From assembly GCA_028711765.1 (NCBI GenBank), contig JAQTRP010000002.1, positions 1-47,601 of the forward strand: a stretch of 47,601 bases of DNA, given 5' to 3'. This document shows, in pieces, positions 1 to 47,601 of this stretch. Source of the DNA: Candidatus Omnitrophota bacterium (GTDB lineage: Bacteria > Omnitrophota > Omnitrophia > Omnitrophales > JAQTRP01). The position numbers were made by a program, and so were the translations under genes. The first letter of the stretch is position 1. The number at the start of each line of letters is the position of its first letter. The notes below the pieces were generated by a model. It was not told where the DNA came from. It did no database searches and saw only the letters and a list, made by a program, of their open reading frames with translations.

Positions 1-356
1 GTTATGTATATGATGCACTTATTGGAGGGGTCGATATCAAGAGGCGCATTAGCAGGAAGAGTTCCATCGCATTGGGATAAGTAGCCTGCTTTCGTTTTAA
101 GAGGAAGCAGCGATTCAACGCCTGCATTTGCCAAATCCTGCATCGTTTTAGCTTCATCTTCAAACGTTGTTTTGTCTTCGTCTTTCTTCAAAAACTTGAA
201 CGCTGCTACAATACCACTATCTAATTCTATGGTCGCTGTACGGAAATACCACTTTACCTCATCCGGATTTTTCTTTTGCAACATCTCTATTAGTCCATCA
301 GCTGTATAATGTTTGCTGAATTCTAACAGTTCCAATTTGATCTCTTGATTAAGCTT
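1..356 (-). other. Module 25 (truncated by window edge): possible protein-kinase-like N-lobe
   Basis: Follows GASLG at 357-371. KLNQEIKLELLEF...DSGIVAAFKFLKKDEDKTTFEDEAKTMQDLANAG resembles a VAxK lysine strand plus a helix-C Glu. Only about 118 aa are visible. Confidence 0.25.
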
Positions 357-3300
357 CCCAAGCGATGCGCCGCCTTCCGGCTGGTAGCCATATAGACGAG
401 ATAGATACACCATATTGAATCCGGCCGCCTCAAAAGCCTTCGCCAGTCTCGGACTCTTTACTATTTCTACCCATACTCTATTTACTATCCGCCGAACTCG
501 TTCTCTTGTTAAACCAAACTGTAACCCGATTGCATTAAGAGTTTTGCCCTTGAGGCGTTCCGCAAAAATATCTACATTCCTAGCACTCACCATTTTGCGA
601 AGGATACCTTTTAACAAAGACTTCAGCTCTTCTATATCTAACTTGCCTAATGAAAGAGGCTCTTTTCGCCGTGAATCTATTCTTAACACCAAACTTGATT
701 CGTGAACCTCTCTCCGCTTCAACCTTTCATTGTCCGGGACTATAGATATTTGAAGCTGTCTTTTTCCGTTGCTACGTCTCAATAAGCTGAGTCTAATGCT
801 TGTTGAAAGATACGCATGAAATGGTTTTCCTTGTATATATTTCGCGATACATGTCCTAAGCCTATCTTCCCATTTAGACTCATCTAAATTAACCGGCGTA
901 CCGTTTACATGCACCAGGCAAGCGGCCCAATATCTAAACAATCTCTCCGCCAAACCGCGTAACACATAGTAACTGGCGCGATTGCCTTGCTGGGCATCTA
1001 CGGTCAATTTATTCTCCTCTTCGTCTGTCAACCCCTGTTTTAAGATATCATCTATAGTATCCGGCAGACGTTCGTGTCCCTCGTGCTCCCCCAATATAGA
1101 CCTTGCACTTTCCCAATCTTCATAAGTAAGATTAAGGACGGGCGGGTCTACAACCAAATCTTCTATCCCTAAATACCGTTTTAACGCTTTCAATGCGTTA
1201 GCCATGCTGTCGCAACGGAATTTTCTATTTGCCCACGCTAAAATACCTCCTAAACCCTTATTGTTAAACTTGGGCACAGGTTTACTAAAATCAAAAACAA
1301 CTAAAGCGCCCGGCTTTTCCTTCAAGGCCTCGGCAAGCAGTCCTACCATATGCAGTTTCGCTTTCCTTGTAGCCCGTTGCCATATACAGCGCACGACACC
1401 TTTTCCAAGTTTGAATAGGGGCAGTATGTTTTCTTCTGTTATATCTTGCGCTGAACGGTTTTGCCTTTTGTCCGCACCCAACAACCGTCCGGCTTGCCTC
1501 TCTGCCTGCCTGCCGGCAAGGCAGGCTTCCGGCTTCTCTTGACTATTGACTATGGACTCTGGATCATGGACTGCTTCACGGCCCAGTGACGAACCTTGGA
1601 AAGGAAGCTTGCGCTGAGCGGCAAGCTCAAAAGGATTTAAACCGTCTTTGACTAACTCCCGATTCACCCGCATCAATACCGCGGGAAGCAAGACGTGAGA
1701 GCACTCAAGCAGTTCCGCCAATTCGGTGGAACTCAGTTTTATTAATCTCTTTTCATAATTAACGCTGGGAACCGTTTTGTCGCCTAAGTTTTCTAACCGC
1801 CCCATACACGTTTTGACATAGTCCGCATTCACGGATCTTAAAAGCGCCCTGTCATAGTTTTTTCTTTTTTCGGGATCGGTTAATACTTCGCGGGCGCGTG
1901 TTATCCGGACAAACATTTCGCTACTTTCTCCGCCGCGATGGTCCGGATGATACCTCGCTGCCAGTCCTCGATACGCCTTTTTTATTTCTTGCGGGGCAGC
2001 ATCAAATGAAACTCCGAGTGTTTCATAATGACTTCTTCCGGATAAAAATTCGGGTATTCCCGGTATGGTTAGCGCCTTTTCATCCCGCATTTTTGCGAGG
2101 CGACGCAGTACAACCCAAAAACATGACTTTAGCACCATAATATCTATTCCTATCTTCCAGGCAATCTCCGTGCGGAAGGGGAGGCGCCTTCTCGCGGGAT
2201 TCTTTCTAAAAACCGCCAGAACATATTCCACCGCAACATCCACGGCTAACGCGTTAATTATTGGGGCAACCTCTTCCAATAATGGCCTAAAGTTTGAACC
2301 TTCAACGTTAAATATTTTTAATCTCTCGCGAAGTGCTAACCGGCCGATCCCGAGCAGTTTCGCAGCCCTAGACTTATTGCCGGAACACGCGGTGAGCGCC
2401 CACACGGTAAGGACTCTCCTCAGAGTACTTATTGTGATTATCTCCACGTACGGCCATTGTCTTGCAATTTCCAATACGCTGTCCTTGCCTAATCTCATCT
2501 TTATCATCCATTCATTAAGAGCCGATAGGCATATCCCCAAATGGCACGCTGCCTTACGCCTGTTAAATTTACCGTTTTCTGAAGTTTCTTTCAGGGCGTA
2601 TGCTACAAGCTTTCTTGTCCATGCCGCAATGTTGTATGCTTTGAAGTCAGGATCCCTAAAGATATCTTTTCTCTTTTTGCTCGCCGTTGGGGGTGAGCTC
2701 CTAAAAATTGGGCGATCGATATTAAATCCTTCAATGTCTTTTAAATAAAGCGTCCTCGTGCTGATTCCGAGCAGTTTCGCGGCCCTAGCCTTATCGCCGG
2801 AACATGCAGCGAGCGCCCGCCTAACAAGAACTTTTTCCAATGAACTCACCGTAATTATTGTCTGAAGCGGCCATTCTTTCGCTATTTCCTGAATATTGCC
2901 TTTAACTCTCATGCTGCGCATTAATCTATAAATAGTAGTCTTACTCATCCCTAAGCGCAACGCCATCTCTCCTCTGTTTAATTTCCCATCCTTCGAAGCT
3001 AACATAAGGGCGTATGCTACAAGCCTTCTTTTCCAAGTTTTAATTTTGTACGTATCCAGATCCGGAAATCCATCAGTATTTATCCCTAATGACGAGCCGG
3101 TAGTCCGGTTAGCCAGTAAGCTTGTTAGCGTGTTAGCCGGTTGGACAGTTATGGGCCCAACCCGCTCACTGGCGAACTCACTAACCGGCGCACCAACACG
3201 GCCCAGCGACGAGCCGTCCGCGGTGATACGCTTTTCGATTTCTTGATGCATCTTTGCCAGATCTTCGGGCAGGGTAGAATATCTACTGCTACTGCCGGAT

Positions 3301-6300
3301 GGAACTTTTTCTCCTCTAAGAGAATAGTAAACCGCTTCCGCCATTGCCTTAGTAATGCGGGAATCATACCCTTCTTCGTTGAATACGGGAGGCAGGACTA
3401 GGCCCTTTTTCAATTGCTCTTCGGAAACCATAGAGGCTAAAGCGAGGCTGGCTTGGGCAGATACTTCTTCGATATCAATACCGTCCGTTAAAAGTCCTTT
3501 TTCTAAGGCATCCGCTAAGGCGCGGAATACACCGGGAAAGGCATAACAATTATTTATGGTGGTAATTCCGGGAATGCCGAATCTGCCGCAGGCGGCCACC
3601 GATATATTATTGAATTTACCCTCTTTCTTTTGCTTCATAATCTCCCCTATATCAAACTCAGGGTCGGGATTGGCGCAGGCAAAAACAAAAGCGCCGTCCC
3701 TCATCCCCGAAAGAAGCTTTTCCTCTCTCCCCCAAAGAGCCTTCGGCTGAGAAAGCCCTATGAAACCATCCGCGCCACTAAGCGCCCCTTTGAGGTCGCC
3801 GGAGAAGTCTTTGTTATAGTCTAAAAGACCCTTTTTGACAGGGGTTAAATCCCTTCTTCCACTATGAATCACGCCTTTGGAATCAAAAACAATAATATGC
3901 TCGACCCCCAGCCTATGAAGAAGATGAGCGGATGCAACGGCTGACGCACCCGCTCCGTTAATCACAATCTTTGCCTCTTCCAACGGACGGCCGGAAATCT
4001 TCAGCGCATTGATTACCGCCGCGCATATAGTAATAGCGGTGCCGTGCTGATCGTCATGCATAGTAGGTATTTTAAGCTTTTCATTCAGGTGCCTCTCGAT
4101 CTTAAAACATACGGGGCTCGCGATATCTTCAAGCATTATGAGGACGTCCCCATACTCCTTTTTAAGCTTCTCAACCTCTTTTATTACCTTCCTCTCCACG
4201 CCGGCCAAATCTTTATTCTTCCACTCTCGCCGCGTATCAACTAACAAGATATTGGCATCTACATTGCCAAACCATTTAAGCAGCGCTTGTTTGCCTTCCA
4301 TAACCGGGCCCGCGCCCATGAACCCGATATTGCCCAAACCCAAAACAGCTGAACCATCTGTTACAATCCAGAGCTTGTGGCTTGGGTCGTTTTGAATGTG
4401 AACGAATTCCTTGAAATATTCTTCATTTTCCGCGGCCAACTTAGCTATCTCGGCTACTCCGGGGCTATAGATAGTGGCCATTATCTCTGCGGAAGATACC
4501 GGCACCACGCCAAGTTTATCCCATAAACCTCTCAAATATTTATAGGTACTTTTGGGTTGCGGGTTAACCAGCTTACCGGCTGACCGGCTAACCGGCTCAC
4601 CAGACCGCCCCAACGACGCGCCGGCAGTACCGGTTGTAAGTTGTAAGTTATAAGTTTTAAGTTGCTCATTCTGTAATGGTTTACTTACAACTAATAACTT
4701 AGAACTTATAACTGAATCTCCCTCCCCCAGCGACGAACCACCCTCTTTTTTGTCGTGAGGAGTCCTGAGCGAATCCGCCGCAGTTTTGGCGGACGAGTCG
4801 AAGGGCGACGCGCCCGTAGCCCAGTTAGCCGGTGAGCCTGTTAGCGTGTTAGCCGGTTGGACAGTTATGGGCCCAACCCGCTCACTGGCGAACTCACTAA
4901 CCGGCGCACCAACACGGCCCAGCGATGCGCCCTTCGACTGAAGCGCTTTCAGCACCTCACCCGCTTTCTCGCGGACCTTTGCGTCCGGCTCGTAATCAGC
5001 GTTTGCGGAACATTGAACCCAAGGAACAACACCCGCGTCCCTAAGCTCCGCGAGGACTTCGAGAATCGCCATACGCATGGCGGCATTCTGCTCATACACG
5101 GTATTCTGAACGATAGACGTTCCGTCCGGCCCGTAAACATTAGGCACAAGCCTCACGGCAAAACGCGGCGCGAGATCCTGGATAGCTGTGCCGCCCATAA
5201 TCGAGAAAAGCTCGCGGATCCTATCCCTATTTACAGCATCCGTTTCATACTCAGGATTCGCAATCGGCTTTCCGTCCGCTCCGCGCGTAAAGCAACAATT
5301 GGCGTCGTGTTCATACTTAATAAGCTTGCGCGCGATAAGGGCTTTACGGCGATCGTCAACAGATGCCTCCTCATTATGCTTCGCCATAGTTATGAGAGTA
5401 ACTAAAGCTGCCCTCCGGCCTACAAAATCTTCCTCGTTATAAGTGGGGTTTGAAAACAATTTTCCGTCAGGATGTTGCTTCACAACGTTTTGCTCATCGT
5501 ACGAATACTTGAAAAGCATCATATCTGCGAGAAATCTGGCTATTTCAGGCTTATACCACTTCACATTCTGCCTCATGTGGTTAATGGCACTAATCCTAGC
5601 AGACGGATTCTCAAGGTGTTTTATCAATTTCGTACGGTCATTTTGAACAGGAAGTTTGTTATCCTCCGGCTGCTCCGCCCCGCCTGCCCTGAGCGATGTC
5701 GAAGGGTTGGCAGATTTCTCGGGAGTTTTGCCTACGGGGCCCGCCCGATCGCCGAGCGAACGGCCGCCGCCGAGACGCTTTATTAAAATAGACAACGCCT
5801 GATTAAAAAAGTCCTCGATTGAATCGCGGTCGCGCAACTTGCCGGGAGTGATAAGATCCGCGCCCAAGGCCGTCAACTGAGACGCGAGCGATTCCTCGCC
5901 GTTTTCGGTTTGCGTTGAGTTAACAATCACAACCGGCTTTACGGCACAACGTTCTCTGATGAACCTTAAAACAGCCCGCCCGTCAATACGCTCACGACCT
6001 CCGCATCCTTCCTTTCCGAGATCAAGAACTACTATATGGATGCCCGGCGATTTGAATTCGGCGTAAACATCGACATTATTCGAAGCCGAGATAATATTTT
6101 CCTCAGCCACTCCCAAACGTTCCAACACTTCACGCAACGCCTCTGAATGGTTCTCGTCATCTTCGGCAATCAGAATCTTGATCGAAAATTTATTTATCAT
6201 AGCGCCCAAGCTCGAACCCTTAGTTCCATCCTCTTTGCTATCCTTTTTCTCTTCTTCGCGGCGCCTGAGCTCATCTTCAATGGCTTTCCGCGCGTCTTTC

Positions 6301-9300
6301 TTCGACTTGAAACCAAACGAAGACATAAGACTCCTTACCAATTCCTTGAGCCCCTTTCCGAATTTCGGTTTACTTGCCGTATGATCGCCTAGCTCGGAAA
6401 TGGCCTCGTCCATCCAGAATTGCCTCATTCCCTCATCCAAACCGCTACCGGGTGCGCCGGCTGATGCCGCGGCATAGCGGAACATATCGGCGGGAGGGCA
6501 CTGCCTCTTGGACAAGGTCACGATTTGGATGGTCCCTAATTTACTATCTTCCCTGCTAAGGACGGCCGGATCAATTTTTTCGGCGAGGGTTGAGCCGTCC
6601 TCGTACTTGATGCCGTACCAGCCTGAACCTACTTTTGTAATAATGACCATACTGCCGCCGTGGCTCTCGAGCGCATCGCGCATAAGCGAAATACCCGTTC
6701 CCGTGCCGCCCTCGGCAGGCGCGTCTTCAACGGAAACATGTTCGCTAACACCGACGTCGAAGAAATGATCGCGTTTGTATGAACTCATTCCGGCGCCGCT
6801 GCCCTTGAAACTAAGGACGATTTCATCCTTGGTCTCGGCGGCATCAAGCTCCACTCTGCCGCTTGTTCCGCCAAGCCGCCAGATGCAGTCCTCGAGCGCC
6901 TCCCTTGTGGCGCGCCTCAGGTAATTTCTGTTCGCCCACCTAAGGGATATTTCCTTATGGCCTTTAAGAAGAGCATTTTTCTTAATTCCAAAAATCTCAT
7001 CGATTCTCTTGCGGGCAAGCTTGTAAACTTCTTTCCTCGCCAGATTCTTTTGAATCTTAATATTTCCCCAGTCGATATTTTTTATCTCGCGCTCGCCTTT
7101 ATAACCGATCGCAATATTTGAATGGTCGATAGGCGTATACCATCTCCACAATAAAACCCTTCTCGCAAACTCCCGCGCTGCATCAAAGCTTTCGAGAACG
7201 CCGACGGCGTGGGGCTCTAGGGATTTCTCACTATGTCTCTTATGCTCTTCAAAGCGGCGATTCCGATAAGGCTTGATATCCGCCTTAATGAGTTCGTTGG
7301 CGTGGTTGATAATCTGGGCAAACTCGCGGAAGAGGAAGTACATCCTCTGCAGATAGTTCCTCTGGATTTGAGGATCGGTAACGATTCTTTTATTGATTTT
7401 CTTCTCGTCTACTTTCTTCCCGTCTTTCTCCTCGGTCAGCAGTTTGCTCATATTAAGAAGAAACGAAAAATAGCTCTGGCTGAACGCGGGTTTTGCCGTC
7501 GTGAACTTTTTCAACTCCGCGCGGCCGCGCAACACGATGTCTTGGTCTTTTACGCCTTCTTTATTTAACTCCCTAAAGGCTTTTTCGAATTCCGCCATGT
7601 CCGGCTGATAAACCCTGCGGATGCCTTTGTCTATTCCGGAGTCGACCCCATAAAGGTATTCCATAAACCGGTCATAGAGGTCGTGGTATTCCACAACAAT
7701 ATGGCCGAGATCCCGGAAAACGCTGAGTATAAACTGCGCCTCCGCCGCCCTGCGCGCAAGCGACGCCTTCTTCTGTTTGGTCTTCGCCCTCTCGAGGCGC
7801 CCTACAACCTCTATAACGGCCTTCTCGATTTTCCCGCCTTTTGCCTTGGGTTTGCGCACAATCTCTGATAATTTATCCAGCTTAGCCGCCGCGACACACC
7901 TTTCCCTCAAGGCTGTTAGTAAATTGTAACGCGCGTCAATAACGGGTTTCGAGAGCTCGGCCAGCCCGAGGGCGGTCATATTCTTATCGTATTTCCTAAG
8001 CATGAATACCCGCCGCGCGCGGGCTGATTCCGACACTGTCGATCTTATAATGCTGAAAATGGTCTGATATAAAGGCGCGCCAATCCAAGCAATGAAGACG
8101 TTGGCGGCATAATACGGAACCGAAATCTTAAAATTAAACCTTTCGGCCAGTGTTTTCTGCATTTCAGGGATGTAGTAGACTATTCTCTCCCTCTTGTCTT
8201 GGCGCTGATAATATGCCGAAAGTTCCGGATACTGCTTGCCCATTTTCAAGCCTACGGCGCTGACGCACAACGCCTTCGCCAAAAGGGCGAGCAAATAAGG
8301 AGGCGGCGTGAAGGTATAAGCCATCCAGAGGGCGGCGCTTCCTGTGAACACGGCCTTGAGCAAATAGTAAGCGACACTGTAGTAGGCCGCGTTCCAAGTC
8401 CCAAGAAGGACACTCGCTTTCTGGAGACGATTTGAGAATGAGCCGGAATAATGCTGGCCGAATCTATCGGCGATATGCATACACAGCGCGCCGGTCGCGA
8501 AGCTGACTAAAATCCCTTGCTGGCCCGGCACAAAGAGAGCCGCCGCAAACACAGACAGAATGAACGGAATGCGGAACGCGAAGAACGCAACCTCGTTGAG
8601 CCTGAGTTCGTCCGTAATGCCGGTGAGTTTGAAAATGACTTGCTTCGCGCCGAGCGACGAGCCCACCGAAGGCCGGCGGGGAGGCCTGAGCTTGTCGAAG
8701 GACGAGGAGCCGGCGAGCTTTCTCAGGAACTTTGTCATTGTCCTAGGGCTGAAATTTTTGGACGGCCTGTCGTTGTTAAGATGAACCGCGGCTGTTCCGT
8801 AATTACTCAGGATTTCTCCGTTCTTTCCGACATCATCCTTTGTGTGTACCACGTCCGAATCATACGAAATAAGATTGGGCCTTGCCTTATCGAGCAATGC
8901 TTCATCAAGTATTTTAGGTGAAATACAAACGCCCATTCTAAGCAGATAGAAAAGATCGGCCGCGCACGAAGGTGAATCATAACCGTCGAGCGGATATTGA
9001 GCGATAAACTTGTTGTAATTATTATCGTGAACCACATCCGTCCTAAGGCTGCCCGCATAGTTCATCACGGAAACCGCGGAGGCCGCTTCCTTCAACTTTC
9101 CAAGCACATCCTTACCGTATTTTTTCTCATAGGCCGCGAGTAAAGAACTAGCGCTTTCAACAACAAGTATAAGGTCCTTTCCTCTAATCTTTTTCTCCTC
9201 GAAACCGTAACGCCAGAAGCACGCCGGGTTATAACGGCGATCTCTTGCGTTCGCGCTGTAAAAATATGTGTCTAAATGGTCATAAAAAGACACCGCGAGG

Positions 9301-12300
9301 GGCCGGATTCCTGTCACGTCTTCCACCGCCTTTAAAAGCGCCAGCGAAGGATGATGATTTTTGCACGCAAGAAGAGGAATAAGGCCCGCGTCAATGGCCT
9401 TTTTGACATAACCCTTCAAGTACTCGACTTGCTCATTAAAATTCTCAAGACCAAGCAGAACTATGCTATCCGGAATTATGTAATAACCGTCCGGCACCGC
9501 GACTTTGCGCCCGCCAACCTTGACAAAGCGCTCTTCACCTAACGACTTGCCAAAACTGTCATTGCGAGCGGAGTCCCTGCCTGGCCGGCAGGCAGGCGCC
9601 GAAGGCGGACGAAGCGAAGCAATCTCAGAGCCATTGCTTAGAGATTGCCTGCCTGCCGGCAAGGCAGGCTTCGTCGGCCTTATGGCCTCCTCGCAATGAC
9701 GTATCAGCTTTCCTAATGACCTACCTTCTTTAGACTGTGGACTGTGGACTATGGACTGGGCTTCAACGCGGGAATAATCGGGCGGGACAAGCAAACCAAC
9801 ATTTTCGCGCAAATAAGATGAGAAATTAATCACCGCGAGCTTCTTTCTGAGATCGTCCGCGCTTATGTAATCCGCGCTCCAGGGTAACTCGACGATAGTT
9901 GACTCGGGAATCCGGATGTCCGGCAATGCCTGCTTGATTAGTTTTTTCCAGTAGTCGGACTGGAGCTTCTTCGCAGTAGCCGGCGTCTCTACTCTCGCGT
10001 CCTCATCACGTTTCTTTATCGCGGCGAATATGTCATCGCCCTCATAACCGACTTCGGCGCCGTAGCGCTTCTTGTTGCCGCTTGAGCGCTCAAATTTGTA
10101 TATAGGCACGGCATTGCCGTCCTTATCCTTGTCCGTCTTCTCGGCAATGGAATATTCTATCGGAGCGGAACTCTTGAGACTTCTAATCGTGACTAACCTT
10201 ATACTCGGATCTCCGTATTCGCAGGCGTTGATTTCGGGCGCCGCGTCGCCGTAATCGATAGATTCCTTTCTGCCATTAACAACAATGACATTGCCGAGCC
10301 TATCCTTAAAAGTCTTTTTGGCATCGTCCCGCTGAGTTTTCCTTATCATCGCGAGCGAGATGTGCGCCCTGCCCTCTTTTTCGTTTTCAAGGTCACGGCT
10401 TAAGGCGTGCTCACCGACAAAATACCTATCCGCAAGCGGCGTAAGCAGATTATCGACGTTCATATATTGGACATGCTCGACGCCGAGATCCTCAAGCCAC
10501 TTGACGGCCTCGGCCTCTACAAAATTACCCGCCTCATCCGACCAGACCTTGCCCTTTAGGCGTACGTCGGGATTCAAAACATAATCGAACGCGTCACCGT
10601 GTCCCGCTCCGCCGAGGTTGAGGCGGTCTTTTTTCGCTAAGAATGCCTTGCCGTCATTCTTCTCGCCCGGCTTTCTGATTAGGCCCGGTAAACCCTTCTG
10701 GCGAACAAAAATGACCCTGTCCTTAATATCCTGCCATTCCTTCAGGCTCATCAAATATTCGATTGTCTCTTTCTCTGTCTGCTCACTCAACATAAAGACA
10801 AAAGGATACATTTTCTTATGGCCGTAAGTCTGTGCCGCCGCTTGCAGCTTATGAATCAAGGCTTGATAAAGACTCTCTCCGCTCAACGGCGTTGCCGGGA
10901 ACATACCTTTGGGATGATCGTACTTAAGCCCTGAGCCGGTGCCGCCCGCGACTACGATGCCCGCGAACTTCGCTTTACCTTCATCCGCGCCCCAACGTAA
11001 AACTTCTTCGCCTTTAGCCGCCGCTTCAGGCCTTCTTTCCAAAATAGGTTTTGAAGGAATAAAACCTTTCGTATCAATCGAAAGTTTCTCTTTCCTTACG
11101 ACGAGCTTCTCGTAGAGCGCTGTTACTTCGGCCCAATCAACACCCTCGATATCGCCGAGGAGGTTCCCTCTTTCGGCATCGGTAAGCCCATCCCAGCCCG
11201 CGAGCAAATGCTCCTGCCCAAATTCCTTTAATTTCGCAAGCGCCGCTTGATAGCGCACCTCGAGAGATGAGCCGGAGGACGACCAGCCGCTTAAGTGAGA
11301 GTGATTTGCTATGTTAAAACCGCTCCCGCTAAAGGCCGCTATTAATCTTGGATTCTCTGCTATTTGTCTCTTTATTTCATTTGTTATCTGTCGAATTCGC
11401 TCCCTTGTTAAACTAAATTGTTTTCCTATTTCCTTAAGTGTTTTACCGCTAAGGCGTTCCGCGAAGATTTTTACATCCCTATCTTCTATCCCACTACCAA
11501 GAACACTCTTTAATAAAGACATCAAATCTTCTATCTCCAAGTCGTTTAAAAAAAGTGCCTTTTCGTCCCTTGAACGGCGGTTTAGCCCCAAGCCTAGTTC
11601 GTCAATTTCTCTCCGTTTAAGCGGTTCCTCATTTCTATCACCGGTAATTATAGATATTTGACGCTTCACTTTTCTATTAAAATATGCCCACAGGGCAAGT
11701 CCAATGCTTTTTGAAAGATACGCATGAAATGGCTTTCCTTGTTTATACCTTGTAACACATGTCTTAAGCCTTTCTTCCCAGGAGAATTCTTCAAATTTAT
11801 CACATGATATGCCGACCTTTTTCGCCGTATAATAGGCCCGATACCTAAATAGTCTTTCTGCTAAACTGCGTAGGACATAATAACTTGCAAGGTTGCCAAA
11901 CTGGGCATCTTCGGCTAACTCGTTCATCTCCTTTTCCGCTAATTTCTGGTTTAAGATACTATCTATTACATCCGGCAACTGTTCACATCCTTTGTGCCTA
12001 TACAAGATAGCCTTTGTCCTTCCCCAGTCTTCGTTCTTAAACCAGTCTTCGTTCTTAAAATTAAGAACGGGCTTAACAACAACCAAGTCCTTTATGCCCA
12101 AATGCTGTTTAAGCGCCTTCGATCCCTCGGTCAAGCTATTGCAGTGAAATTTCGCTACAGCCCAGTGTAAAAGACCTATTAACGACCTACCATTAAATTC
12201 GGGTGTGGATTTGTGAAAATCGAGAGGGATCAAAGCGCCCGGATCTTTCCTGACTGCCTTAGCGAGCAAATTTACTATATACAGCTTCGCCTTTTTTGTT

Positions 12301-15300
12301 GCCCGCTGCCATATATGATGGCGCATGCCTTTTTTAAACAGGCGCAGCATGTTTTTCTCCGTTATATCTTGTTTTATATCCTGTCGCGCAATCTCCTCTA
12401 TGCCAAGGTACTTTTTTAGTTCTCTTACGGCTTCACTTGGCCCAACACAATGAAATTCTCTCATTGCCCATGCCAAGAAACCCGTCAACTTCTTATTGTT
12501 AAACTTGGGTATAGGTTTATAAAAGTCAGAGGTAGTCAAAGCACCCGGCTTTTTTCTACGTGCTTTAGCGAGCAAATTTACCATACGCAGCTTCGCCTTT
12601 TTTGTTGCCCGCTGCCATGTATTGCGTGTGCCCTCTTTGAACAGGCGCAGCACATTTCTCTCCGTTATGTCTTGTCTTATATCTCGTTTTATATCCTGTC
12701 GCGCAATCTCCTCTATGCCAAAATATTTCTTTAGTTCTCTTACGGCTTCACTTGGCCTAACACAATGAAATTCCCCCATTACCCATAGCAAGAGGCCCGC
12801 CAACACCTTATTGTTAAACTTGGGTATAGGTTTATAAAAGTCATGTGCGATCAAAGCGCCCGGCTCTTTCCTGACTGCCTTAGCGAGCAAATTTACCATA
12901 CGCAGCTTCGCCTTTTTTGTTGCCCGCTGCCATATCCTATACACAGTACCCCTTGTAAAGAGATTAAGGATTTCACTTTTTGTTACATCTTGGGCTGAAT
13001 GGTTTTGCCACTTATCCCCCCCCAGCGACGAGCCGGTAAAATCAAGGGGCAAGTGCCAAGGGTCAAGAGTCAAGGCTTCCCTTGCTACTTGACCCTTGCT
13101 ACCTGACCCTGCCTTTCGGCCCAGTGACGATCCAGACTTGACCTCGCGTTCAGTCGGGAGGCGCATGATGTGAGCGAAATACCGGCCGTCGGGGTTATCC
13201 TCCAATATTTTCCTAACCGCGGACTCATAATCGGAAATGTCTTCGCCGTTGTATCTGATATAACCGGCGGGCACCACAAGCGCTTTAAGGCCGGAAAACA
13301 CTTTTTCCGCGATCGGCGCAAGATGCTCCGGCGCGATGATCGCCACCATGTCTTCGGCCTTAACTGCAGGCTCTGCCCCCCACTCACCAAGGACAGTCGC
13401 GCCGTGGGGAACCACCCCGAGCTTGAGTTTCTCGCGCGGCACAACGAAAATAATGCTCTGGCGCTTGGCCTCGGCAGGATCAATCTTCACCCCATAAGAA
13501 CGCGGCCGCTCCTTCGCTATGCTGAAAAGGCCGGTTTTAGGATGGTGGAAAACCTGATTGAAGTACCATTCGTTTAGTTCGCGGACACGCTCTTCGGGAC
13601 TCACGATAGCCCTAAAGTGACGCAACAGTCTCGGATCGACGTCAAGGTCGACCTCGCCAGCCTTGATATAACTCAGATCCTCGACGAACGGCGCGACCAA
13701 GACTGTGTCTTCGCGTTCAATTTGGGGAGTTATTTGGGGATTGAGCAAGAAACCCGCAACGAAATTTTCCGCGTAGCGGTCACCGGACGGTATATGAGGA
13801 ATATTTTTACTGTCGAGCAGATTAAGGGAAAGAAGGCCGTTTTTGCGGACACCCGCAAGCCTTTTTTCGATGACGCGGCGAAGCCGAACGGACAAAGGCG
13901 GCGCCCTGAAATCCGTTTTCTCACCGGCCAAATATCCGCGCGCCTCGCGGATTACCTTGGGAACATTGGAAATTTCTTTATCCTGAGGCAGAATTTTGCA
14001 GAGCGCCTCCGCCCCTTCGGCGTCCGATACGGCAAGCCTGTATTTATTGCCTTTGGCAGGAACTATCAAACCGGCAAGCTCGAGAATCTCAAAATCCTCA
14101 AATGCGGCCTCGGCCGGAAGTTTCGCGGCTTTCAGATAATCCTCAAACTCAAAACTCCTGCCTCTTAGGGCGCGGAAGAGGCTCTTGAAAACACGGCTAA
14201 GGGACATGGCGCTCTCGGTCGCCGAGGCGTAGTCGCAGTAAACATCGGTCGCTTTGATGCCGGAAGAGTCATAATCGGAAGGAACATCGTCGGTAAAAAA
14301 TATTTCGGGCTTTGAACCGTTTATCCAAGCGTTGACGAGCGTAACACCCTTTTGCCTGCCGATTCTCAGGGCGAAATCGAGCAGAGTCTCCTTCAGGCCC
14401 TTGAACAATACCTCAAATTTAGGATCGACATAAAGCGCCTCCCCCGCCGCTACGGTTCTTGGCGTAAGATCCTCGCTGTCAACGCCCGCATCTATATTGC
14501 CAAGATCGTCTGACGAACGAAACCGGTTATATATGTCCATAACGCTACCCGGCCTGCTTATCTTAAAATGTATGAATCCTACTTCGATGCCGCCGTATTC
14601 CGCCGTAATTATGTGCCGGTCCGAATATTTATCGTAACTATCGGGAGATCTGGTTTCATAGCAAAAAACTACCTCGCCGCCGTGATTTATCTTAAGGATA
14701 AGCTTTCCCTTCTCCAACAGGTTCTCTTCAAAGCGATTTTCGGCCTCATCTTCTGTTTCAAGGCCGGCACTCAAGCAAACTTTTATTTCCTTAAAACGCT
14801 CGTCTATCAACTCAAGCGCAGCCTTAACAAACCCGCTCTTTATCTTATATTTATCAACCTTCCGTTGACAGGCTTCGAACTCTTTATTGAGCCGGGTCAG
14901 GACCTTTTCTGCGCCATCGGCATCCTTGTCCCGAATGTCCCTCAACAAATCCTCCGCTTCAAGCTTGAGAAATACCAGCTTCACCCAAACCTCCTTATAT
15001 ATATCTTTCTTCTCGGCGTCGCTTGGTTTCGCACCGGCACTCCCGTGGATTTCCAAATCCTCCGCAGTAACAAAAGGAAGTAGTCCTTTTTTGGCGCGTT
15101 CTTTATTGATATCTCCTTTAACCCCTTTTGCGCCCGGCTTTGTCAAGCCGAGAAGCCGCGCGAGTTCGTCTACCGAAGGAGGATAACCTTTGTCTTTGAT
15201 AAACTTATCATAAGCGCGCATAAAATCCCCGGTCCCGAGCGATTTGCCGTTGTCGTTTCCGGCGGGTTTTTGGTTCTTTGCCTCGTCATCGCTGCGCGCA

Positions 15301-18300
15301 ATACCGGAAATAGGCGCTGAATATTTCGGGGGAGTCGGCTTAACTCTCCAAGAAAATACCTTTTTGATCCATCCCCAAATAGCCCGAAGACAATCCGATA
15401 AATTTTGTCCTGCCTTTATTAAAACAACCGCCGGAAAGTTGCGCCAAGACACCCTGCAAACCCTAAATAATACCTCTGTGCGTATATATTCTCCCGAATG
15501 CTTCCTGCTGAATACTCTGACTCCCGGAACTATTCCTATCGAGTCGCAGCCTTCTTCTTCTGTAATCCCAAACCTTTTTTTGAGTTCCTTCTTCTTCTCA
15601 AAATCCGTTTCCGCCAGATACTCGTAAAGCCGCAGCTTCGCGCGAATTGTCCTCGCGACAACCGTGATGGGATTATTATTCAATACCGCGCTGTCCCTGA
15701 TAGCCGCCCACAAACCCGCAAGACGTACGCCTAACGAGCTACCCAGTGATTTGCCGCGGCCGGATTCACTGGCCATTCTGCCGCGCCAGTCGTTCAGGGC
15801 TTTAAAAGGATCCGGATGAGGAAGGCCCAATCTGCCAAAGTCCTTACCCTCGGCAAGCTCTTTCTCCCAAAGTTCGTCATTTTCGGTGTTAGAATATAAA
15901 ATGTCATACATATCACTGATCAAGCCCTCAATTTGATCTTCATAGAAACCCGCGAGAGATGGCGGCACAAGCTTTACGCAATCTCTGATTATATCTCTTA
16001 ACACGGCGAGGACTGCGCCAACGTCACCAAAGGCTGCCGGATGCGAAAAGGACATCTTGTCGAAATCGAAGCTGACAACATCGCCGGCAATGTTTCTGCC
16101 GGCATTAAAGATCGTAAAATCAACATCAAAAACACCGCGCATCCACAACTGATAGAATAAACTGCAGTAATCAAATATAAGCCTGCGCCCCTCTATATTA
16201 GAAACATTCCAGAGAAGCCCCCTCTTCGGATCTTCCTTGCAGGCAAGGACATCAACATATTCCTGTATCACACCAACCTGCTTGCCTCGGCTGATTATAT
16301 AGCTCTTAGCAGCCAAACCGTTTAGCCTTTTCTGAGCCATTACCAGATTTTCTGCAAGAGATTTAATTAGAGTTTCCTTTTGGAGGATTTTCTCGACCAG
16401 GTACATACCTTCTATAATGTAAACGTTTGTAAAAACTGTCCCCATTGTACTAAGAAGCAGCCTACGCCTGCCTTTGGCGCCATGCGTTATGTGTGCTTTT
16501 CCTCCCCTCAGGTTCTGCAGGAATTCCTTTTCTTTAGGACCGATTTGCTCGAGCAAAGTTGAGACCTCATAATAGGACTTGCTGCTATCTTTCGTCTTTA
16601 TCAATTCCGGCAGGATAAATGGGTTAGAATTACTCCCCAGTGACTTGCCCGACTTAGCGACTCTTTTCTCCTTTAAACTATTTTCCAAGGCCCTAAGCGG
16701 GAAAGGATGCGGCAAGCCCAGAACATCAAACCCTGCACCTTTTTTCAAGTCTTTCTCCCAATAGTAATTTTCACTATAAGGACTTGAGTAAAACAGGTCA
16801 TAGGCATCCGTAATCAGCCCTTCTGTTACCTTCGAGTAAAAATCTGCAAGACGGGCTGGGACAAAATTCACACCGTATCTGACGACATTCCTTAAAAGGC
16901 CGAGTTCGGCACCGACGTCTCCGTGCATAGAACCCGGATAAAAATCCTGCATCTTGTCCCAATCCACAGTCACGAGATCGCCGGCAATATTTACCCCCAC
17001 ATTAAAAATTCCAAAATCAATGTCGAAGATGCCCCTCTGCCACACCCTATAACACAAAGTGCAGTAACCCATAATAAGCCGGCGGCCGACTTCCTCCGGA
17101 ATACGCCATAATAAACCTTTCTCTTTCTCATCAAGCGAAACCAGAATATCGACATACTCCTGGATAAGATTACCCTGGCCTGATACATGCATCTTTGCCA
17201 CTAAGCCGTTCAACCTTCGTCTTACAAAGCTTATCCTCTTCCTGAAATCCTTGATTAGCTTTCCGCTCTCTAGAACCTTCTCAACTAAATTTGTCCCCTT
17301 AGCCATAAAAACATTTGTAAATACCGTACCCCTCCTGCTGAGCGGAACGCGCTTCTTGTTCTGAAGCGCTCTCTCTATCTGTACTCGAGTTCCCGTAAGT
17401 TTCCGCAGATACTGTTGTTCTTCGGTACTTCGCTGTACCAAAACCCGGCATAGCTTCTCGCCCTGCACTGCCATTGCCCCCAGCGATGAACCGGATTTGT
17501 CTTCTGCGACTTTGCCGTTACTCAGCGGTTTGTAAGCGTCGACTAACCGCGTAATATCTTCGCCTCTATCCGCGCGCTCAAGGCATTCTGCAATTACCTC
17601 TATAGCTTTTACTGAGACATCATGTACAAGCTGCGAAACCTTGACCATATTTTCATTTGAGCAAGCTTCCGCGCACTCTTTCACCCTAAGACTTAACGCG
17701 GCTAGCTCACCATATGAGCTTACAGAATCACTAAGCTTTGAATAACCGTTTGCCCTCAAGAGTAAAACACCAGATTTCTTTGCAATCGAGTTAACATGTT
17801 GTATCAAAGAAAACACTTTCTCGATTAATCCCCCGTTATCAGCTGCAAAAGTGTAAATATTATCGAGTCCAACTTTGAATGTTTCCAACTTGCCTTTTAA
17901 ATCATGGCCAGCGCCCAGCTTTATCAATAAAGAACCGGCAACTTTGAGCTCGATAAAAGGATGCAGACCAAGTTTTATTTCGACCGGCAGATTCGGGTCG
18001 CAAGGCGGATATTCTTCGTAAGTATTGTCGAACTGTTCGTGAGAGGGCCCGTGCGAATTCCCCCATCTGTAATAAAGTTCGCGGATAAGGGCATAAATTT
18101 TCCACGCACCGTGAAGCCGTCCTGTCCAGAGTATTCTTTCATCAGCGGTTAAATCCTTTTTGCTTAATTGAGAGAGGGCTTCCCTCTCAAGTACCGGCCC
18201 GCAGAATAAGACATCGCAGATGTAATCCCAAGAATCCTTAGACCCTTCGATTATATCTTTCAGGACATCGACTGAGGCATCAGGATAAATAAAACCAAAA

Positions 18301-21300
18301 TCAGCCCCCACATTGCAGATTTCCGCCGCAAGCTCAGGGTTTGTCATTTTTGATACGCGCCTTGCGCAATCCAACTCTTCCTTACCTGAAAATACCCAGA
18401 GTCCGGGAAATCGGCATAAGTCAAATGCCCTAATTTCCTTCTGCAGTTTTTCAAATTCCTTTCTTAATTTTCTTCCTAACTTCGGACTTTTGGTAATTCC
18501 TATCCGTTCTCTTAATTTCTGCAAGTCGGATGCTTTTTGGACCGCAATTGTTTTTGGATGCCTTGATAGATCGACGCCGTCATCTTCCCGTTCAGTCTTT
18601 TCCCCCAGCGAAGAGCCGGATTGTTCAGCCGGAGGTCTATCATCACGCAGGAACTCGAACCCGTAAGGATGGGCCGGAGGGGACAGGCTTACATAGGCTT
18701 TGATAATGAGAATAGATAAAAACGAAATAACGCCCACGAAGAAGGCAACTATGCTCGCGCCCATAAAATGCAAAACAATCTCGGAGTGGACGGGCTTCGA
18801 TATCCGGTAAGTCCACATAAATGTGGCGAGCCCTGCCGCTAATGCCAAGCCGATAGACCAGCTTATAGAACGATTGCATACAAAATTCCGATCCGGACTT
18901 AAGGCATACTTAAACGCTTCCCGCAACCTGCCCAAAAAAGTGGCCGCGTTGCTTAAGAGTATCTTCGGATCCCAGCCGAAATTTAATAAAATCCTTTCTC
19001 CGTACAATCCCTTAAAGAACTTGAACGACGACTCGGCATTATGGCTTCCGTAGTGTGATTTAATCCCCTCCGCAAAGCTGCCGACGTAACAACTTATCGA
19101 ATCAATATGGGGAAAATAGGCAAGATAAAACCTCGCGAGATTCAAAAGGTCGTTCGACCGGATATCCTTCTCTTTTGCGCCTTCTCTAAAATCGCGGAGA
19201 GGCAGGAATTCCACTCTGATTTTCTTGATGCCCAGCCTTGTTAAATCACGGGGAAGACCTTCCTCAAATATCAAAACCTCAATCGGAAGATCGCACACGC
19301 TTGTGTCCTTTTTCAGCGCGCCCGGTTTTTCAAAATTTATCATGTGCTCTTCTAACAACTGCGAGAGAAAGGTGATTGTTTTAACCGGTTCTCCGGCTTT
19401 CGGTTTTCTCACCTCCGCCGCCTGCCTGTAATCTATAACTAAACCTATAGTCAACTCGCCGTCTTTATGCTTCTTGTCCGGATTAGTCGCGAGTACCGCC
19501 ACGGCGCTATTGATACCCGGAATGTCATCGCGCGACAGTGGGCTTGCCAGTTCCGACAACAAATCCTTCAGTGTCGCTGCTGATTTTCTCTCTCCCTCCT
19601 TCAGTGTTGCTGCCGACATTCTTTCCCAATCCCCACTCTTTTCTATCCGCGCGTCCTGCTCCCACCACCTCGCGACCGCGTTTAAGATCTCATTAGCGTT
19701 TGTGCCAAGTGACGAGCCCGCAGTCCAGTGAGCCTGTGCGCGGGTCAGCCGGTGTGCCGGTTGATTACTTTTAACTTCTGACTTCTGACTTTTGACTTCA
19801 CCTTCCTTCCCCAGCGACCTTCCTAAAACCTGTGGATGGTTCCCTGTCTGCCGCCGGGCGGGAATGGTAAACAGTGAACCGTTTGGAAGCGCCCAGTTGA
19901 AGACCTCGCCGGTTTCCAAATCTAAAACCAAATTGAGCATATTGCCGCCGTAGATGTCCTCTTCAACAACCGGGATTCCAAGACCATCTAAGGTCTGGTA
20001 CACTCGGAAAATGCTATATTTATTATATTCTCTATCCGGATCCGGAATGGAACCGCTGTAGACTTTCGCGACCAAATTTTCCGGCCCGCAGTTCCGCTTC
20101 TTCAATTCGGTTACAGCGTCCGCAATCGCGGCCTCGATATCTGCTACGGGCATAAGATGTAAAAAGCAGCCGCTTTTATTCTTCGCATCATACAAAACCA
20201 AAGCGATGCAAACAGATACGTTATCTGTCGCTATATAACGCTTATCCTTCACATTGCAAGCAACGCCCTGCGACCAGTCGACATAGTCAACCTCTTCGCG
20301 GGATAACTCCATTTCGCTCCGCGCGCGTGGACTTTGGGTAGGCTTGATTCCCTCAAGCAAGCCCTTCCGTAATACCTTTTTCGCGACGCGGTCCAGCGCC
20401 TCTTTGTCGACGCTAGGAAAGTATTTTTTCCATACCCCCAGCGACCTACCCGTGATGCCTACGGGAAGACGGCCTGCTTTCTCGTCAGACCATATGTCAT
20501 ACCACAGCGCTTTTTCCTGTTCGATTTTGCGCGCAATGACAGATGCCGGAACAAAAATCCTAAACAACGTCCCATTTTCCCCTCTTATCCCGTCTCGAAT
20601 CTCAACCTCATAAGGCAGTTTGCATGATATCTTCTTTGCCGGCGAGCCGGACGCCTTAGTCTCGGCTTCGATGAGGCTGGCCTTCAAATCATACATCTCC
20701 TGAAGCGTGAGATTTAAACCCCAACCGGCGCCGCCGGTAAGATACTTCTCGCCAGACTTTGTGCTGTAGGCCCTTTCAAAAATCCTGCCCAGCGATTCTT
20801 TGTCTATGCCTATACCGTTGTCCTCAACTTCAATCACTAAATGTTCGCCTTCTTTTGCGATGGCCAAGCGCAATTTGCCTTCATTGCCTCTAAGCTTTCC
20901 TTCGATTTTTGCTTTGGCAATGGCATCGATAGCGTTCTCGGTAAGATGGAAAAACAAATTTCCTATAATCCAAGCGTCGTAAGCGCTTATTTCAAAACCT
21001 TTGCTGTTGAAAATCACGCGAATCGCCTCCTCGCCGAATAGTCTTTCGGCAATGCGATCGCGCTTCGTTTCCAAATGTTTCCTGAAGGCTGCCTCTTTCT
21101 CTCCAGAAACAGCAACTGGGATAATTTCTTCAAATATAACTTTTCTCCCCAGCGATTTTCCTTCGGAAACGCGCTTGCGTTGGTCGATGAGCCTTCTCAC
21201 CATTTTGAGGCTGTCGGAAAGGCCGCCTATCTTGCTTTCCCGCTCGGATTCGAACCAATGGATGCCGACTTCGCGGATTTTATAACCGGCGGGTTTTGCC

Positions 21301-24300
21301 AAAAGAAGTAATTCGGTATCGAAAGCGGGCGATTTGTCTTTTACGAAAGGAAGGATCCCATAAAGCGCTTCCCTCTTGAATAGTTTAAATCCCCGCTGGG
21401 TGTCTTGAACGCTCCGGAGTTCCGGCAGGATAATCCGCACGCAAAAGCTGTAAATTTTACTCGATAGAATCCCCTGAAGCGACATACCCTCACGACTAGC
21501 ACCAGCCGTCCAGCGGGAACCAATCGCGACATCCGCCTTCTTACGATAAAGCGGCCTGAGCAATAGGCCGATCTCGCGGAGGTCGACTGAGGTATCGACA
21601 TCGGTATAGCCGATATAGTCGGCTTTATTCTCTAACAACGCCGCCCCTAGGCCAAAGTGCACGGCCCCGCCTTTTTTGCCGCCCAAGGCTTTCTTCTCTT
21701 CGGGGGTAACCACCTCGACTGAAAGCTGCTCAGAAAAAAGGCGTTCTCCTTTTTCCCCGTACTCTCTCAGGATTTCCCGCCAAAGTTTCTCTATGTATTT
21801 AGCCGAAGCGGCGTCCGGACTACCATCGTCAACCGCGATCAGTTTCCACTTAAAATTAGGGTTCGCTTTAGTCAATTCCTGAAGCTGGGCCACCTTAAGC
21901 CTTAACGCGTCTTCGCCCTCCGGATTATCGGCGCTCCGCGGTTTAAGCCTCGCTTCTTCGTTATACATAGGCATAACCAACGCCACCGTGACCGGCTCCT
22001 TTATGGTTTTGATGAAGCCGAGCGACCGTCGTATTTTATCCGTCTCCGCCGCGCTCCTGCCCTCACCAAGCGACGAGCCGTTAAAATCCGTCGTCCGTGA
22101 CTCGTCGTCCGTCGTCCGCATTCTGTCTTTTGTTATAAATTGATCACTGACGTCTGACGACTGACGCCTGCCCTCCGTAGCCTTGGCGAAGGAGGGACTG
22201 GCGACTGTTTTCCCGCCCAGCGATGCGCCCGTAGGGCTAAGCGAAGAGCTCCAAACAGATCTCGTTGTCAAATCGAGCGCATTGCGGTACATTACGTAGC
22301 ATTCTTCGATAGACGGGCTGTGCGTCCCGAATATATTAGAAAGGCCGTTGGAAACGGAAACCTCTATGATCGATTCAAGGTCTTTGGCTTGGGCCACCTT
22401 CCTATTCGACGGTTTGTCGGAGAAACTACCAAAATCATCCACGAACAGGACCACTATGTCGTCCTTACGTCTTACCAACTTAAAATTCCCAAGGTGCATA
22501 TCGGAGGTGTCGGGAGCCTCGCCGTAGTACCCAAGGAAATGGAATATCGCGATGATGCCCAACACCTGCCGGGCTATTGCCTCGCCGAGTTTCCGCGCAT
22601 CGCCTCCATAGCAAGCGTATTCTTTCGCGATCTTTTCCAACTGATCCGGACCTATATCTTCGAGGCGCGAACCGTCCTCGTATTCGAAGATGGCTATATT
22701 GGCGGATTCTTCCAGGTTGCTCATATCGAAGGCCGTCGTCTTTCCGTAGATTTCGAGCTCGTTATACGGCAGTGAGTAAAAAGCCACGGGGCGGACAAGC
22801 GACGCATTGGGAAAGCGCTCCAATATTTGGTTTGGTATCTCGAAATCATTGGGGCTTACTATGTGTCTCGCGTACTCATCGTGGTCTTCCTCGCCGGGAA
22901 TCTTTATTTCGAGCGCGAAACTCACGCGTTTGGTTTCGTCCATCCTGAATATTACATGTCTTCTGAATGAATTCGGAGACGGCGTTACATATATCCCGCC
23001 GCCCAGATGGAAATACGTTCCTTCTCTGATGCAATCCGCCAGAACGCCGCCGCACTCTCTGTATATCTCTCTTAACGTCGTCAGTATGCAGAGAAGTTTT
23101 CTGACATTCTCCGGGTTAAAGAGAAGGTTGTACATCGCAGGGTCGCCTGCCATGAGCCTTTCTTTAGCGCCGTCGAATGCGCGTATACCGGCCGGCTCAC
23201 AATCCGGTTTTGCTTCAAGATCGGGCATGCCTTCCGTCGCAAGAAGAGGAAGGATATCCATCCTCTTCGCCATCCTCCGCCAAACGAGAATGGCGGTGGC
23301 ATTATCTCTATCAAACAGCTCTTCTCTGAATAATTTTATTTCGCCGGGCAACAATTGGAGCTTGGGATTCCTTTCGCAAAATATGTCAAGGATGTACAGC
23401 ATAGAAGCTTTTGGCACGAGGTTTTTAGAAAATAGCAAACGCATTAAGTCCAGATCGGACTGGACAGGCTCACGTTTGACTCTTGGGTCGCTAAAATAGG
23501 AAGATACAACATCAAGCAACCTCAGAATCTGCTCTATGTCGACCTCGTCGCGTAAATGGTCGAAGAGTACTTCGTAAAGAGACGGCTTGTTACTAATGGC
23601 CTTCGCAGCAGCGAGGCAGAGATTTTTGCGAACCCGATAACTAAAAATTCCTTTCCTGTATAAAATCAAGAGATCCGCAAAACCTTTATCGGATAATTGA
23701 ATGTCCGGATTTTCATGTATGGCGTGCCATAGGTCCTGACTAACAACACTGGGAGCCTCTTCTGCTACCCCGGCGTCTCTTCTCTTTAAAAAATCAAACA
23801 TACCCCTAAGCGTCATGCTGTTAAAGTACATGCCTCCTGCTTCTTCCTCTGTCCGGCCCAGCGAGGCGCCGCTCCCGAGTTGTGCGTATCGGCTAACATA
23901 TTTGAAGAATCTTTTACGATTATCATAATGCCGAAATTCGGACCCGCCTTCTTTCGCATACCATCTTGCGAGTATTTGGGTGATGCTCTCCGTTTTAATG
24001 TCTCCCAATATCGCTTCAGGAGGCGGATTGGTCATTAATGCGGCATGGTCGCACGTAAAAAGCTTTCCATCGGCTCCGACAAACAGAAAGATTCTACCGG
24101 CTGCACGATGCCCTGTCGTTACATCAAAAGGATTCAATGTTCTCGCAAATATCCCTTCCTCTTTATCAAAGTCTTTGGCGCCGCCCTGCGCGATAAGATG
24201 ATTCACGTACACTTCGTCTGTCGAGGGATTCAAATGGTACCGTTCGAAAATATGCTTGCGCTCTTCGCCTCCATGGCCAGGTGCGGAAGCCAGCCGAACG

Positions 24301-27300
24301 TTGTACCCGATAGCCAGCCGCTTCTTCCGAGCAACATAATCCTGAACGCCACGAACAATCTTTTTTAAATCTACTCCCTTTTCCGATTCTTCCTTCTCGT
24401 GCCACTTATCTACCGAGATTACCAACGTAACATTATCGGGCAGTTTGTCCAAGAAACCATCAAGTTTGCTTTGGTCTTCGGGAAAACAATAAGCGTTGGT
24501 GTCTATGTGAACTTTTTTAACGTGCCGCGAGGCAAAGTTAATTAAGTCATAAAATTCCGGTACAGGTTCTCGTGTCTCAAAATCTCTCTTATAGTAGTAA
24601 AAGGGCTCTCCTCCCGTAAAATATATGCTGGGATAACCGTCCATCTCCTCAAGCACCCTTTTTAGAATTTCAAGTGGTATATCCGCTTCGGGTGCAGCAC
24701 GCCTAACATCCTCGATGCAACACATGGGGCAATTGAGCGGACATTTGTGCGTAATCATTATGTTGATATTTGGGTCAAAAAGCGGAGATAAGGCTTTAAT
24801 AAGGCTTGCTACATTTACCGCTTTTTCAGCCACAACCTTGGCGGCAGGCTTGCCCCTTCCAACCAATGCTTTTGCAACGGTCTCATAGGAGCAACCGTCG
24901 CTCTTACTGCATAACAAATCGATGAGCGCCTTTGTCGAACGTGGATCATCAATACCGCATAACGCCCTAGCGGCAAACAAGCATTTAACATAATCGCCGT
25001 TTTCCAAAAGGTCGATGAGCGGTTCTGCGGCGGAAGGGTCCCCGATTTCACCTAGAGCGATGGCCGCACTCACCGTTTTATTCGATGGTTCGCCTCTCAG
25101 CGCTTGAATCAGGGGCCGAACGGCAGCACGTTTAAATTCAACGATAGCATCAATAAAACAGGAATGATCGCTTGAACGACGATACTCGGGCTCCTTCAAG
25201 TTCTCTTCATAGTAATTGTCACTTTCCAGACAAGCAATAAGAGGTCCTATCGCAGAAGGATCGCGGATCTCGCCAAGAATGTTAGCCGCGTTAGCTTGCA
25301 CATTTTTCGAGTTATTGTTTAGCTCTTTGATTAGAACCGGCACAGAGGAAGGACCGATCTCCTTAAAGACATCGACTAAGTTATCAACCTTTTGAAACCG
25401 CCCGTAACTACTACACCAACCACTATGTTTAGACGTCCTATAACAATCCCACTCATAATAAGGGGCTTTCTCCAGACAACGCAACGCGTAAGGAAGCGCC
25501 CTCTCTCTGCCTATCCTCGCTAAAGACAATACGGTCCTTTCACGTGGAAATTCTCGATCCATCCGCTCTAATCCTCCATCGGCTATATACTCAAAAGCGG
25601 GCTCATAACGCAAACTTTCCAAGGCCTCAAGGACTGCTAAAACCACATTGCGATCCCCGCCGCTTTTCAACGCCTTGAAAAGCGGCCCTCCTGCCGAGAG
25701 ATCGCCGATCTTGCCTAAAGTTTCTGCGGCGCGCTCTCGCAGTAAAGGATTAAACCAGCCTCGATAACCCCTCAGGCATTTCGAAAGAAACCGAACGGCA
25801 GGCTTTTCCATTTCTACCAAAGCGCGTGAGGCAGCATCGGCAATGTGTGAATCTTCGCTCTTTAACGCCTCGACCAACTCTGAAAACGAACATTCGGACA
25901 TCTTGGAAGCCAGCTCATCAGCTAAAGCAGCTGCCGCTCCCGCGCTATTTTCCTCCCCCAGCGACGAGCCGGTAGTCCGGTTAGCCGGTAAGCCTGTGAG
26001 CGAGTCAGCCAGTGCACCGTTAGGTCCTGAGATTGCCACGGCTGCTTCTGGCAGCCTCGCAATGACACCGCTAACTATGAACTGTGAACTATGAACTATG
26101 AACTGCGGCTCCGCCGCACGGCCCAGCGACGCGCCGGTAGTCCGGTTAGCCGGTAAGCCTGTGAACGAGTCAGCCAGTGCACCGTTAGGCCCTGAGATTG
26201 CCACGGCTGCTTCTGGCAGCCTCGCAATGACACCGCTAACTATGAACTGTGAACTATGAACTATGAACTGCGGCTCCGCCGCACGGCCCAGCGATGCGCC
26301 GCTTCCGCCTACGGCGGGCTCTTCACTAAAAAGGCGGGCGAGGAGAGTGTGAGAGTCGGGAACGCATGCCTTGCAAAAATGATTGGCCAACCGTTCGAAC
26401 AAACTGCCGTAGCCTTGAACCTCGGCAAGCCTTTTTAATACCGCTGAAATATTGAGTCTAACGCTCGTAGTCTGTAAACTTTTGCATGTGTCTTCGAACC
26501 CTTTCTCGAAAGCCGACGCGATTTCTAATCTTGTCCCCTCAGTACCCCTTTCCCACGATTTCATCTTGCGCAGCCTGTCAAGATAGCGCCTCGAAAATCC
26601 GTGAATAAAATCAACCAGCCAGGATTTATAACTAAACTGGTTGGATGTATCGTAGAGCGTATCGATAATGTCGAGGCCGTTGAGATTAAAAAAGATAACC
26701 TTGCCCGTTTTCGCGTCAACAAATACCGTTTCCGGTTTGGACTCAAGAATTGAAGCATTGGGAAGGAACCAACCGCTTAGACGGGCAAGCCTTCCCAAAT
26801 CGCGCGCAAAGTTAAGCGCGGCTTCACCGGAAAGTTCGCGATCCAAGCGTTCGTCACTAAGGGCATACGCATCGAGCTTTTCGCGAACGACAAAACGGCC
26901 GCGGCGGGCAATATCGCAGACCGGAAGACCAAGCTGCTTTAATATCCGGCTGGTAAGCGTGCGCTTTCTTTCTTCGCGTCCTGTGTAAAAGCTTTGCTTT
27001 TCTATCGCTATAGGCAGCGTTTTTCCATCTTCGAAAACTAGATCATAAAAATATGAAATCGGCATCTTGTCTTCGGAGTCTACGAGCTTCTCGAAACTAT
27101 CGCCGAGATAATCTTTTATAAGCTTCGCTAATTTGTAATGTTGAAAGTAATCGCGGCTTAAGACCCAGCTTAGGCGGGAAAGGAGGCGTTTCGCTTTGCG
27201 GGAGCGGGAGTGAAATAAATTATCAACCGGCATAGCAATCTTCTTTGTAAACCAATGCCGAATGCACCTTGAGCGATAAGCCCAGCTATCGGGAAACCAC

Positions 27301-30300
27301 CGCTCGAGCCCCACGCTGCCTCTTTCATCTCCGAGGCTGCGCCCTGAGCCTGTCGAAGGGCTTGCCCCGTCGATAGATTTTCCGAAGGTTTTATCTACGG
27401 GGCTTGCCTCACCAGCGGGCTTTACATAAACCGAGTAACCAGATATGCCTTCGCTAATTTTCGTAAGTCTTGGAAACTCCCGATTGCCCAACAAAACAAA
27501 CTTAGCGCCTACCTTAAGCTCGCGGAGAAGTTTATCCTCAAGTTTTGTGGCAAAATCCTCTGCCTGTCCCTTAGGGGCAGCGAAATAGGAGAATATAATA
27601 TCGTAATCTCCGTAATCGACCATCTCAAGAAAATCTCCGTGTTGAAAATCAATCTTTTTGGTATCTACGACGCCGTGAATCATATCGTGATTTAGTTGCG
27701 CCCATTTACTTGCGTTAAAAAGCTCATCATCTAATTCCCGACCCGTTACATGACCCGCCCACAAGGAGAAAATCATAGCAGTTTGACCATTGCCATGGCC
27801 TAAATCTAACACCCGCGTATTTCCATCAATCTCAAGTTCATCTTTAATATCAAGAATGCTTCTTATGCGCGACATTTCGAATTTGCTGCCATTCACTGTT
27901 CTTTTACTAAGACTATAACCGGCCTTAGCATACGAACCTCTAAAGAATTGCCTGATGGCTTCGACTTTCCTCTCTTCTTCTGTGCCCCCTGCCGGTGTAA
28001 GCAATGAGCAATACTTTTTAACAAAATTTTCGATCATTCCGTTATCCATGCTTTCATTAAAACGAGGAATACTTTTTCGGGCCTCGATTATCACCTCTAT
28101 TCTGCCCAGCAAAGCCTTGTTACATTCTAAGGCCTTGATTAATATCTTTTGTTTCTCCTCAACGGAGGATAGTCTCTCTACGGCATCCCTTAGCTGCAGG
28201 CGCAAGAGTTCAAATTTGTCCAGCCAAGCGTCTAATCCCTTAAACCATTCTCTAAATGTTTTGCTGGTGTACTTAATATCATAAAATTGACTGCAAAGCC
28301 CCCTGAGGGCTCTTGCCAGATCACGAAGGTTTATCTTCAACGCTTCATCTTTCAGTTCCGTCCTTAATCCTTCATTAACAACCCTTTTGTCGAAAAACAC
28401 ACACCAAAATATCTTGTCCATTGCATCGCTAGCCACGTTCATTTTCTCAACAATACCGTTTACTTCACAAATATCATTCGCTAAAAGTTCTACGGCAGCT
28501 TCCGGATCAAACAAACTCGTCTCGCCGAGCGACGAGCCTGAGGGTTTGAGTTTGGCTAATTTGCCCACTGTATCGACTCCGCTAAAATCGGCAAGCCCTT
28601 TAAGCAAATCGGTGCCTTCGACTCGAAGCGGGGCACCTTCATAAATACCGGAATCTATCAACGTGCCTGCCAAAGTAACAAGATCATCAAGCACCTTTCG
28701 CTTCAAGTCGGGTGCGCTCTGCTCATTCAACGAGAGAGGAAGGGCAAGCACAAGTCCCCTTTCCTTCGGCTCTGACGAGTCGTCAAGTCTCCCACGGATG
28801 AAATCAGGATGCCTGTTCTTATATCGAGGCACATACATTGTTTTATGATCATCCCACATAAACTTTCCGGTATTTCGCCCTTCAGCCACAGCCACGCAGA
28901 ATCTATCCTCGACCGGCAGAACAACAAAATCGGCCCTATGCCATTTGCTACTCCTCGCGACGCCGTATATTTCCAAAATAAGTTCTCTGCCAGACCATGG
29001 CGTCATACTCGCACGATATCCGAAATCGCCGGACGAGCACTGCGCAGCACTTCCGCTTCCTGAAGCAAGCTTGCTTATATCAAATATGCGCCTGAGGGGC
29101 TCCACAGTCGGTGCCTTGCTTATTTCAGAAAGGGCTCTTCTCCTAATTCGCTTCTCAGCCGGTTGCTCATTTTGGGGGATTTTTTCTTTAATCACTTTAA
29201 CCGATTCAGCCGGTAAAGCGCCGGCGGCCACATCCTGCGGTTTGTCTTCTCCGGTTCTTGGCAACAATTTCTTGGGGGTAAGCGTTTTCTTCCCGCCGAT
29301 AATTTCACGCGTAACAGTGTCTGTTCTGCCGGCCTGAACCGGCTTGGAAGGGTCGGCTGTGTTCGATTTGTCTTCGCCGGTTTGAATGCCTAGTTTCTGT
29401 CCGAGTCTCGTCTCAAGATCCTCGAAAGTCCTGGAAAGATCTGAGATGCATTTCTCCTTTGCTCCTCTATCCTCAGTCATAGCCAAAGGAGCCAACCTTC
29501 TAAGAGTTGGGATAAGCTGTGCTCTTATTCCCTCTACAATAGCGAGCGCTTTTCTACGATCTTCTTCCCCTCCAGAATCACATTTACACGAGCACTCATC
29601 AGCGATACCGATAAGCGCATCCCTTAGGTGGCGATAATCCCACATCGTGTCTTCCGATTTACCCAAGCTAGATCCCATTACGCCGGCGCCGACAGAGGCA
29701 AGCCGCGAAAGCTCCGCGTTTATCACAATATCCACCGGCAGGCCGTCGCAGACATGTGCCTCGGGCGACATAGTCTCTTTCGCTACGCTAAAGTCGTTTT
29801 GGATGCGCTTGGCGTAAAGCTTATCTCCTAATTCAAAGTTATCCGCGGCGGGAGAAATGACGAGGTAGGATATATTCCCTTCTTTCAGGACGCTCTTAAC
29901 TGCTTCGGTGTGAAAACCGCCGGTGAGAAGGAATGACTGGGGATTGTCTTTTAGGAAAGCGATGAAATTCCGCGCTATGACCTTATCGCGCATTCCGGCG
30001 AAGCGATAAAAGCGAAGGGCGGATTTAAGATGACGGTGTAAGGCGGCCCCGTTGGAAATATGCACACGTCGCAACATATTGGTTTTAATATCGCCAATTT
30101 GTTTCTGCGAAAACGATTTCTTTGCATATGCTGCTTGATTTCCAACGGGGTGAAACGTGGCCTCGCGATATACCTTTAAATCCTTGCGGGTGGCTTCGCA
30201 CCTTAGGATGCGCCGTATCACCCGGAAAGATTTAAGCTCATCGATAAACTGTTTCTCGTCCTCGGTCTTCGCGAGGCGGGATTCTATTTGTGAAGCGAGC

Positions 30301-31361: not shown

Positions 31362-31470
31362 TTGTCTAAGTGGTAATACTTTATTAAAGTATTTTACATT
31401 GAAGATATAGAAATACCCTCATCCTGACTTAACACTAGGATAATATAAGGGTTACAGCTATTCAGAGTTA

Positions 31471-31499
31471 ATTATAACACACAAATTACGGGAAGGCAA
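31471..31499 (-). promoter_or_regulatory. Candidate sigma-70 promoter for the giant ORF (extended -10)
   Basis: The minus strand reads TTGCCT (31499-31494), a 17-nt spacer ending in TGT, then TATAAT (31476-31471), about 110 nt upstream of the ATG. No clear Shine-Dalgarno precedes the ATG. Sequence pattern only. Confidence 0.3.
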
Positions 31500-31607
31500 A
31501 TGGAGGTGCAGATTTAGTCCTTGTTGTAACCTATGGTGGGCGAAGAAGATATGGAATAAGCTATAAGATAAACAGCGCTAATTTCACTTACAACTTAAAG
31601 CTTATAG

Positions 31608-32180
31608 CTATATTTGCTGAATTTCCTGCTCTTTGGTTTTAACGAGCTTATCGATTTCTTCTATGAACTGGTCGGTAAACTTCTGCGATTCCTTCTGGAG
31701 TTTAAAAGCTTCATCCTCGGGAATCTGCTTATCCTTTTCGAGCTTTTTCAAATGCTCGTTGATCTCATGGCGCGAATTGCGGACAGATACCTTCCCCTCC
31801 TCCGCGAGGCGGTGGACAATCTTCTTAAGCTCGACTCGTCTCTCTTCGGTAAGGGGCGGCACCTGTATCCGGATGGATTTTCCGTCATTTGCCGGCGTGA
31901 GGCCCAGGCCCGACGCCTGAATGGCTCGCTCGATATCCTTAAGCACAGTCACATCCCAAGGCAGAATCAGTATGTTGCGCGGATCGGGCGTGCTCAGATT
32001 CGCGAGGCCCTTAAGCGGCGTGAGGGTGTCGTAGTAACTGACCTTTACGTCTTCCACAAGATGCGTTGAGGCACGGCCCGTGCGGATATTCTGGAACTCG
32101 CGCTTTACCGCGTCAAACGCTTTCTGCATTTTTGCTTTTCCGTTATTGACCATGTCGCGTACTGCTTGAGGTTCTGCCAT
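31608..32180 (-). CDS. frr: Ribosome recycling factor
   Basis: ...FQNIRTGRASTHLVEDVKVSYYD... The track ORF begins at GTG 32195. ATG 32180 is preferred because GGAGG lies 8 nt upstream. Confidence 0.95.
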   Translation of the reverse strand: MAEPQAVRDMVNNGKAKMQKAFDAVKREFQNIRTGRASTHLVEDVKVSYYDTLTPLKGLANLSTPDPRNILILPWDVTVLKDIERAIQASGLGLTPANDGKSIRIQVPPLTEERRVELKKIVHRLAEEGKVSVRNSRHEINEHLKKLEKDKQIPEDEAFKLQKESQKFTDQFIEEIDKLVKTKEQEIQQI

Positions 32181-32198
32181 GATTGCACCCTCCACCTA

Positions 32199-32260
32199 TG
32201 TAGGGCGCGTTTCCCAAACGCGCCGCCGCGCGTTGGGCCGTTCGGGGAACGGCCCCTACA
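32199..32260 (-). other. Nested GC-rich hairpins between pyrH and frr
   Basis: Outer stem tgtaggg / ccctaca. Inner hairpin gcgcgttt-ccc-aaacgcgc (32205-32223). Inner hairpin gggccgttc-ggg-gaacggccc (32235-32255). Confidence 0.6.
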
Positions 32261-32275
32261 ATCTGTTAACGTAAT

Positions 32276-33608
<1,333 letters not shown>

Positions 33609-33612
<4 letters not shown>

Positions 33613-34475
33613 TTCGCCCTTATCACTTTCTTGGGCTTCACCCGGGGCTTGGCCTTGTCTTCAAGTTTGGCTTTCCCGAGGGCCTCCGCCTCTTTCTCTT
33701 CGATTTCCTCAGCCTCTTCGGCCAGGCGATGCGCCGTGTCCGCTTCCTTCTTATCCTCTTCGTCCTTCAGCCTCTTTGCCTCCGTTTTGTCAAACCGCGC
33801 TCTTCCGCGGCAGGCGGCATCGGCAATAGCATCGCAGATAAGCTTAATCGAACGAAGGGCGTCGTCGTTGCCCGGTATGGGGTAGGTCACAAGATCGGGA
33901 TCGGAATTCGTATCAATGAGGGCGATAGAGGGAATATTCAACTTGGCGCATTCCTTGAGGGCGTTGATTTCCTTTTTGGGATCGACTATAAAAACGCCTC
34001 CCGGAAGTTTCTTCATCTTTCTCACGCCGCTGAGGACCTTATCGAGCTTCTCGCGCTCCTTCCTCATGGAGAGGACTTCCTTTTTGGTATAGAAGGCGTA
34101 CGTGCCTTCCTGTTCCATTTTTTCAAGATTATCTAATTTCTCGACGCTCTTGCGGACTGTCTCGAAATTGGTCAACATACCGCCCAGCCACCGGACGCTG
34201 ACATGCGGCATTTCAGACTGCTTCGCCGCCTCGTCTATCGCCTCCTGCGCCTGTTTCTTGGTTCCGACAAAAAGCAGATTTCTGCCTTCGGCGGTGATTG
34301 ATTCCACGAATTCGCAAGCCCGCTTGAGACACTCGAGGGCTCGCTCGAGATCGATAATGTAAATCCCGTTGCGCTCTCCGTAAATATAGGGCGCCATTTT
34401 CGGATTCCAGCGCCTTGTCTGGTGACCAAAATGTACACCGGCCTCAAGGAGCTTCTTCACATCAATGTTTTCCAA
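33609..34475 (-). CDS. rpsB: 30S ribosomal protein S2 with a Lys/Glu-rich C-terminal tail
   Basis: LLEAGVHFGHQTRRWNPKM. TTG start with AGGAGG 8 nt upstream. Confidence 0.95.
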
Positions 34476-34595
34476 TTTCTCGTCCTCCTAATATATTCAA
34501 ATTACGTAAGTTACACACATTAAAGTTTTAAATAAGATTGGCAATAGTGTTGCATTATAGCGACATCGACTTATAAGAGCAAGAATTTTTTGGAA

Positions 34596-34715
34596 CACAG
34601 ATAATCACAGATGAACATTTGTAACCACAATCACACAGATGATCGCAGATAGATTTTATCTGCGCCAATCTGTGTAGTCCATATCTGTGATCATCCCTGC
34701 CTGCCGGCAGGCAGG
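34596..34715. repeat. Stuttered cacagat / atctgtg words in inverted arrangement, plus a perfect 20-nt palindrome (34696-34715) just downstream of the msbA-like stop
   Basis: Forward words at 34596, 34606, 34634 and 34644. Reverse words at 34658, 34668 and 34683. Then cctgcctgccggcaggcagg. Confidence 0.7.
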
Positions 34716-34722
34716 TGTGTTT

Positions 34723-36474
34723 TCAAATGTTAAACTGCAACTCGTACAAACGCCTATACAAACCACCCTCCCTAAGGAGAGAATCGTTTGTGCCCGACTC
34801 GACAACGCACCCATCTTCCAAAACTATGATGCGGCTCGCGTTTTGAACAGTCGAGAGGCGGTGAGCGATTACAAAGACTGTCCTCTTTTGGACAAGCCGT
34901 TCGATCGCTTCCTGAACAAGCCTTTCGCTTTCCGTATCGAGCTGGGAAGTGGCTTCGTCTAAAATCAATATCGGCGGGTTCTTCAGCATGGCGCGGGCGA
35001 TAGAAAGTCTCTGACGCTGCCCACCCGAGAGCTTAACGCCACGCTCCCCTATCATGGTGTCGTAACCGTGCGGCATCTCTCTGATAAATTCATCGGCCTG
35101 GGCCGCTATGGCGGCTTCTTTTATTTCTTCGATGCTCGCGCCGGGTTTACCGTAGGCGATATTGTCGCGAATCGAATCGTTGAAAAGTATCGTCTCTTGA
35201 GTAACTATTCCTATCTGGTCCCTAAGAGATTTCAAAGTGAAATTACGGGTATCCTCGCCGTTTATTTTGATCGCTCCCCCAACCGGATCGTAGAATCGCG
35301 GTATCAAATTCACAAGAGACGTTTTCCCTGAACCGCTCACTCCCACGATAGCGACAATCTCGCCCGCTCGCACGTCAAGATTTATGTCGTGGAGCACAGG
35401 AATTCCCTTATCGTATTCGAATGAAACATCACAGAAATTAACCGAATGGATGGGCGGAAAAAGCTGTTTCGCGTCGGGTTTCTCCTTAACCGTGACCTCT
35501 TTATCTATAATCTCAAATATCCTTGTCCCCGCGGCAATCGAACTCTGGATCGAGGCATTTACCTTACTAATTTTCTTCAAGGGCTCATAAAAAATAAAGA
35601 GTGAACCTATAAAGGCAACAAACCGGTCTGCCGGCAGCATTTTAATTCCCAACCATATGGCAAAGGCGGCGGCAAAAGCGCCGAGAATCTCAATTAAGGG
35701 ACGCTGAACGATGGTGATCTTCACCATTTTTCTAAGGTAATCGAAAACTTTCTGGTTCACTGCCCGGAACTTACTCACTTCGCGCTCTTCCATATTGAAA
35801 GCCTTAACGATGCGGACACCCGTAATCGTCTCCTGAAGAACGCTCGTTATGTCGGCGTTACGTTCCGCCATGCTGCGCGTTACTTTTCTTAATTTTCTGC
35901 CGAGAAATACTATGGGAATCGATACCATGGGAAAAAGCGTAAGGCCTATGATCGCGAGCTTTCCTCCCCAGATAATCGTCATCGGAAGATTGAAAAGAAT
36001 TATGAGCGGCTGCTTTACGAGATCTACGATAACATCGGTAATCGCGCCCTGAATATAGTTCACGTCGTTCATAATACGGGAAATGAGGTCTCCGGTTCTG
36101 CCGTGCGCATAAAAGTCAAGCGACAGCCGGTTCATGTGAGTATAAAGATCATTGCGCACGTTGCGGATCGCCATAAGCCCCACGTTAGCCATCATATACT
36201 GCGAGATGTAATCAAAAACCCCACGAAAAAAGAAGACGAAGATGATGATAAACGGGATCCATCCGGCGGAAAAGACTATGGGGCGGCCTATCGGAACATA
36301 GGGTAGGTCTTTTATGATAACCATGCCCTTATTGAAGAAACCGTTGAAAATTATATAGAGGGTTGCCGAGACAAGGGCGTTGAATATGGAGAAAAAGAAC
36401 ATGGCGAGAAAGGCCACCGCGAGGTGCCCCTTATACGGCTTGATATAACTAAGTAATCGAGGGTAAATTCTCAT
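34723..36474 (-). CDS. msbA: ABC transporter, fused permease/ATPase, MsbA-like lipid A exporter
   Basis: Six-helix N-terminal half. Walker A GVSGSGKTS, signature LSGGQRQR, Walker B ILILDEATS. The neighbourhood is lipid A biosynthesis genes. Confidence 0.8.
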   Translation of the reverse strand: MRIYPRLLSYIKPYKGHLAVAFLAMFFFSIFNALVSATLYIIFNGFFNKGMVIIKDLPYVPIGRPIVFSAGWIPFIIIFVFFFRGVFDYISQYMMANVGLMAIRNVRNDLYTHMNRLSLDFYAHGRTGDLISRIMNDVNYIQGAITDVIVDLVKQPLIILFNLPMTIIWGGKLAIIGLTLFPMVSIPIVFLGRKLRKVTRSMAERNADITSVLQETITGVRIVKAFNMEEREVSKFRAVNQKVFDYLRKMVKITIVQRPLIEILGAFAAAFAIWLGIKMLPADRFVAFIGSLFIFYEPLKKISKVNASIQSSIAAGTRIFEIIDKEVTVKEKPDAKQLFPPIHSVNFCDVSFEYDKGIPVLHDINLDVRAGEIVAIVGVSGSGKTSLVNLIPRFYDPVGGAIKINGEDTRNFTLKSLRDQIGIVTQETILFNDSIRDNIAYGKPGASIEEIKEAAIAAQADEFIREMPHGYDTMIGERGVKLSGGQRQRLSIARAMLKNPPILILDEATSQLDTESERLVQEAIERLVQKRTVFVIAHRLSTVQNASRIIVLEDGCVVESGTNDSLLREGGLYRRLYELQFNI

Positions 36475-36481
36475 AGAAGTT

Positions 36482-36580
36482 TTAAGCTATAAGCTTTAAG
36501 CTATAAGTAACTTCTGGAAACTTTAGAGCACAGAAGCTCTTTCGCGTATTACTTACAGCTTACAGCTTATAGCTTATAGC
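36482..36580. repeat. Long imperfect inverted repeat of ataagct / acagct words in the divergent intergenic region
   Basis: Left arm ttaagctataagctttaagctataagtaa (36482-36510). Right arm ttacttacagcttacagcttatagcttatagc (36549-36580). Inner cttctg..cagaag hairpin. Confidence 0.7.
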
Positions 36581-36683
36581 TGGAAAAGTGCGGATTTTAC
36601 CATATTCGTTGACTTATAACAAGCTATTTGGTATAATTGACCCGTTTTCCACCGTAAAATATTATAGATAAAAGGGTTACGCA

Positions 36684-37652
36684 ATGCAACGAATAAAAGT
36701 CGGAGTAGTCGGTGTTGGTCATTTAGGGAAAGAACACGCCAGAATATACTCTCAAAATCCGCTGGCAGAGCTCACCGGGATTTGCGATATTGACGAATCA
36801 AAGTCCGAGAAGGCAAAAGAGTTAGGGACAAAATTCTTCAGGTCTTACGAAGACCTCCTCCCCCTTATCGAAGCCGTCAGTATCGCCGTCCCCACCTCCA
36901 AACACTACGAAATCGCGAAGGTATTCCTTGAGCACGGCAAACACGTCCTCGTTGAGAAACCAATAACCAATCGGCTAGACGAAGCTGACAAGCTGATCGA
37001 GCTCGCCCGCGAGAGGAAACTCGCGCTCCAGGTCGGCCACATAGAAAGATACAATGCCGGCTTCCGCGAAGTCGAGAAAGTGGCTAAAGAAATCCGTTTC
37101 ATCGAAATCCACAGGCTTGGGCCCTTTACACCGAGGGTATCCGATTGCGGTGTCGTGCTTGACCTTATGATCCACGACCTCGACATACTCCTTACGCTGG
37201 TCGAGTCGGAAATCGAAACATTCGACGCTATCGGCATCCATGTCCTCACCCCCTTTGAAGATATTGCGAATGTCAGGATTAAATTTAAAAACGGCGCGAT
37301 CGCCAATCTCACGGCCTCACGACTCACGCCGGAACGGCAGAGAAAAATCCGTATCTTCCAGCCAAACGCCTATATCTCCCTCGACTACGGCACGCAGAAG
37401 GCGTCGATTTTCCGTAAAGAGGGCCTCTCGATTACACGCAATGAGATCGACATCCAGCAGGAAGAACCTCTAAAAAACGAACTGGACTATTTCCTGAAAT
37501 CGATTAAGGATAAAACCGGTCTCGGTAAACCCGACATAGGCGCGCGCAACGCTTTGGAGCTCGCCCTTAAAATAACCGAAAACATCAAGAAAAACCTGTC
37601 TCTGGTCACAGCCAGCCTAGAAAATGACTCCAAGAGGAAAAGAACTAAATAG
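36684..37652 (+). CDS. Gfo/Idh/MocA family NAD(P)-dependent oxidoreductase
   Basis: N-terminal Rossmann motif KVGVVGVGHLGKEHA, plus EKP. Sits directly upstream of, and overlapping, lpxB. Confidence 0.85.
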   Translation: MQRIKVGVVGVGHLGKEHARIYSQNPLAELTGICDIDESKSEKAKELGTKFFRSYEDLLPLIEAVSIAVPTSKHYEIAKVFLEHGKHVLVEKPITNRLDEADKLIELARERKLALQVGHIERYNAGFREVEKVAKEIRFIEIHRLGPFTPRVSDCGVVLDLMIHDLDILLTLVESEIETFDAIGIHVLTPFEDIANVRIKFKNGAIANLTASRLTPERQRKIRIFQPNAYISLDYGTQKASIFRKEGLSITRNEIDIQQEEPLKNELDYFLKSIKDKTGLGKPDIGARNALELALKITENIKKNLSLVTASLENDSKRKRTK

Positions 37653-38808
37653 CCCTTACGGGCAAACGAAGAGAATATTCATGGTGGCCGGCGAGGCTTC
37701 GGGCGACCGCCACGGCGCGCACTTAATTGAAGAGCTTCTCAAGCGCGACCCGTCTTTAGAAATCCGCGGTTTAGGCGGGGTTGAGATGCGGGCCGCGGGA
37801 ATGCAGCTTCTAGAAGACCTGACACAGATCGCGGTAGTCGGTCTATGCGACGTCCTTAAAAAATATTTCGTCTTCCGCCGGATATTCCATAAGACACTGC
37901 GGGAGATAAAGCGCTTCAAGCCCGATCTTGTCATACTCATCGACTATCCGGGATTCAACCTCAGGCTTGCAAAGAAGATAAAGAAAAAATTCGCGTTTCC
38001 CATAATCTATTACATATCACCGCAGGTTTGGGCTTGGGGCGCAAGGCGAATCAAAACGATACGTCGCGTCGTAGATAAAATGTTGGTACTCTTCCATTTC
38101 GAGGAAAAAATCTATAACAAGATGAAGATCCCCGTCGAGTGGGTCGGTCACCCTCTTGTTGACGATTTTAAGCCTTCGGCAAGCCGCTCAAAGCTCCACG
38201 AGGAATTCGGCGGTGATAAACAACATCCGATCGTCGCGCTACTGCCCGGCTCACGGCTTAAAGAAGTGGAACGCATACTGCCGACAATGCTCGAGACCGC
38301 ATCCAAGATCCGGACATTTTTCCCCGAGGCGCGTTTTGTCCTCACCCGTTCTCCGAACATAGAGGAAAAATATTACGAAAAAGCGAAAGAGACGGATCTC
38401 GATATTCAGCTTGTCTTAAACAGAACCCACGACATTCTTATGGCGAGCGATTTCGCGCTGATTACTTCCGGCACGACAACTTTAGAGGCTGCCATGGCAC
38501 TGATTCCCTTTGTTATCCTCTATAAAACCGGAAGGCTCACCTTCTGGGTGGGCAAACGCTTAGTGAGACTTCCCTATATCGGCATGGTAAATGTGATCGC
38601 CCACCGGAAGATCGTGCCGGAGTTCCTCCAGCGCGAAGCCAATCCCGTAACAATCGCTCACGAGACAGCCTTTATCCTTAAGAACGATGACGCGAGGGAA
38701 AAGATGCAGGAATATTTAAAAGCGGTCAAGGAAACTCTGGGGCCGGCTGGGGCTTCGGAACGGGCTGCGATAGCCGTGCTCGACTTTCTTAAAAACCGTG
38801 ACTTGTGA
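37624..38808 (+). CDS. lpxB: Lipid-A-disaccharide synthase
   Basis: IFMVAGEASGDRHGAHLIEEL N-terminal signature. Length and C-terminal half are typical. ATG 37624 overlaps the upstream gene by 29 nt; the exact start is uncertain. Confidence 0.9.
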   Translation: MTPRGKELNSPYGQTKRIFMVAGEASGDRHGAHLIEELLKRDPSLEIRGLGGVEMRAAGMQLLEDLTQIAVVGLCDVLKKYFVFRRIFHKTLREIKRFKPDLVILIDYPGFNLRLAKKIKKKFAFPIIYYISPQVWAWGARRIKTIRRVVDKMLVLFHFEEKIYNKMKIPVEWVGHPLVDDFKPSASRSKLHEEFGGDKQHPIVALLPGSRLKEVERILPTMLETASKIRTFFPEARFVLTRSPNIEEKYYEKAKETDLDIQLVLNRTHDILMASDFALITSGTTTLEAAMALIPFVILYKTGRLTFWVGKRLVRLPYIGMVNVIAHRKIVPEFLQREANPVTIAHETAFILKNDDAREKMQEYLKAVKETLGPAGASERAAIAVLDFLKNRDL

Positions 38809-38847
38809 CCCGAAGGCGGGGCACGAGACACGGGTCACGAATCACGG
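38796..38847. terminator. Hairpin at the convergent 3' ends of lpxB and the sensor kinase
   Basis: Arms ccgtgacttgtgacccg / cgggtcacgaatcacgg with an 18-nt loop. It overlaps both stop codons. No U-tract is visible. Confidence 0.4.
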
Positions 38848-41655
38848 TTTCTGAGCGTTAACGTGCAGTAGATTAAACACCTTATCAATAAGCTCACGCG
38901 GCTTGAACGGCTTTCCCACGTACTCGTTGGCAAACTCCTTAAAACCTCTCATAACCATCTCTTCCTGTTTCAACGCGGTAAACATTATTATGGGCACCTT
39001 CTTCCCACGCTCGCTCGCGCGGATCATACGGCCTGCCTCAAAACCGTCCATACCCGGCATAAGCATATCAAGCACTATGATATCGATTTTTTCGCGGTAA
39101 ACAAGCTCAAGGCAGCGTGGGCCGTCCGGCGCCGTCAGAACGCGGAAGTGCTCTGACTCAAGTATCATCTTTGTAAAATCTAAGGTATCGGGATCGTCGT
39201 CGACTACCAAAACCGTATATTTCTCGGGAGAAATTACGCGGCCTCCCCGTTCAACAGGCTTAAGGCGCTGGGCGTGAGGAACGCCGGCAATCTCCTCCTT
39301 CGGCTTATAGGGAAGGAAGAAAAATACCTGTGTCCCCTCACCGAGCTTGCTCTGTATCCAAATACGTCCGCCGTGAAGTTCGACTATCTCCTTTGTGATA
39401 GTAAGGCCGAGGCCAAGGCCGCCGTAACGGCGGCGGCTCGAGCCGTCGACCTGATAAAATGGCTCTAAAACGTAACGCAGGTCCTGCTCAGAAATACCGA
39501 CGCCGGTATCGGCCACCGAGAAGGTAAGACCTTCTCTCTCCTTTTTGCAGGAAACTTTAATCTTTCCATTTGACGGCGTGAATTTAATCGCGTTGCCGAG
39601 TAAATTGGTAAACACCTGGGTAAGACGTACCGAATCCGCCCTGAGATAAAGGTGCGGCAGCGTTATGTGGTTCTCAAGTTTTATCCCTTTTGAAGAGGCA
39701 AGGGGCTCGAAGGAATGAACGCAGTCGCTTACGATAAACGAGGCGTTAACATCCTCAAGGTTAAGGCGGTAACGGCCCGACTCGATGCGCGTGAGGTCGA
39801 GCAGGTCTTTTATCAGGTTTGCCAGGTGGTCTATTTTGTTCTGTGAAATCTCAAGTCCCTTAACCTGCCGTTCGGTGAGGGGACCCGCCTTCCCCGACAA
39901 GATGTGGCTGATATATCCCTGCACGGTAGTCAGGGGCGTATTGAGCTCATGGGAAACCATCGAGAGAAATTCGAGTTTCATTTGATTCAACCTCTCGAGT
40001 TCGATGTTGGCGCGGATAAGCTCCTGCTGCTTTGCTTCAAGTTCTTCAGTGCGTTTCTTAACCTCACGCTCAAGATCGGCGGCGTACTCCGCCTCTTTTC
40101 TCGTAAACTCTTCCTGCGCCGTTACGTCGCGCGCGACACCGCGCACGCCGACAATCTCTGCACCGTAGCGGATAACGGACGAATACACCTGGACGTCGCG
40201 TTCTTTACCGGCGGAATCGTATATCTTGAACTTGAATCGATCGCTTTCAGACTCACCGTGGAGTTCCCTGTTGAAAATTTCAATCGGGATATGCGCGGTC
40301 TCGGAAACGAACAAATCGCTAAAGCGCCGCCCGATCCACTCCCCGGGGTTATATCCAAAAGTACGCTTGGCGCCCATGCTGATCTGGGTGAAACAGGCAT
40401 TCTGGTCAAGCGCAAAAATAACATCATCTAAATTATTAACCAAATCCTGATAGAGCTTCTCGGACTGCGCGAGCTCTTCCGCCTTAACGCGCGCCTTTTG
40501 CTCAAGTGAGGCATAGGAATCCTTGAGTTTTTCGGCCATACGGTTAAACTCGCGGGCGAGCTCTTCGACCTCATCGCCCGTCTTAACTTCTACGACGTGA
40601 TCGAGCCGGCCTTCCCCAAGGCTGTGAGCCCCTTCGACCAGCTTTTTAAGCGCGCTCGTCAGGTGGGCAGTCGCGATAAAAGAAAGGATGAAAGCGATGA
40701 GAGTGCCGCCCGCCGCGCCGAGGATAATGACCATGATATTCTTGTTGGTGATACTGGTAAATTCGCGCTCGGATGTAAAAATCGAAAGGACGCCGATCGT
40801 CCGTCCGACCTTATTTGTAATAGGCAGAAAGGAACACCAGCGCCATTCTTTCCCGATCCAGAGCCTTAGCCTCGCGAAGTTTTCGGCCTTAATCCTATCG
40901 ATAATCTTCGCGGGCACCGGGCTTTCCATCTCTCTTGAGCCGTCGGACCCGAGCAATGTTGTGGCAACATACCGCTCGTTACCTATAATCGCCGCGTCGG
41001 TACCGGTCTGAACGCGGATTTGGTCCACTATCTCGGTTGTACCATTTATAACCCTCCCGGCAATGACAGCGCCGATTATTGCCTCCTTCGCCTCATCGTA
41101 AAGCGGACAGGCCACGACCTGAACCATCGCCTCAACAGAGGAGACAAACCGGCCTTCCCCTCCGCCAAGTTTGAACTTGCCTTCGGGCGCCTCGCGGGCA
41201 AGGTCTTCAAGAGGGATAAGTTCCGTCGAACGCACAAGACTACCGTAGAGTGCGTCTCTTGATATCGAGCGAAGCGGGAAAAGATCGCCCTGAAATTCAC
41301 CTTCGGAACGTATGACCACGCGCTCTACCGTGTCGATAACCGTAATAAAAGTGGTCCGCCACTCTTTCTGGAGCGATTCGAGCTCGGCGGCGAGGGGTTC
41401 GGTCTTTTTATTATAGTAGTAATTCCGGTAGGCCTCTCCTATGGACATATTCGCCGTCTGAAGAAGTCTGAAGGCAAGGTCGTCGAGTTTATTTTCATAA
41501 ACGGCCTGCGCGAGCTTGAGGTCGCGTTGCATCAGCTTTAGGGTCCGGGCGCGGGCGTCGTTGAAAACCACGCTGCTTGACACCAGCAAAATGAGGACAA
41601 TGGGAATGATAAGTACGAGGAGAAAGAAAAGAAGGAGTTTACGCCTTAAATTCAT
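38842..41655 (-). CDS. Hybrid sensor histidine kinase (TM, periplasmic sensor, TM, HAMP, PAS, HisKA, HATPase_c, REC)
   Basis: TM helices LLLFFLLVLIIPIVLILLV and IMVIILGAAGGTLIAFILSFIA. H box SHELNTPLT; N box NLLGNAIKFT; G1 DTGVGI; G2 GGLGLGL. C-terminal receiver VLVVDDDPD...LDMLMPGMDG. Confidence 0.9.
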   Translation of the reverse strand: MNLRRKLLLFFLLVLIIPIVLILLVSSSVVFNDARARTLKLMQRDLKLAQAVYENKLDDLAFRLLQTANMSIGEAYRNYYYNKKTEPLAAELESLQKEWRTTFITVIDTVERVVIRSEGEFQGDLFPLRSISRDALYGSLVRSTELIPLEDLAREAPEGKFKLGGGEGRFVSSVEAMVQVVACPLYDEAKEAIIGAVIAGRVINGTTEIVDQIRVQTGTDAAIIGNERYVATTLLGSDGSREMESPVPAKIIDRIKAENFARLRLWIGKEWRWCSFLPITNKVGRTIGVLSIFTSEREFTSITNKNIMVIILGAAGGTLIAFILSFIATAHLTSALKKLVEGAHSLGEGRLDHVVEVKTGDEVEELAREFNRMAEKLKDSYASLEQKARVKAEELAQSEKLYQDLVNNLDDVIFALDQNACFTQISMGAKRTFGYNPGEWIGRRFSDLFVSETAHIPIEIFNRELHGESESDRFKFKIYDSAGKERDVQVYSSVIRYGAEIVGVRGVARDVTAQEEFTRKEAEYAADLEREVKKRTEELEAKQQELIRANIELERLNQMKLEFLSMVSHELNTPLTTVQGYISHILSGKAGPLTERQVKGLEISQNKIDHLANLIKDLLDLTRIESGRYRLNLEDVNASFIVSDCVHSFEPLASSKGIKLENHITLPHLYLRADSVRLTQVFTNLLGNAIKFTPSNGKIKVSCKKEREGLTFSVADTGVGISEQDLRYVLEPFYQVDGSSRRRYGGLGLGLTITKEIVELHGGRIWIQSKLGEGTQVFFFLPYKPKEEIAGVPHAQRLKPVERGGRVISPEKYTVLVVDDDPDTLDFTKMILESEHFRVLTAPDGPRCLELVYREKIDIIVLDMLMPGMDGFEAGRMIRASERGKKVPIIMFTALKQEEMVMRGFKEFANEYVGKPFKPRELIDKVFNLLHVNAQKP

Positions 41656-41679
41656 ACCAACCTTACGGCTTAAGCCTTA

Positions 41680-42033
41680 TCAGATAAAAGATTTGATTGC
41701 CTTAACTAATTCGTCCACGTTGGCCGACTTAAAAAGAACCTTATCCACATATTCTTTCAAGGCACCGGCAACGAAATCAAGCCGGCCGGTATATATGATA
41801 ATGTAAGTTTGGGGCCAAGCACTCTTTATACTATCGAGAAGTTCGATGCCGCTGCGCTCCGGCATCATAAGGTCAAGGACAAGCGCGTTGGGGCGGTACC
41901 CTTTACGCACGAGATTCAGCACCTCAAGGCCGTTATTGACAACTGTAACTTCGCAATCACAGTCTTCGAGTTTAAGCTTTATCAACTCGCACAAATCGTT
42001 GTCGTCGTCAGCCAATAAAAGTTTTTTCGGCAT
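41680..42033 (-). CDS. Single-domain response regulator (receiver only)
   Basis: KKLLLADDDNDL...LVLDLMMPERSG...; 117 aa. Confidence 0.9.
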   Translation of the reverse strand: MPKKLLLADDDNDLCELIKLKLEDCDCEVTVVNNGLEVLNLVRKGYRPNALVLDLMMPERSGIELLDSIKSAWPQTYIIIYTGRLDFVAGALKEYVDKVLFKSANVDELVKAIKSFI

Positions 42034-42036
42034 AAT

Positions 42037-42849
42037 TCATCTCCCGATAATCGTAATTCCGGCTTTATCGGCCTCCTGAACAACATCGGCCTTATCTATA
42101 AAAATCGTCTTGCCCGCTTCAAAAGCAAGAACCTTAGCGCCTGATTCTTTCATGACACGGATCGTATTTATACCAACGGCCGGGACATCGAATCTCATAT
42201 CCTGGCGGGGCCGCGCCGCTTTAACAACCACAACATCGCCGGAACCGAGCCGCCCTCCCCGCCTGATTGTTTCATCGGTACCTTCTATCGATTCAACGGC
42301 AAGTACAGCCTTCTCCTTAACAACGATAGTCTGGCCGATATCAAGCCGGGCAAGCTCCTTCGCCACAGGCCAGCCGAACTCGATATCCTCTCTCTCCCGC
42401 CCGAGCGGCTTGCGTTTCGTCAAAATACCCGCTCCGGGGAGGCTGTCTCCCATAAAAGGAAGGGGATCCACAAACCTCATACCTTTTTCTTCTAGCCTAT
42501 GAGCCACAGATTCAAGGAGCGTCATATCTTTTCTGTCCTTAAGACGAAATGCTACCTTTAACATCTCAAAATCCGGCTTTACGCGGCCGCTGAAAAGAGA
42601 CGGCTTTGTGATATTGCCGGCAAAGAAGACGTCACGGACATTTTCCGACTTGAAAAATTTGATCAGCTTGCCCAATTCGCCGAGTTTGACCCAGGCAAGA
42701 CGCTTCACAATTCCGGAAATGTCGGGATCGCACTCTCCCGCGACCGCGCAGACGCACACCTCATAACCTTTCACCATTGCCTCTTTGGCTATCAGGAAAG
42801 GATACTTCCCCCCGCCCGCGATTATACCGATCTTTTTATCTGTGCTCAT
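42037..42849 (-). CDS. lpxI: UDP-2,3-diacylglucosamine hydrolase, LpxI type (DUF1009)
   Basis: IGIIAGGGKYP N-terminus. Size approx 270 aa. Position between lpxA and lpxB is typical of LpxI-encoding clusters. Confidence 0.75.
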   Translation of the reverse strand: MSTDKKIGIIAGGGKYPFLIAKEAMVKGYEVCVCAVAGECDPDISGIVKRLAWVKLGELGKLIKFFKSENVRDVFFAGNITKPSLFSGRVKPDFEMLKVAFRLKDRKDMTLLESVAHRLEEKGMRFVDPLPFMGDSLPGAGILTKRKPLGREREDIEFGWPVAKELARLDIGQTIVVKEKAVLAVESIEGTDETIRRGGRLGSGDVVVVKAARPRQDMRFDVPAVGINTIRVMKESGAKVLAFEAGKTIFIDKADVVQEADKAGITIIGR

Positions 42850-42896
42850 CTGCGTGGTTAAGGCTCCAAGCGCTCATCTGCGATCATCTGTGATCC

Positions 42897-43688
42897 TCAA
42901 CCGCAGATACCGCGTTCTGAGTGCCGAAGAAACTCGAGAAGTCTGACGATGGTTGGCGTGTGTTCAAGTTCGGCTTCGATGCGTCGAATAGCCGTTTTAA
43001 CGGAAAGTTCCGAACGGAAAATAATCTTAAACGCCCGCTTAAGCAGAATTTTGTCTTCCTTTGGCACGCCCGCTCGCTCGAGGCCCACAACGTTAAGGCC
43101 ATAAGCACGCACGGGATGCCCGTCCGTCATCATATAAGGGGGTATATCCTGAACCACTTTGGAACATCCGCCCACAATCGAGAGGGTACCGATTCTCACA
43201 AACTGGTGAACCGCGCTTAATCCCCCTATGATGGCCTTGTCTTCGACGGTGACATGGCCTGCCAGGGTCGCGACGTTCGCGAGAACCGTACCGTTGCCTA
43301 CTATGCAATCGTGGGCCACGTGGCAATACGCCATAAGAAGGTTGCCGTCTCCGATTACGGTTTCCGCCCCCTCCTTTGTGCCGGGATTAACGGTCGCGTA
43401 TTCCCGGATGTGGTTCTTGTTTCCGATTTTAAGGAAGCTCACCCCTCCGGCGTACTTTTTATCCTGTGTCACGGAACCGATCACAGCCCCCGTAAAGATC
43501 TCGTTCTCGGAGCCGATGGTGGTGTGGCCTTCGATCACAACGTGGGAGCCGATCTTTGTCTCATCTCCCACGACCACGCCCTCCCTAATCACGGAATAAG
43601 GACCTACTTCGACACCGCGGCCCAACTCCACGCTGCTTTCCACAATCGCCGTAGGATGAATTTTGCATAAGGCTGTTTTTTGCGTCAT
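42897..43688 (-). CDS. lpxA: Acyl-ACP--UDP-GlcNAc O-acyltransferase
   Basis: Hexapeptide repeats from IHPTAIVE onwards; GGLSAVHQFVRIG. The track ORF extends to 43766. ATG 43688 is preferred because it overlaps the lpxC-fabZ stop as ATGA and gives a typical approx 264 aa product. Confidence 0.9.
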   Translation of the reverse strand: MTQKTALCKIHPTAIVESSVELGRGVEVGPYSVIREGVVVGDETKIGSHVVIEGHTTIGSENEIFTGAVIGSVTQDKKYAGGVSFLKIGNKNHIREYATVNPGTKEGAETVIGDGNLLMAYCHVAHDCIVGNGTVLANVATLAGHVTVEDKAIIGGLSAVHQFVRIGTLSIVGGCSKVVQDIPPYMMTDGHPVRAYGLNVVGLERAGVPKEDKILLKRAFKIIFRSELSVKTAIRRIEAELEHTPTIVRLLEFLRHSERGICG

Positions 43689-45007
43689 CTCGACTTCTCC
43701 ACTAAAACAAAACGGAACACGGCCTCGCACACAAGTTGTTCGCCCACGTACGCCTTGGCGGCACACTCCCCCGTCCTTGATTTAAAACGGATAATGTCGA
43801 CTTCGAGCCTGAGCTCGTCGCCCGGATAAACGCCATGGCGGAACTTCGCTTCCTCGATACTCATAAAATAGGCGAGTTTCCCCAGGTTCTCGGGCTTATT
43901 CAACATAATGACGCCGCCCACCTGCGCCAACGCCTCGACGATCAGGACCCCCGGCATAATCGGATGCCCCGGAAAGTGGCCCTTAAAATACCAGTCGTTC
44001 CTCGTAACGCTCTTAATACCGACAGCGCGCTTACCCGGGTCAAGCTGTGTGACCCTGTCAACCAAAAGGAAGGGATACCGATGAGGGAGAATCTTCTTAA
44101 TCTGTTCGTAATCGTAGACCGTGCCGGCCGTAGTTGAAGACGGCACGGGGTTCCTGCCGACACCCGCCTGCGAAAGGTACGTGGCCAATTTCTTTACCAT
44201 TGCGAGGTTCTGTGTATGACCGCTCCTGAAAGAGACGATATGCCCCTCAATAGAACATCCCAACAGGAACAGATCGCCCAAAAGATCCAGTATCTTGTGC
44301 CGGGCGGCCTCGTTTTTAAAGCGCAGGGTATTTTTCATGGGGCGACCATCCTCAAACACAAGCGTATTTCCGAAGTTGGCTCCTTTACCGTATCCCGAGT
44401 TCACAAGAAATTCTGCTTCCTTCTTAAGACAAAAAGTCCTTGCCGGCGCGATTTCTTTGATAAAAACCTCCGGCGTAATCGGAAAAGAGGCAAACTGATC
44501 CGACAGGCCCTCGTCTTGATAGCTAAGGGTGTATGAAATCTTCTTTCCCTCAAAGGGAAGCGCTACCAGTCCCGCGCCATCTTCCGTATAGTAGACGGGC
44601 GATTTCAAGGAGAAACCTTTACGCACGAGGGGCTGCTCCACAAGCCCGGCTGCCATAATTTTCTCCGCGTATTCCTTCGCGCTGCCGTCAAGGGCCGGAA
44701 GCTCTGGCCCTGAAACACAAACAACGGCATTGTCTACGCCGAGTGCCATAAAAGTCGCGAGCAAATGCTCGACTGTGGAGACGGTGTTCTCACCCGCGCC
44801 GAGCGTAGTCTGTCTGCCGTGGAGGCCTCCGGTGTTAACATTTTCAAACGTGGCTTTAATCTCGGGGGATGAGACCAAGTCGGTACGGACAAAACGAACG
44901 CCTCGCCCGGCCTCGGCCGGCTTCAGGCATACGCAGCAGTCGCAACCCGTATGAATGCCCTTGCCCGAAAAAGATACTTCGCTACGCAGTGTTTTTTGAT
45001 ATTCCAT
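43685..45007 (-). CDS. lpxC-fabZ: Bifunctional UDP-3-O-acyl-GlcNAc deacetylase / 3-hydroxyacyl-ACP dehydratase
   Basis: LpxC part: GKGIHTG, TVSTVEHLLATFMALGVDN, HTQN. FabZ part: LPHRYPFLLVDRV, HFPGHPIMPGVLIVEALAQ. The track start is GTG 45010; the adjacent ATG 45007 is preferred. Confidence 0.9.
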   Translation of the reverse strand: MEYQKTLRSEVSFSGKGIHTGCDCCVCLKPAEAGRGVRFVRTDLVSSPEIKATFENVNTGGLHGRQTTLGAGENTVSTVEHLLATFMALGVDNAVVCVSGPELPALDGSAKEYAEKIMAAGLVEQPLVRKGFSLKSPVYYTEDGAGLVALPFEGKKISYTLSYQDEGLSDQFASFPITPEVFIKEIAPARTFCLKKEAEFLVNSGYGKGANFGNTLVFEDGRPMKNTLRFKNEAARHKILDLLGDLFLLGCSIEGHIVSFRSGHTQNLAMVKKLATYLSQAGVGRNPVPSSTTAGTVYDYEQIKKILPHRYPFLLVDRVTQLDPGKRAVGIKSVTRNDWYFKGHFPGHPIMPGVLIVEALAQVGGVIMLNKPENLGKLAYFMSIEEAKFRHGVYPGDELRLEVDIIRFKSRTGECAAKAYVGEQLVCEAVFRFVLVEKSR

Positions 45008-45043
45008 CACTTTATCCTGTTAAATCTGTTGTTAACTTAGTTA

Positions 45044-45083
45044 GCCAGTGAGCGAGTTAATAAATACTAACTCGCTCACTGGC
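45044..45083. other. Perfect 16-bp stem / 8-nt loop hairpin between skp and lpxC-fabZ
   Basis: gccagtgagcgagtta-ataaatac-taactcgctcactggc, flanked by gttagcc / ccggctaac words. This is the same vocabulary as the spacers at 3099-3200 and 4815-4916. Confidence 0.8.
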
Positions 45084-45113
45084 GCACAGGCTTACCGGCT
45101 AACACAAATTATT

Positions 45114-45647
45114 TTACTTCTTCTTCCCCTTCGTAGCCTGATATTCCTTGTTTATCGTATTAAGGATATCGTTTGTAACATCGTACTCCGGCTGATAATA
45201 GAGGAGAAATCTCTCGTTGAAGATCATGTCGTAACCGTTTTTCTTGCCGTAATCTTTGACGGCCTTATCGATGGACTCGAAAATCTGCCGTATAGCCTCA
45301 TCGCGCTCCTGGCCCAACGCCTTGCCTACTTCCCTGTCAAAATTATCGAGGGCTTTGATCTTCTCATCTATGGCCTTCTGCTTTTCCGCCTTGCCGCTGT
45401 CGGAAAGAAGGACAAGCTCGTCTTTCAGGGAACGGATATCGCGGACGATGGCGTCACGCTCTTCCTGCTTTGTCTTGCTCTTCGCGTTGATGGTTGTCTC
45501 CGAATCCTTTGTCCTTTCATACTCGTTAAAAACCTTAGCGACATCCACATAAGCCACCTTCTGAAGTCCTGCGGCGTAAATCGGCGCAGAGCTCAGAACA
45601 AATGCCGCACAAATGAGCACTGCCACAATCCCTTTCAGGCTTCTCAT
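45114..45647 (-). CDS. skp: Periplasmic chaperone Skp/OmpH
   Basis: Signal peptide MRSLKGIVAVLICAAFVLSSAPIYAAG. Lys/Glu-rich coiled-coil body. Position directly after bamA. Confidence 0.85.
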   Translation of the reverse strand: MRSLKGIVAVLICAAFVLSSAPIYAAGLQKVAYVDVAKVFNEYERTKDSETTINAKSKTKQEERDAIVRDIRSLKDELVLLSDSGKAEKQKAIDEKIKALDNFDREVGKALGQERDEAIRQIFESIDKAVKDYGKKNGYDMIFNERFLLYYQPEYDVTNDILNTINKEYQATKGKKK

Positions 45648-45733
45648 AACTACCTCCTTTTATAAGTTTTTGTTTGGTTTCTGTTTGGTTTTTGTTTTAC
45701 TAACAACTATTCCCTATTCACTATCGACCGCCT

Positions 45734-47584
45734 CTAGAACCCTCTACTAAAGCTGAACTCGAACTTGCCGTTCTTATCCTTTTCCTTGTCGCGGTTAGTG
45801 ATCGGGAAACCGTAGTAAAGAATCATGGGCCCGACGGGAGTATTCACTTTAATACCGGGGCCGATACTCGTCGCAAAGTCACCCCACTTGAGGTCCCAGG
45901 CTTTAAGCTCAACCTCGCCGATATCGACAAAGACAATGCCCTTAAAATTCTTCACTATCGGCCAGGTATACTCAATGTTTTGGACGCACAAGGTATTACC
46001 GCCGACAGCCTGCCCGTTCTGCTTGGGACCAACACGCCTGAAACCGAAACCGCGCACGGTGCCGAGACCGCCCGCGTAAAACCTGTCAAAGACGGGAGTT
46101 TTCTTAGTGCTCCCGAAGGCGTCCATTACGCCGATCCTAAAGTCGAACTCAATCACGTGATCTTTCCTGAAACTCCAGTATTTTGTCGCGCTCGCCTGCG
46201 AAATATAGTATGTCTTCGAGCCGCCAAGAATGCTTCCGACAAGCTCGGTCGAGAAACCAAGCACGCTGCCTTTTGTAGGATTGTAGAGGTTATCACGGGA
46301 ATCCCTGCCTATCGAGAAACGGGCGCGGCTCAAGGTATTGGAAGTGCCGGTGTCGCGGACATCTTCTCCCGCGCTTTCGGATATGTCTCTCAGCTTAACG
46401 CCTTCAAGTGTGTAGCCGACTCCCGCGCGGACATATTCCGTAAACGCCTTTCCAAAATTAACGCTGAAACCGTAGCGGCGTGTTTCGAAATCGGTGTTGT
46501 TCCTGAGGTTGTCGACGGCATACAGGTTAACACCTAAAGAAACGGGCTTGTTAAAAAGCCAGGGCTCCACAAAACTCATGTCCAAATCACGCGTAGTCGA
46601 ACCGAGGCGACCTCTCAGGGAAAAACTCTGCCCCGCGCCGGTAAATGTGGGCCAGCGCATGAGGTCAAAATTCCTTTGCGCAATTTCGGCGAATCCGATA
46701 AATTTATCGACGGAACTCACGCCGGCGCCGAACGACAACTCGCCCGTCTGCTTCTCCTTGACGCGGAAGACAAGATTCCTGCGGTTAGGGGCAGTGCCAG
46801 GCTCCGTATCCCATGTAACCTCTTCGAAAAACCCCAAATTATCGAGGCGCTGTTTTGAGCGGTCGAGTTTTCCGCCGTCAAACCGCTCTCCGGGACGGAT
46901 CCTAAGCTCGCGCCGTATGACGATATCTTTTGTCTTGGTGTTACCGCGGATCTTAACCTTATCGACAAAGTAAAGATCGCCCTCGGTAATATTATAAACA
47001 AGGTCGACCTTGCCCGTATCTTTGTTCAGGCGGACATCGGGCATAACCTGACAGTCCATATAACCGCGGTCAAAATAATATTTTCTGACCGCGTCGATAT
47101 CGTTCGCCATGTTAAATTGCGAATAGACATTGCCCGGCAGCATCTCGAGATTCTGCCAAATCTCGCTCTCGGGGAAAAGGACGTTGCCTGAGATTTTGAC
47201 GTCGCCGGCGATATACTGGTGGCCTTCCTCAACCTGAATGGTAATAAAGATCATCTTCTTCGCGCGGTCGTAATCCATCCGCGGAACAACCTTGACGTCG
47301 AGAAAACCGTTTTTTTGGTAAAACCCCTCGACGCGATCGAGGTCTTCGCGAAATTGGTCTTCTTTAAAAACGCCGGGCTGTAGAAACCAAATCCACCCTT
47401 TCGGTTTTGTCTTGAGTAGCGCCTTGACCTCGCCCACCTTGAAGGATTTCACGCCTTCAAAGCTGATCTTGTTGATCTTGTATTCCTCGCCCTCGCTGAT
47501 GAGGATATAGACAACGGCTTCCTTTGTTTCCTCGTTCACGTCGACTTCGGATTTCACCTCGACAAACTTGTAGCCTTTATTCAA
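45734..47584 (-). CDS. bamA: Outer-membrane protein assembly factor BamA (POTRA repeats + beta-barrel); N-terminal part missing or in another frame
   Basis: POTRA-like segments (INKISFEGVKSF..., VKISGNVLF..., VKIRGNTKTKD...). Barrel ending ...KFEFSFSRGF with a C-terminal aromatic residue. The first listed codon is TTG 47584, directly preceded by in-frame TAA 47587-47585, and there is no signal peptide. Confidence 0.85.
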   Translation of the reverse strand: MNKGYKFVEVKSEVDVNEETKEAVVYILISEGEEYKINKISFEGVKSFKVGEVKALLKTKPKGWIWFLQPGVFKEDQFREDLDRVEGFYQKNGFLDVKVVPRMDYDRAKKMIFITIQVEEGHQYIAGDVKISGNVLFPESEIWQNLEMLPGNVYSQFNMANDIDAVRKYYFDRGYMDCQVMPDVRLNKDTGKVDLVYNITEGDLYFVDKVKIRGNTKTKDIVIRRELRIRPGERFDGGKLDRSKQRLDNLGFFEEVTWDTEPGTAPNRRNLVFRVKEKQTGELSFGAGVSSVDKFIGFAEIAQRNFDLMRWPTFTGAGQSFSLRGRLGSTTRDLDMSFVEPWLFNKPVSLGVNLYAVDNLRNNTDFETRRYGFSVNFGKAFTEYVRAGVGYTLEGVKLRDISESAGEDVRDTGTSNTLSRARFSIGRDSRDNLYNPTKGSVLGFSTELVGSILGGSKTYYISQASATKYWSFRKDHVIEFDFRIGVMDAFGSTKKTPVFDRFYAGGLGTVRGFGFRRVGPKQNGQAVGGNTLCVQNIEYTWPIVKNFKGIVFVDIGEVELKAWDLKWGDFATSIGPGIKVNTPVGPMILYYGFPITNRDKEKDKNGKFEFSFSRGF

Positions 47585-47601
47585 TTACTTCTGCTTGATC
47601 G

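Follow-up and report, generated by a model that had tools for sequence, protein, structure and literature searches.

Introduction

Bacterial ORFs longer than 10 kb are usually explained as NRPS/PKS megasynthases or as giant adhesins and RTX proteins. Many ORFs of at least 10,000 aa are already on record from Omnitrophota, and a giant class of "multi-enzyme metabolic clusters" has been described there (West-Roberts et al. 2023, 10.1101/2023.11.21.568195; Nielsen & Lui 2026, 10.64898/2026.06.07.730766). At least 916 public giants of this phylum are catalogued. Whether such a protein works as one chain or is cut was raised in the 2023 study, which stated the cleavage points as unknown (10.1101/2023.11.21.568195), and the 2026 preprint treats the class as inner-membrane-anchored multi-domain enzymes and does not invoke cleavage (10.64898/2026.06.07.730766). 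In term searches, neither publication yielded an inter-module motif. Cutting of very large chains is known from MARTX and large clostridial toxins, whose C80 cysteine protease domains free effector modules at small-Leu↓small sites (arrow, cut), for example EGSL↓GED in TcdB and EGAL↓GED in TcdB-8864 (PMC2900308). In Rickettsia, palindromic elements (RPEs) lie inside coding sequence, in frame and stop-free, where they contribute extra peptide segments, and also occur in intergenic regions (PMC10969869).

Here we analyzed a 47,601-bp stretch of Omnitrophota DNA (the window) that carries an ORF of at least 10,453 codons. We infer that its product belongs to the membrane-associated multi-enzyme giant proteins of this phylum. 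Like them, it is at least 10 kAA long, sequence-unique, and cut by a contig end; it combines many unrelated Pfam families, none dominating, with methyltransferase, HATPase_c, receiver, radical SAM, and HEAT domains common to both; and it has an N-terminal hydrophobic segment and internal transmembrane (TM) clusters, found here by a hydropathy scan. Unlike the described multi-enzyme giants, its modules are delimited by a strict junction peptide and by in-frame repeat-element spacers, a punctuation that seems not to have been described previously. Because giant ORFs are known to be frequent in Omnitrophota, the ORF itself is one more example, and a partial one. Its value lies in the internal punctuation, that is, in 33 precisely placed junctions that appear to be selected as peptides, and in relatives that bracket the same module with analogous but different motifs.

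Results

Region 1-31361 is a real protein-coding giant gene, truncated at its 3′ end. The original prediction of a stop-free minus-strand frame of more than 31 kb was reproduced: when the reverse complement of 1-31361 was translated from ATG 31361 to position 3, the 10,453 codons contained no stop, and the remaining two minus frames of this interval contained 580 and 753. With the in-frame TGA at 31419-31421 as its upstream limit, the open stretch measures 10,472 codons, and since the 19 codons between this TGA and ATG 31361 include no ATG, GTG, or TTG, ATG 31361 is the sole possible start. We obtained the same chance of an open frame as had been given under a uniform null (10^-218), and 10^-252 when the actual base composition was used; the longest open stretch among 100 shuffles reached 220 codons. 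The frame is indeed missing from the ORF list, because the list by design leaves out ORFs that run off an end, and all that is listed in 1-31361 is seven plus-strand ORFs of at least 150 aa. The C-terminus was also correctly placed beyond the window. As the window is the complete public contig (47,601 bp), the gene is cut by the contig end and not merely by the window. In an attempt to extend it, no relatives of the C-terminal module were found in genome and metagenome contig collections.

Several observations back the further claim that the frame is under selection. Codon-usage likelihood, with 14 neighboring genes as the training set, favored the giant-ORF frame in 69/69 windows of 150 codons. 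Internal paralogues are under purifying selection, with dN of 0.40 versus dS of 1.16 for modules 16a and 23 (aa 9928-10335) and dN of 0.46 with saturated dS for modules 12 (aa 4629-4909) and 13 (aa 4910-5207), which are paralogous at 44%. In the malic-enzyme module, all residues invariant among 51 ordinary malic enzymes are retained, and the AF2 model of this module has pLDDT values of >90 over aa 8936-9381. Finally, frr and the first 1,691 codons of the giant ORF are also present on a Logan contig that was assembled separately, from SRR22315508; over 5.9 kb the two sequences agree, differing only at junction 3, by an in-frame indel of 24 nt and five substitutions. Exact look-ups matched only two short Logan contigs. 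The public contig is a short-read MAG contig, and repeat copy numbers and the module order at nt 3084-4925 are as assembled there.

The gene lies on a cellular chromosome, near frr, pyrH, tsf, rpsB, and lpx genes, and is transcribed away from frr across an AT-rich gap of 246 nt. This gap contains a promoter-like site with 10/12 consensus matches, the only extended −10 in the scan and a candidate by consensus match. Conserved synteny with frr was not found for genes that carry the N-terminal module.

The 33 junctions described below delimit 25 modules and 9 short spacers (Table 1). The modules are gene sized, with a median of 375 aa, and the identifiable ones are complete, unrelated enzymes or regulators. 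The Pfam families represented are HEAT_2, Radical_SAM/SPASM, Glycos_transf_2, HATPase_c (twice), UDPGP, Sigma70_r4 (twice), Response_reg, malic/Malic_M, HTH_8, and DnaJ. Condensation, adenylation, KS, AT, and carrier domains of an NRPS/PKS megasynthase are absent, as are the Ig, cadherin, TSP3, or RTX repeat arrays of a giant adhesin or RTX protein, so that size is the sole likeness to either. By Pfam, no archaeovorin/dockerin-type domains (dockerin, TSP3, SecA DEAD-like, C39) were found in aa 1-10453, the C-terminal part being missing.

Table 1. Coordinates of the giant ORF, its promoter-like site, modules, and spacers, listed in the direction of translation
Feature	Position (nt)	Residues (aa)	Strand	Description
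Promoter-like site	31471..31499		(-)	TTGCCT, 17-nt spacer, TG-extended TATAAT; ~110 nt upstream of ATG 31361
Giant ORF	3..31361		(-)	10,453 codons; 5′ end complete, 3′ end truncated by contig edge
Module 1	29661..31361	1-567	(-)	Hydrophobic helix (aa 2-27), ~500-aa conserved domain of no known family, disordered tail, GSSLG (junction 1)
Module 2	28524..29660	568-946	(-)	No detectable family; ends GSSLG
Module 3	27330..28523	947-1344	(-)	SAM-methyltransferase-like, weak matches only; ends GRSLG
Module 4	26286..27329	1345-1692	(-)	No family; ends GASLG
Two tandem 55-aa spacers	25956..26285	1693-1747, 1748-1802	(-)	Hairpin, AGTTCAT heptamers; each ends G[AS]SLG
Module 5	23856..25955	1803-2502	(-)	HEAT repeats and radical SAM/SPASM; Pfam HEAT_2 1.4e-28, Radical_SAM 4e-10; AlphaRep/HEAT in PDB
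Module 6	22215..23855	2503-3049	(-)	No family
Spacer	22065..22214	3050-3099	(-)	Heptamer repeats and hairpin; ends GSSLG
Module 7	21147..22064	3100-3405	(-)	Family-2 glycosyltransferase (Dpm1-like); Pfam Glycos_transf_2 1e-06; PDB 5mlz
Module 8	20436..21146	3406-3642	(-)	Histidine-kinase-type ATPase; HATPase_c 8.9e-12
Module 9	19809..20435	3643-3851	(-)	CheD-like, sub-threshold: Pfam CheD E=0.015, 15.9 bits vs cut-off 25
Spacer	19704..19808	3852-3886	(-)	AGTCARA heptamers and hairpin
Modules 10-14	15234..19703	3887-5376	(-)	Orphans
Module 15	13119..15233	5377-6081	(-)	Weak LexA-type HTH at N-terminus
Spacer	13020..13118	6082-6114	(-)	31-nt-arm hairpin, -49.9 kcal/mol for 99 nt; inverted repeat I2
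Module 16a	11259..13019	6115-6701	(-)	Sigma-70-like: Sigma70_r4, sigma70-ECF; 105-aa unit x3; ends GSSLE
Module 16b	9711..11258	6702-7217	(-)	UDP-GlcNAc pyrophosphorylase-like; PDB 1vm8, 8yp3 at 1e-15; Pfam UDPGP
Spacer	9537..9710	7218-7275	(-)	Strongest hairpin, -93 kcal/mol for 174 nt; GRSLG/GKSLG flanks; inverted repeat I4
Module 17	8649..9536	7276-7571	(-)	No family
Module 18	6204..8648	7572-8386	(-)	N-terminal TM cluster (aa ~7588-7705) and C-terminal HATPase_c
Module 19	5751..6203	8387-8537	(-)	Receiver (CheY-like); Response_reg E=2e-4, below gathering score
Module 20	4917..5750	8538-8815	(-)	No family
Two spacers	4608..4916	8816-8879, 8880-8918	(-)	Hairpin/heptamer elements; peptide predicted disordered
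Module 21	3201..4607	8919-9387	(-)	Complete malic enzyme; PDB 5cee 2.6e-56, residues 44-393 of 413
Spacer	3084..3200	9388-9426	(-)	84% identical to aa 8816-8852
Module 22	1581..3083	9427-9927	(-)	Two Fis-type HTH and DnaJ J-domain; DnaJ 9.8e-20, HTH_8 2.4e-18
Module 23	357..1580	9928-10335	(-)	Sigma-70-like, paralogous to 16a
Module 24 (start)	3..356	10336-10453	(-)	Cut by contig end

The conserved domain of module 1 has the invariant residues D98, H100, E128, R458, and GG-x-H484-T, and belongs to a family with members in Omnitrophota, Elusimicrobiota, Auribacterota, and others, at ≤28% identity and often heading long ORFs. No Pfam or PDB sequence match was obtained for it, and a profile search against PDB sequences was empty. 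The AF2 model (pLDDT 81; <50 at aa 526-567) gave a single weak Foldseek match, to EreC (prob 0.57, E=0.1). This match and a motif pattern point, as a lead only, to the N-terminal domain as a possible Tiki/TraB/erythromycin-esterase-like hydrolase. For the stretch aa 3887-5376, no homologue at E≤1e-5 and no Pfam match were found. Within it, module 10 has a C-terminal TM cluster at aa ~4155-4230, which, like the TM cluster in module 18, is based on the hydropathy scan. The DNA of module 16a contains a tandem repeat of 315 nt x 2.3, and the PDB match of module 16b begins at chain residue ~6, right behind GSSLE.

The peptide G-x-S-L-G, more precisely G-[S/A/K/R]-S-L-G, occurs 33 times with overlaps allowed (32 non-overlapping; 0.4 expected by chance). 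As originally claimed, all 33 copies share one frame, that of the giant ORF, with none in the other five frames; none occurs in 5,088 aa of neighboring genes. In all 32 non-overlapping matches, positions 1 and 4 are G and L, and no substituted variant was seen; the sole likely degenerate junction is the GSSLE at the end of module 16a, and a double junction, GKSLGSSLG, lies at aa 5203-5211. No junction falls within a Pfam- or PDB-aligned interval. The junctions are predicted to lie in disordered linkers: AF2 pLDDT values drop below 50 at aa 526-567, 8811-8934, and 9384-9440, segments that adjoin confidently folded domains and contain six junctions and three spacers. A GXSXG nucleophile elbow or an ACP phosphopantetheine site was ruled out, the motif being in disordered linkers instead of a fold.

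Judged from its codons, the junction is selected as a peptide. Ser is encoded by AGC, TCG, and TCA and Leu by TTG, TTA, CTC, CTG, and CTT, while 23/33 junctions are within one mismatch of GGC-NNN-TCG-CTG-GGN. When in-frame sites one mismatch off this consensus were picked by DNA similarity alone, 14/14 mismatches were synonymous; as ~30% would be expected to be so, P is about 5e-8. The motif also survives in the population variant at junction 3, which reads GRSLG in the window and GASLG in the Logan variant with an 8-codon deletion.

The nine short spacers between junction pairs are in-frame, stop-free copies of the heptamer-and-hairpin repeats of this genome's intergenic regions, where copies of the same type lie at 36477-36586, 38788-38855, and 45044-45083. 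Their fold energies range from -25 to -93 kcal/mol. The spacers at aa 1693-1802 form a tandem repeat of 165 nt x 2.1 at 97% and fold at -62 and -60 kcal/mol; for the copies at aa 9388-9426 and aa 8816-8852, dN and dS are nearly the same. Roughly 20 junctions lack a neighboring repeat element. A search of the spacers against Rfam gave no match, and an identity as known RNAs was dropped. They were not flagged as intrinsic terminators, and terminator-like sites are not enriched inside the ORF. Integron attC-like sites were likewise rejected, since only three TTA-Leu junctions could fit GTTRRRY.

Neither the 65 relatives of the N-terminal module nor 80 related loci (2.25 M aa, six frames) showed an excess of G-x-S-L-G, where it was present at all. 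The best 150 matches of an exhaustive search include six long proteins (>1,000 aa), and none of these contains it. In JGI metagenomes, the spacer-plus-junction DNA pattern gave 7 matches, all by chance.

The best relatives are proteins of Omnitrophota MAGs, which match the malic module at 68, 51, and 41% and the N-terminal module at ≤28%. The closest relatives of the malic module are embedded in other Omnitrophota giants, where the homologous module is bracketed by the host protein's own recurrent motif: DQRP, LAFPDA, or DGG. In P0066, D[QH]RP has 12 matches, and DQRP alone 8 versus 0.02 expected; in P0075, DGG occurs 11 times versus 0.39 expected; in P0068, the recurrent motif around the malic module is LSLFAPLLAFPDA. 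The junction repeats of P0066 are near-identical in DNA and built of tandem heptamers, and therefore the relatives' motifs could be translated repeat DNA rather than selected peptides. Seven further long ORFs that begin with the N-terminal module seen here showed no recurrent motif. We note that ordinary malic enzymes dominated the output of a word-indexed search with the malic module, and that three short ordinary malic enzymes among the best 150 matches of the exhaustive search contain one chance copy of G-x-S-L-G each.

Discussion

Taken together, these data show a real giant gene whose modules are punctuated by junctions, and lead us to favor, with modest confidence, a member of the multi-enzyme class that encodes a polyprotein. 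That the junction is an endoproteolytic processing site, cut at S-L↓G or S-L-G↓, with the gene working as a polyprotein, has in our judgment an even chance of being correct. A single chain would be translated, attached to the membrane or passed through it, and finally divided at the junctions into individual proteins; the spacer peptides would be excised because they have a junction on both sides. The modules look like complete proteins, with a conserved site in linkers predicted to be unstructured, as expected of a polyprotein. Against this, the N-terminus is signal-peptide-like, yet the enzymes behind it depend on ATP, SAM, or NAD(P) and are difficult to square with export. Searches of Pfam, NCBIfam, and PDB revealed no protease domain (C80, C39, S8, or other) in the 10,453 residues, and none was detected in the related giant P0066. 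The putative protease could be the N-terminal domain itself, or it could be encoded in the lost C-terminal part or at another place in the genome.

More tentatively, Omnitrophota giant genes in general could be cellular polyproteins whose proteins are freed at lineage-specific junctions, G-x-S-L-G here and DQRP, LAFPDA, and DGG in relatives; we consider this plausible but somewhat doubtful. The junction would then evolve in step with a protease of its own, as happens in RNA viruses, and intergenic repeats could stay in the ORF because their products are cut out of the protein. If true, it would amount to a way of expressing genes that has not been described in bacteria, and it would supply the cleavage points that the 2023 study called missing. 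G-x-S-L-G may mark the cutting points of multi-enzyme giants, and the junctions make the one-chain-or-cut question of that study directly testable.

The main alternative, possible but the less probable reading, is an uncleaved mega-scaffold, a membrane-anchored enzyme array in one piece in which G-x-S-L-G serves as a hinge or docking peptide or is modified at the invariant Ser. The empty protease searches fit such an array, as does the 2026 view of the class as inner-membrane-anchored enzymes, in which cleavage is never invoked, and junctions in disordered linkers suit a hinge too. A flexible linker, however, needs no four invariant positions under purifying selection, and a scaffold leaves unexplained both the junctions on either side of every hairpin-encoded spacer and the different, equally recurrent motifs around the same module in relatives.

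We think it improbable that the junction is a DNA-level footprint, i.e., the end or target site of repeat elements or a recombination scar with no role in the protein. The closeness of most junctions to one DNA consensus, the kinship of the spacers with intergenic repeats, the DNA-identical heptamer arrays at the P0066 junctions, and the precedent of in-frame palindromic elements in Rickettsia (PMC10969869) would all be accommodated. Yet uniformly synonymous mismatches, with Ser and Leu switching codon families, are more than a DNA site could bear and are not what neutral drift produces; many junctions adjoin no repeat element; and at junction 3 the motif is rebuilt from other codons in the population variant.

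It appears very unlikely that the frame stems from chimeric or collapsed assembly, or that it lies in decaying DNA and is open by chance. The ORF does run into a contig end, and short reads could collapse its internal repeats (165 nt x 2.1, 315 nt x 2.3, and the spacer pair at aa 8816 and 9388), but the probability of an open frame by chance is at most 1e-218, the coding signal is uniform, the enzymes are intact, the independent assembly is concordant, and the frame would not stay open across a mis-join. Hardly credible is a disguised operon with modules translated from internal starts on a long mRNA and an incidental open frame: two modules begin with A-M just past a junction (aa 4629 and 8387) and some junction DNA is purine rich (GGGGAGG), but Met within 13 residues after a junction is not enriched (5/32 versus 5.5 expected by chance), zero stops over 31 kb needs selection for read-through, and the ORF shows no internal enrichment of promoter-like or terminator-like sites.

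Read as a polyprotein, the giant ORF resembles the MARTX and large clostridial toxins in its very large chain of unrelated modules with small-Leu-small inter-module sites, and the TcdB sites resemble G-x-S-L-G-(E/R/K). It differs in that no C80 domain, RTX/GD-rich repeats, or T1SS signal was detected in the available chain, which lacks the C-terminus, in having 33 sites versus 1-6, and in that its modules are housekeeping-type enzymes and regulators, with no known toxins. The toxin activator InsP6 is eukaryotic, and the likeness is one of motif and logic only. With the polyproteins of picorna-, poty-, and nidoviruses it shares one ORF for many proteins and a short linker site that differs between lineages; unlike these, it lies on a cellular chromosome, no cis protease was found, and cleavage is a proposal drawn from sequence.

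The spacers resemble RPEs and in-frame MITE/REP insertions by type, with no kinship in sequence expected, being palindromic multi-copy elements of 100-190 nt that are in frame and also intergenic. Unlike RPEs, they sit only between modules and always have junction peptide flanks. Repeat elements thus survive in frame inside this coding sequence on a scale reminiscent of that in Rickettsia.

A giant gene cut by the contig end

The giant ORF, which starts at ATG 31361 on the minus strand, is a real giant gene. The reverse complement of positions 1-31361, translated from that ATG, contained no stop in 10,453 codons, as the original prediction had claimed for a frame of more than 31 kb, and the uniform-codon probability of ~1e-218 given there was reproduced (10^-218, or 10^-252 with the real base composition). 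The remaining two minus-strand frames contain 580 and 753 stops, and the longest open run in 100 shuffles was at most 220 codons. An in-frame TGA at 31419-31421 bounds the open stretch, and the 19 codons between it and the ATG include no ATG, GTG, or TTG, which leaves no possible start other than ATG 31361. The ORF listing for 1-31361 holds seven plus-strand ORFs of at least 150 aa and nothing else; the giant ORF was indeed missing from it, because ORFs running off an end go unlisted. Exact matches of ten neighboring proteins identified the window as the entire public contig (47,601 bp). The gene is therefore cut by the contig end, and its C-terminus lies outside the window, as had been proposed.

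The claim that the frame is under selection also held. Scored in 150-codon windows with a codon model trained on 14 flanking genes, the giant frame beat its two shifted alternatives in 69 of 69, with a lower signal in short spacers (segments with a junction at either side) and over the final ~1,000 codons. Purifying selection on the protein is likewise indicated by two internal paralogue pairs, aa 4629-4909 versus 4910-5207 (dN 0.46, dS saturated) and aa 6305-6700 versus 9947-10335 (dN 0.40, dS 1.16).

About 110 nt upstream of the ATG, at 31499-31471, lies TTGCCT-17-TG-TATAAT, the best promoter-like match of the region, and terminator-like sites are not enriched inside the giant ORF. From its flanking genes (frr, pyrH, tsf, rpsB, an MsbA-like ABC transporter, lpxB, lpxA, an lpxC-fabZ fusion, skp, and bamA), the contig is chromosomal and belongs to an outer-membrane bacterium. 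The fusion is a single 441-aa ORF (43685-45010) within an lpxB/lpxI-like/lpxA/skp/bamA cluster that also holds a hybrid histidine kinase (38842-41655) and a single-domain response regulator (41680-42033).

Assembly and a population variant

A separately assembled Logan contig of 5,938 bp (L083, run SRR22315508) carries frr followed by a 1,691-residue gene call running off its end, and is identical to the window over the remaining 5.9 kb except at the third junction. There (window 27330-27362; SRR22315508_994148), a 24-nt in-frame deletion and five substitutions change the peptide from '...DGASPSTGSGRSLGDERG...' to '...DGASLGAERG...', so that GRSLG in the window corresponds to GASLG in L083; both haplotypes keep G-x-S-L-G with differing codons. 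The two internal tandem repeats (165 nt x 2.1 and 315 nt x 2.3) and the spacer pair at aa 8816/9388 remain assembly risks, and the copy number of the 315-nt unit could be mis-assembled. The paralogous sigma-70-like module at 357-1580 has a single copy of the ~105-aa unit.

Features of the giant ORF and of the long proteins that embed a malic module
Feature	Position	Description
Tandem repeat, 165 nt x 2.1	25957-26301	
Tandem repeat, 315 nt x 2.3	12223-12935	84% matches; three ~105-aa units ('RATKKAKLRMVNLLAKA...') at the start of a sigma-70-like module
Double junction GKSLGSSLG	15729-15755	Two overlapping copies with one Gly in common
P0066, 4,428 aa	3429 and 3921, around module 3436-3901	68% identity; D[QH]RP, n = 12; DQRP alone 8 versus 0.02 expected
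P0067, 4,780 aa		
P0068, 2,777 aa	About 1010 and 1540, around module 1050-1499	'LSLFAPLLAFPDA'
P0069, 1,725 aa		
P0075, 5,496 aa	4652 and 5136, around module 4662-5119	DGG, n = 11 versus 0.39 expected

Junctions separate gene-sized modules

G-x-S-L-G occurs 33 times in the giant ORF with overlaps allowed (~0.4 expected), confirming the predicted 33 sites in this frame, and is absent from the other five frames and from 5,088 aa of neighboring proteins. Position 2 is S, A, K, or R, the preceding residue is mostly S/T, and the following one mostly R/E/K; GSSLE (aa 6697-6701) is the only likely degenerate junction found. Together, these sites delimit 25 modules of at least 100 aa (median 375 aa) and nine spacers of 33-64 aa. 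Recognized modules comprise HEAT plus radical SAM/SPASM, a family-2 glycosyltransferase, two HATPase_c, a UDP-GlcNAc pyrophosphorylase-like module, two sigma-70-like modules, a receiver domain, a malic enzyme, and two Fis-HTH plus DnaJ; a methyltransferase-like and a CheD-like module gave weak matches only. About half of the modules had no match, and aa 3887-5376 had no homologue at E<=1e-5 in an index of 5.8 billion proteins. Three stretches of the chain are hydrophobic: aa 2-27, ~4155-4230, and ~7588-7705.

The modules are complete, and the junctions lie in predicted disordered linkers. No junction falls inside a Pfam- or PDB-aligned interval. Alignment of the malic module (aa 8919-9387) with a stand-alone enzyme of 413 aa spans residues 44-393 of the latter (E=2.6e-56), and every column without variation among 51 ordinary malic enzymes is conserved in the module. 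AlphaFold2 modeling of aa 8800-9440 gave pLDDT above 90 for aa 8936-9381, versus below 50 for aa 8811-8934 and 9384-9440, where five junctions and three spacers lie. The pyrophosphorylase match starts at chain residue ~6, directly after GSSLE. The N-terminal module is modeled (pLDDT 81) as folded up to about residue 525 and as disordered over residues 526-567, which lead to the first junction.

Relatives of the malic module carry their own brackets

An exhaustive HMMER search with aa 8387-9426 placed the closest malic relatives inside other long proteins (see table), three of the five (MDD5495714.1, MBN2097143.1, and MCX7927538.1) being Candidatus Omnitrophota MAG proteins. The embedded copies have N- and C-terminal extensions in common that stand-alone enzymes lack. 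G-x-S-L-G is absent from all five and from a sixth long match (P0078, 1,472 aa), and in P0066, P0068, and P0075 the module is bracketed by a recurrent motif of the protein's own. P0066 is MDD5495714.1 (L082:44-13330, GCA_028716065.1), with its N-terminus cut by a contig edge and its true C-terminus present.

In P0066, the junctions fall between domain groups, and the motif is an array of AGACCAW heptamers, five in tandem encoding the junction 'ADHRPKTIDQRPSSSG', whose copies are all nearly identical in DNA sequence. Such a heptamer repeat allows a DNA-level origin of junction-like motifs. In the giant ORF, the junction is selected as a peptide. Its DNA consensus is GGC-NNN-TCG-CTG-GGS, with Ser encoded by AGC, TCG, or TCA and Leu by TTG, TTA, CTC, CTG, or CTT. 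When sites were picked by DNA similarity alone, against circularity, nine in-frame sites were exact and 14 had one mismatch, synonymous in all 14 (about 10 of 33 possible single changes are synonymous; P about 5e-8). With up to two mismatches, the peptide was kept at 27 sites and lost at one, which is within the background rate. The haplotype difference at junction 3 likewise speaks for a selected peptide.

The nine spacers are strongly self-complementary (-93 kcal/mol for 174 nt at 9537-9710; -50 kcal/mol for 99 nt at 13020-13118), and many contain tandem heptamers, such as AGTTCAT x4 and AGTCARA x3; dN was about equal to dS between the two copies compared. Since the same heptamer-and-hairpin architecture fills intergenic DNA (36477-36586, 38788-38855, and 45044-45083), the spacers are ordinary intergenic or REP-like elements of this genome, open and in frame. 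Palindromic elements in frame have a precedent in the Rickettsia RPEs (PMC10969869). Rfam held no family matching the spacers or the intergenic repeats. Another such element lies downstream of frr (31540-31615), and intergenic inverted repeats are made of tandem heptamers, e.g., TAAGCTA x3.6 facing CTTACAG x4.3.

A possible polyprotein

We infer, with confidence about evenly divided, that the junctions would be endoproteolytic sites and the giant product a polyprotein. This reading draws on sequence and predicted structure. Junctions flanking every spacer make sense if spacer peptides must leave both neighbors. Co-evolution of protease and site gives viral polyproteins lineage-specific sites, and such sites around a conserved module, as in the malic relatives, favor cleavage. 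So does the documented 'small-Leu|small' specificity of C80 protease domains, which release effector modules in MARTX and clostridial toxins and whose mapped sites, including EGSL|GED and EGAL|GED (PMC2900308), resemble G-x-S-L-G. Against cleavage counts that no protease was detected in the 10,453 residues of the giant ORF and no protease domain in P0066; the heptamer repeats of the P0066 junction, with the DNA-level origin they allow, count against it as well. If the junctions were hinges, four invariant residues would not be needed, which again favors cleavage sites. Separate initiation of modules is unlikely, since Met within 13 residues after a junction is not enriched (5 of 32 versus 5.5 expected). 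Domain content of the available part excludes NRPS/PKS, adhesin/RTX, and dockerin-type architectures.

With K3, R4, and K9 ahead of a hydrophobic helix, the N-terminus resembles a signal peptide or an anchor; despite this, most modules need cytoplasmic cofactors.

The giant ORF probably joins the Omnitrophota giant genes already described, with sizes that reached 85,804 aa at first and 147,155 aa in later work (bioRxiv 10.1101/2023.11.21.568195; bioRxiv 10.64898/2026.06.07.730766). [quoted passage not shown] The 2023 preprint suspects C39 or S8 cleavage, with cleavage points stated to be unknown. A term search of the 2026 preprint found none of motif, linker, junction, cleav-, or polyprotein, and literature searches returned no paper linking Omnitrophota with polyproteins. 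From these searches of the two preprints and the literature, the junction architecture appears undescribed, and this internal punctuation, rather than the ORF as such, is the part worth pursuing.

The N-terminal module as a possible head

The N-terminal family combines a TM helix with a ~500-aa domain in which D98, H100, E128, R458, and G481-G482-x-H484-T485 are invariant. The domain had no Pfam match and no PDB sequence match; with Foldseek, the only non-coiled-coil match was erythromycin esterase EreC (E=0.1, prob 0.57). Its hosts are Omnitrophota (best, 28% or less), Elusimicrobiota/Endomicrobia, Auribacterota, Firestonebacteria, and Goldiibacteriota, where it stands alone (~550 aa), is fused to one or few enzymes (700-1,650 aa), or, in seven loci, heads ORFs that exceed the 10-kb flank (above 3,800 aa). 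The module may be a general 'head' of multi-module giant proteins across phyla. Neither G-x-S-L-G nor any other over-represented 4-mer was found in its relatives. The seven loci (L041, L057, L071, L073, L062, L034, and L050) come from Omnitrophota and Elusimicrobiota MAGs, and the Pfam families in their long ORFs are few and differ (M23 peptidase; M48 peptidase plus ABC1 kinase).

Among the relatives of the N-terminal module (P0001-P0065) and P0066, P0067, and P0069, small-residue C-termini (...KKAA, ...GKSA, ...LEAA, ...LSKA, ...IRNA) are frequent, and another subgroup ends in ...SLGSxKKVRDNI. These endings may be a shared C-terminal signal, either a degron or a processing tag.

Follow-up and report, generated by a model that had tools for sequence, protein, structure and literature searches.

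A giant multi-module open reading frame of an Omnitrophota-affiliated bacterium with a recurrent pentapeptide between its protein-sized units

Known giant proteins and the present locus

Giant open reading frames (ORFs) are a hallmark of the Omnitrophota and of other ultra-small symbionts. Those of the Omnitrophota encode heterogeneous enzymes together with signal peptides and transmembrane (TM) helices, and have raised both a puzzle of localisation and the idea of cleavage (PMC10066038; bioRxiv 10.1101/2023.11.21.568195), so that the expectation of the initial annotation, that giant bacterial proteins are usually adhesins, RTX proteins or NRPS/PKS assembly lines, is out of date. Size criteria differ, an ORF of more than 20 kb being used in one study (Seymour 2023, PMC10066038) and the term 'giant' being applied above 90 kb in another (West-Roberts 2023, bioRxiv 10.1101/2023.11.21.568195); in the latter, cleavage of such proteins was proposed, and even a dissection by computation is stated to have been prevented because no cleavage points were known. 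One such organism, V. archaeovorus LiM, for which a proteome is published, has a protein of 39,678 aa.

The window analyzed here is an entire metagenome-assembled contig of 47,601 bp, and all of the features given below with coordinates lie on its minus strand. The giant ORF (3..31361) encodes at least 10,453 amino acids from its first ATG, which places the N-terminus at 31361; its frame is without a stop from 31418 to position 3, at the window edge, a run of 10,472 codons, and the C-terminus is missing because the gene runs off the contig end. With at least 31,359 nt open, the ORF exceeds the 20 kb of Seymour 2023. The proportion of purines at codon position 1 is 0.61-0.66 across all blocks of 1,000 codons, and codon usage correlates with that of the neighbouring genes at r = 0.84, as against 0.05 in a shifted frame. 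A chimeric assembly, separate genes joined by sequencing errors, or a decaying pseudogene might be suspected of a sequence from a metagenome-assembled contig whose end cuts the ORF, but the stop-free length, the even codon-position bias and the neighbour-like codon usage, together with intact catalytic motifs, a punctuation motif that is in frame every time and the commonness of similar ORFs in the phylum, render any such artefact exceedingly improbable; the ORF is real, as originally annotated. A promoter-like site (31471..31499), recognized by pattern match only, lies about 110 nt upstream of the start codon and within the 246-nt spacer after frr, and comprises TTGCCT, a 17-nt spacer and TATAAT with a TG extension (10 of 12 consensus matches). 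The 16-kb neighbourhood of the giant gene is made up of housekeeping genes, with no secretion, pilus or translocation genes among them, and no Rfam families or tRNA were found in the window.

The host is probably a diderm affiliated with the Omnitrophota. Eight of the best 90 matches to its RpsB are named, and seven of these belong to Candidatus Omnitrophica/Omnitrophota and one to a 'bacterium', at identities of only 54-63%; a four-gene comparison spanning rpsB to frr likewise puts two Omnitrophota MAGs within the top three. Reads from the source community (SRR22315508) contain an RpsB that is the same. No close relative of the giant was recovered in a metagenome scan with aa 1-1200, no relative in a homologue search with aa 3601-4800, and no exact-sequence record of the RRF protein in a search for close relatives, while a scan of genome contigs found no giant ORF adjoining rpsB in the relatives among the RpsB matches listed.

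The giant is of the Omnitrophota 'multi-enzyme giant protein' kind, for which heterogeneous content and the localisation puzzle are already known. Like the Omnitrophota or 'Archaeovorin'-type giants (Kizina 2022 as cited; PMC10066038; bioRxiv 10.1101/2023.11.21.568195), it is longer than 20 kb and contains HEAT, glycosyltransferase, methyltransferase and SAM-dependent modules. Long unannotated stretches, an N-terminal signal and internal TM helices are common to both, as are cytoplasm-type enzymes predicted to lie outside the cell and a suspicion of cleavage. Omnitrophota giants are, however, marked by a divergent SecA_DEAD domain, which most of them have, and by an N-terminal C39 or S8 peptidase, whereas Pfam searches of the 10,453 amino acids, extended to E values of 5 in unannotated regions, found neither, although the lost C-terminal part might contain one; glycoside hydrolase and NUDIX domains were also not found in the available part of the giant. 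TM helices are numerous in the Archaeovorin-type giants and, by a hydropathy scan, seem few here, and the neighbours are housekeeping genes rather than the T2SS or pilus genes that lie beside Omnitrophota giants. The papers on Omnitrophota giants (Kizina 2022 as cited; PMC10066038; bioRxiv 10.1101/2023.11.21.568195) mention neither a G-x-S-L-G punctuation nor the head module described below.

A further counterpart is the Class 1 'multi-enzyme metabolic cluster' of Nielsen and Lui (2026, bioRxiv 10.64898/2026.06.07.730766), in that the giant has at least 10 kAA and many Pfam families, none of them dominating. It matches Modules 1 and 2 of that study in its methyltransferase, HATPase_c, receiver, radical SAM and HEAT domains, falls by heuristics into the SP+TM topology class, and extends beyond Modules 1 and 2 with its malic enzyme, UAP1-type pyrophosphorylase, J-domain and sigma region-4 units. 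That study is confined to architecture and topology statistics; unit boundaries, linker motifs and a shared N-terminal module are not reported in it. Its resource includes 5,761 Omnitrophota proteins of at least 10 kAA.

Viral polyproteins, such as those of picorna-, poty-, corona- and flaviviruses, resemble the giant in having one ORF, protein-sized units, a recurring border peptide and interspersed membrane units. The giant differs in being cellular and chromosomal, in that no cognate protease was found and its motif is without viral protease specificity, and in that we infer its cleavage. MARTX, multi-effector and polymorphic toxins share with it a constant N-terminus and an exchangeable cargo of cytoplasm-acting enzymes, and MARTX toxins free their effectors by autoprocessing; unlike them, the giant is without RTX repeats, cysteine protease domain, type I secretion signal or neighbouring secretion genes, and its cargo is metabolic or regulatory where MARTX and polymorphic cargo is toxic. 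Pfam searches found no NRPS/PKS KS, AT, C, A or carrier domains in the chain (the peptide GSSLGE is only locally like the AT peptide GHSLGE) and no Ig-like, cadherin or RTX repeats.

Modules along the chain

The module calls were tested by Pfam profile and PDB sequence searches, which revealed at least 12 distinct Pfam families, each in one or two copies, in the at least 10,453 amino acids, leaving approximately 68% of the chain without annotation. The most N-terminal of the enzyme-like modules is a class I SAM methyltransferase-like region (27381..27956; aa 1136-1327), a set of weak calls in which four methyltransferase Pfam families match at E 0.015-0.13 and a VLDLGxGxG motif is present as VLDLGHGNG; it is 37% identical to a module of P0211 (E 1.5e-16), one of the large multi-enzyme proteins considered below. 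HEAT repeats and a radical SAM/SPASM module (23922..25934; aa 1810-2182 and 2197-2480) make up one motif-bounded unit of 700 aa, with matches to HEAT_2 (5e-28), AlphaRep, Radical_SAM (7.5e-10, with C2207xxxCxxC and GGEP intact) and SPASM (E 0.01). A GT2 glycosyltransferase (21327..21986; aa 3126-3345; Glycos_transf_2 1.6e-6) has PMYNEE, DDGS, DVD and GFKLF motifs and a weak match to Dol-P-Man synthase. It is followed by a CheA/histidine-kinase-type ATP-binding module and a CheD-like unit (19824..21020), the former (aa 3448-3590) with HATPase_c at 1e-11, CheA P4 matches and the N, G1 and G2 boxes, and the latter (aa 3638-3846, segment 12) matched by three CheD models at 0.0014-0.014. The methyltransferase, receiver, SPASM and CheD-like calls are weak but plausible.

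Two tandem paralogous units of no assigned function (15756..17492; aa 4624-4904 and 4905-5202) are 45-50% identical over about 270 aa, with a punctuation site at the start of each. Unit A (11274..13034; aa 6110-6696) contains a 105-aa repeat in three copies, ends in a sigma-70 region-4-type HTH (aa 6609-6680; Sigma70_r4 2e-5, with RpoD region 4 matches) and is closed by a variant site, GSSLE, at aa 6697. Next to it is a eukaryote-type, UAP1/AGX1-like UDP-GlcNAc pyrophosphorylase (10404..11255; aa 6703-6986), supported by UDPGP (4e-6), by 1vm8 (1.6e-15) and by a GGTGSGL...PKG loop and an NVDN motif. The receiver domain (5859..6176; aa 8396-8501), in a motif-bounded unit of 151 aa (segment 26), scores 6e-4 with Response_reg, under the Pfam cut-off, and has the acidic pocket and phospho-acceptor Asp. 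A complete malic enzyme of prokaryotic type (3312..4541; aa 8941-9350) occupies a motif-bounded unit of 469 aa, matches 5cee at 2.6e-56 and has YSPGV, GLGNIG...EGK, LEDI, HDDQHGTA, GAGASA and ANPDPE all intact. Two Fis-type HTH_8 units and a J domain share one unit (1833..3044; aa 9440-9690 and 9775-9843); the HTH units (HTH_8 4.6e-18) are paralogues with 45% identity, and the DnaJ J domain (1.8e-19) has its HPD intact at aa 9805. Near the contig end, unit B (372..1595; aa 9923-10330) is a paralogue of unit A (BLASTP, 50% identity over 396 aa, E 3e-118) and also ends in a sigma-70 region-4-type HTH (Sigma70_r4 7e-4), 11 aa ahead of a punctuation site. Its AF2 model, made from a two-sequence alignment, is unusable (pLDDT 40).

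Two hydrophobic clusters interrupt the chain. Cluster 1 (18687..18863; aa 4167-4225), recognized by a Kyte-Doolittle scan and inspection, probably forms two TM helices and ends 24 aa ahead of a punctuation site. Cluster 2 (aa 7592-7773; window 8043-8588), of 4-5 TM helices, begins 25 aa past a site and shares one unit (6621..8588) with a second, partly degenerate HATPase_c (aa 8146-8247; 4e-7). By hydropathy heuristics, the TM content of the available chain is thus the signal peptide plus clusters of about two and about 4-5 helices.

Internal paralogy, searched with 150-aa chunks and pairwise BLAST, consists of the duplications noted above, and tandem repeats are limited to two 55-aa spacers and the three 105-aa units. 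No peptidase family or classic protease motif was found in the 10,453 amino acids, of which about 68% are unannotated and to which the missing C-terminus does not belong, or in the 16 kb of flanking genes, and HExxH, GDSGG, GTSxA and HRD are all absent from the giant. Weak matches to the effector families XopAK and SidJ-related were seen.

Most of the module calls in the initial annotation are upheld by the profile searches, with catalytic motifs intact, and the heterogeneous, mostly metabolic or regulatory inventory it described stands, as do the internal hydrophobic helices, found at the places claimed, and the absence of adhesin repeats and of KS, AT, C and A domains that it noted. Its 'several kinase-like folds' are not supported: neither an HRD motif nor a Pkinase match was found, and the sole kinase-like signal is a weak match to a SidJ-related pseudokinase (0.0036) at the cut C-terminus. 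The two modules it called sigma-70-like do have region-4 HTHs, but only region 4, as profile searches found no sigma-70 region 2 in units A and B and no match to the remainder of either unit.

The N-terminal leader and the head module

The chain opens with a probable Sec-type signal peptide (31284..31361), MAKRSMVLKIISLVVCIAFTTTNIAWS, which ends ahead of AP and has, by hydropathy heuristics, three basic residues, an apolar core of 13 aa and an A-W-S small-residue site. Behind it is a conserved module, here termed the head (29772..31184; aa ~60-530), marked by the motifs IQDxH, LEG, GxE, R and GGFHT. All 80 protein matches to the giant cover the head region only and use their own N-termini for it, and 279 head relatives were found in metagenomes. 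The same type of leader is present in 68 of 75 members of the head family; in 65 leaders the apolar core has a median length of 15 aa, with 2.9 K/R before it and 1.0 after, and the charge bias expected of an N-terminus inside and a following chain outside is seen in 57 of the 65. A short core with this charge bias is characteristic of Sec signal peptides, and predicts that the downstream chain lies outside. The choice between 'Sec signal peptide or anchor' that had been left at the N-terminus thus falls toward the former, and an anchor is disfavoured.

Head-module proteins occur in Omnitrophota, Elusimicrobiota and Auribacterota, where the head is either a protein by itself (~550 aa) or the first part of longer proteins, the largest of which exceed 3,800 aa, whose cargo is unrelated. 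The free-standing heads are 495-569 aa long, and the first segment of the giant is aa 1-562. In split relatives the cargo ORF has a leader of its own, which suggests that cargo can be exported. SecA_DEAD is present in another head-bearing relative, P0072, and weakly in L151. As far as we have searched, a shared, signal-peptide-bearing head module is new, and it provides a handle with which to find and classify such genes in several candidate phyla.

The conserved residues of the head (IQDxH, LEG, RD/N, GGFHT) succeed one another as H...E...R...GxH along an alpha/beta core, in a way that recalls Tiki, TraB, ChaN and erythromycin-esterase proteins. Its AF2 model (pLDDT 75) is dominated by a helical insert of about 290 aa and places the invariant residues D98, H100, E128, E181, R458 and H484 at predicted strand ends. 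One family member matches PF04187 at a non-significant E of 0.049, a Foldseek comparison of the model with the PDB gave nothing significant (EreC ranked eighth, E 0.59), and a head profile search of PDB sequences gave no match; the link to the Tiki/ChaN/Ere superfamily is a lead only. ChaN and Tiki, weak relatives of the head, are mostly extracytoplasmic.

The inter-module pentapeptide and the state of the chain

The pentapeptide G-[SARK]-S-L-G is present in the giant in 33 copies, where 0.12 are expected, with a median spacing of 288 aa. The sites, each of 15 nt and in frame, extend from 29675 down to 357 and lie at 29661-29675, 28524-28538, 27330-27344, 26286-26300, 26121-26135, 25956-25970, 23856-23870, 22215-22229, 22065-22079, 21147-21161, 20436-20450, 19809-19823, 19704-19718, 18603-18617, 17478-17492, 16635-16649, 15741-15755, 15729-15743, 15234-15248, 13119-13133, 13020-13034, 9711-9725, 9537-9551, 8649-8663, 6204-6218, 5751-5765, 4917-4931, 4725-4739, 4608-4622, 3201-3215, 3084-3098, 1581-1595 and 357-371. 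An unbiased scan for gapped 5-mers puts the motif at the top, with 32 spaced copies as compared with at most six in shuffles, and because peptides varying at one residue occur at chance level, decayed copies are lacking. Domain and TM envelopes take up 31.5% of the chain, yet all 33 sites fall outside them (P ~4e-6), and the site flanks are more hydrophilic than those of all 2,000 random site sets, the linkers being rich in S, T, P and Q; the first site is in a low-confidence linker past the head fold in the AF2 model.

The units so delimited have the sizes of free-standing proteins, as illustrated by the receiver (151 aa), GT2 (306 aa), CheD-like (209 aa), malic enzyme (469 aa) and head (562 aa) units. 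The region-4 HTHs close their units at the C-terminal end, a position that they also have in free sigma factors, the placement of TM cluster 2 resembles that of the N-terminal membrane domain of a sensor kinase, and duplicated units start and stop at punctuation sites. The motif is absent, beyond chance, from 359 other fetched proteins and is not common to 40 other large head-bearing ORFs, most of which are without any punctuation motif, so that the feature is lineage-specific. As far as searched, an inter-module punctuation motif in a giant protein is new. We rejected its interpretation as a GxSxG nucleophile elbow or AT GHSLG peptide (there is no preceding hydrophobic strand, the linkers are hydrophilic and there is no hydrolase or AT match), as a phosphopantetheine attachment site (no carrier-domain context) and as a generic DNA repeat (absent outside the gene, always in frame). 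To our knowledge it fits no nameable protease specificity.

Similar modules recur in other giant proteins. Free-standing malic enzymes align end to end inside the malic unit of the giant, and the closest relatives of this module are within other large multi-enzyme proteins; in P0210, P0211, P0212 and P0213 its alignment spans the interval between two sites of the giant (aa 8899-8923 to 9375-9400), and in place of G-x-S-L-G it is flanked by a different recurring peptide, ADHRPKTIDQRPS, in P0210 and by yet another, LSLFAPLLAFPDA, in P0212. Modules are thus exchanged between giant proteins.

This shuffling of modules would also suit a motif with a nucleic-acid-level or historical origin, as a junction sequence copied with each insertion or duplication of a module (a recombination scar or a cassette-shuffling site) or as an mRNA processing site. 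The motif DNA, confined to the giant gene, its coding strand and its frame, has the consensus GGC TCG TCG CTG GGS, in which TCG and CTG are far above the gene background, and duplicated units bring their junctions along, some of which share longer repeats (ANRTTG.SLG; SLGRVGAPVSEFASE). Against such an origin, the codons vary synonymously, with TCG, TCA and AGC for Ser, five codons for Leu and four for Gly, so that AGC alternates with TCN and TTR with CTN although the encoded residues never change; peptide variants differing at one position remain at chance level, and paralogous units that have diverged to ~50% identity still keep the motif. The sites are not followed by start codons or an RBS, and mRNA processing would therefore leave the downstream units untranslated. 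Selection on the motif probably acts at the peptide level, and we consider a nucleic-acid-level or historical explanation improbable. An exported single chain is the model proposed for Omnitrophota giants: sent across the inner membrane by its signal peptide, re-anchored by its TM clusters and left uncut, the giant would work on the surface of its own cell or within that of a host or prey, the motif would be a conserved hinge or a site of O-glycosylation or other modification in the linkers, and the NTP-, SAM- and NAD-dependent modules would act after delivery into another cytoplasm, or only bind. The Sec-type leader conserved in the head family and the diderm, Omnitrophota-affiliated host are compatible with this, as are the literature, which puts such proteins in the SP+TM class and ties them to episymbiosis or predation, the S/T/P/Q-rich linkers together with GT2 and UDP-GlcNAc pyrophosphorylase modules in the chain, a cargo that is polymorphic behind a constant head, like polymorphic effectors, the weak XopAK and SidJ-related matches, and the cargo ORFs of split loci with leaders of their own. 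It is nonetheless rather unlikely in our estimation, as the radical SAM, malic, pyrophosphorylase, ATPase, J and DNA-binding modules would be without periplasmic substrates or partners, the 16-kb neighbourhood is without secretion, pilus or translocation genes, there are only ~7 candidate TM helices in 10,453 aa, and a hinge needs no four invariant residues without decayed copies.

Tethering on the cytoplasmic side, as suggested in the initial annotation, would have the N-terminal helix and the TM clusters hold one chain as a metabolic or regulatory hub. All of the recognized modules are of cytoplasmic types with intact catalytic motifs, and Nielsen and Lui consider such a reading for TM-only giants (bioRxiv 10.64898/2026.06.07.730766). 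The leaders speak against it, with a core of 13 aa here and a family median of 15, K/R of 2.9 before and 1.0 after, and a bias in 57 of 65 members that places the following chain outside. The mostly extracytoplasmic location of the weak head relatives ChaN and Tiki points the same way, a tether leaves the punctuation motif unexplained, and we regard it too as quite unlikely. The topology paradox to which it was addressed, of cytoplasmic-type modules behind a Sec-type leader, is real.

The explanation that we favour, tentatively and at a little short of an even chance, is that the giant is a polyprotein processed at its punctuation sites. One promoter and one start codon would give rise to a chain of at least 24 protein-sized units, including the head, methyltransferase, HEAT/radical-SAM, GT2, CheA-like ATPase, CheD-like, membrane-embedded kinase-like, receiver, UDP-GlcNAc pyrophosphorylase, malic enzyme, HTH regulator and J protein units and about a dozen of no recognized fold, joined by hydrophilic linkers each with G-[S/A/R/K]-S-L-G, and the pentapeptides would serve as recognition sites for processing of the chain. 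The first unit (aa 1-562) would become an exported protein, sized like the free-standing heads of relatives, the enzyme and regulator units would remain cytoplasmic, and the two units with hydrophobic clusters would insert independently into the membrane; processing into separately located products would remove the topology paradox. The earlier proposal that the chain is 'cut into pieces' gains indirectly from the 33 inter-module motifs and the protein-sized pieces; cutting at the motif, its agent and its cellular location are our inference from the sequence. Several points count against processing: searches of the available ORF and its flanks gave no protease match, the motif fits no nameable protease specificity, the punctuation is limited to one lineage, and the leaders of cargo ORFs in split relatives suggest that cargo can be exported. 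Linkers rich in S, T, P and Q with a fixed Ser might just as well serve for glycosylation or as hinges in an extracellular chain that stays intact, and GT2 and UDP-GlcNAc pyrophosphorylase modules are part of the giant itself. The over-use of TCG and CTG at the sites also fits descent of the junctions by duplication. On so long a nascent chain, moreover, the signal peptide would set off translocation long before the ribosome reaches the end, and the first site would have to be processed fast.

It is also possible, if distinctly doubtful, that a subset of giant genes are cellular polyproteins with lineage-specific cleavage codes (G-x-S-L-G here, ADHRPKTIDQRPS in P0210, LSLFAPLLAFPDA in P0212), a dedicated processing enzyme, exchanged motif-bounded cassettes and the head as a constant first product. 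If so, the giant proteins of ultra-small episymbionts would largely reflect a strategy of gene organisation and not megadalton machines. Processing would provide a cellular counterpart of viral polyproteins, and Fe-S, NAD-, ATP- and DNA-dependent modules behind a signal peptide would no longer be paradoxical. The motif yields 34 predicted pieces for separate modelling and exact peptide termini for metaproteomes, and it offers a screen for lineage-specific, over-represented inter-domain peptides that can be applied to published proteins of 10 kAA or more, which number in the thousands. Even in a chain that stays whole, the motif marks linkers that are functional, perhaps as places of modification, and delimits evolutionary cassettes.

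The giant reading frame and its chromosomal setting

The giant gene lies on the minus strand of the window, where an ORF scan gave a stop-free frame from 31418 to 3 (10,472 codons); its first start codon is an ATG at 31361, from which residues are numbered here, which gives a protein of 10,453 residues or more. The window spans the entire 47,601-bp contig, and since the contig edge falls inside the frame, the 3' end of the gene is missing. The frame is coding along its entire length: the purine share at codon position 1 is 61-66% in each 1,000-codon block, GC1 exceeds GC2 in every such block, and codon frequencies agree with those in ten neighbouring genes (correlation r = 0.84, as against 0.05 for a shifted frame). 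We regard an assembly artefact as extremely improbable. The 246-nt spacer between frr and the giant gene holds a promoter-like TTGCCT-17-TATAAT with a TG extension, identified by pattern matching.

The neighbouring genes (window 31608-47584) are, in order, bamA, skp, an lpxC-fabZ fusion, lpxA, lpxI, a hybrid histidine kinase gene, lpxB with a GFO-type oxidoreductase gene, an MsbA-like ABC exporter gene and rpsB-tsf-pyrH-frr, followed by the giant gene. Judged by gene content, these surroundings are the core chromosome of a diderm, and the order bamA-skp-lpxC/fabZ-lpxA-lpxI ... lpxB ... rpsB-tsf-pyrH-frr resembles that of the conserved E. coli cluster for envelope and translation functions. Genes for secretion systems or mobile elements are absent from the neighbours in the window, no Rfam families or tRNAs were found in it, and a giant ORF adjoins this lpx/rpsB cluster in none of the 80 other genomes examined. 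We note that lpxC and fabZ are joined in a single 441-aa ORF, that lpxI rather than lpxH is used, and that 38842-41655 holds an inserted gene for a hybrid sensor kinase of 937 aa (sCache-HAMP-PAS-HisKA-HATPase-REC). Seven of the eight named entries among the best 90 RpsB matches (54-63% identity) are Candidatus Omnitrophica/Omnitrophota, the eighth being named just 'bacterium', and a four-gene comparison places two Omnitrophota MAGs within the top three; the source lineage is divergent, and its placement in the Omnitrophota is provisional.

Module content, leader and topology

To call modules, the chain was scanned against Pfam in overlapping chunks of 990 aa and compared with PDB sequences; the results back most of the inventory proposed in the initial annotation. 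Along the chain these are HEAT repeats (about aa 1810-2182; 5e-28), a radical SAM domain with a weak SPASM extension (aa 2202-2342; 7.5e-10), a GT2 glycosyltransferase (aa 3129-3333; 1.6e-6), a CheA/histidine-kinase-type ATP-binding domain (aa 3448-3590; 1e-11), a sigma-70 region-4 HTH (aa 6609-6680; 2e-5), a UAP1/AGX1-type UDP-GlcNAc pyrophosphorylase (aa 6703-6986; 1.6e-15 to 1vm8), a second HATPase_c (aa 8146-8247; 4e-7), a receiver (aa 8396-8501; 6e-4, below Pfam's cut-off), a complete prokaryote-type malic enzyme (aa 8941-9350; 2.6e-56 to 5cee), two Fis-type HTH_8 domains (about aa 9440-9690; 4.6e-18), a J domain (aa 9775-9843; 1.8e-19) and a second region-4 HTH (aa 10240-10320; 7e-4). 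Two further calls are fainter: a methyltransferase-like region (aa 1136-1327) has a VLDLGxGxG SAM-binding motif and weak matches to four methyltransferase families, and resembles, at 1.5e-16, a module within P0211, another large protein; a 209-aa stretch (aa 3638-3846) matches three CheD models weakly and nearly full length. About 68% of the chain is unannotated, and no homologue turned up for aa 3601-4800.

The modules do not read as degenerate pseudodomains. Direct inspection of the sequence found C2207xxxCxxC and GGEP intact in the radical SAM domain, PxYNE, DDGS and DxD in the GT2 module, the N, G1 and G2 boxes in the first ATPase, the nucleotide loop and VDN motif in the pyrophosphorylase, the acidic pocket and phospho-acceptor Asp in the receiver, every signature motif in the malic enzyme, and HPD in the J domain. 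The two sigma-70-like modules proposed earlier do contain region-4 HTHs, but nothing else of sigma-70 was found, and the several kinase-like folds have no backing beyond one weak match to a SidJ-related pseudokinase at the cut C-terminus (window 3-371, minus; E 0.0036, far below the curated cut-off). A XopAK match, similarly far below its cut-off (E 0.033; window 19824-20450, minus), overlaps the CheD-like unit; both are effector-type families.

The N-terminus, MAKRSMVLKIISLVVCIAFTTTNIAWS/AP, has the three basic residues, 13-aa apolar core and small-residue site of a Sec-type leader, and the internal hydrophobic helices also sit where they had been placed, in clusters of about two helices (aa 4167-4225) and of four or five (aa 7592-7773). 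The leader is characteristic of the family: in 68 of 75 relatives of the N-terminal head module, the first conserved motif comes after a hydrophobic core. Across 65 family members the median core length is 15 aa, just four cores reach 20 aa or more, K/R residues average 2.9 before it and 1.0 after, and acidic residues occur after the core, not before it. Heuristically, this is the pattern expected of a cleavable Sec signal with its N-terminus inside, and it counts against a chain hung from an N-terminal anchor on the cytoplasmic side. Such a tether, which the initial annotation had offered to explain how modules of cytoplasmic type could follow a signal peptide, would clash with this charge bias, and we consider it improbable.

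The observation itself, and the topology paradox that it poses, are a correctly described case of a kind already known, because the literature describes such genes. West-Roberts et al. (bioRxiv 10.1101/2023.11.21.568195) reported 'Archaeovorins' in which HEAT repeats, glycosyltransferases and methyltransferases abound, with glycolytic enzyme domains predicted outside the cell; they suspected post-translational cleavage, and stated explicitly that information on cleavage points was lacking. Nielsen and Lui (bioRxiv 10.64898/2026.06.07.730766) catalogued 916 proteins of at least 10 kAA, 94% with a signal peptide or TM helices, including a class of 'multi-enzyme metabolic clusters' with methyltransferase, HATPase, receiver, radical SAM and HEAT modules. 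Neither preprint mentions the head module or the G-x-S-L-G motif described below, and no relevant use of GSSLG was found in the literature searched.

A pentapeptide conserved at every recognisable border

The giant contains 33 copies of G-x-S-L-G, in which x is S (16), A (7), R (5) or K (5), against 0.12 copies of G[SARK]SLG expected from residue shuffles. G.SLG also ranks first in an unbiased gapped 5-mer scan (32 spaced copies; at most 6 in shuffles). Five one-residue relaxations yield 0-2 copies each, which is the chance level, so that there are no decayed copies of the motif. None of the 33 sites falls within the domain and TM envelopes, which together account for 31.5% of its length (P about 4e-6). 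The flanks of the sites (24 residues) exceed all of 2,000 random site sets in hydrophilicity and are enriched in S, T, Q and P. The motif Ser is encoded by TCG (23), TCA (7) or AGC (3), Leu by five codons and each Gly by four, with TCG and CTG over-represented relative to the giant's background; the DNA consensus occurs within the giant only, on the coding strand and in frame. The pentapeptide is thus strictly conserved at every recognisable border, with constraint at the peptide level. In 359 other fetched proteins it occurs at the chance level.

With a median spacing of 288 aa, the sites divide the chain into 34 segments. These include the signal peptide plus head (562 aa, where free-standing heads have 495-569 aa), the methyltransferase-like unit (398 aa), HEAT plus radical SAM/SPASM (700 aa), GT2 (306 aa), the CheA-like ATPase (237 aa), the CheD-like unit (209 aa), the receiver (151 aa), the malic enzyme (469 aa), the two HTH_8 plus J domain (501 aa), sigma-r4 unit B (408 aa), and nine spacers of just 33-64 aa. 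At aa 6697 a variant of the site, GSSLE, parts sigma-r4 unit A from the pyrophosphorylase. Each of the two region-4 HTHs occupies the extreme C-terminus of its unit, as it does in a free sigma factor, and the second TM cluster starts 25 aa past a site in a unit that runs on into an ATPase and is followed by the receiver unit, an arrangement like that of a membrane sensor kinase.

The chain also contains internal duplications, several of which were revealed by chunked BLAST, pairwise BLAST and TRF. Whole-protein self-BLAST reports none because it drops off-diagonal HSPs that lie within the self hit, and giant proteins need chunking before a repeat search. Units aa 4624-4904 and 4905-5202 are 45-50% identical, and unit aa 6110-6696 shares 50% identity over 396 aa with unit aa 9923-10330 (E 3e-118); the HTH_8 units are also duplicated, as are spacers to both sides of the malic enzyme. 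Two tandem DNA repeats were found, one of 315-nt period (window 12223-12935; 2.3 copies, 84%) encoding the three 105-aa repeats that open sigma-r4 unit A, and one of 165-nt period (window 25957-26301; 2.1 copies, 97% identical) encoding two near-identical 55-aa spacers, each bounded by G-x-S-L-G, which looks like a recent duplication. Duplicated units start and stop at G-x-S-L-G sites. 

The malic unit illustrates exchange. In an exhaustive HMMER search its nearest relatives are modules inside other large proteins, namely P0210 (4,428 aa; 68% identity), P0211 (4,780 aa; 55%), P0213 (1,725 aa; 53%), P0212 (2,777 aa; 51%) and P0219 (5,496 aa; 40%); free-standing malic enzymes (about 380-400 aa) reach about 40-44% at most and align end to end within the unit. 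From their predicted domains, these large relatives are multi-enzyme chains themselves, with CheR, several methyltransferases, GNAT, HAD and HATPase in P0210, PPDK_N and HTH_3 in P0211, a Glu/Leu dehydrogenase domain and HEAT repeats in P0212, and CoaE and isochorismatase in P0222. Homology to the giant runs from aa 8899-8923 to 9375-9400, that is, from one G-x-S-L-G site to the next, and the sole further match in those proteins is the methyltransferase module, placed in a different order. The units thus undergo cassette-like exchange and duplication. P0210 has a recurring peptide of its own, (A)DHRPKTIDQRPS, also given as ADHRPKTIDQRPS(S/A)SG, in seven copies (aa 43-3925) that always lie between Pfam domains and flank its malic module, and P0212 has (T)LSLFAPLLAFPDA in five copies (aa 1016-2325) that bracket its own. 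Comparable punctuation is absent from most other large ORFs examined, which indicates that it is specific to particular lineages.

The giant is thus a string of units that are protein-sized and plausible as catalysts. We suggest, at a little under an even chance, that the pentapeptide directs processing of the chain. If it is a processing signal, cutting at the sites would give an exported head protein, enzymes and regulators in the cytoplasm, and two membrane proteins that each insert independently. The topology paradox would then be gone, and every piece would match a normal protein in its size and in the architecture of its ends. No protease candidate was found in the giant ORF or the flanking genes, and the kinetics are awkward, in that export of so long a nascent chain would need quick interruption at the first site. 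The motif also suits other readings. An intact exported chain, with the motif acting as a hinge or a Ser-modification site, seems to us unlikely. Still less probable is that the motif is a junction inherited through module duplication. Some junctions are indeed alike beyond the pentapeptide: the spacers flanking the malic unit (aa 8811-8874 and 9383-9421; nt 4740-4931 and 3099-3215) have in common a 73%-identical sequence, G.SLGRVGAPVSEFASERVGPITVQPANTLT…, and ANRTTG precedes three motif sites (aa 1743, 1798 and 9422). Set beside this are the varied codons of the motif and its freedom from decay. Neither the motif nor the head module overturns anything as yet; the motif does recast the question of whether bacterial giant proteins are cut, and where, as one of 33 exact, testable positions, and it suggests a simple screen for other lineages.

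The head module family

The head (window 29772-31184, minus) is an N-terminal module of about 500 aa without a Pfam match that follows a Sec-type leader, and carries the motifs IQDxH, LEG, GxE, R and GGFHT. The 80 proteins (P0001-P0080; 660-2,050 aa) retrieved with aa 1-1200 as query all match aa 1-530 only, each through its own N-terminus; those with a named source belong to Omnitrophota, Elusimicrobiota/Endomicrobia, Auribacterota, FCPU426 and Desulfobulbaceae. Their C-terminal parts carry unrelated enzymes, among them histidine phosphatase, iPGM, Maf, HD, methyltransferase, radical SAM, metallophosphoesterase, protein kinase and SecA_DEAD. Residues Q97, D98, H100, Q106, E128, G129, G179, E181, Y452, R458, G481-T485 and P504 are invariant in the alignment, and an AF2 model (pLDDT 75; low confidence around aa 525-600) places invariant residues on the strand ends of an alpha/beta core with an inserted helical stretch of about 290 aa. 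PDB sequences gave no match in a profile search. Foldseek listed EreC at rank 8, and one member matches PF04187 (ChaN, Tiki superfamily) at E 0.049; as neither is significant, resemblance to the Tiki/ChaN/erythromycin-esterase superfamily is only a lead.

A scan of JGI metagenomes with the pattern [VI][IV]xIQDLHC gave 279 head relatives, of which 80 loci (L082-L161) were examined. The head ORF ends within the locus in 34 of these, 14 being head-only (495-569 aa) and 18 encoding 1,909-3,737 aa; the other 46 run past the locus or contig end, 14 of them exceeding 3,800 aa, the ceiling imposed by the 10-kb flanks. None of these ORFs shares cargo with the giant. Their cargo is mostly unannotated, with sporadic cytoplasm-type domains (PGK, GDE_C, HATPase_c_2, RamC_N). 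A head-only gene is usually followed directly by a large ORF with a similar leader of its own, at a gap of -1 to a few hundred nt, as in L083 (1560-9377), L092 (11490-14774), L127/L128, L111, L086 and L091, where the downstream ORFs have 600-2,605 aa and the gaps are -1 to about 350 nt. The leaders of such ORFs resemble that of the giant (for example, IIKIITLTLIQSFLLLDFAWCG and IISLVVCIAFTTTNIAWSA), and the leader sequence itself appears to be conserved, beyond generic hydrophobicity. One head-bearing ORF, in L122, closes with at least 11 tandem 31-aa repeats (15955-17144; ORF aa 3240-3635) of consensus …EFV.YL.S.GITDG.HISQII.S.K.L..VK….

Follow-up and report, generated by a model that had tools for sequence, protein, structure and literature searches.

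The window analysed here, a 47,601-nt stretch of a Candidatus Omnitrophota contig, carries on its minus strand a reading frame without a stop from 31418 to 3 (10,472 codons), in which the ATG at 31359-31361 is the likely start of a giant ORF. A promoter-like site lies about 110 nt 5' of this start codon, downstream of frr, and the encoded protein opens with a hydrophobic helix, also present in homologues, whose sequence suggests a signal-like segment of Sec type or a membrane anchor. Within this one gene, which exceeds 10,000 codons, dozens of unrelated proteins, each of them complete, follow one another in a single chain with a pentapeptide between them, a punctuation of which we found no description for giant bacterial proteins in the searchable literature; if it were a protease mark, it would offer a direct test of whether such proteins get cut. 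The features are as follows, the numbered sites being matches to the regular expression G.SLG:

31471..31499, minus strand: promoter-like TTGCCT-17-TATAAT, extended -10 TG (consensus match only)
3..31361, minus: giant ORF, at least 10,453 aa, C-terminal part past the window's left edge
31290..31346, minus: N-terminal hydrophobic helix MVLKIISLVVCIAFTTTNI, MAKRS before, AWS/AP after
29772..31184, minus: conserved N-terminal domain (N-domain), candidate processing hydrolase (homologue conservation, AF2 model)
31068-31070, minus: near-invariant N-domain D (homologue conservation, as for the next four)
31062-31064, minus: near-invariant H
30978-30980, minus: near-invariant E
29988-29990, minus: near-invariant R
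29910-29912, minus: near-invariant H in GGFHT
29661..29675, minus: GSSLG, site 1 (aa 582), first junction, immediately after the N-domain, low-confidence model region
28524..28538, minus: GSSLG, site 2
27330..27344, minus: GRSLG, site 3
26286..26300, minus: GASLG, site 4
26121..26135, minus: GASLG, site 5, end of a 55-aa polar spacer unit
25956..25970, minus: GSSLG, site 6, end of a second copy of this 55-aa spacer
23859-25958, minus: HEAT + radical SAM/SPASM module
23856..23870, minus: GASLG, site 7, end of that module
22215..22229, minus: GASLG, site 8
22065..22079, minus: GSSLG, site 9, start of GT2 module
21150-22067, minus: GT2 module, Pfam GT2 match 3-164/168, nearly end to end
21147..21161, minus: GKSLG, site 10, start of HATPase_c module
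20439-21149, minus: HATPase_c module, Pfam model matched nearly end to end within the segment
20436..20450, minus: GRSLG, site 11
19809..19823, minus: GRSLG, site 12
19704..19718, minus: GSSLG, site 13
18603..18617, minus: GSSLG, site 14
17478..17492, minus: GSSLG, site 15
16635..16649, minus: GKSLG, site 16
15729..15755, minus: GKSLGSSLG, overlapping double site (sites 17 and 18)
15234..15248, minus: GKSLG, site 19
13119..13133, minus: GSSLG, site 20 (aa 6096), conserved in the paralogous copy as site 32
13020..13034, minus: GSSLG, site 21 (aa 6129), paralogous position is the decayed GRLLG
11259..11273, minus: GSSLE, decayed site, aligned with site 33
9711..9725, minus: GRSLG, site 22
9537..9551, minus: GKSLG, site 23
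8649..8663, minus: GSSLG, site 24, start of sensor-kinase-like module
6207-8651, minus: sensor-kinase-like module (aa 7590-8404), TM-loop-TM-kinase layout
6204..6218, minus: GSSLG, site 25
5751..5765, minus: GRSLG, site 26
4917..4931, minus: GASLG, site 27
4725..4739, minus: GSSLG, site 28
4608..4622, minus: GASLG, site 29, start of malic-enzyme module
3204-4610, minus: malic-enzyme module, Pfam malic match 14-181/182
3201..3215, minus: GSSLG, site 30, end of malic-enzyme module
3084..3098, minus: GSSLG, site 31, followed by an HTH_8 x2 + DnaJ module
1581..1595, minus: GSSLG, site 32 (aa 9942), counterpart of site 20
1476..1490, minus: GRLLG, decayed site, aligned with site 21
357..371, minus: GASLG, site 33 (aa 10350), counterpart of the decayed GSSLE

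The motif occurs exactly 33 times, its variable residue being Ser in 16 copies, Ala in seven, Arg in five and Lys in five, and the coordinates and residues agree throughout with those in an earlier note on this DNA; every G-[S/A/K/R]-S-L-G falls in the one open minus-strand ORF. The note's rough estimate of fewer than one copy by chance is likewise borne out (0.40 under an i.i.d. model; mean 0.38 and maximum 4 in 2,000 residue shuffles), the over-representation being about 80-fold. No other gapped pentamer of the giant ORF comes near G.SLG in over-representation (the runner-up has 6 copies), the tripeptide SLG is found 36 times against 5.5 expected, and in each of the window's five remaining frames the pentapeptide appears once or not at all. 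Outside the canonical set there are three SLG, RRSLG (22017), KESLG (20787) and the previously overlooked PLSLG (645-659), rather than the two once counted. The motif is all-or-none, since peptides that differ from it at one position show no enrichment (14 found against an expected 19).

The sites lie in polar linkers, as the earlier note proposed (hydrophobic residues in the flanks 24-28% vs 34%; FoldIndex below that of random positions, p = 0.0016), and these linkers are poorly conserved. What they bracket are units that are complete proteins by themselves, including a malic enzyme, a two-TM sensor kinase, a GT2, a radical SAM protein and a DnaJ (Pfam model matched 2-63/63). The stand-alone malic enzyme 1vl6 aligns over its residues 20-341 with aa 8960-9305, which puts its extrapolated N-terminus near aa 8941, no more than about 5 residues from the junction at 8936/8937; in the sensor-kinase-like module, TM helices occupy module residues 23-41 and 120-138 and HATPase_c residues 576-677. 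Ten inter-site distances measure only 4-64 aa, and some of these segments are nothing but polar spacer. Modules have also been duplicated together with their junctions, and the motif is retained at aligned junctions of the diverged paralogues: GSSLG at aa 6096 aligns with GSSLG at aa 9942 within a gapped, diverged linker, and both decayed sites (GSSLE, GRLLG) align with canonical sites of the paralogous module.

Homologues of the N-domain, 6,838 in number and with the domain N-terminal in all, show that it heads thousands of uncharacterised proteins in Omnitrophota and allied phyla, whose cargo differs almost completely from one relative to another. GxSLG is one of several lineage-specific dialects, the others being [GA]ASLG, [GA]ARLA and RSE[VLA]R, and these group by N-domain clade; among 194 homologues RSExR has 85 occurrences where 4.3 are expected, and [GA]ARLA 20 where 2.2 are. 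A 7,809-aa gene in L084, with an independent dialect, has 14 RSE.R within its first 3,237 aa (0.064 expected), with the MarC model (2-202/203) beginning at the residue right after RSEL and URO-D and PHP each within single segments. In R-x-E-L-R position 2 accepts A, T, P, L, N or G, and [GA]ARLA has no Ser. A Ser-modification sequon, the second role suggested in the earlier note, is thus unlikely: in two dialects the Ser is not conserved, which excludes Ser-directed modification as a common mechanism; nor is there a carrier fold, or an Asp before the Ser. Such strict pentapeptides differing between lineages resemble the cleavage sites of viruses, which also differ among virus lineages.

With complete units between the sites, polar and poorly conserved linkers, conserved paralogous junctions and equally strict pentapeptides in relatives, cleavage is the best supported reading, and with moderate confidence we regard the motifs as sites at which a bacterial polyprotein is processed by an endoprotease. 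This was the first suggestion of the earlier note, and the computation favours it, while the cutting itself is something we infer. The giant ORF would encode a polyprotein in which a protease cuts every G-[SAKR]-S-L-G, probably on the C-terminal side of position 4, an aliphatic residue that is Leu here and L, V, A, I, M or T in the other dialects. The products, about 30 in number, would be individual enzymes, regulators and short spacers. There is precedent in the MARTX cysteine protease domain, which cuts small-Leu-small sequences in unstructured inter-effector linkers (PMC2900308).

The protease may, more tentatively, be the membrane-anchored N-domain of the same protein. It comprises roughly 500 aa, modelled by AF2 (pLDDT 80.6) as an alpha/beta core into which a helical stretch of about 290 aa is inserted, and profile searches (Pfam, NCBIfam, PDB) assign it to no family, the only hint being a single PF04187 match (E = 0.14). 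The earlier remark that no protease domain is visible therefore stands as far as profiles go; the model, in contrast, makes the N-domain a plausible hydrolase of the TIKI/erythromycin-esterase fold with an intact catalytic pattern. Foldseek places EreC on top, with Bcr135 and ChaN lower, all of the TIKI superfamily, in weak matches (E 0.14-2.4, probability <0.5). That superfamily also includes esterases and a haem-binding protein. Invariant across homologues are Q-D-x-H, E-G, R and GGFHT, with [DE]xH-27aa-E kept in 182 of 194 and GG[FYW]H in 192 of 194. The same pattern (D/E-x-H, Glu at +28, Arg, His) is that of RRSP, a sequence-specific TIKI-family endopeptidase with essential E3900, H3902, E3930, R4001 and H4030, and the His-to-Glu spacing of 28 is common to the N-domain, RRSP and Bcr135 (H85, E113) (PMC6254334). 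Its signal-like N-terminus predicts that the N-domain faces the periplasm; the cargo modules are mostly of cytoplasmic type, at odds with such a location. The N-domain with the same conserved residues also heads about 40 long proteins where no punctuation was found, as well as proteins of roughly 550-750 aa without cargo, and because of these relatives its function cannot depend on the motif. That the N-domain is the enzyme that cuts the motifs is a possibility we regard as less likely than not.

Somewhat unlikely, yet to be taken seriously, is cleavage by another protease, to which every argument for cutting applies equally and which the N-domain's presence in unpunctuated and cargo-less relatives would favour. 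It might reside in the C-terminal part beyond the window, be the product of a separate gene (for instance a MARTX-like cysteine protease, or an enzyme of the HtrA/Prc type, which cuts behind aliphatic residues), or belong to a host or prey cell that receives the protein. S-L-G suits the small-Leu-small specificity of the MARTX/TcdB cysteine protease domains, relatives often carry HExxH metalloprotease-like modules as cargo, and family members share a conserved C-terminal -[SA]-A tail of the non-polar kind that tail-specific proteases bind. The 10,472 visible residues, however, hold no C80, C39, S8, HExxH or other protease signature, and the dialects follow N-domain phylogeny as co-evolution with an enzyme in cis predicts, which shared organismal ancestry would do too.

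Improbable, in our estimation, is that the motifs stay uncut and act as short linear recognition sequences within the flexible linkers of a giant protein that remains whole. They might then dock a partner or scaffold, be recognised by an enzyme that modifies or ligates, or give signals in export or assembly; the docking or ligation tag, third among the suggestions of the earlier note, falls under this reading. Linker position, strictness and dialects are equally expected of a co-evolving binding motif, and proteomics has detected an Omnitrophota protein of 39,678 aa, with cutting left as a question (10.1101/2023.11.21.568195). Against this, the units are heterogeneous complete proteins, integral membrane proteins among them (MarC in L084, the two-TM kinase here), and for that reason function in one uncut chain is hard to reconcile; segments of mere polar spacer fit it poorly as well.

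We give very little credence to the motifs as scars or joints of gene building, that is, a 15-nt sequence used in module insertion, duplication or exchange whose part in the protein itself is secondary at most. Joint duplication of modules and junctions and the almost wholly different cargo of relatives accord with it, as do motif codons far from the gene average: Ser is encoded by TCG at 23/33 sites (17% in the whole gene) and by AGY at 3/33 (39%), Leu by CTG at 18/33 (14%), and the 15-mers share a mean pairwise identity of 0.68 against 0.576 +/- 0.008 for codons drawn from gene usage. The peptide is nevertheless invariant while synonymous positions differ (Ser TCG, TCA or AGC; five Leu codons, TTA, TTG and CTN; four Gly codons; a free codon at x), the final Arg in L084 uses all six codons, no nucleotide conservation was found outside the 15 nt, a neutral scar would decay through near-misses, and 15 nt with variable third positions offer too little homology for recombination. 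The earlier view that codons vary freely thus holds for the variation and fails for its freedom, and selection on the peptide rather than on DNA or RNA is the main signal with something further acting beside it: the bias reflects shared ancestry or a nucleotide-level preference.

Effectively refuted are catalytic or prosthetic sites, whether GxSxG nucleophile elbows of serine hydrolases and acyltransferases or phosphopantetheine serines: G-x-S-L-G formally fits GxSxG and resembles the GHSLG of acyltransferases, as GxSL does the GxDSL of carrier proteins, but there is no alpha/beta-hydrolase, acyltransferase or PP-binding Pfam match, polar or small residues rather than a beta-strand precede the motif, sites recur at the short spacings given above, the Ser is missing from equivalent dialects, and the GxSxG of the giant ORF has Leu at position 4 in 33/34 cases, with position 2 of the motif never His or Asp.

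On the minus strand of the window, an open frame of 10,472 codons extends from position 31418 down to position 3 and runs past the left end of the stretch. The feature that defines its beginning is as follows.

31359-31361, minus strand: likely start codon (ATG), from which the ORF begins MAKRSMVLKIISLVV...

A promoter-like site precedes this ATG by ~110 nt and frr by ~250 nt, and the upstream genes (rpsB, tsf, pyrH and frr, with lipid A genes further on) place the ORF, by its housekeeping and lipid A neighbours, at a chromosomal locus of a diderm bacterium. Window 31608-34475 and 36684-47584 are occupied by such housekeeping genes, with rpsB-tsf-pyrH-frr directly upstream and on the same strand as the ORF, and an ABC exporter, lpxB, lpxI, lpxA-like genes and a hybrid sensor kinase beyond the frr cluster; no protease or secretion-system gene occurs within 16 kb upstream of the giant ORF. 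The nearest frr among 185,579 reference genomes, at 55% identity, is that of an Omnitrophota MAG, a synteny search found no punctuated giant gene downstream of frr among the 80 loci listed, and one neighbouring gene was present only on a 5.6-kb Logan contig (run SRR22315508); searches for two further neighbouring genes gave no record. The first 50 nt of the window had no exact match in genome or metagenome contig collections, the rest of the giant gene was not recovered, and no homologue was found of the visible C-terminal 527 aa of the ORF.

An earlier note on this DNA had listed 33 G-[S/A/K/R]-S-L-G pentapeptides between window positions 357 and 29675, and a regular-expression scan of the ORF returned every one, at the same coordinates and with the same residues; its list of stray SLG tripeptides was incomplete, having overlooked PLSLG at 645-659. 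Composition alone predicts 0.40 G.SLG sites, 2,000 shuffles gave a mean of 0.38 and a maximum of 4, and other gapped pentamers in the ORF reach at most 6 copies each. The variable position holds Ser in 16 sites, Ala in 7, and Arg and Lys in 5 each, information content is at background one residue beyond the pentapeptide, and Leu is the fourth residue in 33 of the 34 GxSxG strings of the ORF. Since single-mismatch variants are not enriched (14 found, 19 expected), the motif is either intact or gone.

The assertion that codons vary freely at these sites stood only in part. Synonymous codons from separate families do encode the motif (AGC, TCA or TCG for Ser; TTA, TTG or CTN for Leu), and selection must therefore act on the peptide; yet their usage is far from the gene average: TCG accounts for 23 of the 33 invariant Ser codons (17% gene-wide) and AGY for 3 (39% gene-wide), while CTG accounts for 18 of 33 Leu codons (14% gene-wide). 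Pairwise identity among the motif 15-mers is 68%, against 57.6 ± 0.8% in simulation, and no nucleotide conservation was seen outside these 15 nt. In a relative with another motif, AGY is used for Ser in 0 of 14 sites and the final Arg appears in all six codons. Because the TCN and AGY families are not joined by single synonymous steps, their asymmetry is as expected if junctions descend from common ancestors with the Ser under strict conservation; this does not account for why TCG and CTG in particular are preferred. Shared junction ancestry, translational pausing at module boundaries, or a role at the nucleotide level are possible causes of the bias. The last Gly of the motif is GGG in 13 of 33 sites, and the consensus reads GGC-NNN-TCG-CTG-GGS in a gene of ~48% GC.

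Cutting the ORF at the sites yields 34 pieces of 4 to 1,103 aa, about half of them without a match in Pfam or PDB searches. The others include methyltransferase-like, HEAT plus radical SAM/SPASM, GT2 glycosyltransferase, UDP-GlcNAc pyrophosphorylase, malic enzyme, receiver and DnaJ J-domain modules, two HATPase_c domains, sigma-70 region 4 HTHs, two Fis-type HTHs and a CheD-like hint. Models are matched nearly end to end within single pieces, and the sites therefore do not interrupt domains. The N-terminus of stand-alone malic enzymes extrapolates to about aa 8941, next to the junction at 8936/8937, and piece 7590-8404, whose residues 23-41 and 120-138 form hydrophobic helices and whose ATPase domain spans 576-677, has the layout of a classical membrane sensor kinase; these two cases show pieces that are whole proteins. 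Hydrophobic residues are under-represented in the flanks of the sites, where FoldIndex is also below that of random positions (p = 0.0016). Ten pieces are short polar spacers, several of which end in ...ANRTTG[AS]SL. Two tandem 55-aa spacer copies (GRAAEPQFIVHSSQFIVSG...ANRTTG[AS]SL) lie at window 25959-26288, and related spacers of 39 and 64 aa (GRVGAPVSEFASERVGPITVQPANTLT...) at window 3087-3203 and 4728-4919; these peptides have neither homologues nor a predicted fold. The best matches of the malic module (P0195-P0314) are malic enzymes of ~840 aa, roughly twice its size, and include no giant protein among the 120 listed, so that nothing closely comparable to the module is present in other giant proteins. 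Hydrophobicity along the ORF peaks in a segment (ASIVAFFVGVISFLSILII; window 18702-18758, aa 4221-4239) that lies ~30 residues before a junction, and the module that carries it would be tail-anchored, if released.

With no close orthologue of the giant ORF in the collections, and almost no cargo modules shared with 194 family members outside the N-domain (the conserved N-terminal domain of ~500 aa described below), junctions were compared between internal paralogues, aa 6017-6741 and aa 9884-10375, which are 38-48% identical. The GSSLG at 6096 aligns with the GSSLG at 9942 inside a gapped, otherwise dissimilar linker, the GSSLG at 6129 with GRLLG at 9977, and the GASLG at 10350 with GSSLE at 6716. 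What the earlier note had called degenerate sites are therefore true homologues of canonical sites that have lost one invariant residue. As judged from these alignments, the sites are inherited with their modules, kept under selection and occasionally lost. The duplicated unit itself, of ~700 aa and found twice in the ORF (window 11139-13400 and 300-1770), ends in a sigma-70 region-4-like HTH and contains an internal triplication of ~105 aa (aa 6143-6445).

When the first 1,200 residues of the ORF served as query, an exhaustive HMMER search matched 6,838 proteins, 4,325 of them at E ≤ 1e-10. Matches are confined to the first ~530 residues of the query and always lie at the homologue's own N-terminus, in proteins from ~500 to 6,489 aa long; the few named homologues are "hypothetical protein" entries from Omnitrophica/Omnitrophota, the PVC group, Endomicrobiales, Firestonebacteria and FCPU426. 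Cargo differs almost entirely from relative to relative. Motif discovery on long family members revealed alternative pentapeptides, or dialects: [GA]ASLG or GxSLG in P0097, P0049, P0132, P0065, P0002 and P0001; [GA]ARLA in P0034 (10 copies) and P0102 (6 copies); and RSE[VA]R or R-x-E-L-R in P0093 (12), P0071 (9), P0082 (8), P0111 (8) and others. Across 194 homologues there are 85 RSExR (4.3 expected) and 20 [GA]ARLA (2.2 expected), and the features common to all dialects are an aliphatic fourth residue and polar flanks. In a tree of the N-domain the dialects cluster, the window protein grouping with other xSLG users, and a clade of ~40 long proteins has none of the three dialects and, by de novo motif search, no shared alternative punctuation.

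A further member is a 7,809-aa gene that adjoins a short family member and has the same N-domain, with 14 RSE.R in its first 3,237 aa (0.064 expected). When this protein was scanned unsegmented, the MarC model (2-202/203) began right after R-S-E-L and fitted within one piece, and URO-D and PHP each fell within a single inter-site piece. At this locus (L084:1-12256; JGI 3300047491, contig Ga0485326_000062) the giant and its cargo-less 751-aa paralogue, which share the N-domain, diverge from a common 290-nt spacer; genomes thus carry several family members side by side.

Other readings of the motif were considered and rejected. Signal peptidase I is at odds with the GARLA and RSEVR dialects, which break the -3/-1 rule, and a Ser-modification sequon with the two dialects that have no conserved Ser. 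C39 double-glycine processing has neither a C39 match in the visible part nor a suitable scissile pair, the motif offering S-L or L-G and not G-G. A phosphopantetheine site would have Asp or His before the Ser, inside a four-helix PP-binding bundle, but S, A, K or R is found there and Asp never, and there is no PF00550 match; a GxSxG hydrolase elbow or acyltransferase is contradicted by the lack of such Pfam domains, by polar upstream residues and by ten inter-site distances of only 4-64 aa. Internal translation starts fail because no conserved Met follows the sites.

The N-domain (window 29772-31184) gave no significant match to Pfam, NCBIfam or PDB in sequence and profile searches, nor to the family profiles PF01963, PF05139 and PF04187, the last of these (ChaN, Tiki superfamily) giving a single weak match (E = 0.14) with 1 of 10 core sequences. 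When 39 members are aligned, the residues that never vary are Q-D-x-H, Q, E-G, G, Y, R, G-G-F-H-T and P, with D-x-H, a Glu at +28, the Arg and GGFH(T) present in 39 of 39 sequences; among 194 homologues, [DE]-x-H-27aa-E occurs in 182 and GG[FYW]H in 192. The AlphaFold2 model built on this alignment is confident (pLDDT 80.6, pTM 0.75). It comprises a helix at the N-terminus, a stretch of disorder and an alpha/beta core, with IQDLH, LEGG and GGFH on strands of this core, which is split by a helical insertion of ~290 aa and followed by a low-confidence tail that contains the first GSSLG. Foldseek against PDB returned nothing significant: the top two hits are EreC (6xcq/6xcs; E 0.14-0.19), with Bcr135 (3b55/2rad; ranks 18 and 38) and ChaN (2g5g; rank 42) lower down, all three belonging to the TIKI superfamily. 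Hydrolases of this superfamily include Tiki1/2, TraB/PrgY, erythromycin esterases, ChaN and RRSP.

RRSP is a MARTX effector and a sequence-specific TIKI-family endopeptidase for which E3900, H3902, E3930, H4030 and R4001 are essential, and Bcr135 has the pair His85-Glu113 (PMC6254334). The window N-domain resembles RRSP in its order of acid-x-His, Glu, Arg and second His: its D-x-H is followed by a Glu exactly 28 residues after that His, the spacing of both RRSP and Bcr135, and its Arg by a His 26 residues on (29 in RRSP). It departs from the TIKI superfamily in having no profile-level membership, in its helical insertion, and in its first acid, which is Asp in nearly all members rather than Glu (Glu in the L084 giant). 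From a weak fold match and a strong motif match, the N-domain is probably a TIKI-fold hydrolase with an intact predicted active site; that it is a peptidase, and the one that cuts the punctuation, is a further step that we infer.

In the mechanism we propose, the giant gene would be translated as one chain, the N-terminal helix would bring it to the membrane, and a protease would cut each G-x-S-L-G, releasing ~30 separate proteins and some spacer peptides. The cut would most likely fall after Leu, because the one thing that every dialect shares is an aliphatic residue in fourth place, because S-L-G is a small-Leu-small site like those of MARTX linkers (PMC2900308), and because the MarC and malic-enzyme homologies begin immediately behind this position (Leu). 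The most economical candidate for the enzyme is the N-domain of the chain itself, which would act in cis or on further copies of the protein, and a protease specificity tuned by lineage would explain the dialects. Three observations do not yet fit. The N-domain is equally conserved in relatives without punctuation or without cargo; the signal-like N-terminus predicts an extracytoplasmic N-domain, whereas the cargo is of cytoplasmic type; and the codon bias of the motif exceeds what selection on the peptide explains. The giant protein might be delivered into another cell, which the predatory or parasitic lifestyle proposed for Omnitrophota would allow (10.1101/2023.11.21.568195).

MARTX toxins and viral polyproteins are the closest working counterparts of this system. 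In the polyproteins of picorna-, poty-, flavi- and coronaviruses, one ORF gives many mature proteins through cuts by an embedded protease, a short conserved motif marks every junction, and the site consensus is lineage-specific. The window ORF likewise has a conserved short motif at junctions between complete proteins, with putative proteolytic release; unlike the viral systems, it is a chromosomal bacterial gene beside rpsB-tsf-pyrH-frr, some of its pieces are mere short spacers, and no viral-type protease fold was detected in it. MARTX toxins are exported by type I secretion, whereas the N-terminus of the window protein is Sec-signal-like. Both are very large modular proteins whose ends are conserved and whose internal cargo domains are freely exchanged; in MARTX, an embedded cysteine protease activated by InsP6 frees units at small-Leu-small sites in unstructured linkers (PMC2900308). 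In the window ORF S-L-G is invariant in 33 of 33 sites and the flanks are polar with low FoldIndex, and the MARTX cargo RRSP has the very fold proposed for the N-domain (PMC6254334). Nevertheless, no RTX or HemolysinCabind match occurs in any segment of the visible 10,472 aa to correspond to the glycine-rich repeats that MARTX toxins have at either end, nor was Peptidase_C80 found in Pfam or PDB sequence searches of all of it, which sets the visible protein apart from the MARTX family; it also has at least 33 strict pentapeptides against a few loose sites, ordinary bacterial enzymes and regulators as cargo instead of anti-eukaryotic effectors, and uncultivated Omnitrophota-like bacteria as hosts. 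In multi-core RiPP precursors of the cyanobactin PatE type, repeated cassettes are flanked by short protease recognition sequences, but this is an analogy only, whole enzymes standing here in place of 6-10-residue cores, and no PatA/PatG-type proteases were found associated with the window ORF.

In size range, in its few TM segments, in its likely taxon and in its many unrelated Pfam domains (glycosyltransferase, methyltransferase, radical SAM, response regulator, HEAT), the window protein is one of the loosely defined giant proteins of Omnitrophota. Cleavage of these giants, via C39 or S8 peptidase domains, has been suspected, with information on cleavage points lacking (West-Roberts et al., 2023; 10.1101/2023.11.21.568195), and a 2026 preprint classes "multi-enzyme metabolic clusters" without mention of cleavage (10.64898/2026.06.07.730766). 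The visible part of the window ORF has no C39 or S8 domain, and goes beyond the published giants in its specific motif, the dialects of that motif and a different candidate enzyme.

A search of ~8.3 million full texts for the motif strings and for an Omnitrophota polyprotein returned nothing relevant. We therefore consider that neither the punctuation and its dialects nor the N-domain family, taken as a unit and with its TIKI-like character, has been described. The system is a variant of polyprotein processing, which we infer here, and not a new principle. A broader claim, which we put forward tentatively and think rather unlikely to hold, is that Omnitrophota together with the candidate phyla next to it (Elusimicrobiota/Endomicrobiales, Firestonebacteria and FCPU426) may use a true polyprotein strategy for cellular genes, in which a membrane-anchored TIKI-fold protease would head a chain of dozens of ordinary enzymes, regulators and integral membrane proteins cut apart at a strict co-evolving pentapeptide (GxSLG, GARLA, RSEVR). 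If true, it would mean that bacteria organise and express genes in a way not recognised before, and would provide the first rule, at sequence level, by which their giant proteins can be dissected; if confirmed, the polyprotein mode of expression that viruses and a few toxins are known to use would serve housekeeping-type genes in a whole bacterial group, and the TIKI fold would gain a site-specific processing role. On the openly posed question whether giant Omnitrophota-like proteins of 10,000 to >100,000 aa persist as a single chain or are divided, the motif makes a concrete sequence-level prediction of cut positions, 33 here and others, at other motifs, in relatives. With a candidate enzyme whose catalytic residues can be named, and the decayed GSSLE and GRLLG as natural negative controls, the question can now be put to existing metaproteomes and to a simple reporter assay; for annotation and structure prediction, the motif also offers a rule by which giant ORFs can be divided into units.

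Some minor features of the family concern its other ends and cargo. HExxH (HELxH) zinc-metalloprotease-like motifs are far more frequent than expected in the cargo of punctuation-free members (9 against 0.17), with P0010, P0034, P0039, P0097, P0132 and others among the homologues that bear HExxH, and are absent from the visible part of the window ORF. Short members (~700 aa) consist of the N-domain and a C-terminal domain of ~250 aa, whose model (pLDDT 74.5) is a Rossmann-like fold of generic type, devoid of protease features and matched by nothing significant in the PDB. This Rossmann-like domain is common to short and giant members (P0003-P0171, P0010-P0132), nearly all of which end in -[KRQE]-[SA]-A (KAA, RAA, KSA and similar), a tail that could be a sorting, degradation or tail-specific-protease signal.

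Follow-up and report, generated by a model that had tools for sequence, protein, structure and literature searches.

Module junctions of a giant Omnitrophota open reading frame carry in-frame spacers resembling intergenic palindromic word repeats

We analyzed a 47.6 kb stretch of DNA (the window) that contains a giant multi-enzyme ORF. At eight of its ∼26 junctions, two or three copies of a short peptide motif bracket a spacer of 28-59 aa, referred to here as a cassette (Table 1). These spacers are probably copies or fragments of short palindromic word-repeat elements that are found in the intergenic gaps of this genome and that reside here in the linkers between modules. Their best label is that of REP-, MITE- or heptamer-repeat-like elements in disposable linkers of a polyprotein-like gene. 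A preliminary description of this DNA had proposed that the spacers are intergenic or REP-type elements kept open in frame, and the core of this idea is supported by five lines of evidence. These are word families shared with intergenic hairpins, switching of the reading frame of identical DNA among cassettes, the removal of five out of five would-be in-frame stops, a weak coding signal together with a composition unlike that of modules, and the presence of two components in widespread environmental palindrome families skewed to ORF ends or gaps.

The giant ORF likely starts with a methionine at ∼31358. Its Pfam domains include HEAT, radical SAM, GT2, HATPase_c (two copies), sigma70_r4 (two copies), UDPGP, response regulator, malic enzyme, Fis HTH and DnaJ. 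The tripeptide SLG is present 36 times in this ORF (5.5 matches expected), and 33 of these matches are G-x-SLG, which forms the border between unrelated domains and adjoins natural domain N-termini on their upstream side, as in the response regulator (GSSLGA-MINKFSIKILIAEDD). The codons of the motif differ synonymously among the junctions, which argues for selection on the motif peptide. Most junctions consist of a single short motif without a long repeat. The eight cassette-bearing junctions had all been located correctly, with G-x-SLG exactly where claimed, the distal motif at 1476-1595 being degenerate (GRLLG). The flanking motifs fall into a proximal (SLGR) and a distal (SLGE/G) class and are not matching pairs. 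Stutter tracts 4559-4612 and 9721-9763 are located just outside the motif brackets, and the octamer words of cassette 4559..4931 run beyond its last motif (4559-4607).

Table 1. Giant ORF, in-frame cassettes and intergenic relatives in the window
Feature	Coordinates	Strand	Description
Giant multi-enzyme ORF	3..31418	minus	At least 10,472 aa, incomplete at the window edge; 33 G-x-SLG motifs
Cassette	25956..26300	minus	Two tandem 165-nt motif-to-motif units, 98% identical; each with four AGTTCAT heptamers, the left half of the GTCATTGCGAGG...GCAATCTC palindrome and CCGGCTAA-type octamers; no folding (z about -0.5)
Cassette	22065..22229	minus	CGTCAGN heptamers, then CGGACGA heptamers; weak fold, z -2.3
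Cassette	19704..19823	minus	AGTCAGA heptamers and octamer words; no hairpin, z 0.0
Cassette	13020..13133	minus	GGTCAAG/CTTGACC heptamer-arm hairpin, 31-nt arms, z -4.1
Cassette	9537..9763	minus	AGTCCAC heptamers (9721-9763, upstream of the proximal motif) and nested palindrome
Nested palindrome	9546-9710		GTCATTGCGAGG..GCAATCTC..GAGATTGC..CTCGCAATGAC; each arm nests the CCTGCC palindrome; MFE -93.4, z -8.3
Cassette	4559..4931	minus	Composite, three motif copies; octamer-arm hairpin (∼4831-4916), then non-repeat stretch; also TAAGTTN heptamer-arm hairpin 4617-4724, z of mRNA strand -3.4, of opposite strand -6.2
Cassette	3084..3215	minus	Octamer-arm hairpin, z -4.2; 92%-identical direct repeat of 4807-4936
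Cassette	1476..1595	minus	AGTCAAT heptamers and CCTGCCTTGCCGGCAGGCAGG palindrome; no folding, z -0.3
Intergenic	45040..45103		Hairpin and octamer words of cassette family; 19-nt identity CACAGGCTTACCGGCTAAC
Intergenic	36477..36581		TAAGCTA/TAGCTTA heptamer-arm hairpin between divergent genes; contains stop codons
Intergenic	34596..34722		CACAGAT-word hairpin, then palindrome CCTGCCTGCCGGCAGGCAGG
Intergenic	31557..31607		TAAGCTA/AACTTA word hairpin between frr and giant ORF
Intergenic	38796..38847		GTGAC-word inverted repeat between convergent lpxB and histidine kinase genes

The stuttered words described for the spacer DNA are real and specific. The 47.6 kb were scanned with a 28-nt window in which 20 or more positions had to match, shuffled sequence giving 19-20 at most. 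Lags 7, 8 and 11 alone were above chance, and all 17 stutter tracts belong to cassettes or intergenic gaps, ordinary coding sequence having none. TRF independently gave the same picture: each of the eight cassettes has arrays with periods of 7, 8, 14 or 16, as do intergenic gaps, and ordinary coding sequence was devoid of them. Lag-7 tracts are present in seven of the eight cassettes and in intergenic regions, and the cassette heptamers represent at least six different words, copies of which are imperfect. A census of the words yielded ∼70 matches, almost all of them in the 2.7 kb of cassette plus intergenic sequence and three in the 45 kb of ordinary coding sequence. GGCTNACCGGCTAAC was matched 14 times (0.28 expected), in spacers and in the intergenic region 45040-45103. 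TAAGYTA, CTCACTGGCG and the CCTGCC palindrome are also common to cassettes and intergenic hairpins, in agreement with the earlier claim that both share word families. AGTYCAY, CTTGACC and CGTCAG were found in cassettes only and are absent from the 1.1 kb of intergenic sequence in the window. At least six of the nine intergenic gaps of at least 24 nt (1.1 kb in all) carry word repeats or hairpins, with families shared with the cassettes. Region 42847-42908, previously listed as an intergenic hairpin, does contain word repeats but not a convincing hairpin.

The element DNA is not tied to one reading frame. The 27-nt sequence GAAGCCTGCCTTGCCGGCAGGCAGGCA is identical at positions 1503-1529 and 9646-9672, and encodes EACLAGRQA in one case and KPALPAGRQ in the other; similarly, the 11-nt sequence TCATTGCGAGG is translated as RHCEE or VIARL, depending on the cassette. 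Because one and the same DNA is translated in more than one frame, the cassette peptide appears to be incidental. Stops are avoided: all five would-be in-frame stops of the consensus arrays have been turned into sense codons by single-base changes, unlike the intergenic copies of the word arrays, which carry stops. The coding-frame score of all eight cassettes is under the module mean, that of six being at or below the 11th percentile, and their GC content is 58% versus 48% for the modules. The encoded peptides are rich in G, A, S, T, P and Q and contain few aromatic residues.

The long hairpins ascribed to the spacers were observed for about half of the units and not for the rest. In the suggested comparison with shuffled controls, four of ten units folded strongly (z <= -3.4), two were marginal and four folded no better than shuffles; the mean z was -1.24 for cassette windows versus -0.08 for module windows (p = 3.5e-6). 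The spacer at 9552-9710 had been regarded as a near-complete palindrome, and indeed 9546-9710 forms one nested palindrome (Table 1). Across the units, fold stability showed no consistent strand asymmetry of the kind expected from selection on the mRNA, no terminator signal was found, and there was no match in Rfam.

Several cassettes have been duplicated recently, and these duplications begin or finish at the motif. The copies 3084..3215 and 4807-4936 (130 nt, 92%) flank the malic-enzyme module. Junction 13020-13133 is a paralogue of junction 1476-1595; the homology starts exactly at the proximal motif, and the CCTGCC palindrome is present in place of one hairpin arm. One cassette also recurs in a second genome: MDD5084598.1 (P0003), from an Omnitrophota MAG, has the peptide of cassette 4617-4724 immediately behind a GQSLG motif, at a different junction and between flanks that are unrelated. 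The peptide identity is 87% at the amino acid level, in a comparison of one genome window with one 285-aa fragment, and could also reflect constraint on the peptide. The related giant ORF L002 contains neither the motif nor stutters. Recombination, for which the spacers had previously been considered as possible substrates in module exchange, is upheld as a process by duplications bounded by the motif but is not established as a function.

These results suggest that the module borders of the giant gene behave like intergenic space. We propose that the elements have two GC-rich palindromes in addition to arms in which words of 7 or 8 nt are stuttered. The linkers would be the sole dispensable sequence of the giant gene, so that elements would be tolerated there while the frame stays open, in-frame stops being purged by selection via point changes. 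A cassette would be a motif-to-motif unit, in which a G-[AS]-SLG-R type motif at the start would travel with the unit and the end would be the resident motif of the next module. Turnover may occur by word slippage and through recombination or gene conversion for which the repeated motif DNA serves as an anchor, resulting in duplication and movement. The peptide would then serve as a disposable linker and, should G-x-SLG act as a processing site, would be excised, and the elements may have the same function as in intergenic space, or none. Passive tolerance alone, however, does not account for the consistent motif on both sides.

In one alternative, the hairpins are functional RNA punctuation of the giant mRNA and the motif pair brackets a sacrificial peptide, which could be discarded given a motif on either side. 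The hairpins would have been selected to stabilize or define the 3' ends of mRNA segments, direct RNase processing, or pause ribosomes between modules so that each could fold or be cleaved co-translationally. We consider this unlikely, even though hairpins within the giant ORF are found at module junctions only, cassette windows out-fold module windows, and an mRNA of 31+ kb plausibly needs such elements. REP hairpins are known to stabilize upstream mRNA in operons. Cassettes are, however, present at only eight of ∼26 junctions, four of ten units fold like shuffles, and the mRNA strand is not consistently preferred, 4617-4724 folding better on the other strand. In addition, paralogous junctions differ in structure, one of them being non-folding, neither a terminator-like signal nor an Rfam family was found, and the same elements are located between divergent genes, where mRNA roles differ. 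A further reading, in which cassettes and motif brackets are a putative expression-segmentation device for giant genes, is distinctly improbable: each in-frame hairpin, embedded in a peptide between processing motifs, would fix where a sub-message of a 30-100 kb mRNA has a stable 3' end or a pause point, and when ribosomes reach the end of a stop-less truncated segment, only the sacrificial spacer would be tagged and lost, completed upstream modules being released intact. If true, a fused operon of dozens of enzymes could be expressed from one ORF despite mRNA fragility.

It is very unlikely that the cassettes are instead low-complexity linkers or propeptides that expanded in tandem under selection for disordered spacing at the protein level, the hairpins being a by-product. 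Such selection would not be expected to produce inverted-repeat architecture and periods of 7 and 8 nt, which are not multiples of three. Moreover, the frame differs between copies of identical DNA, word families recur in non-coding gaps, and the palindrome families of two components are widespread among environmental contigs, where one family is depleted from open frames. On the other hand, the composition of the peptides is typical of disordered linkers, one peptide is conserved in MDD5084598.1, and Borg elements are described as having tandem repeats that create disordered regions (PMC9879509). The malic-enzyme module between direct repeats, the 165-nt tandem duplication, the module duplication with its border exactly at the motif, and the same cassette beside a different module in MDD5084598.1 would fit attC-like sites dedicated to recombination, at which modules are exchanged within one giant gene or between several. 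This explanation is highly improbable, as the window lacks a recombinase or integrase, a conserved RYYYAAC/GTTRRRY core pair was not seen on inspection of the hairpin bases, the cassettes fall into heterogeneous families, and ordinary homologous recombination between repeats gives the same patterns. Finally, cassette repeats of up to 165 nt can mislead assemblers, and gaps of 100 N interrupt a related MAG scaffold at intergenic positions. It is nonetheless extremely improbable that the assembly wrongly fused separate genes at repeats of the motif or of cassettes, given 33 junctions on one strand and in one frame over 31.4 kb without a stop, most of them with one short motif and no long repeat, and synonymous variation of the motif codons pointing to peptide selection.

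Residence of intergenic-type elements in linkers has partial counterparts in known systems. Rickettsia palindromic elements (RPEs) are palindromes of ∼100-150 nt that are found in frame in coding genes, leaving the ORF intact, and also in non-coding DNA (Ogata et al. 2000, cited in PMC10969869); as outlined in the latter source, each family has one conserved peptide and inserts in many unrelated ordinary genes. The cassettes resemble RPEs in having units of 90-165 nt in an intact ORF, four significant hairpins and non-coding counterparts. Unlike RPEs, they use 7/8-nt stuttered words and are confined to motif-marked linker junctions of one giant gene, and their 27-nt and 11-nt cores are read in several frames instead of a fixed one. 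The RPE analogy made previously therefore holds for behaviour (in-frame palindromes) but not for membership: the frame is not fixed and the host does not belong to Rickettsiales. The host context appears Omnitrophota-like, since the only relatives found were Omnitrophota MAG proteins.

The STRR repeats of cyanobacteria form a heptamer repeat family. TAACTGA heptamer repeats, tandem and mostly intergenic, are present in Beggiatoaceae, Cyanobacteria and Bacteroidetes (MacGregor 2015, PMC4679880); in the reverse orientation, TCAGTTA (encoding LSVISYQ), they are open in all frames and occasionally located at the ORF periphery (PMC4679880). The cassettes likewise contain tandem 7-nt arrays. The TAAGTTN array with which cassette 4617-4724 begins has the single copy of TCAGTTA as its first word, and this cassette encodes DSVISSKLLVVS. 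Unlike these repeats, with one heptamer per family, the cassettes combine many words in inverted arrays with hairpins, add octamers and GC-rich palindromes, and are ORF-internal at module junctions. Like REP/BIME and MITE elements, they are short imperfect palindromes that occur across intergenic gaps, are often nested or composite, and are recombination-prone. REPs are extragenic by definition, unlike the cassettes, which lie inside an ORF, and neither a RAYT nor a transposase was found among the window ORFs. MITEs have terminal inverted repeats together with identical target-site duplications; the cassettes have inverted arms, but between the motif copies on their two sides 3-4 of 15 nt are different, and target-site duplications were not apparent. 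Integron attC identity was rejected, the hairpins being devoid, by inspection, of the RYYYAAC...GTTRRRY core pair and the window of an integrase. Spacer peptides of polyproteins lie between two protease sites; the apparent likeness here is the position of the motif just before domain N-termini.

The host ORF matches the multi-enzyme giant proteins of the Omnitrophota class Gorgyraeia, in which unrelated Pfam domains are present in one ORF (10.64898/2026.06.07.730766, 10.1101/2023.11.21.568195): it is tiled with response regulator, radical SAM, HEAT and other domains and has an N-terminal membrane/signal segment. Junction motif, linkers, hairpins and cleavage points are absent from the descriptions in these two reports. 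For Omnitrophota giant ORFs of 10,000 to 147,000 aa, it is stated to be unknown whether they give a single protein or are cut, and where (10.1101/2023.11.21.568195), and West-Roberts et al. give the cleavage points of giant proteins as unknown. In the gene analyzed here, module borders would be marked by the genome's own intergenic repeats as intergenic-equivalent, dispensable and motif-flanked, and those bearing cassettes are likely, putative cut points of the giant protein. This predicts cleavage at G-x-SLG, mature products without spacer peptides, and possibly RNA ends at the hairpins. It would also represent a second way for palindromic repeats to reside in frame, besides that of Rickettsia; in the present case, the DNA and not the peptide is conserved.

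The two palindromes of the cassettes belong to apparently undescribed families that are widespread in environmental contigs. Among IMG/VR stretches, 54 contain the CCTGCC palindrome and more than 120 contain GTCATTGCGAG...GCAATCTC. The latter family is rare deep inside open frames (21% versus 55% for random positions), and its canonical form has the same nested-palindrome architecture as 9546-9710.

At the eight junctions of the giant ORF listed in the table, the cassettes lie at the coordinates of the preliminary description, each with two or three copies of the G-x-SLG motif around 28-59 aa. The stuttered short words that it reported in these spacers were recovered both by a lag census and by Tandem Repeats Finder, in cassettes and intergenic gaps only. 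In the lag-autocorrelation census of the whole window (28-nt windows, at least 20 matches; block-shuffle ceiling 19-20), lags 7, 8 and 11 alone exceeded chance, and all 17 stutter tracts fell in a cassette or an intergenic gap, none in module-coding sequence or in other genes. Tandem Repeats Finder placed arrays of period 7, 8, 14 or 16 at all eight cassettes and otherwise in intergenic gaps only. The octamer GGCTNACCGGCTAAC had 14 matches with up to two mismatches (0.28 expected), distributed over five cassettes and the skp/lpxC gap (45040-45103), with 19-nt identity. A census of eleven words gave ~70 matches, almost all within the 1.6 kb of cassettes and 1.1 kb of intergenic DNA, against three in ordinary coding sequence (45 kb). 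Spacers and intergenic hairpins share word families, the octamer among them. Word repeats or hairpins were present in at least six of the nine intergenic gaps, irrespective of the orientation of the flanking genes.

Cassettes and their folding units, and a palindrome found in other contigs (fold z on the mRNA strand unless indicated)
Feature	Position	Unit	Fold z
Cassette	1476-1595	1491-1580	about 0
Cassette	3084-3215	3093-3200	-4.2
Cassette	4608-4931	4617-4724	-3.4 (-6.2 on the other strand)
Cassette	4608-4931	4734-4916	-2.5
Cassette	9537-9725	9546-9710	-8.3
Cassette	13020-13133	13029-13118	-4.1
Cassette	19704-19823	19713-19808	about 0
Cassette	22065-22229	22074-22214	-2.3
Cassette	25956-26300	two units	about 0
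20-nt palindrome CCTGCCTGCCGGCAGGCAGG	IMG/VR L003-L056 (54 stretches of unrelated contigs), e.g. L004 10560-10670, 11200-11320		

Five lines of evidence show that the cassettes are elements at the nucleic-acid level rather than peptide modules. Two cassettes share the 27-nt sequence GAAGCCTGCCTTGCCGGCAGGCAGGCA without a difference, at 1503-1529 and at 9646-9672, but in different frames, so that one yields EACLAGRQA and the other KPALPAGRQ; similarly, TCATTGCGAGG is translated as RHCEE within 9546-9710 but as VIARL within 25956-26300. Neither of the word periods, 7 or 8, is divisible by three. Three cassette tracts have a consensus word that includes TAG or TAA, and at each of the five positions where this would put a stop in frame, one base has changed (TAG to CAG or GAG; TAA to TCA or TTA); the off-frame word copies of these tracts retained the stop triplet, and intergenic copies retained stops in all frames. 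Coding-frame signal was below the module mean in every cassette, and at or under the 11th percentile in six of the eight. GC content was 58% in cassettes versus 48% in modules, and the cassette peptides are rich in G/A/S/T/P/Q with aromatics scarce. The proposal that the spacers are intergenic or REP-type elements held open in frame, as in the Rickettsia palindromic elements that reside in frame within genes (PMC10969869), is supported by frame independence, stop replacement, weak coding signal, word families shared with intergenic hairpins and two components that belong to widespread palindrome families. Those two widespread components, and the recurrence of one cassette in another MAG (both described below), complete the five lines. 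The likeness to the Rickettsia elements extends to behaviour, but not to their defining conserved peptide, which the cassettes lack.

The tripeptide SLG occurs 36 times in the giant ORF against 5.5 expected; 33 of these read G-[S/A/R/K]-S-L-G, at positions between unrelated domains. Its codons vary synonymously (Ser TCG/TCA/AGC; Leu CTG/TTA/CTC/TTG), so that the conserved entity is the peptide. At several sites a natural domain N-terminus follows immediately after the motif, as in GSSLGA-MINKFSIKILIAEDD (response regulator) and SLGA-MAVQG. G-[S/A/R/K]-SLG is a candidate for a motif that marks processing sites or junctions in a bacterial polyprotein; the window yielded no protease domain. The proximal motif of a cassette mostly reads G-[AS]-SLG-R and its DNA is conserved (GGNKCRTCRCTGGGCCGTG); the distal one mostly reads G-S-SLG-E/G (CTGGGGGAGG). 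At 15729-15749 (-), the sequence GKSLGSSLG places two motifs back to back without a spacer, and this pair may represent either a cassette site that is "empty" or what a deletion left behind.

Cassettes are organised as motif-to-motif units. At 25956-26300 a 165-nt unit is tandemly duplicated (98% identity), and the malic-enzyme module is flanked by 130-nt direct repeats at 3091-3220 and 4807-4936 (92% identity), so bounded by what look like recombination-prone repeats. The perfectly identical core of these repeats was estimated by eye at ~93 nt. A cassette stands ahead of each of the two paralogous sigma-like regions, and DNA homology starts exactly at the proximal motif. Within these two cassettes the left heptamer arm still aligns, and in one of them a CCTGCC palindrome has taken the place of the right arm, which leaves a non-folding "half element". 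Together, the duplications and the comparison of paralogous junctions indicate persistence of the bracketing motifs alongside interiors whose turnover greatly outpaces that of the modules. The paralogous regions (350-1475 and 11300-13020, minus strand) each contain HTH-repeat modules and one sigma-70-like module; the HTH module is present in three tandem copies at 12056-12933 and once at 1127-1383 (61-89% nt identity), and FKNEDWFKNEDW forms a perfect tandem repeat (18 nt) at 12024-12059.

The hairpins may play an RNA-level role in the giant mRNA, in stability, processing or pausing. Folding of the mRNA strand against 100 dinucleotide shuffles per unit bore out the predicted hairpins in part: they were strong at 9546-9710, 3093-3200, 13029-13118 and 4617-4724, but four units had a z of about 0. 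In a sliding scan the mean z was -1.24 for cassette windows versus -0.08 for module windows (Mann-Whitney p = 3.5e-6), and a few module windows also reached z < -3. As the primary explanation, however, an RNA role is opposed by several observations: cassettes occupy a minority of junctions, some units do not fold, the mRNA strand of the units did not consistently fold better than its complement, paralogous junctions carry different structures, and the same elements also lie between divergent genes. Terminator and promoter scans gave no enrichment, and none of the cassettes scored as a terminator on the mRNA strand; Rfam gave no match. Signals for -1 frameshifting were considered and rejected, slippery heptamers not being seen by inspection. 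The strongest fold of the sliding scan (z -6.1, 20 shuffles), at 47001-47100 inside the bamA-like gene, is unrelated to the stutter-word families.

On the basis of one window and one protein fragment of another genome, the best-supported reading is that intergenic-type palindromic word-repeat elements inhabit linkers that a polyprotein-like giant gene can dispense with. The elements would be kept open by counter-selection of stops and frameshifts, and would spread and reshuffle via word slippage and recombination anchored on the repeated motif DNA. It is plausible that the cassette peptide would be cut out at the flanking motifs. The word arrays resemble TAACTGA-type heptamer families, whose open reverse orientation is also seen at ORF peripheries (PMC4679880), but the cassette words are diverse and set as hairpin arms. 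The elements are also REP/MITE-like, but their location is not extragenic, and neither a transposase nor a target-site duplication is apparent. An analogy with integron attC sites and misassembly as the source of the pattern were both rejected.

Recurrence outside the window was seen in MDD5084598.1 (P0003), a partial protein from another Omnitrophota MAG that reads ...HWTMGQSLG-EGDSVISSKLLVVSKPLQNAQLKTYNLQLKT-.... This segment corresponds to the hairpin peptide of 4617-4724 (87% identity) and directly follows a G-x-SLG motif; an octamer-type peptide lies ahead of it, the remaining flanks are unrelated, and a second motif is absent. An exhaustive HMMER search with one cassette against 1.84 billion representatives returned P0003 and one irrelevant repeat protein only. 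Scans of genome contigs, whether queried with the N-terminal 1,688 aa or with P0003, revealed no relatives, and neither a metagenome search with the cassette alignment nor a homology search with aa 3860-5400 gave a match. A metagenome search with the HTH-repeat module yielded one giant ORF (L002, 4,138 aa) that shares a module type and has neither junction motif nor stutters. With aa 5900-7600, only P0001 and P0002 were found; they share one module type and lack junction motifs.

The palindromes themselves are widespread. CCTGCCT(N)GCCGGCAGGCAGG has 63 copies in 54 IMG/VR stretches, with a lag-7 stutter at most 100 nt away in nine copies and other lags in 0-1. Heptamer stutters, GTGAGAG/CTCTAAC among others, often flank CCTGCCTGCCGGCAGGCAGG, and in one stretch (L004) a CCTGCC-type element between ORFs has GTGAGAG/CTCTAAC heptamers on its flanks. 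This suggests that CCTGCC-type palindromes and heptamers form a widespread composite repeat class. The family GTCATTGCGAGS...GCAATCTC occurs in >120 IMG/VR stretches, its canonical form being a nested palindrome, GTCATTGCGAG..GCAATCTC..loop..GAGATTGC..CTCGCAATGAC. The 9546-9710 unit has this architecture, and each of its arms additionally encloses a CCTGCC palindrome; the 25956-26300 units do not fold because they carry the left half only. The family is depleted deep inside open frames (21% versus 55% of random positions). The nested palindrome CCGTCATTGCGAG..GCAATCTC..loop..GAGATTGC..CTCGCAATGACGG of L057-L176 (e.g. L152) lies in >120 environmental, viral-classified contigs, commonly in several copies per contig; it has no Rfam family, and a literature search with its core returned unrelated primer matches only.

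In another Omnitrophota genome (L001; GCA_020346285.1, CP070780.1), a CCTGCC-type palindrome lies in frame within a radical SAM gene at 6657-6688, encoding PTGRPACPVGRQ immediately ahead of the GSGTIFF...CxxxCxxC region, in what looks like an in-frame insertion into an ordinary gene. Runs of 100 Ns interrupt the same scaffold in many intergenic places, and further such gaps flank the partial 2,221-aa gene P0001 on either side. The assembly of this scaffold probably breaks at repeats, and giant genes and junction repeats may therefore be systematically fragmented in MAGs.

The giant ORF itself runs on the minus strand from 31418 to 3, where the window edge cuts it, and comprises at least 10,472 codons. 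Behind a signal- or membrane-like N-terminus, Pfam identified unrelated domains of cytoplasmic type (HEAT repeats, radical SAM, GT2, UDPGP, malic enzyme, DnaJ, two HATPase_c, two sigma-70 region 4, a response regulator and a Fis-type HTH). In architecture, the ORF corresponds to the "multi-enzyme" class of giant proteins in Omnitrophota (10.64898/2026.06.07.730766); that paper and a further one on Omnitrophota giant genes (10.1101/2023.11.21.568195) mention no such motif, linker, hairpin or cleavage site. Database relatives are Omnitrophota MAG proteins only, and the other genes are those of an ordinary chromosome (frr, pyrH, tsf, rpsB, msbA-like, lpxB, lpxI, lpxA, lpxC-fabZ, skp and bamA). 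The best promoter-like site of the region, TTGCCT-17-TATAAT with TG extension at 31499-31471 (-), lies ~110 nt upstream of the likely start of the giant ORF.
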